A stretch of 64,000 bases of DNA from Scenedesmus sp. PABB004 (GCA_014905635.1 JABVCE010000022.1:124001-188000), one strand, 5' to 3'; positions 1 to 64,000 are shown, counted from the first letter of the stretch. Notes: generated by a model not told the origin, from the letters alone. A program made the numbers and translations.

Positions 1-118
1 CGGGCGGGGCGGGGCGGGGCGGGGCGGGGCGGGGCGGGGTGCGTCAACGGCGGCGGCCCCGCGCCAGCGCCGGTGGCGCGCGGGCGAGGCCGCCGCGCCG
101 CGCGCCGCTGCGCCGCAC

Positions 119-1215
119 CAGGCAGAGCGTGGCGTTGGGGTCGGCCGCGGCGGCCCACTTGAACGCGTCGGGCAGCGCGGTGTCCCAGAGCCCGCACTCG
201 TCGAGCTTGCCGCGCCACGCGATGATCTCGTTGAACACGTCGTAGGTCGTGAACCGGCCCGCAAACGCGGCGACGTCGCGCGTCACGCGCTCCCGCAGCG
301 CCTCCACGTACGCGTCGCACGGCAGCTCGTGCGCCCAGAAGTGGTCGGTGCGGTACCACTCGAGCGTGTGGCCGCGGCGCATGGCGAACCCGCGGTCGGT
401 GGCCCAGCCGGTGTAGTTGGCGGCCAGCGCGGCCGCGGCGGCGCTGGCGTTGCCGCGGCGGGGCTCAAAGTTGAACCACTTGAAGCGATTCTCCGGCACG
501 ATGCCCCAAAACATCTCCTCGGCGGCCGCGAGGTAGGCCTGGGGGTCGGGCGCGGTCTCGGGCTGCAGCGCGGTGCCAAACACAAACTCGTGCCGCGCGA
601 GGCGCAGGCTCAGCGACGTCGCGTTGACGGCCGGCGGCAGCGACAGCGAAAAGTCGCCGGTGCGGTGCGCGACCGCCGCGGCCGCGGCCGCCGCCGAGCG
701 GGGGCGCAGCAGCTGCTGCTGCCAGGGCGGCCCCGGGAGCTGCTCCTGTTGCGACGACTGCTGCCAGGGCGGCCCCGGGAGCTGCTCCTGCTGCTGCGGC
801 TGCTGCCAGGGCGGGCCCTGCTGCTGCTCCTGCTGCTGCGGCTGCTGCCAGGGCGGGCCCTGGAGCTGCTCCTGCTGCTCCTGTTCCTGCTGCTGGCGCT
901 GCCAGGGCGGGCCGGGGATCTGGGACTGCTGGTGCCGCTGCCACAGCGCGTCGGGCTGCTGCCAGTGCGCGCCCGCCGCCGCCGCCATGCCGGCCGCCGC
1001 TGGCTGCTCGTAGGAGCTCCAGGGTGACATGCTGAGCTCCTGGGGGTCCCAAGAGGACAGGATCGGCCCTGCGGCGGCGCGCATCGGTTGCGGTTGCAGC
1101 GCAGCGGGGCACGCGGCGGTTGCGCCTGCAGCTCCGCGATCGGCTGCGCACCCGGCCCGGACGCTCGCACAAGCGTCGCGGCCAGCGCCAACGCCAGCAG
1201 CGATCGCGCAGCCAT
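119..1215 (-). CDS. Glycoside hydrolase family 10 (endo-beta-1,4-xylanase-like), secreted; 3' part runs off the window
   Basis: Exon 1 (1215-1152) encodes a signal peptide, MAARSLLALALAATLVRASGP. GT-AG intron 1151-1069. Exon 2 (1068-119) carries GH10 motifs FVFGTA, IVPENRFKW...EP, RGHTLEW, YDVFNE (acid/base Glu) and AFKWAAAADPNATLCL, then a GT donor at 118. Confidence 0.85.
712..965 (-). repeat. Coding tandem repeat (GPPWQQxxQQEQ)n in the GH10 N-terminus
   Basis: About 5-6 imperfect copies of tgctgccagggcgg(c/g)ccc on +, translating on - to GPPWQQ/QEQ units. Confidence 0.85.
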
Positions 1216-1444
1216 CCCTCCTGCGCGGCGCGGGCGAGCTCAACCGACGCTGCGCCGCCGCTGCTGCGCAGGCTGTTCCGTGGCGCGCCCAACTCACGGA
1301 TCGCGGCTGCGAGCGCTCCTGGCGCAGCCGACAGCCCGGGCGGAGCGGCGCCGGCAGTCGGCGGTTGAGCCCCAGGTCGGGGCCTGGCCGCCAGGCCCCT
1401 GGCGCGCGCGGCACGACCGCAGCGTTGTGATGGGGAGCCGCCGC

Positions 1445-1449
1445 TTACA
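1445..1449 (-). terminator. Putative UGUAA polyadenylation signal of LHCA6
   Basis: TTACA on + (TGTAA on -) about 325 nt downstream of the LHCA6 stop; UGUAA is the known chlorophyte near-upstream element. Confidence 0.55.
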
Positions 1450-1773
1450 GCGGCGCGCGCAACAGCACGCCGCGCTCTCTCGGAGTATCGTATCGTACAC
1501 CGTGGGCCAGCGCCCCGCACGAGCGGGAGGGGCGGCCACGCGCGCTCAGCCACAGCACAGCCCCTGGTGCCCAGGGGACCCAGCACACGCTGGGGCCGCG
1601 GCGGGGCGAGAGGCCTGGGGGAGGCCGCCGCTCTGCCGCGCCAGCAACGCCAACACACCGCTACAGCCCTAGACCGCCACACCGCCCGCTCGCTGCTGCT
1701 TCCGCCCGCCGTCGCACGGCGCCGCCGCTGGGGCGGCGGCGCGTGCGCGCGCCGCGCTCGTCGGCGCGCCGCT

Positions 1774-3769
1774 TCACGGCCAGAGGCCCTGGAACAGGCA
1801 GGGCCTGCGCGCGGCGGGCGCGGCGGCGGGGTGCGCAGGTCAGGCGCGCGCGCTCGCGCGCGCGCGTCTGCCCGCCCCGACCTGCCGCGCGCCCCATGCC
1901 CCGCGCCCCGCCCCGCGGCGCCGCATCAGAAATCAGGTCTCACGTGAAGATCTTGGTGCCCTGGAAGTCGGTGAACTGCGGGATCTTGCACTCGGGCTGC
2001 ACCACCTGCCCCGGCACGACGACGGCCTTGCTGAAGATCGTGGTGCCCATCGGGTCGGCGAGGTGCTCGCCCAGCGCCGCGAGCGGGCCCTTGCCCGTCA
2101 CCTGCGCGGCGCGCGCGCGCGAGCGTGCGGCGGCGGCGCGTGAGCCCCGTGCCCTGCCTCGCCAGCCAAGTCAACCCTGGGGGGCAAGCGCGCGCCCCCG
2201 CGCCCGCGCGCTCGCAGCCAGCCGCCGCGCCCGCGGCCAGCCCCCGCCGCCCGCCGCCACCAGGCCCCCGCCGCCGCGCGAGCCCCCAAGCGCCGCACCT
2301 GCGCGGCCATGGTGAAGCCGATGAACGCGAGCATCGCGAGGCGGCCGTTCTTGATCTCCTTCACCTTGAGCTCCTCCATCGGGCCGGGCACAAAGGGAGC
2401 AAAGCCGGGGTAGCCGACCTGGCGGCGCCGCGGCGCAGCAGAGCGCGGCGGGGCGGAGCAGGCGTCGGCCGCCGCGGCCGGCGCGCCGCCATGCCGCCAG
2501 AGGCCTCGCCGCCTCGGCACGCAGCGCGCGGCAGCACACACGAGCATCCACCCCCGGGGGCGCGCGGCGTCACGCACCTCGTGGGGCGCGAGCTTGTTGC
2601 TGGGGAAGAGCGGGTCGGCGTCGACGGACCCGGGGTTGCGGAAGTCCTGCCAGCGCTTGAGCTCGACAAAGTGCATCGCGAAAAACTCAAACGCGAGCAG
2701 GCCGACGATGTTGAACGGCAGGTCGATCTTGGTCGGCGCGTCGTACCAGAACACGTCCGGCTTGACCACCTCCTGCGAGTGTGCGCGCGGGCAGAGGCGG
2801 TGGCGGGGCGGCGGTGGGCGGCGGCGGGGGGCGGCGGCGCCGCTGCCGCCGGGAGGCTCCTGCAGCGCCGCGCCGCTGCAGCGCCGCCGCGGACCTGCAC
2901 GAGGATGCCCGCGACCGCGAGCATCGCCCAGCGCGCGTGCACGCGCTCCGACTCGGCAAACCACTTCAGGCTCTCGGGGTTGGCGCCGAGGCCGCTGCAG
3001 GCGGCGCGCGCAGCGAGGCGCGGCGGCGGGCGTCAGGCGGCCGCGGCTGTGTGTCGCGGCGCCGTGTCTGCCGGCCGGCTGCCGCTGCGCCGCGAGCTGC
3101 AGCGCGCGCCGCCGCGGCCGCGGCGCCTGCTGGCTCCGGTGGGGCTGGCTCAGCCAGCGCCGGCCGGCGAGCGCTGCCTGCAGCCAGCCCGCGACTCACA
3201 GGGGGTCGAAGCCAAAGTCGCCGGGCAGCCTGCGGAGCGGGCGGGGGCACGCGGGCGCGTCAGCACAGCTGCCACGGCGCCAATGCGCGCCCGACACGGC
3301 GGACACGCCGCCCGCCCCCGCTGCCCGACGCTGCTGCGCGTGCTGCGGGCGGCGCGCCCGGCGGCGCTGCCCGCTGCGCCCCCGCGCGGCTGCGTTGAGC
3401 TGGCCGCCCCGTTCACTCGCGCTGGCGCCGGGCATCTGCGCTCGATCGCCCGCGAGGGCGCGGGCCAGCCCCTGCGCGCGCAGCTGCATCGCGACCGCCC
3501 CGCCGCGGGCCCGCTGCTGCGCGCGAGCCGGCGCGCCGGCGCCGAGGTACTCACTCGCCCTTCAGGTGCGCGGGGGGCGCGCTCCCGGGCCTCCACAGCG
3601 GCCTGCTGGCGGCCTGGGCGCGCACGCTGCTGCGGGCGGCCTGCGGGCGGGGCGGGGTCGCCGTCAGCCCGCCGCCGCCGCGATTGCGCGATCCTGACCC
3701 CTCCGCGCGTCCCACCTTGGCGCTGGGCCGCGCGGCCACCGCGCTCCGGCTGGAGAGGGCGAACGCCAT
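1774..3769 (-). CDS. LHCA6: Photosystem I light-harvesting chlorophyll a/b protein Lhca6
   Basis: Spliced translation MAFALSSRSAVAARPSAK..RPLWRPGSAPPAHLKG..LPGDFGFDPL..ERVHARWAMLAVAGILVQEVVKPDVFWY..VELKRWQD..ELKVKEIKNGRLAMLAF..GTTIFSKAVVVPGQ..PCLFQGLWP*. The extended C-terminal tail matches Chlamydomonas Lhca6 as I recall it. Confidence 0.92.
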
Positions 3770-4139
3770 CTTGCGCGACTGGGCGAGCTGGGCTGGGGTC
3801 GTCCGCGGTGGAGTCTCGGCACACAGCTGCTGCACCGCGCTCGGCGGGCGCGCCTGGAGTCGGCCCCCGCGCCTGGATCTGGGCTGATAAGCCCTTAAGC
3901 CCTTTCTCTTCGATTGTGGGCGGCAACGCTGCGCCCAAAGCAGCGACCTGCGCCTGGCGAGCTGTGGCGAGCGGGCGGGCTGCGGCGCGAGCAGGCGAGG
4001 CCGGCGGCCCGGCGGCGGCGGCGCGAGCGGCGGGCAGGACCGCGCGGCACCCTGGAGCGTGCGGCCCAGCGGCGGCCAGCGACCTCGAGGCGCGTCCTGG
4101 GTGCCCGAGGGCGCGCCCCGGACGCCCAGGTCGTGAGAC

Positions 4140-4193
4140 GGGACGCGTCCGGGACGTCCGGGACGTTCAGGGCGTCCGGGACGTCCGGGACGC
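4140..4193. repeat. 9-bp tandem repeat (GTCCGGGAC)n in the divergent LHCA6/SF3A2 intergenic region
   Basis: gtccgggac gtccgggac gttcagggc gtccgggac gtccgggac read directly. Confidence 0.8.
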
Positions 4194-4748
4194 CGAGGTC
4201 GGCGCGGGGCGCGCCCTCGGGAGGGAGGTTGGCTGGCGGTCAGGCCGGCTGCCGGCAGCGCACGAGCGCGCCGCAGTGCCGATGGCCGCAGGCTGCCGAG
4301 CTGCCGGCGCCGGCAAACGCGCCCGCGCGGCCGCCAGCCTGGGGGCAGCGCGGCCGCGCCCGTCCGCGCAGCTCCACCGAGCCGGCGCTGCTCGCTCACG
4401 GCGGGTTGAGCAGCAGGGGCCGTCGCCGGCCGGCTGGTCAGCGGCGCGCGCTGCCCCCGCCGGCGGGCGGCGTGTGCGGGGCTTTGCGGCGGTCCGCCGC
4501 CGTGCGCGCGCGACCGCCCGGCCGCCGCCTGGCGCGGCCAGCCAGACCACACCCCACCCCTGCCCCGCCGCGGACCTCGCTGAGCCCCCTCGCCACCTCC
4601 CACTCGCCGGCAGCAGCAGAGGCCCCCGCCCGCTCCCCGCGTCTGCAGCTGCCGGGCCCCGAGGCACAGGCACATCGCGGCACATCCGGCGCGGATCGCG
4701 GGCGGGCGGCGCTGAGCGCGCGCGGGGGGCGCGGCAGCCGGGCGCGAC

Positions 4749-6750
4749 ATGTCTTTCCTCTCCGCGCGCGAGCATGGCGCCAAGCCGGGCTCCGGAGGCG
4801 TGGCCTCCGCGCAGCAGGAGGTGCGGGGCGCACGTACTGAGGGCGGCGGCGCAAAGGCCGCGGCCGCCAGTGCAGCGGCGCCACGCGCGGCAGCAGCAGC
4901 AGCGCCGGCCGCCTCACGCCGCCGCGCCGCCGCCCCGTGCAGAACATCGACCGCCGCGAGCGCCTGCGGCGGCTGGCCATGGAGACGATCGACCTGGCCA
5001 AGGACCCGTACTACATGCGCAACCACCTCGGCCAGGCGCGCCGGCACCGAGCGCGGCGGCCGGAGCAGCGGCACTGCCGGTGGCGGCGGCCCCCCCCCGC
5101 CCCCGCCCTTGACGCGCGCCCGCCCGCGCCGCCGCCGCCGCCGCCGCGCAGATCGAGTGCCGCCTGTGCCTGACGCTGCACGGCAACGAGGGGAACTACC
5201 TCGCCCACACGCAGGCGCGCGCGGCGCGGCGGCGGCGTCAGTCGCGGCGGCAGCTGCGGCGGCGGCAGCGCAGCGCGGCCGCCGCGCGCGGGGCCGCGCC
5301 CAACGCGCCGCCGTGCCGCGCCGCGCAGGGCAAGCGGCACCAGCAGAACCTCGCCAAGCGCGCGGCGCGCGAGGCCGCGGAGCAGCTCGCGGCGCCCGCG
5401 CCGCAGCGGCGCGTGCAGCTCAAAAAGACGGGTGCGCGCCGCGCGCCGCGCCGCGCGGCGCGCCCGCTGCCGCGTGCCCGACGCTGACCGCCGCGGGTGC
5501 TGGCCCGCGGCCCCGCCCGTTTCAAACCGCAGTCAAGATCGGGCGCCCCGGGTACCGCCTGACCAAGCAGTACGACCCGGAGAGCCGGCAGCGCTCCATG
5601 CTCTTCCAGGCGCGCGCGCGCCCGCCGCGTCCGCCGCCCTGCGCGCCCGCCTCCCCCGCCCGGCGCGCGCAGCCCCCCGCCGCGCTCGCCCCGACCTGGC
5701 CGCCGCGCTCGCTGCCGCCGCCAAGCCAACGCCCACGCACACACAAAGCCAACACAAACGCCCCCCCCCCCCCCCCCCCAAACACACACACACACACACG
5801 CGCCCACAGATCGAGTACCCCGAGATTGAGGACGGCACCCGCCCCCGGCACCGCTTCATGTCCGCCTACGAGCAGCGGGTGCGCACCCGCCGCCGCCGCC
5901 GCCGCCGCCAGGGCGCAGCGAGGCGAGGCGGGGCGCAGCAAGGCTGGGCGCGGGCCGCGGCTCGCCCGCTCGCTGGCGCGCGCGCGCACGGACGCCGACG
6001 TCCCTCCCCGCCCCGCCCCGCCTGCGCCGCGCGGCTGTGTGGACGGTCGCGCAATCTGACGTGGTCAGATTGAGACCGCTGACAAGAACTACCAGTACCT
6101 GCTCTTTGCGGCCGACCCCTACGAGACCATCGCGTTCAAGGTGCCCAACCTCGAGGTCGTCAAGCAGGAGGAGTACTGGTTCGCACACTGGTGCGGCGGC
6201 GCGGCGGGGGGGGGGGGCTGCGGGGCTGCGGGGGCTGCGGGGGGGGGGGGGGGGGGGGGGGGCTGCAGGGGGGCTGCGCGCGCTGCGCGGCTGCAGCGCA
6301 GCGCGGCGCGGAGCCTGGAAGGAGCGCCGCCGCGCGGCCGCCGCGCGCCCGCCCGCGCAGGGACCCCGACACGAGCACGTACACGCTGCAGATCGTGTTC
6401 AAGGCGCCGCGCGAGCAGTTTGGCCGCCCGGGCGGGCCGCCCGGCGGCGGCGGGCTCCCGCCGCCGCCGCCGATGGTCGGCGGGCTGCCGCCGCCGCCGC
6501 CCGTGCTGATGCCGCCGCCGCCGCCGCCGATGCTGGGCGGCGGCGGCGGCGCGCCGCCGCCGGTGAGCGCTGGCGGGGCCCGCCGCTGGCTGGGGCACTG
6601 GCGCCGCGCGGGGCAGGCAGCGCACGCGCTGGGTGGGGGCCCCTCGCTCGCTCGCTGCCTTGCCGACGCCGCGCCGCCGCCCCATGCGCGCAGGGCCTGC
6701 CGCCGCCGCCGCCCGTGCTGGTGCCGCCGCCGCCGCCGAAGATGGGCTGA
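4749..6750 (+). CDS. SF3A2: U2 snRNP splicing factor 3A subunit 2 (SF3a66/Prp11)
   Basis: Nine exons: IDRRERLRRLAMETIDLAKDPYYMRNHLG, ECRLCLTLHGNEGNYLAHTQGKRHQQNL (U1C-type Zn finger), VKIGRPGY, PRHRFMSAYEQR, YQYLLFAADPYETIAFKVPN, and a Pro-rich tail ending PKMG*. Confidence 0.96.
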
Positions 6751-6907
6751 GGGCGCTGCGCGGCTGGCGCGGGCGGCTGCAGCAGCAGCAACAACAGCCG
6801 CGCCGGGAGGCACTGCGCGCGCGACCGGTGAGTCGCTTCGTTGTTAACGCGCCCCCGATCCGCGGAGCGCCCGCGACCGCCGGGACCGCCGCCGCCGCCG
6901 CCGGCGC

Positions 6908-8163
6908 TCAGATCTGACGCAGCTCGTCCCCGTCCGCGGGTGCCGCGGCGCCGGCGCCGCCCGCGGCCAGCTGCAGCTCCGCCTTGAGCGCGCTCAGCAG
7001 CAGGTCGTGGTCCCACACCTCGGGCGGCTCCGCCACCTGCGGCGGTGGCCGCGGCGGCGACGCCGTCAGCGCGCGCCCTCCCGCCCGCGCACAGCGCAGG
7101 CAGCGCGGTCCGCGCGCCCCGCCGCCGGCCGCGCGCGCGGCGTCCGGACCTGCTCCGACGGCAGCAGGCGCGCGGTGAGGAGGGAGAGGTCGATGTCGTC
7201 GTCGGTGGCACGCCGCGACGGCAGCCAGCCCCGGTCCGCCTCCAGCTCGGCCACTGCCTGCACGCGCGGCCCGCCGCCGCGCGGCGCGCGCGCGACCTGC
7301 GGCGCCCCCGCCCGCGCGGCAGCGGAGCTCGGGAAACAAAACGGGGGCGCGCGGGGAGGCGCGCTGCTCGGCGGCAGGCGTGCGGCCAGCCGGCCGCGGC
7401 TGGCGGGCCGCGCCCCCCGCGGGCGGCGCGGCAGGCGCACCGCGCGCATGACATCCTCGCGGCCCTCCTCCTCCAGCTCCGGGATGTTCCCCACGCCCTC
7501 CACCGCCTTGTCATCGTACTTGCAGCGCTGCCGCGCCTCCACCCTGCGGGGCGCGGCGGTGCGCGGGGGTGCCGCTCTGCGGCGTTTGCACGCGGGCACG
7601 CCATGCTGCGCGCGACCGCCGCCGCTGCCGCCGTGACTCACTGCTCCTCGCGCTGCAGCTGCTCCTGCTTGCGCCGCGACACGCCGGTGAAGCGCAAGGC
7701 GCCGCCGTCGGGGTCGCCGGCCGCGCCGGCGGCGGCGACGGCAAGGTCAAAGCCCACGCGCTTGGCCGGCGGCGCGGGCGGCGGCGGCGACTGCAGCTGC
7801 GACGGCGACTGCAGCTGCTGCAGCTGCTCCGGCGGCCCCGCGCCCGGCGGCGCCGCCTCGCGCCCCCCGCGCTGCGAGCCCTGCGACGACAGCTGGCGCA
7901 GCGGCGCCTGCGGCTGCAGCGCCTGCTGCTGGGTCGGCCCAGGCTCTTGATCGGCGGCGGCGGCGGCCGCCGCCGCCGGCTCCTGGATGGCCACATGCCG
8001 GCCCGCGCGCCGCCCCGCCGCGGGGCGCGCCGCCTGCGCGCGCGCCGGCAGCGGGGTCAGGCCGCGCGTTGTGTGGCGGGCGGCGGCAGGCGCGCAGGTG
8101 GCTCCCCGCACGCACCCGCATGGGGGAGAAGCCCTCCTCGCCTGCTAGCGGCGGCGGGTCCAT
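6908..8163 (-). CDS. IFT43: Intraflagellar transport protein 43
   Basis: Exons give TGVSRRKQEQ, IPELEEEGREDV, VQAVAELEAD, DDDIDLSLLTARLLPSEQ and VAEPPEVWDHDLLL, the IFT43 C-terminal signature. Start MDPPP...FSPMR at 8163 is inferred. Confidence 0.85.
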
Positions 8164-8645
8164 GGCTGCCGACCCGCGCACGTTTGACCCTGGCCGCGCA
8201 CGCCCGGCGCGGACGCCGCACGCGCTGCGGCTCAGGGGTGACGCAGGCGCAGCGCCTGGCCTCTGGCGTGCGCTGTCGCTGGCTGCGGCGCCTGCTGCTG
8301 GCAGCGCGGGCAGCCGAGCGGCGGGAGCGGCGGACCGACCCGCTCCGTGCAGCAGGGCAGGCGAAGCTGCGCGTGCGCAGGCAGTAGTTATGTGGCGGCG
8401 ACCGGGGGAGGCCGTGGGGCGTGGCGTTGGGCGCCACGACAGCAAGCGGCCGCAAAAGCTCAACCCTCGCTCTGCGCCGCCGCTGCGCGCCGCACGCCGC
8501 AGACCCCTGCCCGGGCACGACGCCCCCACACTGCGCTGCGCCACCCGGGACCACCCCACACGCCTGCGCCCGCACAGGGAAGCGGCGGCAGCAGCAGCAG
8601 TCCCTCACACCTCGCCCGCCACCGCGCTCTCTGGGAAGCGTGCGC

Positions 8646-10126
8646 ATGCGGCGCCTCGCAGCGCCCCCGCAGGGGCGGGGGGCAGCCGCACCCGCACCGC
8701 GCGCCCGGCGGCGAGCGCGCGCCGCGGCAGGCGCGGGCGCGGGCGCCGCTGCTCCCGGCGGCGGCGCGACAGCAGCAGCGGCGCGGCGCGGGCTCACGCC
8801 CGCGCAGGTGGAGCAGTTCCAGCGCGACGGCTTCCTGGCGCTGCCTGGATTCGCGAGCGCGGAAACGGTCGCGACGATGATGGCGCGCGCGAACGAGCTG
8901 GTCGAGGCCTGGGACCCCGACAGCGCGCGGCGCTCGGTCTTCACGACCAAGGAGGAGCAGGCCCACGCCAAGGTGCGGCGGCGCGCCGCCGCACGGGGCC
9001 CGCCCGCGGGGGCGCCCTCGCCCTGCCGCGGCGAGGGCGTGAGGGGGCCTGCGCGCCAGCGGCGCGCGCGCGCGCCGCCGCGCCGCCGCGCCGCCGCGCG
9101 GCCGGGCCCGCCGCGCAGCCGGGCCCGCCACGCCGCCGCGCCGCGCGCCTCCCCTCCCCCTCTTGCAGGACGCGTACTTCCTGGACTCGGCGTCCCGCGT
9201 GCACTTTTTCTTCGAGGAGAAGGCCTTTGACGCGGCCGGCGCGCTCGCGTCGCCAAAGGCGCTCGCCGTCAACAAGATCGGCCACGCCATGCACGACGCC
9301 GACCCCGTCTTCCGCGCCTTCACGCGCAGCGCCGCCGTCGCGGACGTCTGCCGCAGCCTGGTGCGCCTGGCGCGGCCGCGGTCGCTAGCCGCCCGGCGCC
9401 GCTGAGCGTCTGCTGAGCGGCGGCACCCGCCCCTGGCGCCGGCGCGCAGGGCTTTGTGCGGCCGCTGCCGGTGCAGTCGATGTACATCTTCAAGCAGCCC
9501 CACATCGGCGGCGAAGTCGTGAGCGCCGCGCGCGCCGCGGGGGCGCGCCGCCGGCGCGCCAGCGCGCGGCGCGCGCTCGCGTGCGGGCCGCCGCGCTCAC
9601 GCTGCGCCGCCCATGCTGCGTGCCGCCGCAGACGCCGCACCAGGACAGTGCGTTCCTCTTCACCGACCCGCCGTCGTGCGTGGGGCTGTGGCTCGCGCTG
9701 CAGGACGCCAACCGCTCCAACGGCTGCCTCTGGGCGCTGCGCGGCGTGCACGCGCGCGGGCTGGCGCGGCGCTTCCGCCGCCTGCCCGGCGGCGGCGTCG
9801 GCTGGGACGGCCCGCCGCCGGACTGGCCGCCGCCGGCCGAGTTTGAGCCGATCGAGTGCGCCGCGGGCACGCTCGTGCTGCTGCACGGCGCCAACGTGCA
9901 CTACTCGGCCGAAAACACGTCGCCGACGTCGCGCCACAGCTGGGCGCTGCACGTCGTCGAGGGCGCCCCCGGCGTCGCGTGGGCGGCCGACAACTGGGCG
10001 CAGCGCGACCCCGCCGCGCCGGTCGGGCCGTGGGCGCCGCTGTACGACGACGGCGCCGCCGGCGGTGGCGGCGCGGAGGCCGGCGGCGGCGGCGGCAGCA
10101 GCAGCAGCAGCGTGGCGAGCCGGTGA
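8646..10126 (+). CDS. Phytanoyl-CoA dioxygenase family (PHYHD1-like) Fe/2OG oxygenase
   Basis: LTPAQVEQFQRDGFL, YFLDSASRVHFFFEE, NKIGHAMH, QSMYIFKQPHIGGEV, PHQDS (HxD), GLWLALQDANRSNGCLW and HGANVHYSAENTS..RH; three GT-AG introns. Confidence 0.93.
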
Positions 10127-10499
10127 GGAGGAGAGCGCGACGGCGTTGCGCGGCGGAGGGCGGAGAGCGCGGCCAGCGCAGCGCGCGGCGCAGCGGTATG
10201 CGGCCAGCGCGCGGCGCAGCGGCGGCGCGCGTGGCAGCCGGCGTGCGTGTACTCTAGCAGCAGACAGGCAGGAGGATTGAGGGAGAGGAACGTTGACGGC
10301 GGTGCAGCGGCGGCGTCGTGCGTGCTTCCGTTCGTTCGGTGCAGCGCTCGATACGGCAATTGCTCGCACCCCAGACCCATCGCGACGCCGTCCCTGGCCT
10401 CCCGCGCGCCCTGAGCAGCGAAACAGCGCGCACCAGCTCTTGCGCCCCTCTCGCGCCCACCGCAGCGCGCCGAGCCGCCAGCCGGCGCTGGCAGCAGCT

Positions 10500-12139
10500 A
10501 TGCTGGCGCGCCGGGCTCCCGTCGCGGCCGGCGGATCCTCGCGCGCGCGCGCCGGCGTGCCGCCGCGGCGCGCCGGCGTGCGCGCTGCTGCGGCGTCCGC
10601 GCCGGCCTCCACGGCGGCCCCCGTCGACGCCGCGGCGTTCGAGCGGTTCCTGCTGGACACCCAAGCCGCCATCCTGGCGGAGGCTGAGGCCCTGGACGGC
10701 AGCGGGCAGCGCTTCATCACCGACCGCTGGGAGCGCCCCGGCGACAACGCGGGTGCGCGCCGCCGCCGGCCGCGGCGGCCGCGGCGGGTGCGCGCCGTGC
10801 CGGCGCCCCGCCACGCCGCGCGGCGCGCGCAGGGTACGGGATCACGTGCGTGCTCGAGGGCGGCGCGCTGCTGGAGAAGGCGGCGGCCAACATCAGCATC
10901 GTGCGCGGCACGCTCAGCGCGGCGCGCGCGCAGGCGATGAGCTCGCGCGGCCGCGCCCAGATCGACCCCGCGGGCGGGCAGCCCTACAGCGCCGCCGCGC
11001 TGAGCCTCGTGTTCCACGCGGCGCACCCGCACGTGCCGACGCTGCGCGCCGACGTGCGCCTCTTCCAGGTGCGGCGGCGGCGGCGACTCCCGCGCCCCCG
11101 CGCCCCCTGCCCGCGCGCCGCGCGGCGCCCAACTCTCTTTCTCCTCGCCCCCCCCCCCCTCCTCCGCGGTGCAGGTCGCGGGCTGCTCCTGGTTTGGCGG
11201 CGGGTGCGACCTCACGCCCAGCTACCTGTACGAGGACGACGCGGCGGCCTTCCACGCCTATTGGAAGGCCGTGGCCGACCGGCACAGCCCGGGCCTCTAC
11301 GCGGAGCACAAGGCCTGGTGCGACAGGTGCGCGCCGGCGCGCGGCGCGCGAGGGCGCGGCGCGCGAGGGAGGGCGCGGCGCGCGGGGGCCCCACGCCCCC
11401 AACCTCCCGCCGCCGTCGCCGCGGCCCCGGCTCGAATTCGAATTTAAACCCCGGCTCCAATCAAAATTCAAACCGCCACAGGTACTTTTACATCCCCGCC
11501 CGCAAGGAACACCGTGGCATCGGCGGCCTCTTTTTCGACGACCTCGACGCCGAGGGCGCCGGCTTCGACGTCGCGGCCTACGTGCGCGACGTCGCGGCCG
11601 GCATCCTGCCCAGCTGGGCCGACATCGCCGCGCGGCGGCGCGCCGAGCCCTTCACGCCCGCGCAGCGCGACTGGCAGCTGCTGCGGTGCGCGCGCGGAGC
11701 GCGCGGGCGGCCGCCGCACCCGGCCGGCCCCGCCGGCGCGCCGAGCGCTCGGGGCGCTGCTCAGCCCGGCCTCGCCTCGCCTGCGCGCCTCGCTCGCGCG
11801 CAGGCGTGGGCGGTACCTTGAGTTCAACCTGCTCTACGACCGCGGCGTCAAGGTGCGCCGCCCCCGCCGCCCCGCCCCGCCCTGCCCCTGGCACAGCCGG
11901 CCGCTGCCGGGCGGCCGCGCGCCGCAGCGCACCACCAGCCGCGCGGCGCAGCGCACCCATGAAGCCGCACGCGCGCCGCGTGCCGCGCCGCGCAGTTTGG
12001 CCTGGACGGCGGGCGCGTGGAGAGCATCATGGTCAGCGCGCCGCCGCTGATCGCGTGGCGCTACAACGTCGTCCCCGAGCCGGGCTCGCCCGAGGCGGCG
12101 CTCGTTGACGTGCTGCGCGCGCCGCGCGACTGGGTTTAG
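10500..12139 (+). CDS. CPX2: Oxygen-dependent coproporphyrinogen III oxidase (HemF family), CPX2-like, plastid-targeted
   Basis: Transit-like N-terminus, then [85 protein letters not shown] and [11 protein letters not shown]. The isoform call rests on recalled similarity. Confidence 0.9.
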
Positions 12140-12412
12140 GCGCCCGGGCCGCGCCGCCGCGCCGCCCCGGTAAGCTCACGCCCGGTGCGCCCCGGGGACA
12201 ACGTCGTAGCGCCACGCACGCCACCGGCAGCAGCTGCTGCTCTCCACGCCACCGGCAGCAGCGTCCGTCCGCAGCAACAGCACCTGGCGATCGGCCAGCA
12301 GGGCGCAGCCAGGCCTCCGAAACTCGCAGGTAGTCCTACCATCAGCTCACCGATCTGTCGGGCCAGCGTGGTGGCCCCCCGCGGGAGGCGTGATGGGGCA
12401 GCGCGAGCGGTG

Positions 12413-14579
12413 ATGGAGCAGCAGATGGCGTGGCTCACGCCGCTGCAGCAAGGGGGCGCCTGGCTGCTCCAAGCTGCGGCGTCGTGCTCCGCGTTCTGCC
12501 CCATCGACCTGCCGCCCTCGCTGCTGCAGTACGCCGGCGGCGGCGAGGTGCTGGCCGTCGGCGGGCGGCGCTACCGCGTGCTGCGCCAGGTGCGGGTGGG
12601 GCGCGAGCGAGCCGGCGGTCGCCGCAGCAGCGAGGTGGCCGTGCACCCACACTCACGCACGCCGCGGCCGCCCGCCCGGCACGCGCCCTGACCCCACGCC
12701 CCCACGCCGCCGCAGCTGGGCGAGGGCGGCTATGCGTACGTCTTCCTCGCGGCAGAGGTGCCGTCGCCGGAGCGGCCGCTCGCCGGTCGCGAGCCGCCGG
12801 TCGCGATCAAAAAGGCGCGCCTGCCCCCCGGCAGCGGCGGCGGAGCGGGCCGCGCCGCCGGGCTGTGTGCGCGCAGCGCAGCGCGCGGACCAGGCCGACC
12901 CCGCCGCGCCGCGGCGCCGCCGCAGATCGTCGCCGCGAGCGGCGAGGCGCTCGCGTCGGCGCGGCGCGAGGTCGAGGTGCTGTCCGCGCTGTCGCACGCG
13001 GCCTGCCTGCCGCTGCTCGCGCACGCGGCCGTGGCGCAGGGCGGCGGGCGGGCGCACCACGTGCTGCTGGTCTTTCCGGCCTACGAGGCACGCTGTGCGC
13101 TGTGCTGCGCGCGCTCTGCCATGACAGCGCCTGGGCAGCCAGCGCGGCAGGCGCGGCAGCAGAGCGTGGGCCCTTCGGGGGGCGAGCCCCGCGCCCGCGC
13201 CCGCCGCCGCGCAGGACGGCACGCTCGCAGAGGAGCTCGCGCGCCTCGCCGCCGCGGGGCGGCAGCTGGGCAGCCGGGACGTGCTGGACATCTGGCGCCA
13301 GGCGCGCACGCGCGGCGCACGGCCGCAGGGCGCCGTGCGCGCTGCACCGCGACGCGCCCCCGCGTGCGCCCCCGCAGGTGTGCTCCGGCGTGGCCCACAT
13401 GCACGGCCGGGGCTATGTGCACATGGACATCAAGCCCCACAACGTGCTGCTGCGCCGCCCCGGCGCCGGCCGGCGCGGGGGCCAGCAGCCGCGGCGGCAG
13501 CAGCCGCTCGCGCCGCCGGCGCGCGCGCCAGCCATGTCGGCCGGCCGGGACAGCGACGACGGCGCGGCGGCGGCGGCAGCGACGACGAGCGCGACGCGGG
13601 CAGGAGCCTGGTGCGCGTGCGCGCGCGCGCGTGCGCGGGCCCGCGCCGGCCGCGGGCCGCCCCGGCGCCGCGGGTCTGGGGCCGGGGCCGCGCGCGGGCG
13701 CTGCACACACACTGGTGCCGCCCCGCCGCCGGCGCAGGTGGCACCCCGCGGCTACGAGGCGGTGGTGATGGACTTTGGCAGCGCCCGCCGCCTGCCCATC
13801 ACCGTGGCGAGCCGGGCAGAGGCGCTCGCGCTGCAGGAGGACGCAGAGGTGCACTGCCGGCGGCCGGCGCGGCGGCGGCGGCGGTCGCGGCGGCGGTGGC
13901 TCGCCCCGGCCCCGGCCCCGGCCTCCGCCGGCGCCCCGCGCCGACGCCTCGGCGGCCGTGCGCCGCGCCGCGCCCCGCAGGCGCACTGCACCGCCACGTA
14001 CCGACCGCCGGAGCTGTTTGACGTGCCGAGCACGTGCACGCTGGGTGGCGCGGTCGACGTGTGGGCGCTCGGCTGCACGCTGTGCGTCGGCGGCGCGGCC
14101 CGCGCGGCGCGTGCGCGCGCCGCTCGGGCGGGGCGCGCGCGCGGCGCAGGCGAGGGCCGGGCGGGCCCCGACCGCCGCGCCCGCCGCCCCTGCTGCCCTC
14201 GCTCGCACCCTCTCCGCCGCCGCCCGCAGCTATGCGATGATGTACGGCGCGTCGCCCTTTCAGCAGGCGCTGGACCAGGGCGCGAGCCTCGCTCTCGCCG
14301 TCCTCAAGTGAGCTGTAGCCGAGAGGCCGCCTGCCCGCCGGCAGAGCCTCGGCTGACCAGTCGCGCCTGACGCCCGCACCTGCGCGCCGCCGCCCCCGCA
14401 GCGCGCGAGTGCCCTGGCCCAGGCCGCCCGCTCCGCGCTACCCTGAGCCGCTGCACGGCCTCGTCGCGGCGTGCCTCGCGCCCGACCCCGCGGCGCGGCC
14501 AGGCGCGCGGGAGCTGGTGTCGCGGGCCGACGAGCTGCTGGGCGGGCCGCCGCTGCCCGACCCGCGCCCGCCGCCGTGA
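12413..14579 (+). CDS. Ser/Thr protein kinase, STK16/NAK-like
   Basis: LGEGGYAYVFL, VAIKK, HMDIKPHNVLL, VMDFGSA, HCTATYRPPELF, DVWALGCTL and YAMMYGASPF; eight introns, three of them GC-AG. Confidence 0.88.
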
Positions 14580-15396
14580 GGCGGTGGACGCGTGAGGCCG
14601 CGTGCGATGCGCGGGCCGCCGCCGCCGCCGGGAGCGGCGGCGCGCGCGCGCCCGGGCGGCGGCGGCGAGGCTGCTGCTGGCGCGCGGCTGCCGCGAGTTC
14701 GCGCTGACTGGCGCTGGGGAACGCGCCGGCGCACGGGCTGGGGCGTTGCGCGGTTTGGTCACCTGCCCCCGCTGCGCGCGCGCGCCCGCCCGGCCACTCG
14801 TTCCCGTCTCGTCGAGCCGCGCACACCACGCACGACCGACGCGCAGCCCGCGCGGCACCGCGAACACGCAGCACGTTGCAGGCGCGCGCTGCCTTGCACC
14901 TGCTGCCAGCGCGCTGCCGCTCCTCGGACGGCGGCCAATCACACGAGTCGCGACGCGCGACTAGCGAGGCCGCTCGACGCGAGCTCGCTGGCAACGCTGG
15001 GTGGGTGCCGCGCGCTCAGCGCGCCCGCCGGCGCTGGGGCCTCGCCCCCGGGTGGCCGTGGGCGCGGTGGAGCGCCTGCGCGCGGCGCCGCGGCCCCGGG
15101 CCCCGCGCAGCGCGCGCACGGCACCGCCCGACTGAGCGGGCCCGACGCCGTGCCTGCCGCGCCCCCAGGCCGCGCGGAGGCCCGCTGGTGACGTGACGCG
15201 GACGATCTAGGAGCCAGGGTGCGTGCCGCGCGTCGCGAGCGGGCGGTGGGCGCCGGCAGCGGGCGCCGGCAGCTGCCGGCGCCGGCGGCAGCGCCCGCAG
15301 CCGCGGCGGCGGCGGCGTGGCGCCGGCCGGCCGCGCGCCCACGCGCGCGCCGCGCCGCGCTCCGCCCGCAGGCGCAGCAGAGGCGCGCACGGCGGG

Positions 15397-17289
15397 ATGG
15401 GCGGCGGCAAGGGCATCGGCGGCATCGGCGGCGCGCTGCCGCACTCGGAGAGCCGGCAGCGCCTCGCGGGCGCGGCCGACTCGGACTGCACCATCGAGGT
15501 GCTCGACAGCTCCGGCCACCCCGCGGGCGCGCCGCGGCCGCCGCCGGCGGCGCTCGCGGCGCTCGCGGCGTCCGCCGCGCCGGCCGGCGCGGCGCGCCGG
15601 CCGCGCACGTACTACATCGACTGGCTGCGCGCGTGGCTCACGCTGCTCGTGGTGGTGCACCACTGCGTGTGCACCTACCTCACGCAAGTCGAGTGGCGCG
15701 CCAAGAAGGGCGACACGGCGCTCTGGCTGCTCACGCAGCTGTTCGTCAACGCCAACCAGGCCTACTTCATGACGTGAGTGAGCCCCGCGCCGGCAGCAGC
15801 GCTCGCCGGCAGCAGCGCCGGCAGCAGCGCTGGCAGCAGCGCCGGCAGCAGCGCCGGCAGCAGCGCCAGCAAGCAGCAGGGCCGGCAGCAGGGGCTGCCG
15901 CCGCCCCGCCGCGCCGCCCTGCCCGCCCGCCGCACGCCGCCACGGCTCCCTAAACCCCACGCCGCCCCGGCCCCTAAACCCCAGGCTGTTCTTCTTCATC
16001 AGCGGCATCTACGTCCCCGGCAGCTTCCGCCGCAAGGGCGCGGCGCGCTTCCTCGCCGACCGCACGCTGCGCCTCGTGGTGCCGTGCCTCGTCTACTCGC
16101 TCGCGCTGCTGCCGCTGCAAAACTGGTGGAAGGACCAGGCCAAGCCGCCGCCGCACCCGAGCCTCGGGCAGAGCTTCGCCGACTGGCTCACGCCCGGCGG
16201 CTGGCCGACCACGTACGTGCTGCCCACGGGGCCGCCCTGGTTTGTGTGGATGCTCTGGTGCTTCAACGTGGCCTACGTCATCCTCGCCCGCCTCGCCGGT
16301 GAGCGAGCGCGCCGCGCCGCGCGCGGCGCAATGCCAGCGCCGGCTGCGCGGCAGCGTCGCGTCTCTCTCCCTCGCGCGCGCGCATGCGGCTGCGCCGCCG
16401 CCGCGCCGCGCGACCCACCTGCCCCCCCCCCTGTCCCGCCCCGCCCTGCCCGGCCCGCGCAGGCCTCCTCCCGCGCCGCGCGCTGCCGCGCTGGGCGCGC
16501 CGCGCGCCGGCGTCGCCGCCGCCGGGCGGCGTCGCGCCGGTCAAGGCCCCCGGCGCGGCCGGCGGCGCCGGCGGCAGCGCGCCGCCGTCGCCGCCGGCGC
16601 CCTGCGCGCGCGCGCCGCGCTTCTCGGCGGCCGCGGTCCTCGCCGGCGGCGCGGCGCTGTCGCTGCTGTTTGGCGCCCTCGCGTACGCCACGCGCGCGCT
16701 CGACATGCGCGTCTGGGGCGTGTCGCCGGGCGAGTTTGTGACTGCTGGCCCCTTTGTGCACTTTATGCCAGACTACTTTGCCGTCTATGTCATCGCCTTC
16801 TCCCTCGGCCTCTTCTCCGGGCCGGGCGCGTGGGACGTGCTCGACCGCCTGCCGCCCGGCTGGGCCGCGCCGCTGCTCGCGGGCGGCGGCCTGTGGTGGG
16901 GCCTCGCCGGCTGGGTGCCCAACGTCGCGCTGCACTCCTACATGAGCGGCCAGGCCGGCGGCGCCGCGTGGCTGTGGTCCTGGGCGCTGCGGAGCTTCGT
17001 GGAGCAGAGCTTCTGCGTCGTGTGGAGCGCGGGCAGCCTGCTGCTCTTCCGCGCCGCCTTCAACGCCCGCCCCGGCGCGTTTGGGCGGGCCGTCATCAAC
17101 GCGAGCTACGGGGCTTACATCATCCACCCGGTCATCATCTGCCTCGTCGCGCGCGGCATGGCGCCGCTGTTCGTGGGCTTCCCCTCCAGCGTGCTCAGCG
17201 CGGCGGTGATCAGCCCGCCCGTCGTGCTCGGCGCGTGGGCCGTCGCGGCGGCAGTGCGCGCGCTGCCCGGCGCCGACCGCGTCCTGTGA
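15397..17289 (+). CDS. Membrane-bound acyltransferase family 3 (OafA/OpgC/MdoC-like)
   Basis: RTYYIDWLRAWLTLLVVVHH, QAYFMT|LFFFISG, FLADRTLRLVVP, GPPWFVWML and SYGAYIIHP, with many hydrophobic helices; two introns. Confidence 0.88.
15788..15872 (+). repeat. Intronic 12-bp minisatellite (AGCGCCGGCAGC)n
   Basis: About six copies in intron 1 of the acyltransferase gene. Confidence 0.8.
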
Positions 17290-18203
17290 GCGCGCGCGCC
17301 GCGGGCGCCGGCGCGCGCAGTTTTGGACGCACCGAGAAAAACAAACGCACGAACGCGCGGGCGCAACGGAATAACGTATCATGCCCTCGCCGCGCCGCTG
17401 GCTGGCAGGGGGGTCGCAGGAGGCGCACTCACTCAGGGGGGAGGGGTGCTTGATTGACTAGGCTTTTGATGCGCCGCCTGCTCCTGCATCGTTGATGATG
17501 ACTGCTTGCAGGGCTCGCCCGTTGTTGCTCGCCGCGGTGATGACTGTCGGCCGCCCGAGCGTGTGGGCGGCGGGTGGGCGGGCGGGGCGGGTGGGTGGGC
17601 GGACGTGCATATAGCTTTGCAGGCACTGCCGAAGCTCCGACGCAATGCATGTCTTTGGGCATTCGGGCGGCGGCTCGCGCGGCGCGCGCGCCCCGGCCGC
17701 GGCGGCGCCTCCCTCGGTGGTAGAGCGCCGCCGCGCCAGCATGCCACGGCCGCCGCCGCCCGCGCCGTGGCATGGGCTGGGGCGCCGCGCCGCACGCACG
17801 CACGCGGCGCAGGGGGGGGGGGCTGTCAGGTGCACTGGCGCGGCGCACACGCGCGCTGTGCGGCGCCGTCTTAACCCAATCAACAGCCAAGCTGATGGTG
17901 ATGCATGACCGCTTGAGTACACCACGCCTAGTCTGCCTTGCCTTGCCTTGCACGCGCGCCGCCGCCATGCGCGCGGCGGGCGGCGGCTCCCTGGCCGCCC
18001 CTGTGCGCGCATGCGCGCGCGCGCGTGGGCCGCGGCGCTCCGTGGCGCGCGCTGGCCGGCCACCTGGCGCTGCAGCTCGCTGCCCTGGCTGTGGGGAGCG
18101 CGGAGGAGGCCTGGGCCTGCTGGGCGGCGCACGAAGAGGAGGAGGAGGCTAGGGTGCGTTGCTGCATGTCGCTCGTTGTCAGGCGCAGCGAGTAACACGG
18201 CCG

Positions 18204-18208
18204 TTACA
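18204..18208 (-). terminator. Putative UGUAA polyadenylation signal of the complex I subunit gene
   Basis: TTACA on +, about 190 nt beyond the stop at 18398. Confidence 0.55.
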
Positions 18209-18397
18209 TGCGCAAGGCCGGCGCGTGCACGCGCAGCCCTCTCTCTGCGCGCGCCAGCTGCTGTCGTCCGCCCCGGCGGCGGCGCTGCGCCACCGGTGCA
18301 CCCTCCAGCCCCTCCCTCTCCGCCCTCTCCGCCCGCGCCGCCCGCCCCGCCCGCCCCGCCGAGCTACCCGCCGTTGCGTTTCCTGGCCCGCCCCGCT

Positions 18398-19187
18398 CTA
18401 CTTGCCCGGCCGCTCCACCAGGGCCTTGTACTCAGGCCCGTTCTCAATCACGCCGAGTAACCGGGCTGCGGCGCGGCGCGGGCGGGCACACGGGGGTCGG
18501 CGCGCCGGCGTGCGAGCGGCGCGGCGCGGGCGGGGCGGCGGCGCCGCCGCGGCGAGCGGCGCTGCTGCCGCCGCGCCGCGCGCCGCACCTGTGCTGTTCT
18601 GCACCACCTGCGCCAGCGCCGCCGAGCCGGTGAGCAGCACGCCGACGATCATGCCCTGCCGCGTCGCGTAGCTCTTGCTGCCTGCGGGGCGGCGGCCGCG
18701 TCGGCGGAAGCGTGGGTGGCGGGGTGCGCTGCTGCTGCTGCCGCTTGGGCCTTGGGCTGGCACCGGCGCCGTCGCTGCCGCTGCTGCTGCTCCCGCCGCC
18801 GCTGCTGATGCTGCTGCCGCCGCCGCCCAGCCCGTTGCTGCTGGCGCCACGGCGGTCCCCGCCCCCTGCCCGCCCTCCCGGCCGCTGCGGGCGCCGCGCG
18901 GCGCACCGATCCAGTAGCCCACGGGCGCGCCGACCGCCGTCGCCCGCAGCAGCAGCCAGTAGTCCTCCCGCCTCAGCGTGCCAACTGCGGCGCGGGCGGC
19001 AGCAGTGGGCTGCCCGTACCCGCGGCTGGCGGGGGCGCGGGCGGGCGGGGCGCGGCGGGGCGCGGCTGGGCCGGCGGCGGGGGCACCCACAAATCTGGCT
19101 CCAGGTCGGCTCGTTGGTGATGACCGGGAACTTGCGCTCGTTCAGCACCACGCTGCTGGGAGGGGTGATGCGGTGGATCTCGTTCAT
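18398..19187 (-). CDS. Mitochondrial complex I 20.9-kDa subunit (NUO21/NUXM family)
   Basis: Four exons: KFPVITNEPTWSQI|VGTLRREDYW..VGYWIG|..GMIVG..VVQNST|ARLLGVIEN. This matches the family pattern yPvid.nP.f..vv..f...DY ... QnS..Rl.G..N. Confidence 0.75.
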
Positions 19188-19522
19188 GGCGCCGGCGCGC
19201 AGCGGCGCGAGCAGGGCCGCGAGGGGATCGAGGGCAGGCGCTGGCGCGCGCAGGCTCGCAGCTGACGGCCACGACCTGCGTCCGGGAGCGTGGGGTGGGC
19301 GGGCTGCGAATGCGCTGGCGCGGGAGCCAGGGCGGGCTCGAGTTGCGCCGCCGCGGCGCCGCCGCAGCAGCGCCGAGGTTCTGCGCGCCGCCGCGGGGGC
19401 GCAAGGAGCGCCGCCTGCGCCCCGCCGCCGCGCAGTTCGGCCCCACCGTCGGTCCCAGCGTCAGGCCCCGCGCCGCCGCACGCGCGTCTCGCGCCGCACG
19501 CGCCCGCGCGCCGACCACAGAA

Positions 19523-21236
19523 ATGCAGCGCGCCGCGGCGGGGTGCGCTTGCGGCGGGCCGCCATGGGCGGCAAGGCCGGGCTGCGCCCCACCCGCCGCC
19601 GGCGGCGGCGGCCGCGGCGCTCACGCCGCTGCGCCGTGCCGCGCCGCGCCGCGCAGGCCGCCGCCGCGCAGGCCGCCGCTGCCGCGGGCCGCCGCGCCGC
19701 GCCGCGCCGCGCCCCGCGCGCCGCGCCTCGCGGTCGCCGCGAGCGCGGTGTGGCGCCGCCTGGAGCGCAGTGGCGCGTGGGTCGCGCACCCGCGCGCGGC
19801 GCGCGTGAAGGGCGTCGTCCACTTCCTCGGCGGCGCGTTTGCCGGCGCCGCGCCGCAGCTCGCGTACAACGGGCTGCTCGAAGCCCTCGCAGACGGCGGC
19901 TGGACCACGGTCGCCACGCCTTACGCGGTCACGTTCCGGCACGACCAGTGCGCCAAGCAGGCGCGGCGCGCGTTCCTCGCCGCGCTGGAGGAGCTGCGCG
20001 CGGGCGGGCGCGGCTACCTCGCGCCGGCGGCCGCGCCCGTGCTGGGCGTGGGGCACAGCAACGGCGCGCTGCTGCACCTGCTCATCTGCAGCCTCGAGCC
20101 CGGCGCGACGCGCGGCAGCGCCATCATCAGCTACAACAACCTGTGAGCGGGTTGTCGGGGCGCGGCGCCCAGGGGGGGGGGGGGGCTGCCGCCCGGCGGG
20201 CCGCGGGCCGCCCGTGGCGCCGCCGGCCGCCACACAACCGCCGCAAAACCCCCGCCCGCCCGCGCGCCCGCCTGGCCGGACCGCAGGCAGGTGTCGGACG
20301 CGATACCCATCCCAGGGCTGCTCAAGGGCCTGCAGCCGACAGTGCAGGCGGCGCGCGGCGCCGGTGGCGGCAGCGGCAGCGGCAGCGGCAGCGGCAGCGG
20401 CAGCGGCAGCGACAGCGCGGGCGCGCGGTCGCCGGTGCAGGAGCTGCTCGCGGCGGTGGGCGGGTCGCTGCTGCTGGCGGAGCAGCAGCAGCAGCTGCTC
20501 GTGGGCGCGGCGCCGGCGCTGGACCAGCTGGCCTCCATCGTCAACGAGGCGCGCCGCCGCCGCCGCCGCCGCCGCCCGCGCTGCCGCCGCGCCGCCGCCG
20601 CGCCGCCCGTCACGCCCCGGCGCCATGCGCTGCACCGCGCCGCGCCAGGTCGGCGACGGCCTGACCGACTTTTCGCCCACGCCCGGCGAGAGCCGCGCGA
20701 TCGTGGCGGCGGGGTACGCGTGCCCCTCCACGCTGCTGGTCCAGTTTGAGGACGACTCGATCGACGAGACGCCAGAGCTGCTCGCCATCCTGGAGGCGCG
20801 CCTCGCGGCGCCCGCCAGCGGCGGCGGCGGCGGCAGCGACGCGGGCAGCGAGCAGGCGGCCGGCGGCGAGCAGGCGGCCGGCGGCGCGCTCGAGCAGGCG
20901 GCGGACGTCGACGGCGCGGCGGCGGTCGCGGCGGCGGTCGCGGAGGGCAGCGCGTGGAGCTCGGTCGACGAGGATGTTGACGTGGCGCGCGTGCTGCGCA
21001 CGCTGGGCGCGCTGCGGGCGGCGCGGCGCGAGCCCGCCAGGCTGCAGCGCCTCGTGCTGCCCGGCAGCCACGTCACGCCGTGCGGGGGGCCCGTGCGGCG
21101 CGATCCGGGGTTGCTGCCGGGCCCTGTCGACCTGCTGCTCGCGAGCACGGCCGGCGCGGAGAGCCAGGCGCAGCTGCGCACGCTCGCCGACCGCCTGCTG
21201 GCCTGGCTGGACGAGTGCCGCACGGCCGCCGCATAG
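19523..21236 (+). CDS. DUF1350 alpha/beta-hydrolase-fold protein, probably plastid
   Basis: KGVVHFLGGAFAGAAPQLAY..LL, VATPYAVTFRH, GVGHSNGALLHLL, IISYNN, DFSPTPGES, LLVQFEDDSIDET and LPGSHVTP; start uncertain. Confidence 0.85.
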
Positions 21237-21240
21237 ACGC

Positions 21241-21245
21241 TGTAA
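21241..21245 (+). terminator. Putative UGUAA polyadenylation signal of the DUF1350 gene
   Basis: TGTAA 4 nt after the TAG stop. Confidence 0.5.
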
Positions 21246-21407
21246 CAGCGGCGCAGTGCCACGCCTCGCGGCGCGCTGCGGCGGCGGCAACGCGGGGTGG
21301 GCCCGGCGCGCCCGCCGCGAACACAAGACATCCCCGCCCGCCACCTGCGTGCATCAATAACAGCAAAGGGCGACGGCGGCCGCAGGCCGAGCGAGGCGCC
21401 TGGCCGC

Positions 21408-23389
21408 CTAGGCGGCCAGCTCCGAGGCCGGGATGTCTGCCTCGACGACCGCGGCGCTGTGGTTGCGCGCGCACGCGACCGCGACCGCGTGCCAGCCGCC
21501 GCCGGCCGACGCGCGCAGGTCGCGCGCGCGGCCGCGGCCCGTGAGCAGGCGCTGCACCTGGCGCGGGTCGTAGCCGTCCATGTCATCGCCGTGCCCCAGC
21601 TGCCCCGCGCCCAGGTCGGCGCCGGGGCCCGACACGAGGCCGCCCGAGCCGACCGCGCCGCCCCAGCCCCACGTGAGCAGCCGGCCGTCGCTCGTGATGC
21701 CTGCGCCGCGGCGGCGGCGGCGCGCGGGGCGCCTCGGCCGTGCGCGCGGGGGCGGCGAGCGGCCGAGCGCGCGGGGGCGGCCGCTGGCGGCTCCCAACGG
21801 TCCGCACCCGCGCTGTGCTTCCAGCCCGCCGCCGCCGCCGCGAGCTTGATGGGCAGCCGCTCGGGCGTGCGCGACCCGGGCTTGGGCCAGAGCCAGCCCT
21901 GGCCGAGGCTGCCCTGCTCGTCGGTCCCCCAGCTGTACGTGTCGCCGTGGCGGCCGACCGAGAGGGAGTGACTGAACCCCAGCGCCAGCTGCCCGACGTG
22001 CCGTAGCTGCCGCAGCTGCGGGCCGAGGCGCGGCGTCAGTGAGGGCGTCAGACGCTACCGCGCCACCACGCCGCATGCGCGCTGCGCATGCGGCGCGCCG
22101 CCCCCGCACCTGCTGCGGCTCGCACTCGTGCGCCTGCACGCCGTGGCCCAGCTGCCAGCTGCCGCCGTGGCCCCACAGGAACGCGTGGCCGTCGGCATCG
22201 ACCGCGCCCGAGTGGAACGCGCCAGCCGCGATGGACGCCACCTTGACGCCCGCCAGCGCGGTCACCTCGCGCGGCTGCCCCTCCCAGCGCAGGTGCGCTG
22301 CGTCGCGCGCGTGCGGCGGCGGCGGCGGCGGCGGCGGCGGGCGGGCGCGCTCGGCTGCGGCCGCCGGCCGGCCGCGCGCTCTGCGCTGCGCGCGCTGTGC
22401 GCGCCGCGCCGCCGCCACCGCCGCCGCCGGGCCCGCTAGCCCCCGCACCTCGGCCCAGGCCCAGCGCTCCGTAGTGCCCGTGGCCCCACGCGAACACGCG
22501 GCCGTCGTCGCTCAGCGCGAGCGAGTGCGCGTTGCCCGCGGCGACCGCCTTGACGCGCACGCCTGCGCGGCGGCCAGCGCTCGCGGCGGGCCGCGGCACG
22601 CTGCCGCGCGGCGGCCGCAGCGCCCGCAGCGCCCCGGCGCCGCGCCCACCTTGCAGCGCGCGGACGAGCCGGAACTCGGCGTTTTTCAGCCCAAACTCCG
22701 AGCCCAGGCCCAGCTGGCCGTCGTTGTTGGAGCCCGCCGCCCACACCTCGCCGCTGCCTGCGGGGCGCGGCCGGGCGCCGTCGGTGGCTGTGCCGCTGCA
22801 GGCTGCCGCGGCCGCGCGGCGCGCCAGCGCGCCGCCGCTGCCGCCGCTCACTGCTCACGGCCAGCGTGTGCGACTCGCCCGCCGCCACGGCGACCATGGT
22901 GTCTGGCAGGATGACCTCCTGGGGGTCCTGTTGGGCGTGTGGGGCGCGCCGGAGCGGCGCCGCGCGTGGTGGGGCTGCTGCCAGTCGGCCCGCGGGCATA
23001 GGCGGAAGAGCGCGCACGGCGCCGCGGCCGCACCGCGCGGTGCGGCAGCTTCTCGCTGTGCCCCAGCTGGCCGTGGTTGTTGATGCCAAACGTCCACAGC
23101 CCGCCGTCGGCTGCGCACGGCGCGCGCGGGGCGCGGCGCGGCGCTGTCGGCGCCACGCGCGGCCGCGACGCCGCCGGCGCGCGGCCGCCGGTGGCGTAGC
23201 GCGCGCGGCCGGCCGCCCACCCGTCACCGCCGCCGTGTGCGCCCCGCCTGCGGCCACGGCGGCGACGCTGTGGCCCGCCAGCGCCGCGACGACGGCCGGG
23301 AAGACGCTGCTGCTCTCGCTGCCATGCCCCAGGCGCCCGTGCTGGCCGTTGCCGAAGGTCACCAGCAGGCGCCGGAGGCGCCGCGACAT
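21408..23389 (-). CDS. RCC1/UVR8-type beta-propeller protein (RUG2-like)
   Basis: Multiple RCC1 blades: FGNGQHGRLGHG, AAGGAHT, WTFGINNHGQLG, AAGESHT, GSNNDGQLG, AAGNAHSLAL, AAGAFHS, GWKHSA and TWGWGG...GQLGHGDDMD. Confidence 0.9.
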
Positions 23390-24657
23390 GAAGAAGGTCA
23401 CCAGCAGGCGCCGGAGGCGCCGCGGCCAGCGCGGGCGGGCGTGCGGTGTCGCGGGGCGGCGGCAGCGGCGCCGACGCGGCGACGGCGACGGTGCTGTGCG
23501 GCGGGCGCGTGTGTGTGGAGGGCCGTGACCTGGCAGGAGGTGGCGTCCGCCGCCACGGCGGAGCGACCGGCGGCACGCGATGGGCTTGGGCCTGCCGCGG
23601 TTGTGCGCCGGAGGCCTGGTCAACCCCGCGCGCCGGGCGCTGCCGCGCTGCCTGGCGCGCGCCGTTGGCGGGCCGCGGCGGCGGTGAGGTGCGTGGCGGG
23701 AGCTGCTGTGGCGGTGCGTCGTGTGCGCCTGCGCGCGGGAGGCGTGAGGTGGAGTCGGCCAACACTGCCGGCGGGCCGCCCGCGCGCGCTCGCACCGCGG
23801 CCGTCCGCGGCGGGCCGCCCAGCCAGCCAGTTGTGCCGCCCAGGAGCCACAAAACCACCGCCGGCCGCCGGCCGGGCGCTCGAGCGCGCTTTCGGCCGGG
23901 CGTGCGGCGCGCTGCTGCCGGGCGCGCTGCCGTCGCCGCCGCCGCTGCCCATCGCGCCGCTGCCCGCGTCCGGGAGGGTGCGCTCCTGCACGCACCCTGG
24001 CTGTGCGGCGCGAGCGGCGCGAGGGCGGCGCGCGGGCCGCGCCCGCCGCCGGCGCGCCGCCGCCCGGCAACGCGGCTGCGAGCTCTTGGAGGCCGCCGCG
24101 CCGCGAGTGGACGGGCTCGACGCGCATTACGCCGCGCCCAGACGCACGCGCGAAGGCGCCGGCGCGCTTCTTGCCGGGCGGGTGCCCGCACGCCGGGCCG
24201 CGGCGCCGCGCCTGGGCGCCACTCCGCGCGCCCCGCCCCTCCCAGCGCGCAGATCGCGGTCCGCCGCACCCTCACGCGCCGCGCCACGCTCCCGCGCGCA
24301 CGCGCGCGCCACCGCCCGCGCAGGGCCGGCCCCCGCAGGCCGCGCGCTCGCGCTCCGAGCGCCGCGTGAGGCCGCCCCGCGGCCCCAGGACGGCGACGCG
24401 AGCGCGCGACGCGCGGCAGGCGCGCCGGCGCGCCGCGATCCGGGCGCGGCGGGCGGGCAGCGGCGGCGGTCCCGCGCCTCCGCGCCGCGCGCCGACCCTG
24501 CCCCGCCCCACGCCGCCCGCAGGCCAGGCCGTGACCCCGCCGCCGGCGCCCGCGGCAGCGCGCGATGGCCGCCTCCGCGTGAGGCGCGCGAGCGCCGCCC
24601 GAGGCCCGCCGCGCTCCGCGGCGCGCGCGCCCCGTGACCCCCAGCACGCAGCTCGTG

Positions 24658-27600
24658 ATGCAGCTCTCTGCGGAGCCGCAGGCGCTGCCGGCGGGCTTCT
24701 CGCCCTTTGCCGGCGGCGCGCACGGCCTGGCCTTCCTCCCGCCCACGCCGCCGCGGCCGGGGCACGCGCTGCCGCCGCCCAGCCCGGGCCCCGGCGCGCT
24801 GCCTTGGAGCCAGGGCCGCCCGGGCTCGGCCTCGCCCGCCGACGGCGGCTGGCCGTACGGCGCGGCCGGCGGCGGCGGCGGCGGCTTCGGCGGCCTCAGC
24901 CGCTCCGGCAGCGCCGTGTTCGGCGCGTCGAGCCCCGGCCCCGGCGGCGGCTCGCCGGGGCCGCTGGCGCCGGCCGACCTGCTGCTGCGCGGCGCAGGGC
25001 TCGACCCGCACGCCCAGCCCTGGGGCGGCGGCGGCGCGGGCAGCGGCGGCCTGCCGCGCCAGCTGTCGAGCGGCGCGCTGCGCCGCCAGGACTCGTGGGG
25101 CGACGGCGGCGGCGGCGTGTCGCTCGCGGCGATGGCCGCCGCGGGCGCGCTGCCGCCGCCGTACGGCTCCAGCCCGCTCACGCGCGCCGCGACGGCGTCG
25201 GCGCAGCAGCTCGCGCAGCAGCACGCGGCGGCCGCGCTCGCGCGCAGCCTCTCGGTCGACGCCGACGCGGCACCGCCGCACGGCGGCGCCGGCGTCGCGC
25301 CCGGCGGCCGCCGCGGCTGGGGCGGCCACGACGACGCACACGGCCGGCTGCACCACACCGCGGTCTACGACATGAAGAGGCGAGCCGACGCGCGCCGCTG
25401 CTGGCGCGGATGCTGGCGGCGCGCGCCTGGGGCGGCTGGGCGCCGCCGGGCCGCGTGGCGCTGACGCCGCCCGCCCGCCCGCCGCCGCCGCCGCGCGCGC
25501 CGCAGCCTGACGACGGCGCTGTCGCACGTGCAGGCGGGCACCGGCGACGTGCGCCGCATGCTCGGCGCCTGCACCTTCAAGCCGCGGCTGCCTGGTGCGC
25601 GGCGCGGGACGCCGATGTGGCGGGCGCTCCGCCGCGCGTGCCGCGCCCCACGCCGCGCCGCCGCGCCCGCGCCGCAGGGCTGACCAAGCTGGTGTCCCAG
25701 CTCTCGCGCGATGGCCACTGGGCCAAGGCCATGGAGGTGCGGCGCGCGCGCGCGCGCCGCGCCGACCGCGGCCGCGCCGCGCCACGGAGGCGCCGCCAAC
25801 ACCCAGCCCCGCACCGCCCACCGCGCCGCGCGCGCCGCGCCAGGTGTTTGAGTCCCTCGACGCCGTCGGCGTGCGCCCCGACACCACCATCACCAACGCC
25901 GCCATCTCCGCGTGCGACAAGGGCGGGCAGTGGGAGAAGGCGCTGGGCGTGTTCGGGTGCGGCGCGCGCGTGCGCCGCCTGCACCGCGCCGCTCGCCCGC
26001 GCCCGCACGCCGCGCGCCCGCGCGCCCCGCCCGCGCGCCGCGCGCCACACACGCCGACCCCGCCGCCGCCCCGCCGTGCGCGCGCGCGCCGCCGGCCGCA
26101 GCGCGATGAGCGGCGCGGGGCTGGGCCGCGACGCGATCACCTACAGCGCGCTCATCAGCGCCCTGTCCAAGGGCCGGCAGTGGGGCCTCGCGATCGACGT
26201 GTTCAACCACATGGTCGCCGAGGGCGTCGAGTGCGACGCGGTGACCTGCTGCTCCCTTATCACCGCACTCGACAAGGGCGGCCAGTGGCAGCTCGCCGAG
26301 CAGGCGCGCCGCCGCGCTCGCCGCGCGCACGCATGCCTCGCGCTCGCCGCGCCCGCGCGCTCCCGCGCCGCCGCGCTCGTGCGCGCACCCACACACTCCC
26401 ACGCGCGCTGATGTGTCCTCCCTCTCGGCCCCAACGTGCCGCGACAGGTGTTCATCCAGATGTACCGAGAGCACACGGTCTTCCACATACTGCTGGAGGG
26501 CATGACCCCAGACCCCAGCCCCGGCGGCGCCGGCCCCGGCGCCGGCGGCAGCCCCTCGCTGCTCGCGGGCGCGTTCAGCGCCGCCGCGCTGAGCGCACTG
26601 AGCATCCCGGAGGACGCGGCGCCGCCCGGCGGCGGCGACACCGGCGGTGAGTGCCGCGCCCGGCCCGCTGCGGCGGCGCCGGCGGGGCCGGCGCCAGCGC
26701 CGGCAGAGGCGCCAGCGGGCGGCGGCGGCCCCGGCGGCGGCCCCACCGCGCCCGGCAGCCCGGACGGGCCGCCCGGCGGCCAGCCCGGGCCGGCGGCTCG
26801 CGGCGACGGCGGCGGGCTCGTGCACACGCTGTCCGGCGCGTGGTCCAAGGTCGTCGGCGCCAACCGGGCGGCAGCGGCGGCGGCGGCCGCCCCGGCGGCT
26901 GCTGCGGCCGCTGGCCCCGCCGGCGCCGGCGACGGCGTCAGCCTGCCGAGCACGCTGCTGGGCAGCGCCAGCAGCGCGAGCAGCGCCGGCAGCGCTGGCA
27001 GCGTCGGCTCCCCGCGTGGCGCCGGCAGCGCTGGCAGCGGCGAGGGGCGGCTGGCCGCAAGCGACGCGGTCGTGCTGCTGCCCGGTAGGGCGTGGCCGCC
27101 GGGGCAGAGCCAACCAGGGCCGGGCCGCTCCGCGCCCGCGCCGGCCGCCGACGCCCCGCCGACGCCCCGCCCCGTCGCCGCCCCGCAGGCTCGGGCGCAC
27201 AGCCCGCGGGCGGCGGCGAGCCCGGCGGGCTCGCGGCGCGCTCGCTGTCCGCGCAGCTCTCCCAGGTCGGCCTGACCCCGCCCGGCGGCGCGGCGCCCGG
27301 CGGCGAGCCCGCGCCGCCCACGAGCGCCGCGGCGGCGCTGGTGCCCGCCGGCGCGAGCCCCTCGCGCAGCCGGCCGCCGGCGTGCCCGTTGCCGGCGGCG
27401 CAGCCCTCGCCCGCGCGCGTGGGCAGCCTCGGCCGCGCCGGCAGCCTCGGCGCCGGCTCGCCGGGCGGCGGCCTGCTGCGCCTGGGGCGGTCGGGCAGTC
27501 TGAACAGCAAGAAGTGCAGCCCCAACCGCGTCTGCTGTAACGCGCTGCTCGCGGCGTACGCCCGCGCCGTGCCGCCGCGCTGGAAGCAGGCACTGCGCCT

Positions 27601-30600
27601 GCTGCAGGCGCGCGCGCTTGGCACGCGCTGCGTGCGCGGCGGGGGGGGGGGGGGGGCAGCCGCGCGCCGCGCGCCCGCCCCCACTCTGCCCACGCCGCGC
27701 CGCGCGCCGCGCGCCGCGTGCCCCAGGTCATGTGGACGGCCGGCGGCGAGCTGGTGCCTGACATCGTGAGCGCCCGCGCGCGCGAGCACGCGGCGCCGCG
27801 CGCGGCCAGCACCGCGCGAGCGCCGTGCCGCGCTGCTGCCGCGCCGCCGCCTGGGCCTGAACCCTGAACCCTGAACCCTGAACCCTGTCTCTCCCCCCAG
27901 GTGAGCTACAACACGGTCATGAAGGCCTGCGGCAACGCGCAGCAGACCAGCACCGCGTTCGAGGTGCGGCGCGGCGGCGGCTCGCCCGGCAGCGCGCGCC
28001 TCGCACACCCGCCGCCGTGCGCCGCGGCCGCTCGGGCTGACCCTCCGCCGCCCGCCGTGCTGCGCGTCGCGCCGCGCCGCCACACGCACCCAGCTGTACA
28101 GCCACATGCTCGCGCGCGGCGTCGAGCCCACGGTCGCGACGTACGGCACCCTCATCACCATCGCCAGCGAGGCGCAGGACTACAGCCGCGTCAAGGAGGC
28201 CTGGGACTGGCTGCAGGCCAGCGGCCTGCCCGTGCACGTGCGCGCCGCGCCGCGCCGCGCCGCGCCGCGTGCGCTGCGGCGGCGGCGCGCGCTCGCGCGC
28301 GCGCGCCTGCGGGCTGGCTCTCCCTGACGGCCCGGCCGCGCTGCCGGCGCCCCCTCCCGCCGCCGCAGGTCACGTGCGCCAATTCCTACCTCACCGCGCT
28401 CATCAAGGAGGTGCGCCCGGCGCGCGGCACGCGCGCATGCGCTGCATGGGCGCGCGCCGCGCAGCAGACGCGCGCCGCCGGCGCGGCAGCCTCTTACGAC
28501 CCAGCGCGCGGCGCGGCGCCCGCGGTGCCGCCGCAGGACGCGTGGGACGCCGCGGTGGAGCTGTTCGGGCAGCTCAAGACCAACGCGCTCGGCGTGCGGC
28601 CCAACGCGGTGACCTTCAACATTCTGATGTCCGCCTGCCTCGCCCGCGACTCCCCGCACATGGCGCGTTGCGCCGCGCGCGCCGCCGCGCCGCCGCGGCG
28701 CTCGCGGACGCGCCGCCGCCGGCTGCCGCGACGAGCGCGGGCGCGCGCACCGCCGCCTGGCGTCGCCATGCGCCGACGCGCCGCCGGCCGCGCCGCCGCC
28801 GCGCCGCAGGTGCGGGGGCTGTTTGACGAGCTCGCGGACAGCGGGCTCACGCCCACGCTCATCAGCTACAACACCCTGCTGCACGCGCTCGCCATGCTCG
28901 GCGCGGTTGACGACGCGCTGCGCCTGCTGCAGCACATGTGCTCCAGGCGCGCGCGCGCGCGCACGGCGCGCGCCCCGGCGCCCCGCGGCGGCGGCCCCGC
29001 GCCGACGCGGCCGCGCCCGCCCGCCCCGCACCGCCCCGCGCAGCTCGAGCGTGCGTCCGAGCGCGACGTCGTTCAACACCGTGTTTGCCACGCTCGCCAA
29101 CGCGGCCGCCGCGGCGGGCGGCGAGCTGGAGCGCCAGGCGCTCTGCGCGCGGTGCGCTGCGGCGGGGCGGCGGCGGCGGCGGCGGCGGGGCCGGCGCGCC
29201 CCTGCACCGCGAGCACCCCGAGCGAGCACCGCCGCCCGCCACGCCCCAGGGCCCTGGAGGCGTACCGCCTGATGCTGGCCCAGCCGGGGCTGCACCCAGA
29301 CACCGCGCTCTTCCGCTCGCTCGTGGCCGCGTTTGCGGCGTGCGGCGCGGCGCGGCTGGTGGTGGAGCTCGCGCTGACCATGGGCGCGCAGGGCCACGCG
29401 CTCGACCCCGCGACCGCGGCGGCGGCGCTCGAGTGCGTGCAGCGCGAGGGCGCGTGGGGCGAGGCGGGCGCGCTGCTGCGCGCCGCGCACGCCGCCAGCG
29501 CGGTCGTGAGCCCGGTGCTGCTGCAGCGCCTGCTGCTCGCGTGCGCGGGCGAGGGCGCGTGGCGCGCCGCGCGCGAGGTGCTGCAGGTGCGCCCGCGGCG
29601 GCGGCCCCAGCCGCGCGCGCACGCCCGCCGGCCGCGACGCCCAGACGGCTCGCGCCCCGGCCGCTCACGCCCGCCGCCCCCGCTGCTGCCGCCGCCGCTG
29701 CCGCCGCCGCCGCCAGGTCGCGTGCGACAGGGGGCAGCTCGACGCGGTCGCCGAGCTGCTGCAGCAGCACCGCGCCGCGCTCGCGGGCGGCGGTGCGCCG
29801 GCAGGGCCGGCGCTGTGCGCCGACGTGCTGGACGAGCTGACACTGCTGGCCTTCCTGCAAGCCCAGCACGCGTCCGGCGGCTGGGCCGAGGGCCTCGCGC
29901 TGCTGCGCAAGCTGCGCGACGACCGCGGCCCCGGCTGGGGCGCGGCCAACGGCGCGCTGCTCGGCGCGCTGCTCGACCTGCTGCTCGTGCGCGGCGGCGC
30001 GGAGGGCGCGCCCTCGGCGGTCGCGCTGGTCGACGAGGCGCACGCGGCGGGTGCGCGCGGCGCGGCGCGGCGCGGGGCCTCGCACGCCGCGGTTGCTTGC
30101 AGGGCTCGATTCTCTGCGCGCGCGCCGCCGCCGGACCCGCTCTGCCCTCCCCCGACGGCCTGACCGCCCCCGCTGCCCCAGGCTCCATGGGTCACTACCT
30201 GGTCCACCCCTCCTCCCTGGGCGGCGGCGGCAGCGGCGGCAGCCCGTGCCGCGGCAGCCCGTGCGGCGGCAGCCCCGGCGCGGCCGCGCGGCGCGCGCCG
30301 TCGCCCGGCGCGGCCGGCCTCGCGGCGGGCGCGCTGTCCCCGGAGCAGGCGCTGATACTGCAGCTGGAGCACGCGGCTATCACCGGCAGCCCGCCGGGCG
30401 GCGCGCCCGTGCTCGGCGGCGCCGGCGGCGGCGGTGAGTATGGCCTGCCCGCGCCGCTGAGCTTCCTGGACGTGCGCGGCTGCTCACCGGTCGAGGCGAC
30501 GGCGCTGCTGCTGAGCTGGCTGGGGCAGCTCGTCGGCCTCGCGGGCGCGGGGCTGCCGCTGCCGGGCGAGGCGCTCCGCATCATGACCGGCGGCGCGGGC

Positions 30601-31076
30601 GACGTCGCGCCGGAGGAGCTGGGCGCCCTGCTGCTCTTCCGCCCCGCGCCGCCGGCCCCGCCGCACGGCGAGGCCGGCGGCGGCGCGGCGCGCGCGGGCG
30701 AGGCGCCCGGCCCGGCGGCGCCGGGCGCGGCGGCGCCGAGGCCGGCGGCGCCGCGGCGCCCGCCCGCGCCGGCAGCAGCCCCGCCGGCGCCGGGCCGGCG
30801 GCGGCCGCCGGGCGCGCCGACGGGCCCGGCGGCGGCGTGCACGGCGCGGTGCTCGCGGTGCTGTCGGGCCACCTCGCCCGCATGCTCGGCTGCGGCACCG
30901 CCATGGACATGCTCCTGCCCTTCTCCTCCGCCGGCCGGCTCGCGCTGGGCCTGGTGTGCTGCGGTCCGCTGCCGGCGCTGCTGCCGCCCGAGGAGCAGGG
31001 CGGCGGCGTGCTGCTGCCGACGGCGGCGCTCGCGCGCAGCATCGCCGCCGCGCTCGAGGTCGCGCACGGCGGCTGA
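24658..31076 (+). CDS. Pentatricopeptide repeat protein with a C-terminal SMR-like domain
   Basis: PPR motifs (PDTTITNAAISACDKGGQWEKAL, DAITYSALISALSKG, PNRVCCNALLAAY, SYNTVMKAC, PTVATYGTLI, PNAVTFNILMSAC, PTLISYNTLL). C-terminal FLDVRGCSPVEA..LLSWL..LRIMTG resembles SMR. About 15 introns; apparent frameshift near 30710. Confidence 0.85.
27856..27887 (+). repeat. Interstitial telomere-like repeat (CCCTGAA)~4.5 in a PPR gene intron
   Basis: cctgaaccctgaaccctgaaccctgaaccctg; a one-base variant of plant-type CCCTAAA. Confidence 0.8.
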
Positions 31077-31818
31077 GCCGGCTCGGAGCCGCGGACGAAG
31101 AGATTGGAGGCGCCGACCCCCGACTGTGGGATGGGGGAGAGGGGGGGGGGTCAGGGGTAGCAGCAGCGCCTGGCTAGGACGTGACGCGGTGTGCGGTGTG
31201 CGGGGCGCGCTCCCAGCGGCGGCGGGCGAACCATCATCAGCGGCAGCACAGCGAGGCGTAGCAGCGAGACCTCTCGGGCGCGGGGGGCGTGTGTGCAGGT
31301 GGAGGTGCAGGCGCAGGTCAGGCAGGGAGGAGGCCGCGACAGGCTTGCACAGGCGTGCACTCCGGATGCTGTGCTCGCGTGAGCGTTGCCGCCGCGACGG
31401 GATGGGACGGCGGCGGCGGCCGGCACGGCCCCCGCGGGACTGCATTGCGTGCCCGGGAGGGAGGGGGCGGCCGTGACCCGCGCGCCCGGCGCCTGCAGCG
31501 GCTGCGGCGGGTGCCGCGCCCGCCGCAAGCCCATCCACGCCGCCGGGCGCGCACCGCAGGCAGAGGGAGGGGCGGCGGGGTCGGTCGGTCGGTCGGTCGG
31601 CGTGACGCGCAGGCAGCAACGCCCGCCGGCGCGCGCGCGAGGTGTGGCTCAGGGCTGCTGTGCACTGCGGCGCCGCGGCGAGCGCGAGAGTCGTCGCAGG
31701 AACCTCGGACCCCCGAGGTCGCGCAGTTTGTTCCCTACCCTCCCTGCGACTGCGCTGCTGCGCGACCCCGCCCTGCTCACGCACTGCTGCGACGTTGCGT
31801 TGTGTGTGTGGCGTTGCG

Positions 31819-31823
31819 TGTAA
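31819..31823 (+). terminator. Putative UGUAA polyadenylation signal of the PPR gene
   Basis: TGTAA in a GT-rich context, about 740 nt after the stop. Confidence 0.4.
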
Positions 31824-32454
31824 TGTTGTGAGTTGCCGCCGGCCAACGAACGGCCTGCCGCGCGACCCGCGGCGCGGCGCGGCGGCCGCTCTCGGCGGCG
31901 CCGGTGCTGCACGCTGGTGCTCGGGCTGGCGGGCCGCGACTGCCCCGACTCGCAGCGAAAAGAAAGAGAGCACGACAGCATCGGGTTCCGGCGCTGTGAC
32001 GCGCGCGCTCTGCACGAGCCGGCCGCCGCCCCGCGTCGCCACCACACCCACCGGTGCTGTGGCGAGCGCGCAGACCGACCGCAATGTAGCCAGCTGGCCG
32101 CCCGCCAACTTGTGTTTGCATTGCCGAAGCCCAACATCGCCGATCCCGCGCCCGGTGGCCGAGCCGCGGCCGGGAGGCGTGACGGAGGGCCGCGTGAGGT
32201 GCGTGACTGCGTGCGGGCCGCGGTCGGCGCGCCCGGGCCGCGCGCGTCCTGCCGGGAGGCCCGCAGGCCGGCCGCGGCGCCCGCGCCGCTCGGGGCCGTG
32301 CCCTGGGAGGCCATGGGCCCCGGGAGTTGCCGGAACGCGGGCAGGCGGCGCCGTGTGCGGGCCGCGTCTGTGAATCACGCGCTGCCTCGGTCCCGCACGC
32401 GCCGCAGAGCGCCCGTCCGCCTGGCGGCGCAGCCTGATACGCCCGCCTTCCACG

Positions 32455-34275
32455 ATGGGCGCGGCGTCGTCGCGCTACGAGGCGCTGGCGGCGCACTTTG
32501 ACGGCAGCGGCGCGGCGCTGCTGCGCGCGGCCAAGTCTGGCGACACCCAGGCGGTCTGCGAGCTCGTCAGCGCGCACCCGGTGCTGCTCAAGTACTCGAC
32601 GGTGCGCCAGTTCACGGCCTGCCACCTCGCGGCGCGCGAGGACCACGCCGACGTGCTGTCCCAGCTGCTCGCAAAGGCGGAGGAGCTGGACCACCTGGCG
32701 CGCCTCGCGGCGCCGCCGCGGCGCCAGCCGCGCGAGCCCCGCCCCGGCCTCGTGAGCGAGCTCGTCAACAGCGTGAGCGACCGCGGCGTCACGCCGCTCA
32801 TGCTCGCGGTCGAGCGCGGCTGCACCGCCAGCGTGCGCCTGCTGCTCGCCAAGGTGCGCGGCGCGGCGCCGCGCCCCGCGCCGCGCGCCGCGCGCCGCGC
32901 GCCGCGCCGCGACGGGAGCGGGCGCGGCCGCGACCGCGCGGGCCGTGGGCCGCCGCCGACGCCGCCGGCCGCCGGCCACCGCGCAGGGCGCCGACGTGTG
33001 GGCGGTGGACAAGCTCGGCGGCCGCACCGCGCTGCACTACGCGGCGCGGCGGGACGAGGTGGAGCTCGTCCTGGCCCTGCTGGAGGCGGCGGGCGGGGCC
33101 GCCGGGCCCGTGCGCTTCCCCAACCGCCCGGGCACGCGGTGAGACGGCGGCCGCGGGCCGCCTGCCGAGCGGGCGGCGCGCGCGCGCGCTCGCCGCCTGG
33201 CCCGCGCCGACCCGCGCCGGCCCGCGCCGACCCGTCGCGCAGGTACATCGACGTCCGCACGCAGTCGGGCTTCACGCCCACGCACTTTGCGGTCGCCGCA
33301 AACGCGCAGCAAGCGCTCGCCGCGCTCGTCGCCGCGGGCTCCAACCCCACGCTCTCGTCGCTGTTCGACTGCCTGGACTCCATCAACTGCCCCCGCGGCT
33401 CCACGCCGCTGCACCTCGCCGCGCGCACCGGCAACGCCGCGGTCGCCCGGCAGCTGCTCCAGGCCTACGTGAGCGCCCGCCCGCCCGCCCGCCCGCCCGC
33501 CCGCCCGCGCCGCGGCGCCGGCCCGCGGGAGCCGCCGCCGCGCCGCGGCTCTGTTGGCGGCGGCGGCGCCGCGGCGCCCACGCCGACGGCGCGCGTCCCG
33601 CCCCCGCGCCGCGCGCAGGCGGCGCACTGGCACCACCGCCAGATGCCCGACCCGCGGCTGATCATGGATGGTGACGGCCTGCTGCCCTGCCAGGTCGCGG
33701 CGCGGCGGCAGCACGGCGCGCTCGCGCAGGCGCTGCTGCCGCGCACGCCGCTCGCGGCCGTCATCGGGGAGGGGCACCTCGTCGCGCTGGGCCCGCCCAC
33801 GCTCGCCGCGCTCGCGGGCGCCGCGCTGCGGCAGAGCATCGCGGCCGACCTGGCCCGCATCGAGCGCGCGCCCGCCCCCGGGGCGGCGGCGGGGGCCGAC
33901 GACGCGGGCGCCGGCGAGGCGCCGCCGCCCGCCGAGCAGCGGGGCGCCGACGCGGCGGAGCGGGAGCGCGGCGGCGCGCCGGTCGCAGCCGCGGACGACC
34001 GCAGCGTCGCTGCCGGCAGCGACGGCGAGGAGGAGGAGCTGTGCGGCGTCTGCTTCGACGTGCTGCCGCAGGTGCTGCTGTCGCCGTGCCGGCACCGCCT
34101 CTGCTGCTCCTGCGTGCGCCACCTGCTTGCGCTGCAGAGCCGCTGCGTGATGGTGTGCCCCTTCTGCCGCGCGGGCGTGGACCACCTCGCGCCCGCCGCC
34201 GCCGCGGCCGAACCGGAGGCGCCTGTGGCGCCCGCCGCGCCCGCCGCGCCCGCCGCGCTGGCGCTCGTGGCCTAG
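32455..34275 (+). CDS. Ankyrin-repeat C3HC4 RING E3 ubiquitin ligase (XB3/XBAT-like)
   Basis: MGAASS (myristoylation-like start); ankyrin motifs TACHLAA, GVTPLMLA, GRTALHYAA, GFTPTHFA and GSTPLHLAA; C-terminal CGVC..PCRHRLCCSC..CPFCR. Confidence 0.92.
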   Translation: MGAASSRYEALAAHFDGSGAALLRAAKSGDTQAVCELVSAHPVLLKYSTVRQFTACHLAAREDHADVLSQLLAKAEELDHLARLAAPPRRQPREPRPGLVSELVNSVSDRGVTPLMLAVERGCTASVRLLLAKVRGAAPRPAPRAARRAPRRDGSGRGRDRAGRGPPPTPPAAGHRAGRRRVGGGQARRPHRAALRGAAGRGGARPGPAGGGGRGRRARALPQPPGHAVRRRPRAACRAGGARARSPPGPRRPAPARADPSRRYIDVRTQSGFTPTHFAVAANAQQALAALVAAGSNPTLSSLFDCLDSINCPRGSTPLHLAARTGNAAVARQLLQAYVSARPPARPPARPRRGAGPREPPPRRGSVGGGGAAAPTPTARVPPPRRAQAAHWHHRQMPDPRLIMDGDGLLPCQVAARRQHGALAQALLPRTPLAAVIGEGHLVALGPPTLAALAGAALRQSIAADLARIERAPAPGAAAGADDAGAGEAPPPAEQRGADAAERERGGAPVAAADDRSVAAGSDGEEEELCGVCFDVLPQVLLSPCRHRLCCSCVRHLLALQSRCVMVCPFCRAGVDHLAPAAAAAEPEAPVAPAAPAAPAALALVA

Positions 34276-35112
34276 GCGTGTGTTGTCGACAGACGGCCGG
34301 CAACGACGGCCTTGCACGCTTGGTTTGAGCGTGTGTAGGATGCGCTTTGGATGTGTTGATCATCATTCAAGCACGCACGCGCGGGCGCGTGTGGCTGCGG
34401 CTGTGTATGAACCCAGGCAGCCGCAGGGAGGCAAGCAGCGGGTGTGCGCGCCTGCCGTTTTGCTGTCCCGCCGACTAGCTGCTGGGCTTTTCCAACCTTG
34501 CTGTTGTGCCCTAGGCGGCGGGCGGGGGCGGCGCCGGCCGCCGCGCGCGCGCTCCAGGCCCTGCGCCGTTTGTGAGGGGCGCGGCTGCTTACCGCTGCCC
34601 GCCCTGACGCGCGCGCGCGCGCCGGCCGGCGCCTGCGTGCCCCCCCTGGGCGACTGGGACAGTCGCCCTTGTGTGAGTACTAAGCCTACGCGTGGCTTTT
34701 CTTGAGCTTCCCCTTCTCACTGTTGGCGGCCTGTGAACTGCCCCTACGAACGGCCGGGCAAGGCACGCCCCCCGGAGCTTGCTCGCTTTGCTTTGCGGCG
34801 CGCGGCCGCGCCCGCACGCGCACGAGGCCGCCACGGCCGCCGCGGGCCCTGCGCCTGCGGTCGCTGACTGCGCGTGCGGGCGTGTGCGCGCGCTGGCCAC
34901 TTGGCCGGCCTTTGGCCCCCTTGCATCGGTCGTCGCGCCGATCTGGTTGCCGGGGGAGTTGGCGTGTTGAACAGCTCGCGTCAAAGCCGCGCCTCCCCGC
35001 CGCTCCGCCACGCCGCCAGCCGGCAGCGACCCGGCGCACGCCGCCGCCGTGCGCTCGGTCAGCAGCAGACGCTGACGCTGCGCAGCGGCATGCCCGACCA
35101 CCAAGAACAGCG

Positions 35113-37472
35113 TCAGCAGACGTTGTACTGGCCATACACCACGTCACGCACGCGGTAGTAGTCTCCGCAGAGCGGCCCCTCCAGCAGCAGCTGCCCGTCG
35201 CCCGCGTCGCGGCGCACGACGAGCGCGCCGCCGACGACAAGCCGCCCGCCGCCGCGGAACTCGCTCGGGATGCCCGCTCCCGCGAGGGCCTGCTTCACCT
35301 CGGACAGCTTCACGTCACCGATGAAGATGCCGCCGTGGTCGCCCGTGGCGCCGCCGGCGCCGCCGCCGGCGCCGCCGCCGGCGCCGCCGCCGTCGGCGCC
35401 GTCTGCGCCGGCGCCGCCGGGGCCCTCAGCCGCGCCGCCGGGGCCCGCGGCGTCCACGTCCATCGCCTCGCCGGCGGGCGCCGGCTCGGCGCCGGCGGCG
35501 GCGGACGCGGCGGCGGCCTCGCCGCCGGGCGCCGGCCCCGCGGCGCCCGCGCCCGGCGGCACCAGCAGCAGCTCCGGCTCGGCGCTGCTGCCGCGCGCCT
35601 CGCCCTCGCCGCCCGCAGCCGCGGCGGCGCCCGCGGCGCGCGGCCGCCCGGCGATCTGGCCGTCCACCCACGCGACCTCATACGTCGCGCCGCCCGCGGC
35701 GAGCACGTGCCGCGACAGCCCGCCCAGCAGCTGCCCCGACACGCCGACCACGTAGCTGGGCGCCAGCGGCAGCACCACCTCCTCGCCGGGGCCTGCGCGC
35801 GGCGCGGCGCAGGACGCGGCGCGGCGCGGCGGGCGGGCGCGGCGCGTCGGCGGCGCGGCCCGCACGCACGCCGCGCCGGTCACGCCGGCGGCCACGCCCC
35901 CAGACGCGGCCCACGCGCGCCCCGCGGCCCGCCCCGGGCGCGCCTGGCGTGAAGACGCGCGTCTGGTGGGGCGGCAGCTCGCGCGCGCACGCGGCCGCCA
36001 TGTCGGCGGTGTCGGCCGCGCCGCCGCCCACGAGCGCGAGCGCGCGCGGCGCGAGGCTCGCAACGATTGTCCGAAGGCTGCGGCCCTCGGAGCAGCCGAC
36101 AAAGCCCTCGACCAGCGCGACCTGCGCGGCCAGGAGCAGACCCACGTGCTCCACCACCACCCGCGTCGGCGCGTCGTCCGCCTCCAGCTCCTCCTCCTCC
36201 AGCGCGGCGGCGCCGACGTCCGGCAGCTCTGTCGGCGCGCGGCCGGCGGCCGGCGCGCGGGGCGGCGCGGCGGGGGGCGGCGGTGGCGGAGCGGCAGCAG
36301 GGGAGGAGGGGCGCCCCCGCCGGCGCGCGGCGCGGGGAGCATGCGACGCGCGCTCGGCGCAGCCCGCGCACCCTCGTTCTTGCGCAGCTCGCTGGTGTCC
36401 ACGACTGCGCCGTACGCGTCCCACTCGCCCGACAGCGCCTCCTGCTCGTCCGAGAACATGCAGTGCAGCGCGCCCGGCGGCGGCGCAAAGCCCTCCGTCA
36501 GCACGCCCTCGTCCGCGGGCGCCGGCGCGCCAAAGACATCGTCGTCGCCAAACGCGCCGCCGCCGGGCAGGACCTGGCGGCGCGGTGCGGCGCGGGCGTG
36601 AGGCAGCGCGTGAGCGCGGGCGCGGGGGTGGGCGCGCTGCGCCGGCGCCTGCGCGCACCTGCTCCACCTGCCCCGTGCTGCTGCGCTTGAGCTGGCTGAT
36701 GGCCCCGGAGCTCTCGCGCAGCGGCAGCAGCGCGGCGGCGCCGCCGGGCCCGGCCGCCGCGGCGCCCGCCGCGGCGGCCTTCTCCGCCTCCGCCGCGTCC
36801 TCCGCCGCGCGCTCCGCCTCCCACGCCTCCAGCTCGGCGCCCTCGAGCTTCACGCGCCGCCCCACGCGCAGCGTGAGGCTGAGCGGCCCCGGAGGCCGCG
36901 GCGAGAGCAGGTCGGCGGCGAGCGTGCCGGGCTGCGCGCGGCGCGGGGCGCGGGCGTCGGGCGTCGCGCGGCGGGCGGCGGGCGTCGCCGGGCGCGCTGC
37001 GGCGCGGCGGTGGCGCGGCGGCGGCGGGCGCGACGGCAGGCGCGGGTGGCGGCGCGGCGGCGCGGGCGCCGCACCCGGGGCGGCTGCGTGAAGAGCACGG
37101 CGTTGCGCGGGTCACTGCCCCAGCTGAGCAGCAGCTGCCGCGCGACGCCGTGCTCGAGGCTCTGGCCCGTCGCGAGCACGACCTTGGGCCCCGGGCCCAG
37201 CCGCGCGACGTCGGCGGGGCTGTGGCACAGCGCGACGTTCCTGCGCGGCGGCGGCGGCGATCCGCGGCGGCGGCGGCGCGGTCGGCGCGGCCCTGGCGCT
37301 GCGCGGCGCAGGGTGCGGCGCGCACGCACTTGCAGGTGAGCGGGTTGACGCAGGTGGTGTTGAAATCGCGCTGCAGCTCGTCGCTCATCCACTCGAGCAG
37401 CCCCCGCGCCACCGACAGCGTGCTGCTCGCCACGCAGCTCAGCAGCGCGAGGCCGTACGGCAGCCTGCGCGC

Positions 37473-37504
<32 letters not shown>

Positions 37505-38719
37505 GGCGCTCAGGCCCGCGCGGCCGCGCCGTCCGCGGCCGCGGCGCCGGGTGGCGTCTCACTTGGGCTCGCTGCGCGCCCAGATGCGGTCCAGCAGCAG
37601 CAGGACCTCCAGCATGCGGCCCGCGGTGTCGACGGGCAGCAGCACGCTGCCCTGGCGGCGCAGCACCGAGAGCACCGCGTCCTCAAGCCCCCGCTCCCGC
37701 GTGCTGCGGTTCAGCGTTTTGAGGTGCGCGTGCGCCGCGTCGAGCACCAGCAGCGTGGGGCGGCCCGGCACCTGCGTGAGCTGGCCGACGTTCAGGTGCC
37801 TGCGGCGCGGCGCGCGCGCGGGCGTGGGCGGGCGGGCGGGCGCCGCGCCGCCGGCCGGGCGCGCGCGCGCGCTGCGGGGCGAGAGGCTCCGCCGCCCGGG
37901 GCGCTCTCCCGCCGCCGCGCGGGCGGGCGCTGCTGCTCACCGCTCCTTGGTGTGGTTGGTCTCCACGCCGTACACCACTGCCTCGCCGCCGGCCTCGACG
38001 ACCCACACCGTGCCGCCCACGAGGTGGCCCGCGGGCTTGCCGACGAGGCGCAGCGGCACGCCGCGCAGCTCCAGGTCCAGCACCTGGTGGTGCTTGAGCG
38101 TCCGCACCGCGCCAAACGCTGCGTCGATGTCGTCGGGCGTGAACGCGTCAAACTCACATTGCGCCTGTGCACCCCGGCGCGCGGCGTCATGGCGCGCGTC
38201 AGCGGGCGGGGCCCCGCGCCGGCCGCCGCGCGCGCTGCCCACCCGCGCTGCCCACCCGCACGCGCCAACAGCTGCGGTGTGCGGCGTGCGGCGCGCGGCT
38301 GCGGCGGCGCGCTCACGTGCAGGCCCGCGTGGTGGTCGTACATGAACAGGGGGCCCAGCTTGGCCACGGGCGTGGCGGCGTAGACCGGCGCCGCCAGCCC
38401 GCCGCGCGCGACGAGGTACGGCAGCGCGCCGAGGTGGCGCGTGTCGGGGTGCGACAGCAGCACGAGGTCGACGCCCGGCGCCGCCCTGGCGCGGCGGCGG
38501 CGGCCGCCGTGAGCCCGGCGCGGGGCCCGCGGTGGCGGTGCGTGCGCGGGGAGGCGGCGGCGGCGCTCACTTGAGCGCCGGCTGCAGCAGCTGCGGGTCG
38601 AACGCGTCGTCCCAGCCGCAGTCGAGGAGAACGCACACGGGGCCGATGTGCAGCAGCGAGCAGTAGGCCTGCCCGCCCTCGCCATACAGCGGCGTGAAGC
38701 GCAGCAGCCCCGCCGTCAT
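35113..38719 (-). CDS. CPSF2: Cleavage and polyadenylation specificity factor subunit 2 (CPSF100)
   Basis: [89 protein letters not shown] and [32 protein letters not shown]. Confidence 0.95.
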
Positions 38720-39721
38720 GGTCGCCGGCCACCCGCGCGGCGGCGGCGCGCCGCGAGTGCCCGCGCCGGCCACCCGCGCTAGCCGCTGCTGCTGCCGCCG
38801 CCGGGCCGCCGCGGCGGCCAGGCCATGCCCTCCCGCGCCGGCTGCGCAGGCTGTACGATGTCCTGCGCGCGCTCGAGAGGCGGCGAGAGCTGACGGGCGC
38901 GCTGCAGCGGGTGGAGGCCGGGGGCAGCGAGATGATCAGCAGCTCCTGCCGTCCGGCGCGACCTCTGAGCCCTGCAGCGATCGCAGATGAAGGCGGGCGA
39001 GAGGAAGGCACGCCGCGCTGGCGAACGCGGGCCGGCGGCGAGCACGCGGCGGGCGGCGGCGCGGAGCGCGGCAGCGCTGCTGCTGCACGGCAGGCGGTGG
39101 CAGCTGGGCGAGCGACGGCCGCAGACTGAACAAGCACAGCACCGGTTGCTCACCGGCGTGGGCCAGCGCCGCCGCTCCAAACCTCTGAACCGCTGCTCGC
39201 GACACTACGCCCCGAACGCTCGCGCTCTCTCCCCGGCCCAGGACTCGCTCCCAAAAGCAGACGGCGGCGCACACGCGCCGCCAGCAAGACAAGACAACAA
39301 CATTCACACGGATGTGGTGGTGATACAGTGGCGCACGCGCCCCGGCCCGCGAACTGATGTGTGTGCCTGCGAGCGCGCCGCCGCAGAGGGGCGGCGGCGC
39401 GTCCCCGCCAGTTGTGCGCGTGCGCGCGTGCGCGCATGCAGATGCCGGCGGGTCACGAGCTGCTGCAGGGGTGGCGCCGAGGCGCGCGCGCGTGCGTCGG
39501 CTGCTGGGCGGCGCGGCGCGGCGCCGCCCAGCAGCGTCAGAGGCGCGGCTGCAGCACGAGCTGCTGCCGCGCACCGAATAGCCCGAGGTGTCCGGATGCC
39601 CTAACGCCCTACCTGCCGCCCCCCGCCCCGCCCTGCCCCCTGCCCTGCCCCGCCGCCCCCACCGCGGCGGCCGCTGCAGCCGCAGCACAGCGCCGCGCCC
39701 CGCGCCGCGCGCGCCGCGCCG

Positions 39722-40656
39722 TCACGACGTCGCGAGCATGCTGCGCTGGTGCAGCTCCCATACGAAGCGGTACTCGAGCACGTGCGCGAGCAGCGCGGCG
39801 ACGTGCATGAGCTGGTGGCTGAAGAACGCGACGTCAAAGACGCCCGGGAACTGCTTCTCCGGGAACCCCGCCGCAAAGACCCAGCCGCCGAGCTGCAGCG
39901 ACAGGAACACGCCGCCCGCGAGCGCGGTGCACACGCCCGGCGCGCCCGCGGCGAGCTCCTTGCCCGCAACGTACGCCTGCGGCGCGAGGGCGCGCGGGGC
40001 GCGTGGGTGCGCTGCTCGCCGCCGCAGCTGCGGTGCACCTCTGCCGCCCGCCCGCTGCCGCCGCGCTGCCGCCCTGCCGCCCGCCCTCCCGCCACCCGCT
40101 GCCGCCCGCGGCTGCCCTTCAACCTGCCCCCTGCCGCGCGCGCACCATGGGGAACCAGTAGCAGAGCACGACGCTGCCGACAAAGGCGACCATCTGGCCG
40201 CGGTGGCGCTGGAAGTGGGGCGAGAGCGACACCACCTCGTGCACCGCGACCGCCGCGACGGCCGCCGCGGCCGCGGTGTTGGCCGCGACGCCGAGCCAGG
40301 TCGCGTAGGCGTGCCAGGAGAGGCCAAACGCGAGGAGGACGGAGACAATGAAGATGAACGCCTGGTCGAGGCGGCGCCAGAGGTTGTAGACGTCGGCAGA
40401 GATGCCACGGAAGAGGTGGAAACAGACGCTGAACGGCATGTGCACCAGCACCGCCGCCGTGAGCGCGGCAAAGGGCAGCAGCGCGGCCGCGCCGCCGCCG
40501 GGCCCCGCCGCGGCGAGCGCGACGCAGGCGAAGAGCGCTAGCGAGACGGCGCCGCCGGCGAGCATCGTCCACGCGTTGAGCGTCTCCACGTGCAGCTCGA
40601 ACAGCGCCGCCGCGCAGCGCCGGTAGTCGCCGCCCGCGCGGTAGCCGCTGCGGGGA

Positions 40657-40687
<31 letters not shown>

Positions 40688-40984
40688 GCCTCCTCCGGAG
40701 AAGCAGCGGCGAAGCAGCGGCGGACCGCCGCGCCGCGCCGCGGCGCCGCCGCAGCCCTCCGCGCCCGCGCCGGCGCTGCTGCGGCCGCCAGGCGCCACGG
40801 GAGGCGCGGGGCGAGGCGCCCCGGGGCCGGGGCTGGCCGGAACGCGCGGGGCTGACCGGCATGCCCCCCGCCCGCACCTCAGGACGTGCGGGTAGACGAC
40901 GTAGGGCGGCGCCTCTTCCCGGGTGAGGTCGGTCCGGTACTTCTCGAAGCCCCCTGGCGGCTGCGGGAGCAGGGCCTGCAACAT
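39722..40984 (-). CDS. PAQR/hemolysin-III family heptahelical membrane protein
   Basis: SGYR, FELHVETLNAWT, SVCFHLF, WRRLDQAFI and FPEKQFPGVFDVAFFSHQLMHV. Confidence 0.9.
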
Positions 40985-41308
40985 CGCGCCGCGATCGCGC
41001 GCTGCGCCGGCCTGGTCCTCTGATCGGCGCGGGCCGTCTGTGGGCCGTGGGACGGGCGGGCTCGGCGGCGGGGCGCTCAGGGACAGAGAGAGTTGAAGGC
41101 CAAAGACCTGGCGCCCTCACCGGCCTACCGTTCGCTGCGCCCGCGCGCCGACGAGGCTCCCGCCATTCCTGCGACGACGCAGCGCGCGAGAGAGGCGCAG
41201 CAGCAGCGACTCGCGAGCGGGAGCAGCAGCAGCAAAGGCGGCCCAGCAGCAGGCAAGCACAGGGCGCCAGCGGCGGGCGCCAGGCGCGGCAGCAGCAGCA
41301 GCAGCAGC

Positions 41309-43151
41309 ATGGCGGCGGACGCCAAGCGCGCCCACTCGCCGGACAGCGACGATGGGGGCGGCCTCGCGCTCGTCAAGCGCCAGCGGACCGACGAGTCGGG
41401 CCTGGTCATCGGCTCCATGACCAAGGACGTGCGTGGGCTCCGCCGCAGCGGGGCCCGGGCGCGGGCGAGGCGCGCCGGCGGCGCGGCGGCGCGCGCGCTG
41501 ATCCCGCGCCGCCGGCAGCGGCGCCGCGGCACCGGGGGCCCGCGCCGCCGCCGGCGCCGGCGCCCCGACGCTGGCTCGGCTGCGGGCCACCGCCCCGGCG
41601 GCCGCGCGGGGGCGGCCGAGCGTGGCGCAGCCGCCCACGCGCCGCGGCCGGCGGCGCTGCCGCTGCTGCCGACGCCGCGCCGCCGCCGCCGCGCCTGCAG
41701 GGCATCAAGCGCACGTCCAACCTGCTCGCGCCGACGATGCAGCTGGTGGGCCACGGCGGCGACGTGCTGAGCATGCGCTTCTCGCCGGACGGCGCCACGA
41801 TCGCGAGCGGGTCGTTTGACCGCACCATCCTGCTCTGGCGCACGTACGACGAGTGCGAGAACTACGCGATGCTGCGGGGCCACAAGAACGCGGTGCTGGA
41901 GGTGCGGGGAGGCGCGGTGGCGCGGGGTGGAGGGGCGGGGAGCGGGCGGCGGACGCCCGGCAGCGGATGGGCGCGGCACGGCTGCTCACCCCCGCGCCGT
42001 GCTCGCGCGCAGGTGCACTGGTTCACGTCGGGCGACGCGCTGCTGTCGTGCAGCGCCGACAAGTCGGTGCGCTGCTGGGACGCCGAGGCGGGCGTGCAGG
42101 TCAAGCGGCTGAGCGAGCACACCGCGATCGTCAACAGCTGCTGCCCGCTCGCGCGCGGGCCGCCGCTGTTCGTGTCGGGCGGCGACGACAGCAAAGTCAA
42201 GGTGCGGCGCGCGCGGCGGCGGTGCCGGCGGGCACCAGCAGCAGCAGCAGCGCCGTCGTCGCGCGCCGACGCTGTGCGCCGCCGCCGCGCGCCCGCCGCG
42301 CGCAGGTCTGGGACATGCGCACGAAGCGCAGCGTGCAGACGCTCGACGCGGCCGCGCCGGTGTGCGCGGTCGCGTTCAGCGCCGCCGGCGACCAGGTGTT
42401 CAGCGGCGGGCTGGACAACGAGGTCTCCGGCTGGGAGCTGCGCAAGGGCGCGGTCGGCATGACGCTCGCGGGGCACGGCAACACCATCACCGGCATGCGC
42501 GTCAGCCCCGACGGCAACCACCTGCTCACCAACGCGATGGACAACACGCTGCGCGTGTGGGACACGCGGCCCTTCGCGCCGCCCAACCGGTGCGGCGTCG
42601 CGGCGCCGCGGCGGGCGGCGCGCGGGCCGGGCCGTGCCGCGGCGCGCGCGGGCCGGGCCGCGCGCGGCGTGCGACCGCGAGCGGCGGCCGCTGCGTGGCG
42701 ACCGCCGTCGCTCACGGCCGGCCCGTGCCGTCGCCGTCGCGCCGCGGCCCCGCAGGTGCGAGAAGGTCTTCCACGGCCACCAGCACAGCTTTGAGCAGAC
42801 GCTGCTGCGCTGCGACTGGTCGCCGGACGGCAGCCGCGTCGCGGCGGGCAGCGCCGACCGCGTCGCGTACATCTGGGACGCCGGTGCGCGCGCCGCCTCT
42901 AGGCGCGGGCGGCGCCTCTCGTCGCGGGCGCCGCCCGCCCGCCCGCCGCGCCCGCCGCGCCGCGCCGCGCCCCGCCGTGCCTCACCGGCGCCGCGCCGGC
43001 GCGCCGCGCCGCAGCGACGCGGGAGGTGCTGTACGCGCTGCCGGGGCACAAGGGCAGCGTGAACGAGGTGGTCTTCCACCCCAAGGAGCCGATCGTGGGC
43101 TCGGCCAGCAACGACCGCACTATCTTCCTGGGCGAGCTCGCCACGGCCTGA
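41309..43151 (+). CDS. SNRNP40: U5 snRNP 40-kDa WD40 protein
   Basis: RTSNLLAPTMQLVGH, ASGSFDRTILLW..YDECENYAMLRGHKNAVL, LTNAMDNTLRVWD.RPFAP, GHQHSFEQTLLRCDWS and YALPGHKGSVNEVVFHPKEPIVGSASNDRTIFLGEL. Confidence 0.95.
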
Positions 43152-43338
43152 CGCCCCGGCTGGCGCGCTTGTGCGGGCGGCGCCGCCGCAGCCGCGTGTG
43201 ACGCGCCCCTCCGCCCCTGCGCCCGGCCCGGCAGTCGGCCGCGCCCCGATCGTCGCCCGGCACGTCGCCAGCCTCGGCCCGGACACAGACGCAACAGACG
43301 CAGACACTCCCGAGGGCATCCAGCAGCGCGCCCCTGCC

Positions 43339-44484
43339 ATGGCGCTCCACGCCGCGTCGCACCAGAGCTGCACGGCGTGGACGAGCGCCGTGGCGGCCCG
43401 GGGGCGGCCGGCGCTGCTCTGTGCGGGCCGGCAGCGGCGCGCGCCGGTGCGGGCACCGCCGCCGTGCGGCGCCGCCGTGCGGCGCCTGCGTGCGGGGCCG
43501 CCGCTCAGACGTGCCTCTGCGTCGCCGCGCGCCGCTGTGACCTGCTGCCGCTGCCGCGCTGCTGCTGCGCCGCTGCCGCGCAGCGCGGCGCCCGCGCAGT
43601 GGCGCGCGCGGGGCTCGCCGAGAAGCTCCTGGCGTCGCTGGACCTGGGCAAGCAGGGCCGCGTGAAGACGCTGATGGAGCTGTACACCTCGCCCAGCCGG
43701 TGCGCCCGCGGCACGCGCGGCGCGGCGCGGCGGGCCGGCCGCTGCCCCCTGCGGCAGCGCAGCGCGGCGCACGCACACCGCCGCCGCCGCCGCCGCCTCC
43801 AGGGAGAAGCTGGAGGCGGTGCTCGCCGACGACTTTGCGATGGGCGAGGAGGGCTTCTCCCGCAAGTTCACCAAGCAGGACTACATCAAGCTGATGTGCG
43901 ACGCGGTGCTGCCGGCGGTGCCCGACTTCAACTGGACGCCCGCGACGAGCGGCGCGGTGGACCGCGACGGCTACTGCATCGTGACCGTGCAGGCGCGCGT
44001 GCGCGGCGCGGGCGCGTGGGGCTGGCGCGCGCGGCGGCGCTGGCGCGTGGGGCTGGGACTCGGGGGGCGCCTGCAGGCACGCGGCAGCTGCCGCGAGCGC
44101 CGCCGGCGCCGACCGGCCGCCGCCGGCGCGCGCAGGCGAGCGGCCACCACACGGGCGCGCCGCTCGTCATGCCGGGCCTGCCGCCGCTGCCGCCGAGCGG
44201 CAAGCACTTTTGCCTCGCGCCCGAGGTGCAGAGGGTCCGGGTCAGCGGCGGGCGCGTCAAGGAGATCCTGGTGCGTGCGCCTGCGGCTGGCCGCAGCGCG
44301 CCGGCCGTTGGCCGCAGCGCGCCGCTGCTCCCCCGGTCGGCGGCCGCCCCCCTGACGCGCGCGCGCACGCGCCGCAGGTCCTGCCCGCCAAGGGCGCGGG
44401 CCGCGCGCGCTGTACGCCGCGCTCGGCGGCGGCACGCCGCCGCCGGGCGCCGCGACGCCCGACGCGGCGCCGCCCATGCCGTGA
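43339..44484 (+). CDS. Small NTF2/SnoaL-like (ester-cyclase-fold) protein with a probable transit peptide
   Basis: Five exons: ..EAVLADDF..DYIKLMCDAVLPAVPDFNW..IVTVQASGHHTGAPLVMPGLPPLPPSGKHF..RVRVSGGRVKEI. The fold call comes from the 'PD / GHHTG / PPSGK / GRV.E' pattern. Confidence 0.7.
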
Positions 44485-44888
44485 CTGACGCGCTGGCGGT
44501 CAAAGCAGGGTCCGCTCTCAGCAGCAGCAGGGCGGCCAGCGGGTGGGTGTGTGCATACAGCTAGCAGCGGCGGGCTGGGCGGCGGGGGCGCGGCGAGGCG
44601 TCTGAGTTGACGGCGCGTGGACGAGTTGCCGTGCCTGAGTGCGTTGACGGCATGGTGCTTGGTGCTTCAGTTTTTGGGCGGGCGCTGGTGCAGTTTTGCG
44701 GCGGCGCGCGGACGGCGTCACTTTTGCAACTGCTAGCCCCGCGATCTCGCGGCGATCGGGCCCGCCGGCCCGCGCACCGGTGTCGTGCGGCCCCAAAACT
44801 TCGGCCGGGACGAACAGCGGGCGGCCGCGCCGCCGAGAGCGGGCGCAGCAGCAGCAGCATCCCGCGACCCGCGCCATTGGTGCCCCCG

Positions 44889-47800
44889 ATGCAGCGCGTG
44901 CCCAGCGCCGATGCGCTGGCGGGCAGGGCGGCGTCCCGCGCCGCCCTGCCGGGCCTGGGCAGCAGCGTGGGCCGGCTGCGGCGCCGGCTCTCGGCGCGCA
45001 TCAGCGCGGGCGCCGCCGCGGCGCAGACCTGGTCCCTGCTCGCCTGCGCGCCGCCGGCGCGCCTGGGCAGCAGCGTCGCCACGGTGACGCGCCAGATCAG
45101 CGAGCGCTCGCTGCAGGTGCGCACGCGCGGGCGCGGGCGCCGCGGGCGTCGCTGCGCCGCGCCCGCCGCGACCCACGCGCGCGCCGTGACCCACGCGCGC
45201 GCCGCCCAGGTGCTGCACGCGGTCTCGTCGGCGTCGGCGGCGGCGGCCGCGGGGGGCGGCGGCGACGCCGACCTCAGCGTCGACCTCGACTGGCGTCCGA
45301 GCCTCAGCCGCGCGCAGGAGGTCATCTGCTGGAGCATGGCCGCCGTCGCGGCGACGTGCGCGTACGTGCTGACCGCGCCGCCGGCCTTCTCCGTCCCCTA
45401 CGCCACCTGCATCGGCCTCATCTTCGGCCTCCTCCTCTACACGCTGCGCGGCGGGCTGCTGGAGGAGATGTACAAGGCGCGGCAGCGGCAGAGCTGGCGG
45501 GCCGGCAGCGGCAGCGCTCGCGGGCCCGCTGCGACAGCGCTCGCGGGCCTGTTCCGGCAGCGCTGGCGGGCCGGCAGCGGCAGCGCCGGCGGGCCGGCAG
45601 CGGCAGCGCTGGCGGGCCCGCTGTGACAACGCTGGCGGCCGGCAGCGGCAGTGCTGGCGGCCTGCTGCGGCGCTAGCGGCCCGCCGCGCCCGCGCACGAG
45701 CCCCGCCGCCGCCGCCGCCGCGCCCGCAGGCGCGCGAGCGCATCGAGGCCGAGCTGGGCGACCCGGATAGCCGCTTCCGGCACATCGACAACCTCTCGGT
45801 CCACGTCAAGGTGCGGCCGGCGCTGCGCTGCGCTGCGCTGTGCTGTGCTGTGTGGCGCGCCGCACAGGGGGCGGGCGCCGGCCGCACGGTGGCGCAGCAC
45901 AGCCCGCGCCGCGCTGCGCGCCCTCCCGACCCGCCTGCCGACGCCCGCCGCCGGCGGCAGGTCAAGTCGTGCGGCACGCTGCCGCCGCCGGCGGCGAGCG
46001 CCGCGGCCGCGCGGCTGGCGCCGCCGGCGCGGCGCTCGCCCGGCGCGCCGCCCGTGCCGGGGGTGCACTGCTATCATGGCTTTGGCAGCAACACCTGGTC
46101 CTGGTCGCTCGTGCAGCAGGCGCTCGCGGACCGGCTCGGCGCGCTCGTGACCGCGCACGACATGCCGGGGTTCGGCCTCACGCAGCGGTGCGGCGGCGTG
46201 CGGCGTGCGGCGCCGCCGGCGGTGGGCGCCCGCGGCCCCGCTGGCTCGCTCGCGCGCGCGGCGCGGTCTTTGTCGCCCACGCGCCCACACCGCGCGGCCC
46301 GCCACGCGCCCAGGCCGACCGATCTGTCCGGGTACTATCTCTCGTTCAACGGCCGCCTGGGGCGGCTCGCGCTGGACTATGAGCTCGCCGTGCGCGGCCT
46401 GCTGAGCGAGGCCGAGGCGAGCCGCAGCGGCGCCGAGGCCTACCCCCACGCGAGCGTGCACGACCCGCCGACGGGCGGCGGCGCGCCGGCCGACGCGGCG
46501 GCCGGCGCGGTCGCGGCGGGGCTGGAGAGCCCGCTGCAGGCCGCCGCCGCGGCGGCGGGCCGCGGCGACGCCGCCGGCGTGCTCGCGGGCGCCGCGGCGT
46601 CGGGCGCGGGCGCGGCACCGACCGGCGGCGGCGCGCGCGCCGCGGCGCCGCCGCCGTCGGCCGGCGCGGTGCAGCGCGTGCTCGTAGGGCACAGCCTGGG
46701 CGGCGCGTGCGCGGCGCTTGAATACATGGCCAGCCCGTCGGACTACGCCGCGGTGGTGCTGGTCGACCCGGCCATCATCGCCGGCCTGAGCGTCGGCCGG
46801 GCCGACCCCGACGGTGACGCGCCCGACGCGGCGGGCCGCCCGACGCTCGCGAAGCTGCAGGACGGCACCGCGTTCACGCGCAGCCTCGCGAGCGGCGACC
46901 ACGCGGCGCCCGAGGCGGCGGCCGCCGCGGCGGCGGCGGTCGCCGGCGGCAGCGAGCGCGCCGCGAGCGCCGACCTGGACGCGCTCGCCGCGGCGCAGGG
47001 CAACCTGTCGCGCAGCACGAGCAGCGCCGGCGGCGCCGGCGCGGGCGCTGCCGACGCCGCGGGCGCCGCCGACGCCGCGGGCGCGGGCGCGTCGCCGCTG
47101 CACGCCGCGGCGGCGGCGGGCGAGGTCGCGTTTTACGCGACGCGCGGCGACGACGAGACGTTTGCGCGCCTGCTCTCGCCCGACGCGCCGCGCAACCTGC
47201 TCGGCGAGGCAGCGGCGCGGCTGCTGGGCCTGCTGCAGGCGGGGTGCATGCTGACCGCGATGCTCATCATCTCGGCGCTGCGCCCCGGCATCGTGCTGCT
47301 GCTGCGCCTCGCCGTGCGCAGCCGCGCGTTCTGGGCCAACACGCTCAAGCAGGCGTACGCCGACCCGAACAAGGTCACGCCCGCCGCGGTCGACGCGTAC
47401 CGGCTGCCCCAGCTCGTGCGCGGCTGGGAGGCGGGCATGGTCTCGTTCCTGCTCGCCCGCCTCGGCGGCGGCGGCGCGCGCGGCGCGAGCGCCGCCGCGA
47501 GCGCCGTCGGCGCCGCGCCGCCGGGCGGGCTCGAGGACGCGCGCCTCGCGACGCGCTTCGCCGCGGCCGTCGCGGCGCACGGCACGCCCGTGCTCATCGT
47601 GCACGGCGCGGGCGACAAGGTGCGGCCCCGGGGCGCGCGGGGGTTCCACTCCGCCCTCCCTCCCTCCTCCCCCAGCGCCGGCGCGCCGCGCCGCACGCCG
47701 CACGCCGCACGCCGCACGCCGCGCCGCCTCGAGCCGCCGCCGCCGCCGCCGCCGCCGCGGCGCCGCAGCTGGTGCCGGCGAGCAACAGCTTCAACCTTGC

Positions 47801-47927
47801 GCGCCTCATCAAGGGCTGCCGCCTCGCGGTGGTCAAGGCCGCGGGGCACTGCCCCCAGGAGGAGGCGCCGGAGCTGTTCACGGACATCGTGGCCAGCTTC
47901 CTGGGCAAGCGCCTCGCCGGCGCGTGA
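44889..47927 (+). CDS. Alpha/beta hydrolase (Abhydrolase_1/6) with an N-terminal membrane anchor
   Basis: Two hydrophobic segments near 45330-45450, then DPDSRF, HCYHGFGSNTWSW, HDMPGFGLT, VLVGHSLGG (nucleophile), VLIVHGAGDK and GHCPQEE. Confidence 0.9.
45480..45670 (+). repeat. Intronic minisatellite (GCTGGCGGGCCGGCAGCGGCAGC-like units)
   Basis: Repeated ~21-nt units fill intron 2 (GC donor at 45477) of the hydrolase gene. Confidence 0.75.
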
Positions 47928-48371
47928 GCACGGCGCGGCGCGGGCGGCGCGGCGGCGGCTGGCGCCGGCGGGGGGGGGGGGGGGGGAGCGGGGTCGGTCG
48001 GGCCGGCACCGCGCGGGGGCGGCGGGGCGAGCGTGGCGGGGCGTGGTGGGGGTGTGCTGCGCCGGCCGTGCCGGCGCGTGCGTGCGTGTTATGACGCGGC
48101 CGCGAGTGCGGCCCTGTGGGCGCGTGTGTTGCTGCTGTCGTCGCCGCTGATGCTGCTGCTGCCGTGGCCGCCGGTGGCCACCGGGGGAGCCGCCGCGCGC
48201 AGCGAGCGGAAGAGTTTTCCGGCGCCGCCAATCTTGGAACCTTGGAACGGAGCCGAGCGTTGAAAGTAGTGCAGCTGCCCCGACCGACTGCTCGACCAAC
48301 CGACGGACTGGGTGGTGGCACCACCACCACCTCAAGGCGCGCATGCGTGCGTTGTGTGCGCGAAGAAGGAC

Positions 48372-48376
48372 TGTAA
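48372..48376 (+). terminator. Putative UGUAA polyadenylation signal of the hydrolase gene
   Basis: TGTAA about 445 nt after the stop at 47927. Confidence 0.45.
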
Positions 48377-48525
48377 AGTGGACTGACTGACCGGTCCCAC
48401 ACACAAACGCGGCGCGCGCACACGGTCTGCTGCGCGGATCTGCGGCGCCGCTGGGCCAGGACCGGGCCCGCCTGAACCCCCGCTCTAACTAACTACTCTA
48501 ACTGCTTTGATCGAGTGATCATCAC

Positions 48526-51500
48526 TCACTCACTCCCCAGCACGATCGCCGCCCGGTCGTCGCGGAACCGCGCCGACAGCGCCGCACGGCCGGCGGCCGT
48601 GAGCCGCGCCGGCGAGCCGCCGCCCGGCGGTCTGCCGCCCGCGCCGCGCGCTGCGCCGCCAGCCTGGCCGGCTGCGGCGGGGCTGCCGGGGTGCTGCTGC
48701 CGCCGCGGGCTGCCCTGCGTGCCGCCGGGGCTGCTGCGCCCGGGGCTGCCGCCGCCGCGCGCGCCGCTGGCAGGCAGCTGCCGGCTGGGCGAGGGCGCAT
48801 AGGCGACCGCCGCGTCGCTGCTCACCAGGTCTGCGACCTCGTGGTGCTGCGCCGCGGGGCCGGTGATGCTGGTGACCAGCCGGTTGCGCAGCCAGCGCTG
48901 GCTGACTGCGCCGCCGCCGCCCGGCACGCAGCGCGGCACGAGCTTGTTGGGCCGCAGCCACAAGAAGTCCAGCGTCAGGTGCTGCCCAGCCACAGCCACG
49001 CGCCCCGTCAGCCCGGCCGCGCCCCCGTGTAGCGGCGGCGGCGGCGGGTGCCCCGACGTTGGCGGCTCGGGGCTGGCGCCGTCGCTGCCGTCCGCGCCGT
49101 CGTCGCCGCCGTCAGAGCCCAGGTCGCTGCCGCCCTCGCTGGGCTGGCGCTGCAGGCCGTCTGCGCGCGCTCCGGCCAGGGGCGTCGTCAGGCCGCGGGC
49201 GCGCTGCACCGCCACTGCCGCCACAGCGGCGGCCGCGCCCGCGGCCGCGGCGCAGCACGCTGCCCAGGTCAGGGCCTGCCAGCTGGCGGGCGCCCACGCC
49301 GCTGCACGTGCGCGCTGACTGCTCCGCGTCTGCTCGTGGTAGACCCTCGGCACAGTCTGTGGCGGGAGCTTGGCAGCCACCCCGGTCAGCGCCTGGCGCC
49401 ATGCTGACAGCACGGGCGGTGCCACCTCCCCTGCGGCGACCACCTTGGCGGCTGCGCGCTCAGCCGCTGCCTTCTGGGCTGCTGCGCGCTTGGCCTCCGC
49501 TGCCGCCTGCTCCGCGGCCATCTTCTCAGCTGCCGCGCGCTTGGCCTCCTCCGCGGCCGCCGCCTTGGCGGCTGCGCGCTCAGCCGCTGCCTTCTCAGCT
49601 GCCGCGCGCTTGGCCTCCTCCACGGCCGCCGCCTTGGCGGCTGCGCGCTCAGCCGCTGCCTTCTCAGCTGCTGCGCGCTTGGCCTCCGCTGCCGCCTGCT
49701 CCGCGGCCGCCTTCTCAGCTGCCGCGCGCTTGGCCTCCTCCGCGGCCGCCGCCTTGGCGGCTGCGCGCTCTGCCGCTGCCTTCTCAGCTGCTGCGCGCTT
49801 GGCCTCCGCTGCCGCCTGCTCCGCGGCCGCCTTCTCAGCTGCCGCGCGCTTGGCCTCCTCCGCGGCCGCCGCCTTGGCGGCTGCGCGCTCAGCCGCTGCC
49901 TTCTCAGCTGCTGCGCGCTTGGCCTCCGCTGCCGCCTGCTCCGCGGCCGCCTTCTCAGCTGCCGCGCGCTTGGCCTCCTCCGCGGCCGCCGCCTTGGCGG
50001 CTGCGCGCTCTGCAGCTGCCTTCTCAGCTGCTGCGTGCTTGGCCTCCGCCGCGGCCTGCTCTGCCGCCGCTTTCTCAGCTGCTGCGCGCTTGGCCCCCTC
50101 CGCGGCCGCCGCCTCGGCGGCTGCGCGCTCAGCCGCTCTGGCATGCAGCACTGGCGCTGTGAGGTCTGCCGCGCCGCTGCTGCTGTTGACGTTGCTGGCG
50201 CCCAGCCAGGGTGTGGTGAGTGCTGCAGGGTGCCTGCGGGCAGTGAAGCGGCGAGTGGTTGGGCAGGGGCGGCGGTGATCATCCCAGGCGCCTGGCGGCT
50301 GCAGTGCCTGGCTGCGCGGCATGCACCTGCCGACCGACGCCGACCAGCCAGCTGCCAGCAGCAGCACAAGCAGAAGGATCGGCAGGACCACAGGCAGGCC
50401 CCTGACCAGCCGCCAGCTCCTCTGGCTCGCCGCAGGGCAGCGGTCACCGACCGCTGCGCCAGACTTGCGGGCGTCCATGGCGGCCAGCGCCGGGGTGCTG
50501 CTGCTGGCCAGCGCCTTGTTCGCCTTGCGGCCAGCCTTCTTGGCTGCCTTGCCGCGCAGCTGCGTTGCCGCCGCCGCTGGCGCGGCGGCTTTGGTGCCCG
50601 CCCCGCCCACCGCGGCCTGCGCTGCGCCGGCGCTCTTGGCACCCGCGCCGCCCAGGGCGCTGCGCCCGCCGCCGCCGCGGCCGCCGCTGCCGCGCCCGCC
50701 GCCGTCCAGTGCGCTGCCGGGCCTGCTCGCGCCGGGCGTGTCGTCCTCGCCGCCAGAGGCCGCCTCTTCTGAGCCCCCGGCGGCAGCGATGCGCCAGTCG
50801 CCGGAGGGGCCGTCAGCGGCGAGCGGCTGCAGGTCGCCGTTGTTGCTGCAGCGCAGCACCGGTGGCAGCACGCTGCTGGGTGGCGCTGCAGCAGCCAGCT
50901 CCGAGCACTCCGCCAGCTGCGACTTGAGCGGCACACCGCTGGTGCCCTGGGATGCCCCTGCACGCTCGCTCACGCGTGCGGGGGCGCCACGCCGCTGCGA
51001 GGGCTCGCGCGTGAGCGGCTGCTTGGCAAATGCCGGCCGAACGGCAAGCTCCTCACCTGCCGCCGCCTCGGCCGCCAGCCGCGCCGCCTCCTCAGCAGCG
51101 GCCGCCTCTGCTGCCAGCCTCGCTGCCTCCTCAGCTGCGGCCGCCTCTGCTGCCAGCCTCGCTGCCTCCTCAGCAGCGGCCGCCTCTGCGGCCAGCCGGG
51201 TCTCCTCCTCAGCAGCAGCGGCCTCTGCAGCCAGCCGGGCTGCCTCCTCAGCTGCAGCCGCCTCTGCTGCTAGCCGCGCCTGCTCTGCAGCGGCGGCCTC
51301 GGCAGCCAGCCGCGCCGCCTCCTCAGCTGCCGCTGCCTCTGCGGCCAGCCTCGCTGCCTCCTCAGCTGCAGCCGCCTCTTCTGCCAGCCTCGCTGCCTCC
51401 TCAGCAGCGGCCGCCTCTGCTGCCAGCCGGGCTGCCTCCTCAGCTGCAGCCGCCTCTGCGGCCAGCCGCGCCTGCTCTGCAGCGGCGCCCTCGGCAGCCA

Positions 51501-54500
51501 GCCGCGCCGCCTCCTCAGCTGCCGCTGCCTCTGCGGCCAGCCTCGCTGCCTCTTCAGCAGCGGCGACCTCGGCAGCCAGCCTCGCTGCCTCTTCAGCAGC
51601 AGCCGCCTCTGCGGCCAGCCGCGCCTGCTCTGCAGCAGCAGCCTCTGCTGCCAACCTCGCCGCCTCCTCAGCTGCAGCCGCCTCTTCTGCCAGCCTCGCT
51701 GCCTCCTCAGCAGCGGCCGCCTCTGCTGCCAGCCGGGCTGCCTCCTCAGCTGCAGCCGCCTCTGCGGCCAGCCGCGCCTGCTCTGCAGCGGCGGCCTCGG
51801 CAGCCAGCCGCGCCGCCTCCTCAGCTGCCGCTGCCTCTGCTGCCTGCCGGGCCGCCTCTTCAGCAGCGGCGACCTCGGCAGCCAGCCTCGCCGCCTCCTC
51901 AGCAGCAGCCGCCTCTGCGGCCAGCCGCGCCTGCTCTGCAGCGGCAGCCTCTGCTGCCAGCCTCGCCGCCTCCTCAGCTGCCGCTGCCTCTGCGGCCAGC
52001 CTCGCTGCCTCTTCAGCAGCGGCGACCTCGGCAGCCAGCCTCGCTGCCTCTTCAGCTGCAGCCGCCTCTGCGGCCAGCCGCGCCTGCTCTGCAGCGGCAG
52101 CCTCTGCTGCCAACCTCGCTGCCTCCTCAGCTGCGGCCGCCTCTGCTGCCAGCCTCGCTGCCTCCTCAGCAGCGGCCGCCTCTGCGGCCAGCCGGGTCTC
52201 CTCCTCAGCAGCAGCGGCCTCTGCAGCCAGCCGGGCTGCCTCCTCAGCTGCAGCCGCCTCTGCTGCTAGCCGCGCCTGCTCTGCAGCGGCAGCCTCTGCT
52301 GCCAACCTCGTCGCCTCCTCAGCTGCAGCCGCCTCTTCTGCCAGCCTCGCTGCCTCCTCAGCAGCGGCCGCCTCTGCTGCCAGCCGGGCTGCCTCCTCAG
52401 CTGCAGCCGCCTCTGCGGCCAGCCGCGCCTGCTCTGCAGCGGCGGCTTCGGCAGCCAGCCGCGCCGCCTCCTCAGCTGCCGCTGCCTCTGCTGCCTGCCG
52501 GGCCGCCTCCTCAGCTGCCGCTGCCTCTGCGGCCAGCCTTGCTGCCTCCTCAGCAGCGGCCGCCTCTGCTGCCAGCCTCGCTGCCTCCTCAGCAGCGGCC
52601 GCCTCTGCTGCCAGCCTCGCTGCCTCCTCAGCAGCGGCCGCCTCTGCTGCCAGCCGGGTCTCCTCCTCAGCAGCAGCGGCCTCTGCAGCCAGCCGGGCCA
52701 CCTCTGCTGCGGCCGCCTCCGCCGCTGCCTTGGCGGCCACAAAGCGAGCGATGCGGGCCGCCTCCTCTGCGCCTGCCACGTCTCCAACGAGACGCTCCCT
52801 CAGAAGCGCAGCCGCCGCCTGCTCCACCGCTGCGCTCTCCGCCGCCGCTGCAGTCGCCATTGCCTCCAGCGCCGCAGCTGCGTCTCGCACGTTGATGCTC
52901 CGCACCTCGCCCCCCTTGTCTGGCACAGCACACTGCTCCACGGCCGAGACCCCGTCCCGTCGCCCGGCGGCTGCAGCCTCGGTGGTGGCGCCGGCGGCGA
53001 CCTCCGCCGCCGGCTGCTGCAGCACCTGCGGCAGCGACTGCCGGGGCAGGCCGTGCTCCTGCGGCGGCCCCCGCTGCTGCAGCGGGGGCAGCGGCGCGTC
53101 CTCGCTGCCCGCCGGCCCTGCTGCGCCGGGCTGCCGCACGAGCCGGCCAAACGTCGGCAGCCTGTCCCAGCGCAGCGCGGCGCCCGCGCTCGCATCGTCG
53201 CTGCCGCCGCAGCTGCTGACCGGCGCCAGCGGCGCCTCGTGCTGCACCTCGCCCTCGCTGACGAGCCCGCAGGGCGCGGCCGCCTCCGCGCCGCCGCTGC
53301 CGCTGGCTGCCGTCAGCGCCTCCGCGATGCCCAGCAGCCCTGGCACCGAGCAGCGCAGCCCCGCCGCCGCGTCCTCGCCCGTGCCAGCGCCGCACGCCCA
53401 GTTGACCGACACACTGCTGTGCTGGCGCTGCGCCAGGCTGGCGCCGTACAGCAAATGCGGCTGCTCGTCCCCCGCCGCGCTGCCGCCGTCGCTGTAGCAC
53501 CGCTCCCCGCCGCACGGCAGCTCCAGCGAGGAGGCGCAGCTGGACGCGCGCTGCCCGAGGCGCGGCGGCGCGGCGCCGCCGCTACTGGGGCTGAGGCCGC
53601 CGGCGCCGCCACCGCCGCCGCCCCCGCCGCTGCTGGGGCCGCCGGGTGCTGCGCCGGCGCCGCCGCCGTGCGGAGCTGCGCCGAGCGCCGCCGCGCCCTC
53701 CGCGGCGCCCACCGCGGCGGCGGCGGCCGCGCCGATGTGCCGCCAGCCGGTCACGCCGTCGGCGCTGGCGCCGCCGCCGGTGCCGCCGCTCGTGCCGCGC
53801 TCGCTGCCGCTGAGCATGTCCCAGTTGACGGCAAAGCTGCTGCGCTCCTCCGCCGGCGCCTGCGCGCAGTAGACCGCGTGGTCGTCCGAGCCCTCCTCGC
53901 TCGCCTCGCTCGCCTCGCTGGGAGAGCTGGCCTCGCTGGCGGCCTCGCTGCCTGCCGTGCCGGTTGCGACCGGGGGCCGCGCTTCGTCTGGCTGCTGTGG
54001 CTGCGGCTGCTCTTGCACCTGCGGCTGCGGCTGCTGTTGGCCGCCCGCCTCGCCGGCGCCGCCGCCGACAGCGTTGCCGCCCAGGTCGGAGCCGCAGCTG
54101 CTGCAGCTGCTGCGCCGCGCCGGCGGCCCGAGCTGCTGCCCTGGCTCCGCCGCCTGGCGGCTGCGCCCGGCGGTGGGCTCGCCGGCTGCTGCGGGGCGCG
54201 CGGCGTCGGCGGCGGCGGCGGCGGCGCCGCCGCAGGCGCTGTTGTCGATGCTCGCGCGCGCCGCCGGCCGGCGGCCGCTCGCCGTGCTGGCCGCCGCAGG
54301 CTGGGCGGCGGCGCCGCCGGCGCCGCCCGGGCTCAGGCGCATGTCGGCGGCCAGCGCCCTGGCGCGCGCCGCCATCGCCGCGGTCGCCGCCTTGAGCGTG
54401 GAGCGCACGCCGAGCGGCGCGGCGCCGGCCCGGCGCCCGCCCCGCCGGGCCGGGCTGTCCAGCTCCGCGGCCGGCTCGGCCGGCTCGGCCGGCGTGCTGC

Positions 54501-54908
54501 CGGCGCGGGCCTCGCCGCCGGCGACGGGCGCGCCGCCGGCGCCGCGGCCGCGGACGTACTGGAAGTTGAGCTGCGGCTGCACCGCCAGCGTGCCGGCCTC
54601 GACGTGGGCCGCATAGTCCTCCACGCGCAGCCGCGCGGTGACGAGCCCGGGGCCTGCGGCGCGGGCGCCGGTCAGCGCGGCGGGCGGCCAGCCCCGCGCC
54701 GGCGGCTGGCCAGGGCGGCGCGCCCTCCCGCACCTGCCGCGCCGGCGCCGCCGCCGCGGCGCGCAGCGTCGACCCTGAGCTGCACCAGCGCCGGCAGTGC
54801 GGCGGCGGGCGCGCCGCCGGCCTCGCGCGCCGCGCACGCGGCGCAGCGCCGCGCCGCCGCCGGCGCGCCGCCGCCGCCGCCCGCCGGCGGGCCCGGCGCG
54901 GCGTCCAT
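48526..54908 (-). CDS. Very large (~2100 aa) orphan protein with two Ala/Glu/Arg/Lys helical repeat arrays and 1-2 TM segments
   Basis: Short exon 1 (ATG at 54908, GT donor near 54733) joins an uninterrupted ~6.1-kb reading frame. It encodes (AAEAAAAEEAARL)n, a hydrophobic LPVVLPILLLVLLLAAGW segment and (AAEKAAAERAAAKAAAAEEAKR..)n. Confidence 0.7.
49440..50135 (-). repeat. Coding repeat with a 120-bp higher-order period (23+17 aa; AAAEKAAAERAAAKAAAAEEAKR/AAAEKAAAEQAAAEAKR)
   Basis: Identical sequence starts at 49681, 49801 and 49921. Confidence 0.9.
51055..52720 (-). repeat. Coding repeat array of 39/36-bp units (AAEAAAAEEAARL / AAEAAAAEQARL), roughly 40 copies
   Basis: Directly visible in the translation and in recurring gcctcctcagc(a/t)gc.gccgcctctgc units. 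Confidence 0.9.
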
Positions 54909-55798
54909 GCGCCCCTCAGCTGCTCATCGCTGCGGCGCGGGGGGAGTTTGCCGAAACGCGACCGCGTTGAACGCGCGACGCGCGTCGTGGGCGGGCCGCG
55001 AGCACGCCAGGTGCGCGCTTTTGGTGTGCGTGTGTGTGCCGGCGAGCGCGGGCGGGCGGGCGTGCGGGCGGCGCTTTGCCGGCGGCACCGGTCCGGCGGC
55101 ACCGCGCTTCAGCGACCTGCTGGCGCCGCCGCCGCAAGCAGCAGTCCCGCAGTGGTGTGCGGGAAGAGCTCACGGGCAAGGGCCCGGGACCTCCGGCGGG
55201 CAGCGGCGGCCGGCCGGCAGCGGCGACGCCCGGCGCCGCTGTCTGCGCGGCTGCGCGCCGCAGTGGCCGCAGGCTGCGCGACCAGGACCGCAGCTGGTGG
55301 GCTGGGCTGCCGGAGCGTGGCGGCCGCGCGCACGGGCCGCAGCCGCCCGCCGCTCGCGCGCCGAACGGGCGCGGTCGCCCGCGCCCGCGTGCGCCGCTCC
55401 CCACGCCGCCCGCGGCCACCCGGCGGCGCGCGCGCGCCGACGACGCGGCCTCCCACGCCGCCCACGCCCCAAGACGCGTGCGCAGGCTTGAACAAAGCGA
55501 GTGAGAAGGCGCCCGGGTCTTTGGGCGCGCGGCGCGCGCAAACGACCGCCGCGCCGCCGCTGCCACGTCCCCGCTCGCCCCGCCCCGCCCGCGTGTACCG
55601 TCGTCGCTGCACCACGCGCGTCCCGACGCCACCGCGGTCAAGGCCAGAGCGAGCTCCCGCGCGGCAGCGCCACGGCGGGTCCCGCCGCCCGCGCGCGCCC
55701 AGGCCCCGCAGCGCCGCGCGCACGGCGCCCGCAAGTCTTTCGCGTCCGGACCAGCCGCCGGCGAGGCCAGCAGCGTGCGCCTGGCGCAGGGGCCCGCG

Positions 55799-57174
55799 AT
55801 GATTCTCTCCACGAGCATAGAGCACCACGCGCCACGGCTCAGGCGCGAGCGCGTCAGGTGCGGCTCGTTCGCGGCGCCGCGGAAGGCGCCCTGCGCGCGC
55901 AGCCGCCCGCGTCCGCGCTGGCGCGAGCACTTGCAGCGCCGTGGCGCCCTCGCGGGGCGCGCCCGGGCCCGGGGAGGGTGCCCTGTGGCGCGTGCGGCGC
56001 GCGCCGGGGGCTGTCGGGCAGCCGCCGCGCCGGCAGGCGCGGCGGAGCCTTCCAACGCATGCGCCCGGCCGCGGCGCGCGCCCGCGCGCCCGCTGCCCGG
56101 CGGCGCCGTGCCCCCGGGCCGACCGCCCCCGCGCGTGGCCCCTGCGGCCGCCGCGGCGCGGTCTGGCGCGGGGCGCGCACCGCGCGCGGCAGCAGCGGCG
56201 GCGGCAAGCAGTAGCCGCGGGGCGCCGCCGCAGCCGCGCCCCCCCCCCAGCGACCGCGCGGCGCCGCCGGGCCCGCCCCTCACCGCACCCGCCGCGCCCG
56301 CCGCCCCGCCGCCGCGCCCCGCAGGCCGGCGCCGCCGCGCAGCCTGGTCGTCCACGGCGTCGCGTTCTGCTGGTTTGCGTTTGTCTGGGCCTGGCACCTC
56401 ACGCCCGCGGCCGCGCCGCTGCCCGGCAACGCCGGCTTCGGCTGGTTCTTCCGCTTCCTCACCTTTTACAGCTTCACGCTGCAGACGCTGCAGCTCGGCA
56501 TGGCGACGGTCGACGACTGGCAGCGCGCGGCGCGCGGGCGGTCGCGCTGGACGCGGCCGACCGACGACCTCGCGTGCGCGATCTTTGCGCTCACGCACGT
56601 CGTGAGCATCATGTTTTACACCATCCAGTCCACCACCAAGCTCGCGGTCGAGGGCGGGCACGTCGCGCGGCCGCCGTGGCTCGACGTGAGCGTGCACGGC
56701 CTCAACACGCTCGTCGCGTGGGCCGACCTCATCACGAGCGACCGGCGCAGCTTCAGCCGCACGAGCGAGCGCCTCAGCACCGTGCTCGTCGCGGCCTACC
56801 TCGCCTACCTGCTGCTCTGCCGGCAGATGAACGGGCGCTTCCCCTACCCCATCCTCAACGCGCTCTCGTGGCCCTGGGGCTTCTGCGCCCTCATCGGCGC
56901 GGGGCTGCTGCTCTTCGTCGTCGCGTTCCGGGCGGGCAAGCTCATGAACCGGCGCCTGCGGCACATCAGCCTCTCCATCTGCATCACCGACGCGCTCGAG
57001 CCGAGCAGCGACGGCGGCGCCGCGTCGTGCGGCGGCGCCGGCGGCGCCGCGAGCGACGACGACGGCGCTGCGCCGCTCGCGAGCGGCGGCGGCCGCGGCG
57101 GCCGCGGCGGCCGCGACGCGGCGCAGCTGCTCCTGTTTGGCGGCCTGCGGCCGCGCGGCGCCAAGGTGTGCTGA
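55799..57174 (+). CDS. FAR-17a/AIG1-like membrane protein
   Basis: Main exon from 56325: GFGWFFRFLTFYSF, VVSIMFY, VSVHGLN and AYLAYLLLCRQMNGRFPYPIL. Exon 1 (ATG at 55799, donor 55858) is tentative. Confidence 0.82.
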
Positions 57175-57758
57175 GGGCCCGGCGCGCGACGGCGGCGGCG
57201 CGGCGCGGCGCGCGCTGCAGCGGCAGCGCGGCGGCCGCCCGCCGCGGCGGCGCGGGCGGGCGGGCGGGGGCGTGGCGGCGCGACGAGGGGTGCGAAGGAG
57301 CGGCGGGGGCACGCGCCGGCTGGCCTCCACACGTGCCGCGGCGGTTTGAGGAACGCGCGCGGAGCTGCCGCACGCAGCGCGCGGGGCGGGCAGCTGGTGC
57401 ATTGCTGGCGAGCCAGAGGGAGCGGGCGGGGGCGGCGAGGGGCTGCCGCTGAAATCGTGCGGGGGCCTTGAGGCCGCCGCGCGCGCGTGCGCGCGCGCGC
57501 GGACCTGGGCGGGAGGGGACGGCGCAACTCAACCATTTTTCCTGCATGTGTGCGAGGGGCGCAGGGCTTTGTGGCCCTGTGCACGTGCGCGCGCGCGGCC
57601 GCCAAGCGTGGCGGCCGCGCGCGCTGCAGTGTCGGACCGATCGACGCGCGGGCGGGTGAGCCAGGGCGCCCCCGCAGGCCGCTGCACTGTGCTATAGGCG
57701 CTGCCCTCATCGTCCCAGCGGCCGCGGGGGCGTGCGGCGCGTTTCGCGAGGGCGGGCG

Positions 57759-57763
57759 TGTAA
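57759..57763 (+). terminator. Putative UGUAA polyadenylation signal of the FAR-17a gene
   Basis: TGTAA downstream of the stop, between the convergent genes. Confidence 0.4.
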
Positions 57764-57975
57764 GCTGCGCTCGCGTGCGGCCCGGCGTCGATCGCTCTCT
57801 CGAGGGCCAGCTCGCTCGCTCGGCGGGTGTTTACCGCCGCCGCCGCCCGCCGCACGCTCTCCCAGCGCCGCGGCGCCGCGGCGCCGGCCCGCCCGCCCAC
57901 CGCGCGCCCGCGCCGCGCGCCGCGCGGCCGGGCGCCCTGCTGCTGGCCGCGCGCTCCGCCCTCCTGGGGCGCGCT

Positions 57976-59580
57976 CTAGCCCTGCAGGCCCTCCTTGACG
58001 ATATCGTAGGGGATGGCGGTGATGGTCTCCATGCTCACGTTCTCCAGCGTGAAGCCGTCGCGCGGGCCCTTGGGCAGGCGCTTGGTGCTCGGCGGCTTCT
58101 CTGCGCAACGACGCGCGCGACGCGGGCAGGGCGGGGCAGGGCGCGGCGGGCGGTCGCGCGGCGCTCAGCGGCCGGTGCGCTGCACGCGGCGGATGGGGCG
58201 CAGCGCTGCGCCGCTGCACGCTGCGCGCTGCTGCGCACCGCTTCGCGCCGTGCTGCGCCGCTGCGCGCCGCTGCGCGCCGTGCTGCGCCGCTGTGCGCCG
58301 CTGCCGCGCCACTCACCGCCCTTGACCTTGGCCTCGTGCTTGATGCGGTCGTTGGTCTCGCGGCGGCGCAGGAAGTCCTCGCGGCAGCGGCTCGGCTGCA
58401 CGTGCTCAATGCGCACGTGGAGGCGCTTCTTGATGATGCGGCCGTTGACCTGCGGCGCCGCGCCGCGGCGCGGGCGGCGACGGCAACGGACCGTGAGCGG
58501 GGCCGCGGCGCACGGGCGCGCGGGCCGGCGGCCGCTGGCGGCGCCGAGGGCCCCCGGCTGCCGCTGCCGCTGCCGCTGCGCCGGCTGCCGCTGCTGCTCC
58601 AGGCGCCGCCGCTGCTCCAGCCGCTGCTGGCGATGCTGCCCGGCGAGCGAGCAGCAGCATCTGCTGGGGGGTGCTGCCCATGGAGCAGCACCGCCGGCAG
58701 CGCCCGGGGCACCAGCGGCGCTGCAGCAGTGGCCCGGCATGGATCCTTCCATTCCTGCAGCGCCGCTGCTGCCCTGGGCGCTGCTGGCGGTGATGGCCGC
58801 GCGGCGCCATGCGCGAGCGAGCGCCGCTGCCGCTCCGGCCGCCGCCGGCGCGGCCGCTCCCGCCGCTGCGCCGGCGCCGGCGCTCCCGACCGCCGCCGGT
58901 GCGCTGCCGCTCCAGCGTCTGCCGCCGCCCGCGGCCCCGCCAGCACGACGGCGCGCCGGCCGCTCCGCCGCCGCCCACGGCCCCGCGCCGGCTGCCGCTG
59001 CGTGCGGCCCCGCGGCCGGCTACAGCGCAGCGCCGCGCGCGCGCGCCGCAGCGCACCGTCTTGTTGACCTCCACGCCGACCGCGCGCTTGGTGACGTTCC
59101 AGACCACGCCGGTCTTGCCGTGGTACCACTTGAACGCCATACCCTGCGCTCAGCGGGCGCCGCCGGGCCGCGCGGCGCGCGCGCGGTGAGCGCGCCGCCG
59201 CCGCCGCCGTCGCCGTCGCCGCTCGCGGCGCCGCCGCGCGCCAGCTCCGCGCCGCGCCGCGCCGGGGGGCCGCGCCGCGCCGCCATGCGCCGGGATCGCC
59301 GCGCGCGCGGGCCGGCGCGGCCGCGCGCCCGTCGCCGCCGGCCGCCGCGCGGCCGCCGCTGCTGCCGCGCCGCCGCGGCTGCGCCGCCGCGCCGCCGTCG
59401 CCGCGCCGGCGCCGCCGCGCTGCCCCGCACCTTCTGCTGCGCGGGGTTCATCTTGATGTCCACATAGTCGCCCAGCTTGTAGGTGCGCAGGTAGACGGTG
59501 AGGGGGATGAAGCCCTTCTGCCTGAAGCCGCGCGCGAACAGGTCGCGCGTGCGGTGGCGGAGACCCTGACCGCCCGGCAT
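57976..59580 (-). CDS. RPL21: 60S ribosomal protein eL21
   Basis: [85 protein letters not shown]|..[17 protein letters not shown]; three introns. Confidence 0.97.
58689..58792. repeat. 38-bp inverted repeat (hairpin) in RPL21 intron 2
   Basis: Arms 58689-58726 and 58755-58792 are reverse-complementary at 35/38 positions, with a 28-nt loop. Confidence 0.85.
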
Positions 59581-60246
59581 CTTGGCTGGCGCGTCTCTGC
59601 GGGGAGCGGCGGGCGCGCGCGGGCGGCGTGGGCGCGGGGCCGCCCCCCGCGAATGATGCCCACGCCGCCCCGCCGGCGGGGGCGCGGCGGCGCACCGGCT
59701 ACCCGCAAGCAGCGGCCCGACGAAGAGGGCGACCCCGGGGCGGCGCCGGGGGCATGAGCGGCGCGGGGCCGCCACAGCGGTGCTAAACCTCGCCCGGCCC
59801 AGGCCAAAGGCAACGGGCGCTGCCACCGTCGCTTGCTAGTCGCTCGGGAGCTCCGCGAATGCACGGCCCCGCGCGCGCGACGCGTGCGGCTGCCGCCGCC
59901 GCCGGCTGCTGCCGCCGCAGCCGGCTGCTGGCAGCGTCGCGGCCGCGCTGGCTCCTCGGGGTCGCGCTGCTGGCTGGAGCGGCTGCAGGTCAGGGCAGGC
60001 CCGTCGAGCCGCAGCAAGCGCTTGCGTCGGCAGGCCGCGCGCGGCGGTCGGCGGCCCGGCGCTCGACGCGGCCGCGCACGCGTGGGGGCTGCGCACGCAC
60101 ACGGCCACAGCAGCGCTGCCGGGCCAATACAATTGCCCGTGCGCGCCCGGCGGCCCCCGCGCTCTCGCGGGCAGCACAACTCTCGGTTCGGGTTGGGTTT
60201 GGGCGACGCCGCCGCGCGCAGCTGCCGTGTGCTGCTCCCGCGCTGC

Positions 60247-61511
60247 TCAGCTGTCGCGCTGCAGCTCGGACAGGATGCGCAGGAGGTGCAGGAAGAGGTT
60301 GATGATGTCCAGGTAGACCTGCCGGCGGCAGAGAGGCCAGCGGGCGGCGGCGGGCGCGCGTCAACCAGCCCGGCCTTGACCAGGCGCGGCCGAGCGCCGA
60401 GCAGCCCCGCCTCAACCAGCGGGGGCCGCGCGCCGAGCAGCCCAGCCTGGATAGAGCGCTCTCGGGGCGCCGCGCCGCGCCGCGCCGCCCGCGCGCCGCG
60501 CCGCGCCGCCCGCGCGCCGCGCCGAGGGCTGCCGCCGCCGGCGCACCGTGATGGCGCCGAGCACGTACTCGTCGGGCGACAGCCCGCCGCGCCGCCCCGG
60601 GCCGCCGGCGAGCTGCTGCACGTCGACAACGATGTAGGCAGCAAACAGGGCCGCGCCGAGCACCGCGAGCACGACCTGCCCGCCCGGCGCGGCGCCCGCG
60701 CCCGCGACCGCGCCGCCGAGCAGCAGCGCGAGCAGGCCCGCCGTGAGCAGGCCGCCGCGCGTGGAGAAGTCGCGGGGCGTGGAGAGCGCGTACGCTGCGA
60801 GGCCGCCCGTGATCGCCGCGGTCAGCCCCGCGGCGAGCAGGATGCAGGGCGCCGAGTACGCGCTCGCCGCCGCGCCGACGAGCACGCCCTCGGCGAGCGT
60901 GAAGCCGGCGGCGATGTAGAGGTTTGTGGGGTGGCTGTGCCGGGCCTCCTCGCTCAGCGAGAGCGTGAGCAGGAGGCCGAGACTCGCGAGCATCGCGAGC
61001 CCGAGCACCCACGCGCTGCCCAGCACAAACGCGCGCACGCCCGGCACCGCCACGATCGGCACCGCCACGAGCGCCGTGAGCAGCAGCTGCGCCGAGAGCA
61101 GGCCGAACACCTTGCTGCGCGCGGCGGCGGGCGGGCGCGGGGCGGCGCGTGAGCAGCGGGGGCGCGCGGCGCGGTCAACGGGTGCAGCAGCCGGCGCGTC
61201 AGCCTGCTGGGCCGCACGGGCGCCGCCGACGGCCTCCCCCGCTGGCAGGCAGGCGGTGCCGCGCTGCGCGGCAGGGGAGCTGCTCTGCTGCATGCGCCCC
61301 CCGCCCCGCCCGGCCTGGGCCCGCGCAGCGCCCTGCGGGCGGCCCGGGACGTCGGTGGTGCTGACGCACAGCCGCACGCGCACCGGATGAATCCCTGGCG
61401 CAGCGCAGCATCGGCCTCGTCGAGCGCGACCTCGTGCTTGCCGCCGCTGCCGCTCTCCAGGTCCGCCACCGGCGCGTAGGCCGCCGGGTAGGCCGCCGAG
61501 GGCCGCGCCAT
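60247..61511 (-). CDS. Bax inhibitor-1/Lifeguard (TMBIM) family protein
   Basis: DLESG, LRQGFIR|KVFGLLSAQLLLT, HPTNL..FTLAEG, DFS..GG.L, YIVVDVQ and LSPDEYVLGAIT|VYLDIINLFL. Confidence 0.93.
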
Positions 61512-61719
61512 GCTGCTTCGCCGCTGCTTCGCCGCCGCCGACCTGCGCTGCTGCTGTTGCCGGGCGGGTGCGGGCGTGGCGGGTGCGGGCGAGCGAGCGC
61601 ACGGGGTCTGCTGCACGAGCCGGCTGTGGGGGTGTCGTCGGGGGTTGGCGCGCGCGGCGCCGGGGGTTGTTGGGAAAAGCGACCGCAGCGCGTGGTTCGG
61701 CTGTGTGCCCCGCGTGACG

Positions 61720-63460
61720 TCACCGCGCGAGGCACGCGTCCAGGTGCGCGTTGAGCGCCGCGTTGCTGATGCCGCCCGGCGGCCAGGCCTGCACGCACAC
61801 AGGGCACGACACGGCGCCGGCGGGGCCGCCCCGCTCCTCTCGTGGGGCGTCGTGGTCCGAGGAGGAGAGCAGCTCGACCACGTCCACGCCGCCGCCGCCG
61901 CCGCCCGCCCCGCCGCCTGGCGGACGCCCCTGCTGCTGCTGCTGCTGCTGCTGCCGCTGCTGCTGCTGCTGCTGCTTCCGCGGCGCCCACGGCACGGGCC
62001 GCGCGGCGGCGCCGCCGCCGCCCAGCACGCGCCCCCGGCCCAGCGCGCCCCAGTATGCGCCAGGCGCCTGCTGCTCCTGCTCCTGCTCCTGCTGCTCCTC
62101 CCGCTGCTCCCCTCGCTGCTGCTGCCCGCGCTCGCGGTCGCCCGACTGCCCCTCGCCCTGCCGCTGCCGGTCCGGCTTAAAAAAGGTGGCGATGCTGGGC
62201 GTGCCGGGCGGCGCGGCGCGCCTGGCGCGCTTGCCGCCGCCCGCCCCCGCGCTGCCCCCGCTGCCCCCCGCACCGGCCGGCTTGTCCGGCTCGGCAATCT
62301 TCACCCACTCGCCGCCGCAGTGCCGCGCGTGCGCGTGGAAGCCGCAGCGCGCGTCGCCGCAGTACGCGCCGGGCGCGCCCGCGGCGACCGCGGCGGCGGC
62401 GCCCGCCTTGGTGTACGCCCTGCGCGGCGGCGCGCGCGGGGCGGCGCCCCCGCTCGGCGCGGGCCCGGCACGCACGCCAGCGTGCAGCGAGGAGCGAGTG
62501 CGCGCGCGCGTGCGCGCCTGCAGTCGGCCTCCTGCGGGCGCCGGTTGGTCGCGCGGCGCAGCTCGTCGCCGCAGCGCGCGCAGCGCCAGACGTGCGTGCG
62601 GTACGCGGCGACCTCGGCAAGCATGGTGTGGCACACGCTCACGTTGTAGCCGCCCGGCGGCCGCTGCGCCGGGGCGGGCCAGGGCGGCGCGGGCGCGGGC
62701 GCGCTCGCAGCGCGCGGCGGCGGCGCCGGCGGCGCGCGGCACCGCGGCGTGCAGCTCTGCGGCGTGTGGCTGCGCGGCGCGCGGCTCCGCGGCGCGCCTC
62801 GTGGTCGGGGCACGTCGCGGCGTTGATGGCGTGCATTGCCGCCTGGAAGCGCGGCCCGTGGTCGCCGTCGGCCGCGTGGTCGCCGGACAGGAAGAGGCGC
62901 GCGTGGATCATCTCATGCAGCAACGTGTCCTTCAGGTCGCGCAGCGGCCTGGCGGCGAGGGCGGCGCGGCGCACGGGCGGCGCGGGCGGCGTGGGCGGCG
63001 CGGGCGGCAGAGCGCGCCCCGCGGCCGCGGCGCGCGGTGGCGCACCGGAACTTGATCAGCGGCTCGGACAGCCGGATGCGGCACCCCGCGCCGGGCGCGA
63101 AGGAGCACTGCCCCGCGCAGCTGCGCGCGGCGGCGGGCGCGCGGCGCAGCGGTCGGCGCGGCGCTCGCGCGCGCGGGGCCTGGGGCCAAGCGCCGCCCTC
63201 GCGGCTGCGCGGCTGGGTGCGGCGCGGCGGACGTTGCCGCACAGCGTCATGCGGCGGCTCGACCACTCCACGCTGCAGGCGCCGAGCGCGCGGTTGAAGT
63301 AGACGGCGTCGTAGTGCTGGAACAGGGCGTGCAGCGAGAAGCCCTCCACCGCGTGCGCCTCGCTCTCCTCGCCCAGCCCCGGCTGCGTGCAGCGGCGCCA
63401 TGCGCATGGGCCCTCCTCGCCCTGCCCCGGCGGCGGCGCTGCGTGCGGCGGCGCCGCCAT
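61720..63460 (-). CDS. SprT-like DNA-dependent metalloprotease (Spartan/DVC1-like)
   Basis: LFQHYDAVYF..VEWSSRRMTLCAGQC, IRLSEPLIKFR, DTLLHEMIHA (HExxH), DHGPRF, HVWRC..C and HARHCGGEWVKI; PIP-like SIATFF, SIM-like VDVVEL and a C-terminal UBZ CPVC..NAHLDAC. Confidence 0.92.
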
Positions 63461-64000
63461 GCGGCGGTGGGCGGCCGTCGGTCGTGCGCAGAGGAGCGGC
63501 GATGTGGGGGCGGCGCTGTGGGGGCGATGTGGGGCCGGCGGGTGGCGCGGCCGGTGCAGGTGGCAGCTGGGCCGCGTCGTTTGCGTGTCGCGTGCGGTTG
63601 AGCGGAGCGCTCGATGCACCGGGGCGGCGTCCGGCCGCGCCTCCATTCTCTTCTGCTGCCACACCATCAACACCATCACCACCAGCCCGCCGGCCCTCGC
63701 ACACTGTGCCGGGCGCCGCAGCAGCAGACGCCGCGCAGCAGCGGCGGCAGCAGCAGCAGCCGCTGGCGTCCGCCCTGCTGGTCGCTTCGTCGCACACCGC
63801 TCCGTAGCGACCTCCGGACACGCCGGCCCCGTGCTCGCAGCGCTCACCGCGCGGGCAGCAGCAGATCGCTGGGCGAATGGCCGGGCCCGCGCGGGCGCTG
63901 GCGCGAGGTGGGCGGGCCCGCGCGTGGCCAACCGCGCGCCGCCGGCGCGCCCGCTCACGCGCCCCCGTTGCCGCGCACCAGGCCTGCTGGCCGTCGCCAC

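Follow-up and report, generated by a model that had tools for sequence, protein, structure and literature searches.

Introns that begin with GC instead of GT make up 1.2% (Pucker and Brockington, 2018) or 1.3% (Iwata and Gotoh, 2011) of the introns of plants and animals. Far larger shares are reported for several algae, reaching 39.6% in Aureococcus anophagefferens, 22.2% in Micromonas pusilla and 7.7% in Chlorella sp. (Iwata and Gotoh, 2011, BMC Genomics 12:45, PMC3033335), an excess that those authors ascribe to G+C content and whose origin they term an enigma. A re-measurement in pelagophytes gives 14-17% for Aureococcus, ~14% for Pelagomonas calceolata and 0.32% for the low-GC Aureoumbra (10.1101/2024.10.30.620910). 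Among green algae, the introns of Ostreococcus lucimarinus outside chromosome 2 have the atypical donor consensus GTGCGTG (Irimia and Roy, 2008, PLoS Genet 4:e1000148). Abundant GC-AG introns in GC-rich algae have been in print since 2011, and the trait itself is not new.

Scenedesmus sp. PABB004 is a chlorophycean green alga of the family Scenedesmaceae. Its GC content is above 70% (PMC12571836), and the 64-kb stretch of its DNA analysed here (the window) is ~80% GC overall, with values of 0.76-0.83 in all 16 four-kb bins. An earlier note on this DNA had listed 17 GC donors among roughly 100 introns and proposed that donor recognition is altered. Its observation is confirmed and its interpretation is partly supported. 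In our reading, the window very probably carries genuine U2-type GC-AG introns, amounting to ~12-19% of its introns, that may have arisen from AT-to-GC pressure on donors.

GC donors in the window

A census of donors was taken on the sense strand with a self-trained exon/intron Viterbi gene finder that demands G at donor position +1 and leaves position +2 unconstrained. The 21 modelled genes are intron-dense (~5 introns per gene), and their 101 introns begin with GT in 80 cases, GC in 19, GA in one and GG in one, such that GG and GA together make up just 2 of 101 even though +2 was free to vary. GT donors alone are used in 13 of the 21 genes, and for each of the other eight, which have GC donors, a GT-only model incurs a penalty of 3.2 to 65 nats.

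All 17 of the previously listed sites read G/GC, and all 17 are recovered by the gene finder. Homologous proteins fix 12 of these junctions to the residue, namely three in SF3A2, three in the STK16-like kinase, five in the PPR gene and one in the hydrolase. The CPSF2 junction at 35943 agrees with its homologue within ~3 residues. The remaining four stand outside the homology-confirmed set; those at 20549, 62797 and 62517 were placed by coding potential and reading frame, and the fourth is at 43993. Because 12 of the 17 junctions are confirmed by homology and the others are weaker or ambiguous, we put the GC-AG share at about 12-19% of introns in this one 64-kb window, which is far above the ~1% of plants and animals, as the earlier note had argued.

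Two additional GC donors were called by the gene finder, both lacking an exonic AG. The doubtful intron that starts at 13473 and a second intron at 13611-13737 together take out 234 nt, in frame, from a region where homologue lengths vary. The candidate that starts at 30690 sits in a region of the PPR gene without alignment to orthologues.

Table 1. GC-AG introns and candidate GC donors in the window. Exonic bases are in lower case; a slash marks the donor boundary or the residues joined.
Coordinates	Strand	Gene	Donor	Assignment	Support
5036..5151	+	SF3A2	cag/GCGCGC, phase 0	GC-AG intron	Contiguous in human SF3A2 (PDB)
5215..5328	+	SF3A2	cag/GCGCGC, phase 0	GC-AG intron	Contiguous in human SF3A2 (PDB)
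5610..5809	+	SF3A2	cag/GCGCGC, phase 0	GC-AG intron	Contiguous in Pfam SF3A2 profile
12815..12925	+	STK16-like kinase	aag/GCGCGC	GC-AG intron	VAIKK/IVAAS gap-free, six homologues
13088..13214	+	STK16-like kinase	gag/GCACGC	GC-AG intron	FPAYE/DGTL gap-free, 6/8 spanning homologues
13302..13377	+	STK16-like kinase	cag/GCGCGC	GC-AG intron	IWRQ/VCSG gap-free, three homologues
13473..13579	+		ccg/GCGCGG	Extra donor, doubtful	Gene finder
20549..20648	+	DUF1350 gene	gag/GCGCGC	Probable GC-AG intron	Gene finder
25380..25505	+	PPR	gag/GCGAGC	GC-AG intron	VYDMK/SLTTAL gap-free, two T. obliquus orthologues
26304..26447	+	PPR	cag/GCGCGC	GC-AG intron	QLAEQ/VFIQMY identical in T. obliquus orthologues
27608..27726	+	PPR	cag/GCGCGC	GC-AG intron	LRLLQ/VMW gap-free, T. 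obliquus orthologues
28663..28809	+	PPR	atg/GCGCGT	GC-AG intron	Gap-free, T. obliquus orthologues
28947..29043	+	PPR	cag/GCGCGC	GC-AG intron	QHMCS/SSSVRP gap-free, T. obliquus orthologues
30690..30775	+		ggc/GCGCGC	Extra donor, candidate	Gene finder
35793..35943	-	CPSF2	cag/GCGCGC	Probable GC-AG intron	Human CPSF2 spacing
43993..44135	+	Called NTF2-like by earlier note	cag/GCGCGC	Ambiguous donor	Gene finder
45477..45729	+	Alpha/beta hydrolase	aag/GCGCGG	GC-AG intron	LLEEMYK/ARERIEA gap-free, 8/8 homologues
62420..62517	-	SprT gene	cag/GCGCGC	Probable GC-AG intron	Gene finder and reading frame
62664..62797	-	Spartan-like SprT gene	gag/GCGCGC	Probable GC-AG intron	Gene finder and reading frame

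Splice-site signature and recognition of GC donors

As previously described, an exonic AG is nearly universal at the 17 listed donors (16 of 17, the exception being 28663, which is preceded by TG), and most of them (13 of 17) read GCGCGC, the remainder being GCACGC, GCGAGC, GCGCGT and GCGCGG. When all 19 modelled GC donors are tallied, the hexamers are GCGCGC (14), GCGCGG (2), GCACGC (1), GCGAGC (1) and GCGCGT (1), and the AAGT that is optimal for U1 at +3 to +6 is missing. The GT donors are likewise mostly of the GTGCG type (56 of 80, vs 18 of 80 for GTGAG). G at +3, C at +4 and G at +5 are found in 95%, 95% and 100% of GC donors and in 97%, 74% and 99% of GT donors, respectively, and every one of the 101 modelled acceptors is CAG, such that GC and GT introns have a common +3 to +6 consensus and acceptor. 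The donor consensus of the window is (A)G/GYGCG(C/G), and at the acceptor a C-rich tract precedes CGCAG/. Introns have a GC content of 87% and a median size of 127 nt, and their branch signals are loose, with CTGAC, CTCAC and CCGAC merely enriched. The "shifted code" of the earlier note describes these sites accurately, but the pattern is not novel, given the GTGCGTG donors published for Ostreococcus (Irimia and Roy, 2008).

The two donor classes differ upstream of the junction. Exonic AG precedes 16 of 19 GC donors vs 28 of 80 GT donors (p = 1.7e-4), which fits the proposed reliance on pairing at exon positions -2/-1. GC donors also match AG/G.GCGC at more of its seven positions (6.53 vs 5.45 for GT donors, p = 6.5e-6), although the gene finder uses a single donor matrix for both classes, which biases GC calls to consensus-like sites and therefore inflates this gap.

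We infer that the whole splice code of PABB004 has shifted towards GC, and that the T at donor +2 is turned into C by strong AT-to-GC pressure from mutation or conversion. This C would be tolerated where the other contacts are complete, chiefly the exonic AG at -2/-1, with G at +3 and +5, and recognition would work via the two exonic positions together with +1, +3 and +5. If +2 C survives only with the remaining contacts present, GC donors would therefore occupy the best matches to the consensus of their own species. The link to extreme GC content, which the earlier note also drew, is consistent with the published GC-rich algae; as a cause, GC pressure is a correlation borrowed from those other species, and there is a counter-case in Micromonas RCC299, which at 64% GC has only 2.7% GC-AG introns (Iwata and Gotoh, 2011, PMC3033335).

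Alternatively, the donor-recognition machinery itself may have changed, through variation at the U1 5′ end, in the U6 ACAGA box, or in U1-C or Prp8, to read C at +2 and at +4/+6. We consider this unlikely. The C found at +4 in both donor classes and the C or G mostly found at +6 are mismatches to canonical U1, and the GC donors do without the AAGT that such donors normally require. However, GTGAG persists in 18 of the 80 GT donors, and canonical U1 and U5 pairing predicts the very enrichment of exonic AG that is seen at GC donors. Moreover, the first 11 nt of U1 have the canonical sequence AUACUUACCUG in Aureococcus, Micromonas pusilla and Micromonas RCC299 (Iwata and Gotoh, 2011, PMC3033335), and by analogy with these species, in which similar phenomena occur, this argues against a compensating U1 change. 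A scan of the 64-kb window at Rfam gathering thresholds gave no matches to snRNA genes.

The kinase gene bears on both readings. Orthologous introns were compared in five loci from algal contigs of ~50% GC. At 13302 the orthologue has GT (cag/GTGCAG) and PABB004 has GC. The intron at 13088 is GC-AG in both, with gag/GCAAGT or GCAAGG in the ~50% GC contigs. This conservation of a GC-AG intron, with GCAAGT in ~50% GC algae, is a new result of the present work, and the change from GCAAGT to GCACGC in PABB004 is the kind of departure that altered machinery would accommodate.

Junctions and homologous proteins

A further concern is that the boundaries are mis-modelled, such that nearby GT donors are used or in-frame coding sequence is retained, and that the GC donors are an annotation artefact of ubiquitous GCGCGC. 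The motif AGGCGCGC indeed occurs 46 times in the window, with merely 13 copies at modelled donors and 16 antisense, and by itself it carries little information. When the gene finder is applied to the antisense strand of the same regions, it makes 45 pseudo-introns, 31 of them with a GC donor. Only 3 of these 31 antisense donors have the exonic AG, vs 16 of the 19 sense-strand GC donors (Fisher p = 1.5e-7). Junction sliding likewise offers no way out, since a GT-AG pair that yields an identical mRNA is available at 0 of 17 sites, and at 9 of 17 the 15 nt to each side of the donor contain no GT.

Further evidence comes from boundaries that homologues set independently of the dinucleotides. At 12 junctions placed in this manner, the intron starts with GC and ends with AG, and the alignment is gap-free exactly at the GC site, whereas GT alternatives would cause the loss or addition of 3 to 49 residues unseen in homologues. 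Seven of these 12 introns have lengths that are not divisible by three, and therefore their removal is needed to keep the reading frame. Five GC introns (5215, 12815, 25380, 26304 and 28663) are stop-free multiples of 3 nt for which read-through is conceivable from DNA alone, but in all five cases the homologues lack an insertion. Mis-modelling cannot explain the full set, being refuted at the 12 verified sites, and we give it very little credence. Protein homology, together with the reading frame and coding statistics, leads us to infer that the GC-AG introns would be absent from mature mRNA.

In SF3A2, residues 53 and 54 of the human protein close exon 2 and open exon 3 across the 5036 intron, whose donor has no GT within 15 nt on either side. 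Residues 74 (Q) and 75 (G) similarly flank the 5215 intron, and at 5610 the Pfam profile ends one exon at position 24 and resumes in the next from 24/25. The hydrolase homologues come from Tetradesmus, Scenedesmus, Monoraphidium and Raphidocelis.

The PPR gene allows a comparison with a GT-based annotation. Its public model (NCBI protein HT031_005424 of Scenedesmus sp. PABB004, an exact match to 24658-31073 of the window) gets by with 15 introns, all GT-AG, a point in favour of mis-modelling on our side. However, this model conflicts with the orthologues at 5 of 5 GC sites, whereas all five GC junctions are gap-free in both Tetradesmus obliquus orthologues. It is short by 15 residues at 25380 and lacks 21 residues at 26304. 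At 27608 it takes a GT donor 24 nt downstream, which inserts 8 residues, and at 28947 it takes GTGCTC 9 nt upstream, which loses 3. At 28663 it reads through the intron and gains 49 residues, whereas the GC junction preserves the exact 35-residue PPR period. Judged against these orthologues, the public gene model is wrong at all five GC sites, which is also a new result here.

The five other sites vary in strength. At 35943 the GT alternative would give CPSF2 16 further residues relative to the human protein. The 20549 junction lies outside the Pfam-covered part of its gene, and its GT alternative (GTCAAC, 9 nt upstream) carries a penalty of 10.5 nats. No GT is found within 15 nt on either side of the SprT donors at 62797 and 62517; compared with human Spartan (6mdw), the 62797 junction leaves ~9-10 surplus residues, and its position is not fixed. 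The donor at 43993 is ambiguous, as an equally good consensus GTGCGC lies 6 nt downstream, in frame, with a score gap of only 3.2 nats.

Finally, that these are U12-type introns or another non-canonical class has nothing in its favour except their non-GT start and can be set aside almost entirely, since the U12 donor box, of the (A/G)TATCCTT type, is found at 0 of 19 GC donors, which have instead the +3 to +6 consensus and CAG acceptor of the GT introns.

Comparison with known systems

PABB004 combines a G+C content well above 60% with a GC-AG share many times 1% (12-19 of 101 introns in the 64-kb window). It resembles Aureococcus, Micromonas pusilla and Chlorella sp. in its very GC-rich nuclear genome and in a GC-AG share at least ten times the usual 1%, as reported by Iwata and Gotoh (2011). 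It differs in lineage (Chlorophyceae, Scenedesmaceae), in its local GC content (~80% vs 66-70%), in its density of introns, and in that its share comes from homology in one window rather than from genome-wide annotation. The pelagophytes have a similar share (12-19% in PABB004) and the same proposed explanation in GC content, but are stramenopiles with less than one intron per gene and with values predicted from annotation (10.1101/2024.10.30.620910). Ostreococcus is likewise a green alga with the GTGCG donor core, having G at +3, C at +4 and G at +5. However, it is intron-poor and has a rigid ACTGAC branch box in place of loose branch signals, as well as T rather than C or G at donor +6, and the portions of Irimia and Roy (2008) used here make no mention of abundant GC donors.

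Ordinary GC-AG introns share with those of PABB004 the U2-type GY-AG boundaries. In plants and animals their consensus is AG/GCAAGT. In both settings GC donors fit the consensus elsewhere more closely than GT donors, and they almost always require an exonic AG. Whereas ordinary GC-AG introns reinforce the U1-complementary GCAAGT, those of PABB004 reinforce GCGCGC, the consensus of their own species, and do so in this window at ten to fifteen times the frequency found in plants and animals.

GC donors in the window exceed chance expectation

Seventeen GC 5′ splice sites had been proposed in the earlier note from the sequence alone. Indeed, all 17 positions read G|GC, with AG preceding 16 of them and GCGCGC beginning the intron in 13. 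Introns were then modelled with an exon/intron Viterbi finder that uses a 3-periodic Markov coding score and requires only a G at donor position +1 and an AG at the 3′ end, such that position +2 is free. With flat site matrices, this model places 121 introns on both strands (52 GC, 40 GT, 21 GG and 8 GA), and six rounds of self-training yield 162 introns, again on both strands (92 GT, 62 GC, 4 GG and 4 GA). The self-trained model recovers every one of the 17 proposed sites. On the sense strands of 21 genes, it counts 101 introns, of which 80 have GT, 19 GC, one GA and one GG donors; this count leaves out the genes of positions 48000-55800. Thirteen of the 21 genes carry GT donors only.

The background base after G is C in 55% of cases, G in 28%, and T and A in 9% each, and the same model invents 45 introns on the antisense strands of these regions, 31 of them with GC. 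AG precedes 16 of 19 sense GC donors versus 3 of 31 antisense pseudo-donors (p = 1.5e-7). Sliding any of the 17 junctions never generates a GT-AG pair, and for nine of the sites the nearest GT is more than 15 nt away in both directions. The observation of GC donors is right, and lies well above chance. The lone GA and GG donors are probably errors of the finder (see table). T-to-C assembly errors were rejected as an explanation, because 12 sites would all need to be wrong and other algae share one of the GC donors. A reading of the GC donors as U12-type introns was also rejected.

As the earlier note had stated, most GT donors share a GTGCG core. Specifically, the 80 sites are comprised of 27 GTGCGC, 25 GTGCGG, 4 GTGCGT, 18 GTGAG and 6 others, and 14 of the 19 GC donors read GCGCGC. 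An exonic AG is present at 16 of 19 GC donors versus 28 of 80 GT donors (p = 1.7e-4). Agreement with AG|G.GCGC extends to 6.53 of 7 positions in GC donors versus 5.45 in GT donors; this comparison is partly circular, since the finder scored both kinds of donor with a single matrix. The sequence AGGCGCGC is frequent in the window (46 copies, with 13 at donors, 7 elsewhere on sense strands and 16 antisense), unlike AGGTGCG[CG], for which 23 of 25 sense copies lie at donors.

All 101 modelled introns end in CAG, usually as CGCAG (G at -4 in 77%, C at -5 in 77%), and the acceptor tract is C-rich rather than T-rich; this uniformity of the acceptors may be partly reinforced by self-training. The introns have a median length of 127 nt and a GC content of 87%, and their last 60 nt are enriched for CTGAC, CTCAC and CCGAC.

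Homology fixes most of the proposed junctions

Comparison with related proteins verifies 12 of the 17 junctions, is consistent with one more, and does neither for the remaining four, so that the GC-AG share is between 12 and 19 of 101 introns. In SF3A2, alignment with the human protein (exon 2 = residues 23-52(53), exon 3 = 54-74, exon 4 from 75), together with a Pfam SF3A2 profile that is contiguous over 5609|5810, identifies 5036, 5215 and 5610 as GC donors, which makes three GC sites among the eight donors of this gene.

A full phmmer search with the STK16-like kinase yields 31 homologues. Those that are not gap-free at its three junctions have insertions placed exactly at the junction, which we infer to be introns read through in their own gene predictions. 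In the homologues P0012 and P0002, the FPAY(E/Q) junction is precisely where the insertions begin, which suggests that this same intron is read through by gene predictors in other algae. Neither kinase exons 2+3 nor exon 4 had a match in the PDB, and exon 5 matches kinases including STK16 (2buj) without informing the junctions.

The hydrolase junction LLEEMYK|ARERIEA is gap-free in all eight homologues, the named ones being from Tetradesmus, Scenedesmus, Monoraphidium and Raphidocelis. All five proposed junctions of the PPR gene are gap-free against two T. obliquus orthologues. For CPSF2, a 71-residue exon used as a protein-search query gave 241 candidates, none significant. Both SprT junctions fall in a stretch about 9-10 residues longer than human Spartan. 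Pfam searches with single kinase, DUF1350, SprT and CPSF2 exons (E up to 5) gave partial matches, too few to fix those junctions.

Features of the window by position
Position	Strand	Gene or feature	Observation
2575-2781	-	LHC exon	67/67 identity with PDB chain 8cmo_6 'Lhca6'
5740-5800, 6195-6265		SF3A2 introns	Homopolymer and dinucleotide runs (C ~20, (CA) ~8); long G runs with repeated GGGGCTGC units
12815		Kinase donor	VAIKK|IVAAS, six homologues gap-free
13088-13214		Kinase intron	FPAYE|DGTL, gap-free in 6 of 8 homologues spanning it
13302-13377		Kinase intron	IWRQ|VCSG, gap-free in 3 of 5 homologues spanning it
13473-13737	+	Kinase activation-segment insert	Modelled as two short introns and a 31-nt mini-exon; 234 nt removed, in frame
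20549		DUF1350 donor	Outside the Pfam-covered part
22469		RCC1 gene, GA donor	Probably finder error; GT site 21 nt away scores about equal
24658-31073	+	PPR gene	Mismatch-free map of P0063
25380		PPR donor	P0063 uses GTCTAC 17 nt upstream
26304		PPR donor	P0063 uses GTGACC 63 nt upstream
27088		PPR gene, GG donor	Probably finder error; GT 3 nt away scores about equal and is used by P0063
27608		PPR donor	P0063 uses GTGCGC 24 nt downstream
28411-28536		PPR intron (GT)	Read through in P0063
28663-28809		PPR intron (GC)	Exact 35-residue PPR period kept at 28663; read through in P0063
28947		PPR donor	P0063 uses GTGCTC 9 nt upstream
35943		CPSF2 donor	Agreement with human CPSF2 to within ~3 residues
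43993		Proposed donor	Rival in-frame GTGCGC donor 6 nt downstream
48000-55800			Weak, conflicting coding signal on both strands; AT skew strongly negative (-0.19 to -0.28); no Pfam matches

The kinase activation-segment insert may be coding rather than spliced, because the homologue P0008 has a long insert at the equivalent stretch.

Gene content and source of the window

All 16 four-kb bins of the window have a G+C content of 76-83%, and the PABB004 genome as a whole is given as over 70% GC (PMC12571836). The mismatch-free map of a PABB004 protein onto positions 24658-31073 places the window in that alga or an almost identical strain. A codon-statistics scan, followed by Pfam searches on 127 coding segments, indicates about 21 nuclear genes, including those for an LHCI protein, SF3A2, IFT43, coproporphyrinogen oxidase, a protein kinase, DUF1350, an RCC1 protein, a large PPR protein, CPSF2, a WD40 protein, RPL21e, Bax inhibitor and a Spartan-like SprT protein. 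An Rfam scan of the 64-kb window at gathering thresholds gave no matches. The identity of the LHC exon with chain 8cmo_6 means that the alga of that photosystem I structure, which we take to be a member of the Scenedesmaceae, has the same protein segment.

The public PPR gene model fails at GC-AG introns

The public protein of the PPR gene ('HT031_005424 [Scenedesmus sp. PABB004]', P0063 in the table) implies 15 introns, all GT-AG. Six of its junctions conflict with the T. obliquus orthologues. These include all five GC sites, at which residues are lost (3 to 21), inserted (8) or added by read-through (49). Thus, the sole public model retrieved is wrong at five of five GC-AG sites, and GT-only gene models of the PABB004 genome are wrong at these introns. 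Should GC-AG introns make up about one in six, a large fraction of multi-exon genes would be impaired by GT-only annotation of this genome, and the same damage would be expected in other very GC-rich algae annotated in this way. The PABB004 annotation has already served as a gene-prediction reference for another alga (PMC13248705).

Orthologous kinase introns in other algae

Scanning metagenomes with two of the kinase homologues as queries returned 79 loci, most of them distant, and none was from a close, very GC-rich relative. Three loci of 68-72% GC (L001-L003) carry an intronless kinase. In five algal loci of about 50% GC (L049, L050, L051, L056 and L057; ~3230-4090 in each), the kinase gene shares two intron positions with the window but lacks an intron corresponding to 12815. 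After FPVYE, these loci read gag|GCAAGT or GCAAGG, such that the donor is GC both there and in the window (13088-13214). After IFLQ they read cag|GTGCAG, with GT there and GC in the window (13302-13377). The earlier note had proposed to look for GT-to-GC switches at orthologous introns; of these two, one differs by T/C at +2 and the other has GC in both. The GC donor in loci of about 50% GC indicates that at least one GC-AG intron was already present before GC content became extreme, and positions +3/+4 of this donor (13088-13214) have since drifted from the U1-complementary form. These introns provide a small matched set, with one conserved GC and one GT/GC switch, and pairs of this kind offer a way to examine if T-to-C drift makes GC donors.

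Recognition of GC donors and comparison with known cases

The donor code and the orthologous introns could be read jointly as a lineage-specific change in recognition, although we consider this quite improbable. In the Scenedesmus lineage, U1 complementarity would no longer be the main reader of the 5′ splice site, position +2 would be a free pyrimidine, and the functional code would be AG|GYGCGS, such that the ancestral U1-optimal GCAAGT of relatives with about 50% GC would have become GCACGC or GCGCGC while splicing was kept. If true, this reading would imply that snRNA sequence or modification, U1-C, Prp8 or U5 had changed, not just that mutational pressure is tolerated. Published analogues argue against the altered snRNAs that the earlier note suggested as a possible cause. 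The U1 5′ end is the canonical AUACUUACCUG in Aureococcus and in both Micromonas species (Iwata and Gotoh, 2011; PMC3033335).

None of the papers found in a literature search, which did not extend to the genome paper of PABB004 (doi 10.1111/jam.15311), deals with splice sites in PABB004 or Sphaeropleales, and the matches listed for 'GC-AG' with Chlamydomonas, Scenedesmus, Monoraphidium and Raphidocelis contain no mention of it. The plant average for GC-AG is given as 1.2% (Pucker and Brockington, 2018). Iwata and Gotoh (2011) list 39.6% for Aureococcus, 22.2% for Micromonas pusilla and 7.7% for Chlorella sp., and link this abundance to G+C content while calling it an enigma; in a 2024 preprint (10.1101/2024.10.30.620910), the values are 14-17% in Aureococcus and about 14% in Pelagomonas. 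GTGCGTG donors are described in Ostreococcus (Irimia and Roy, 2008; PLoS Genet 4:e1000148). What the window shows is a phenomenon already published, abundant GC-AG introns in GC-rich algae, in another case that is very rich in GC and dense in introns; the known series of such algae gains an intron-dense chlorophycean with the highest GC content so far.
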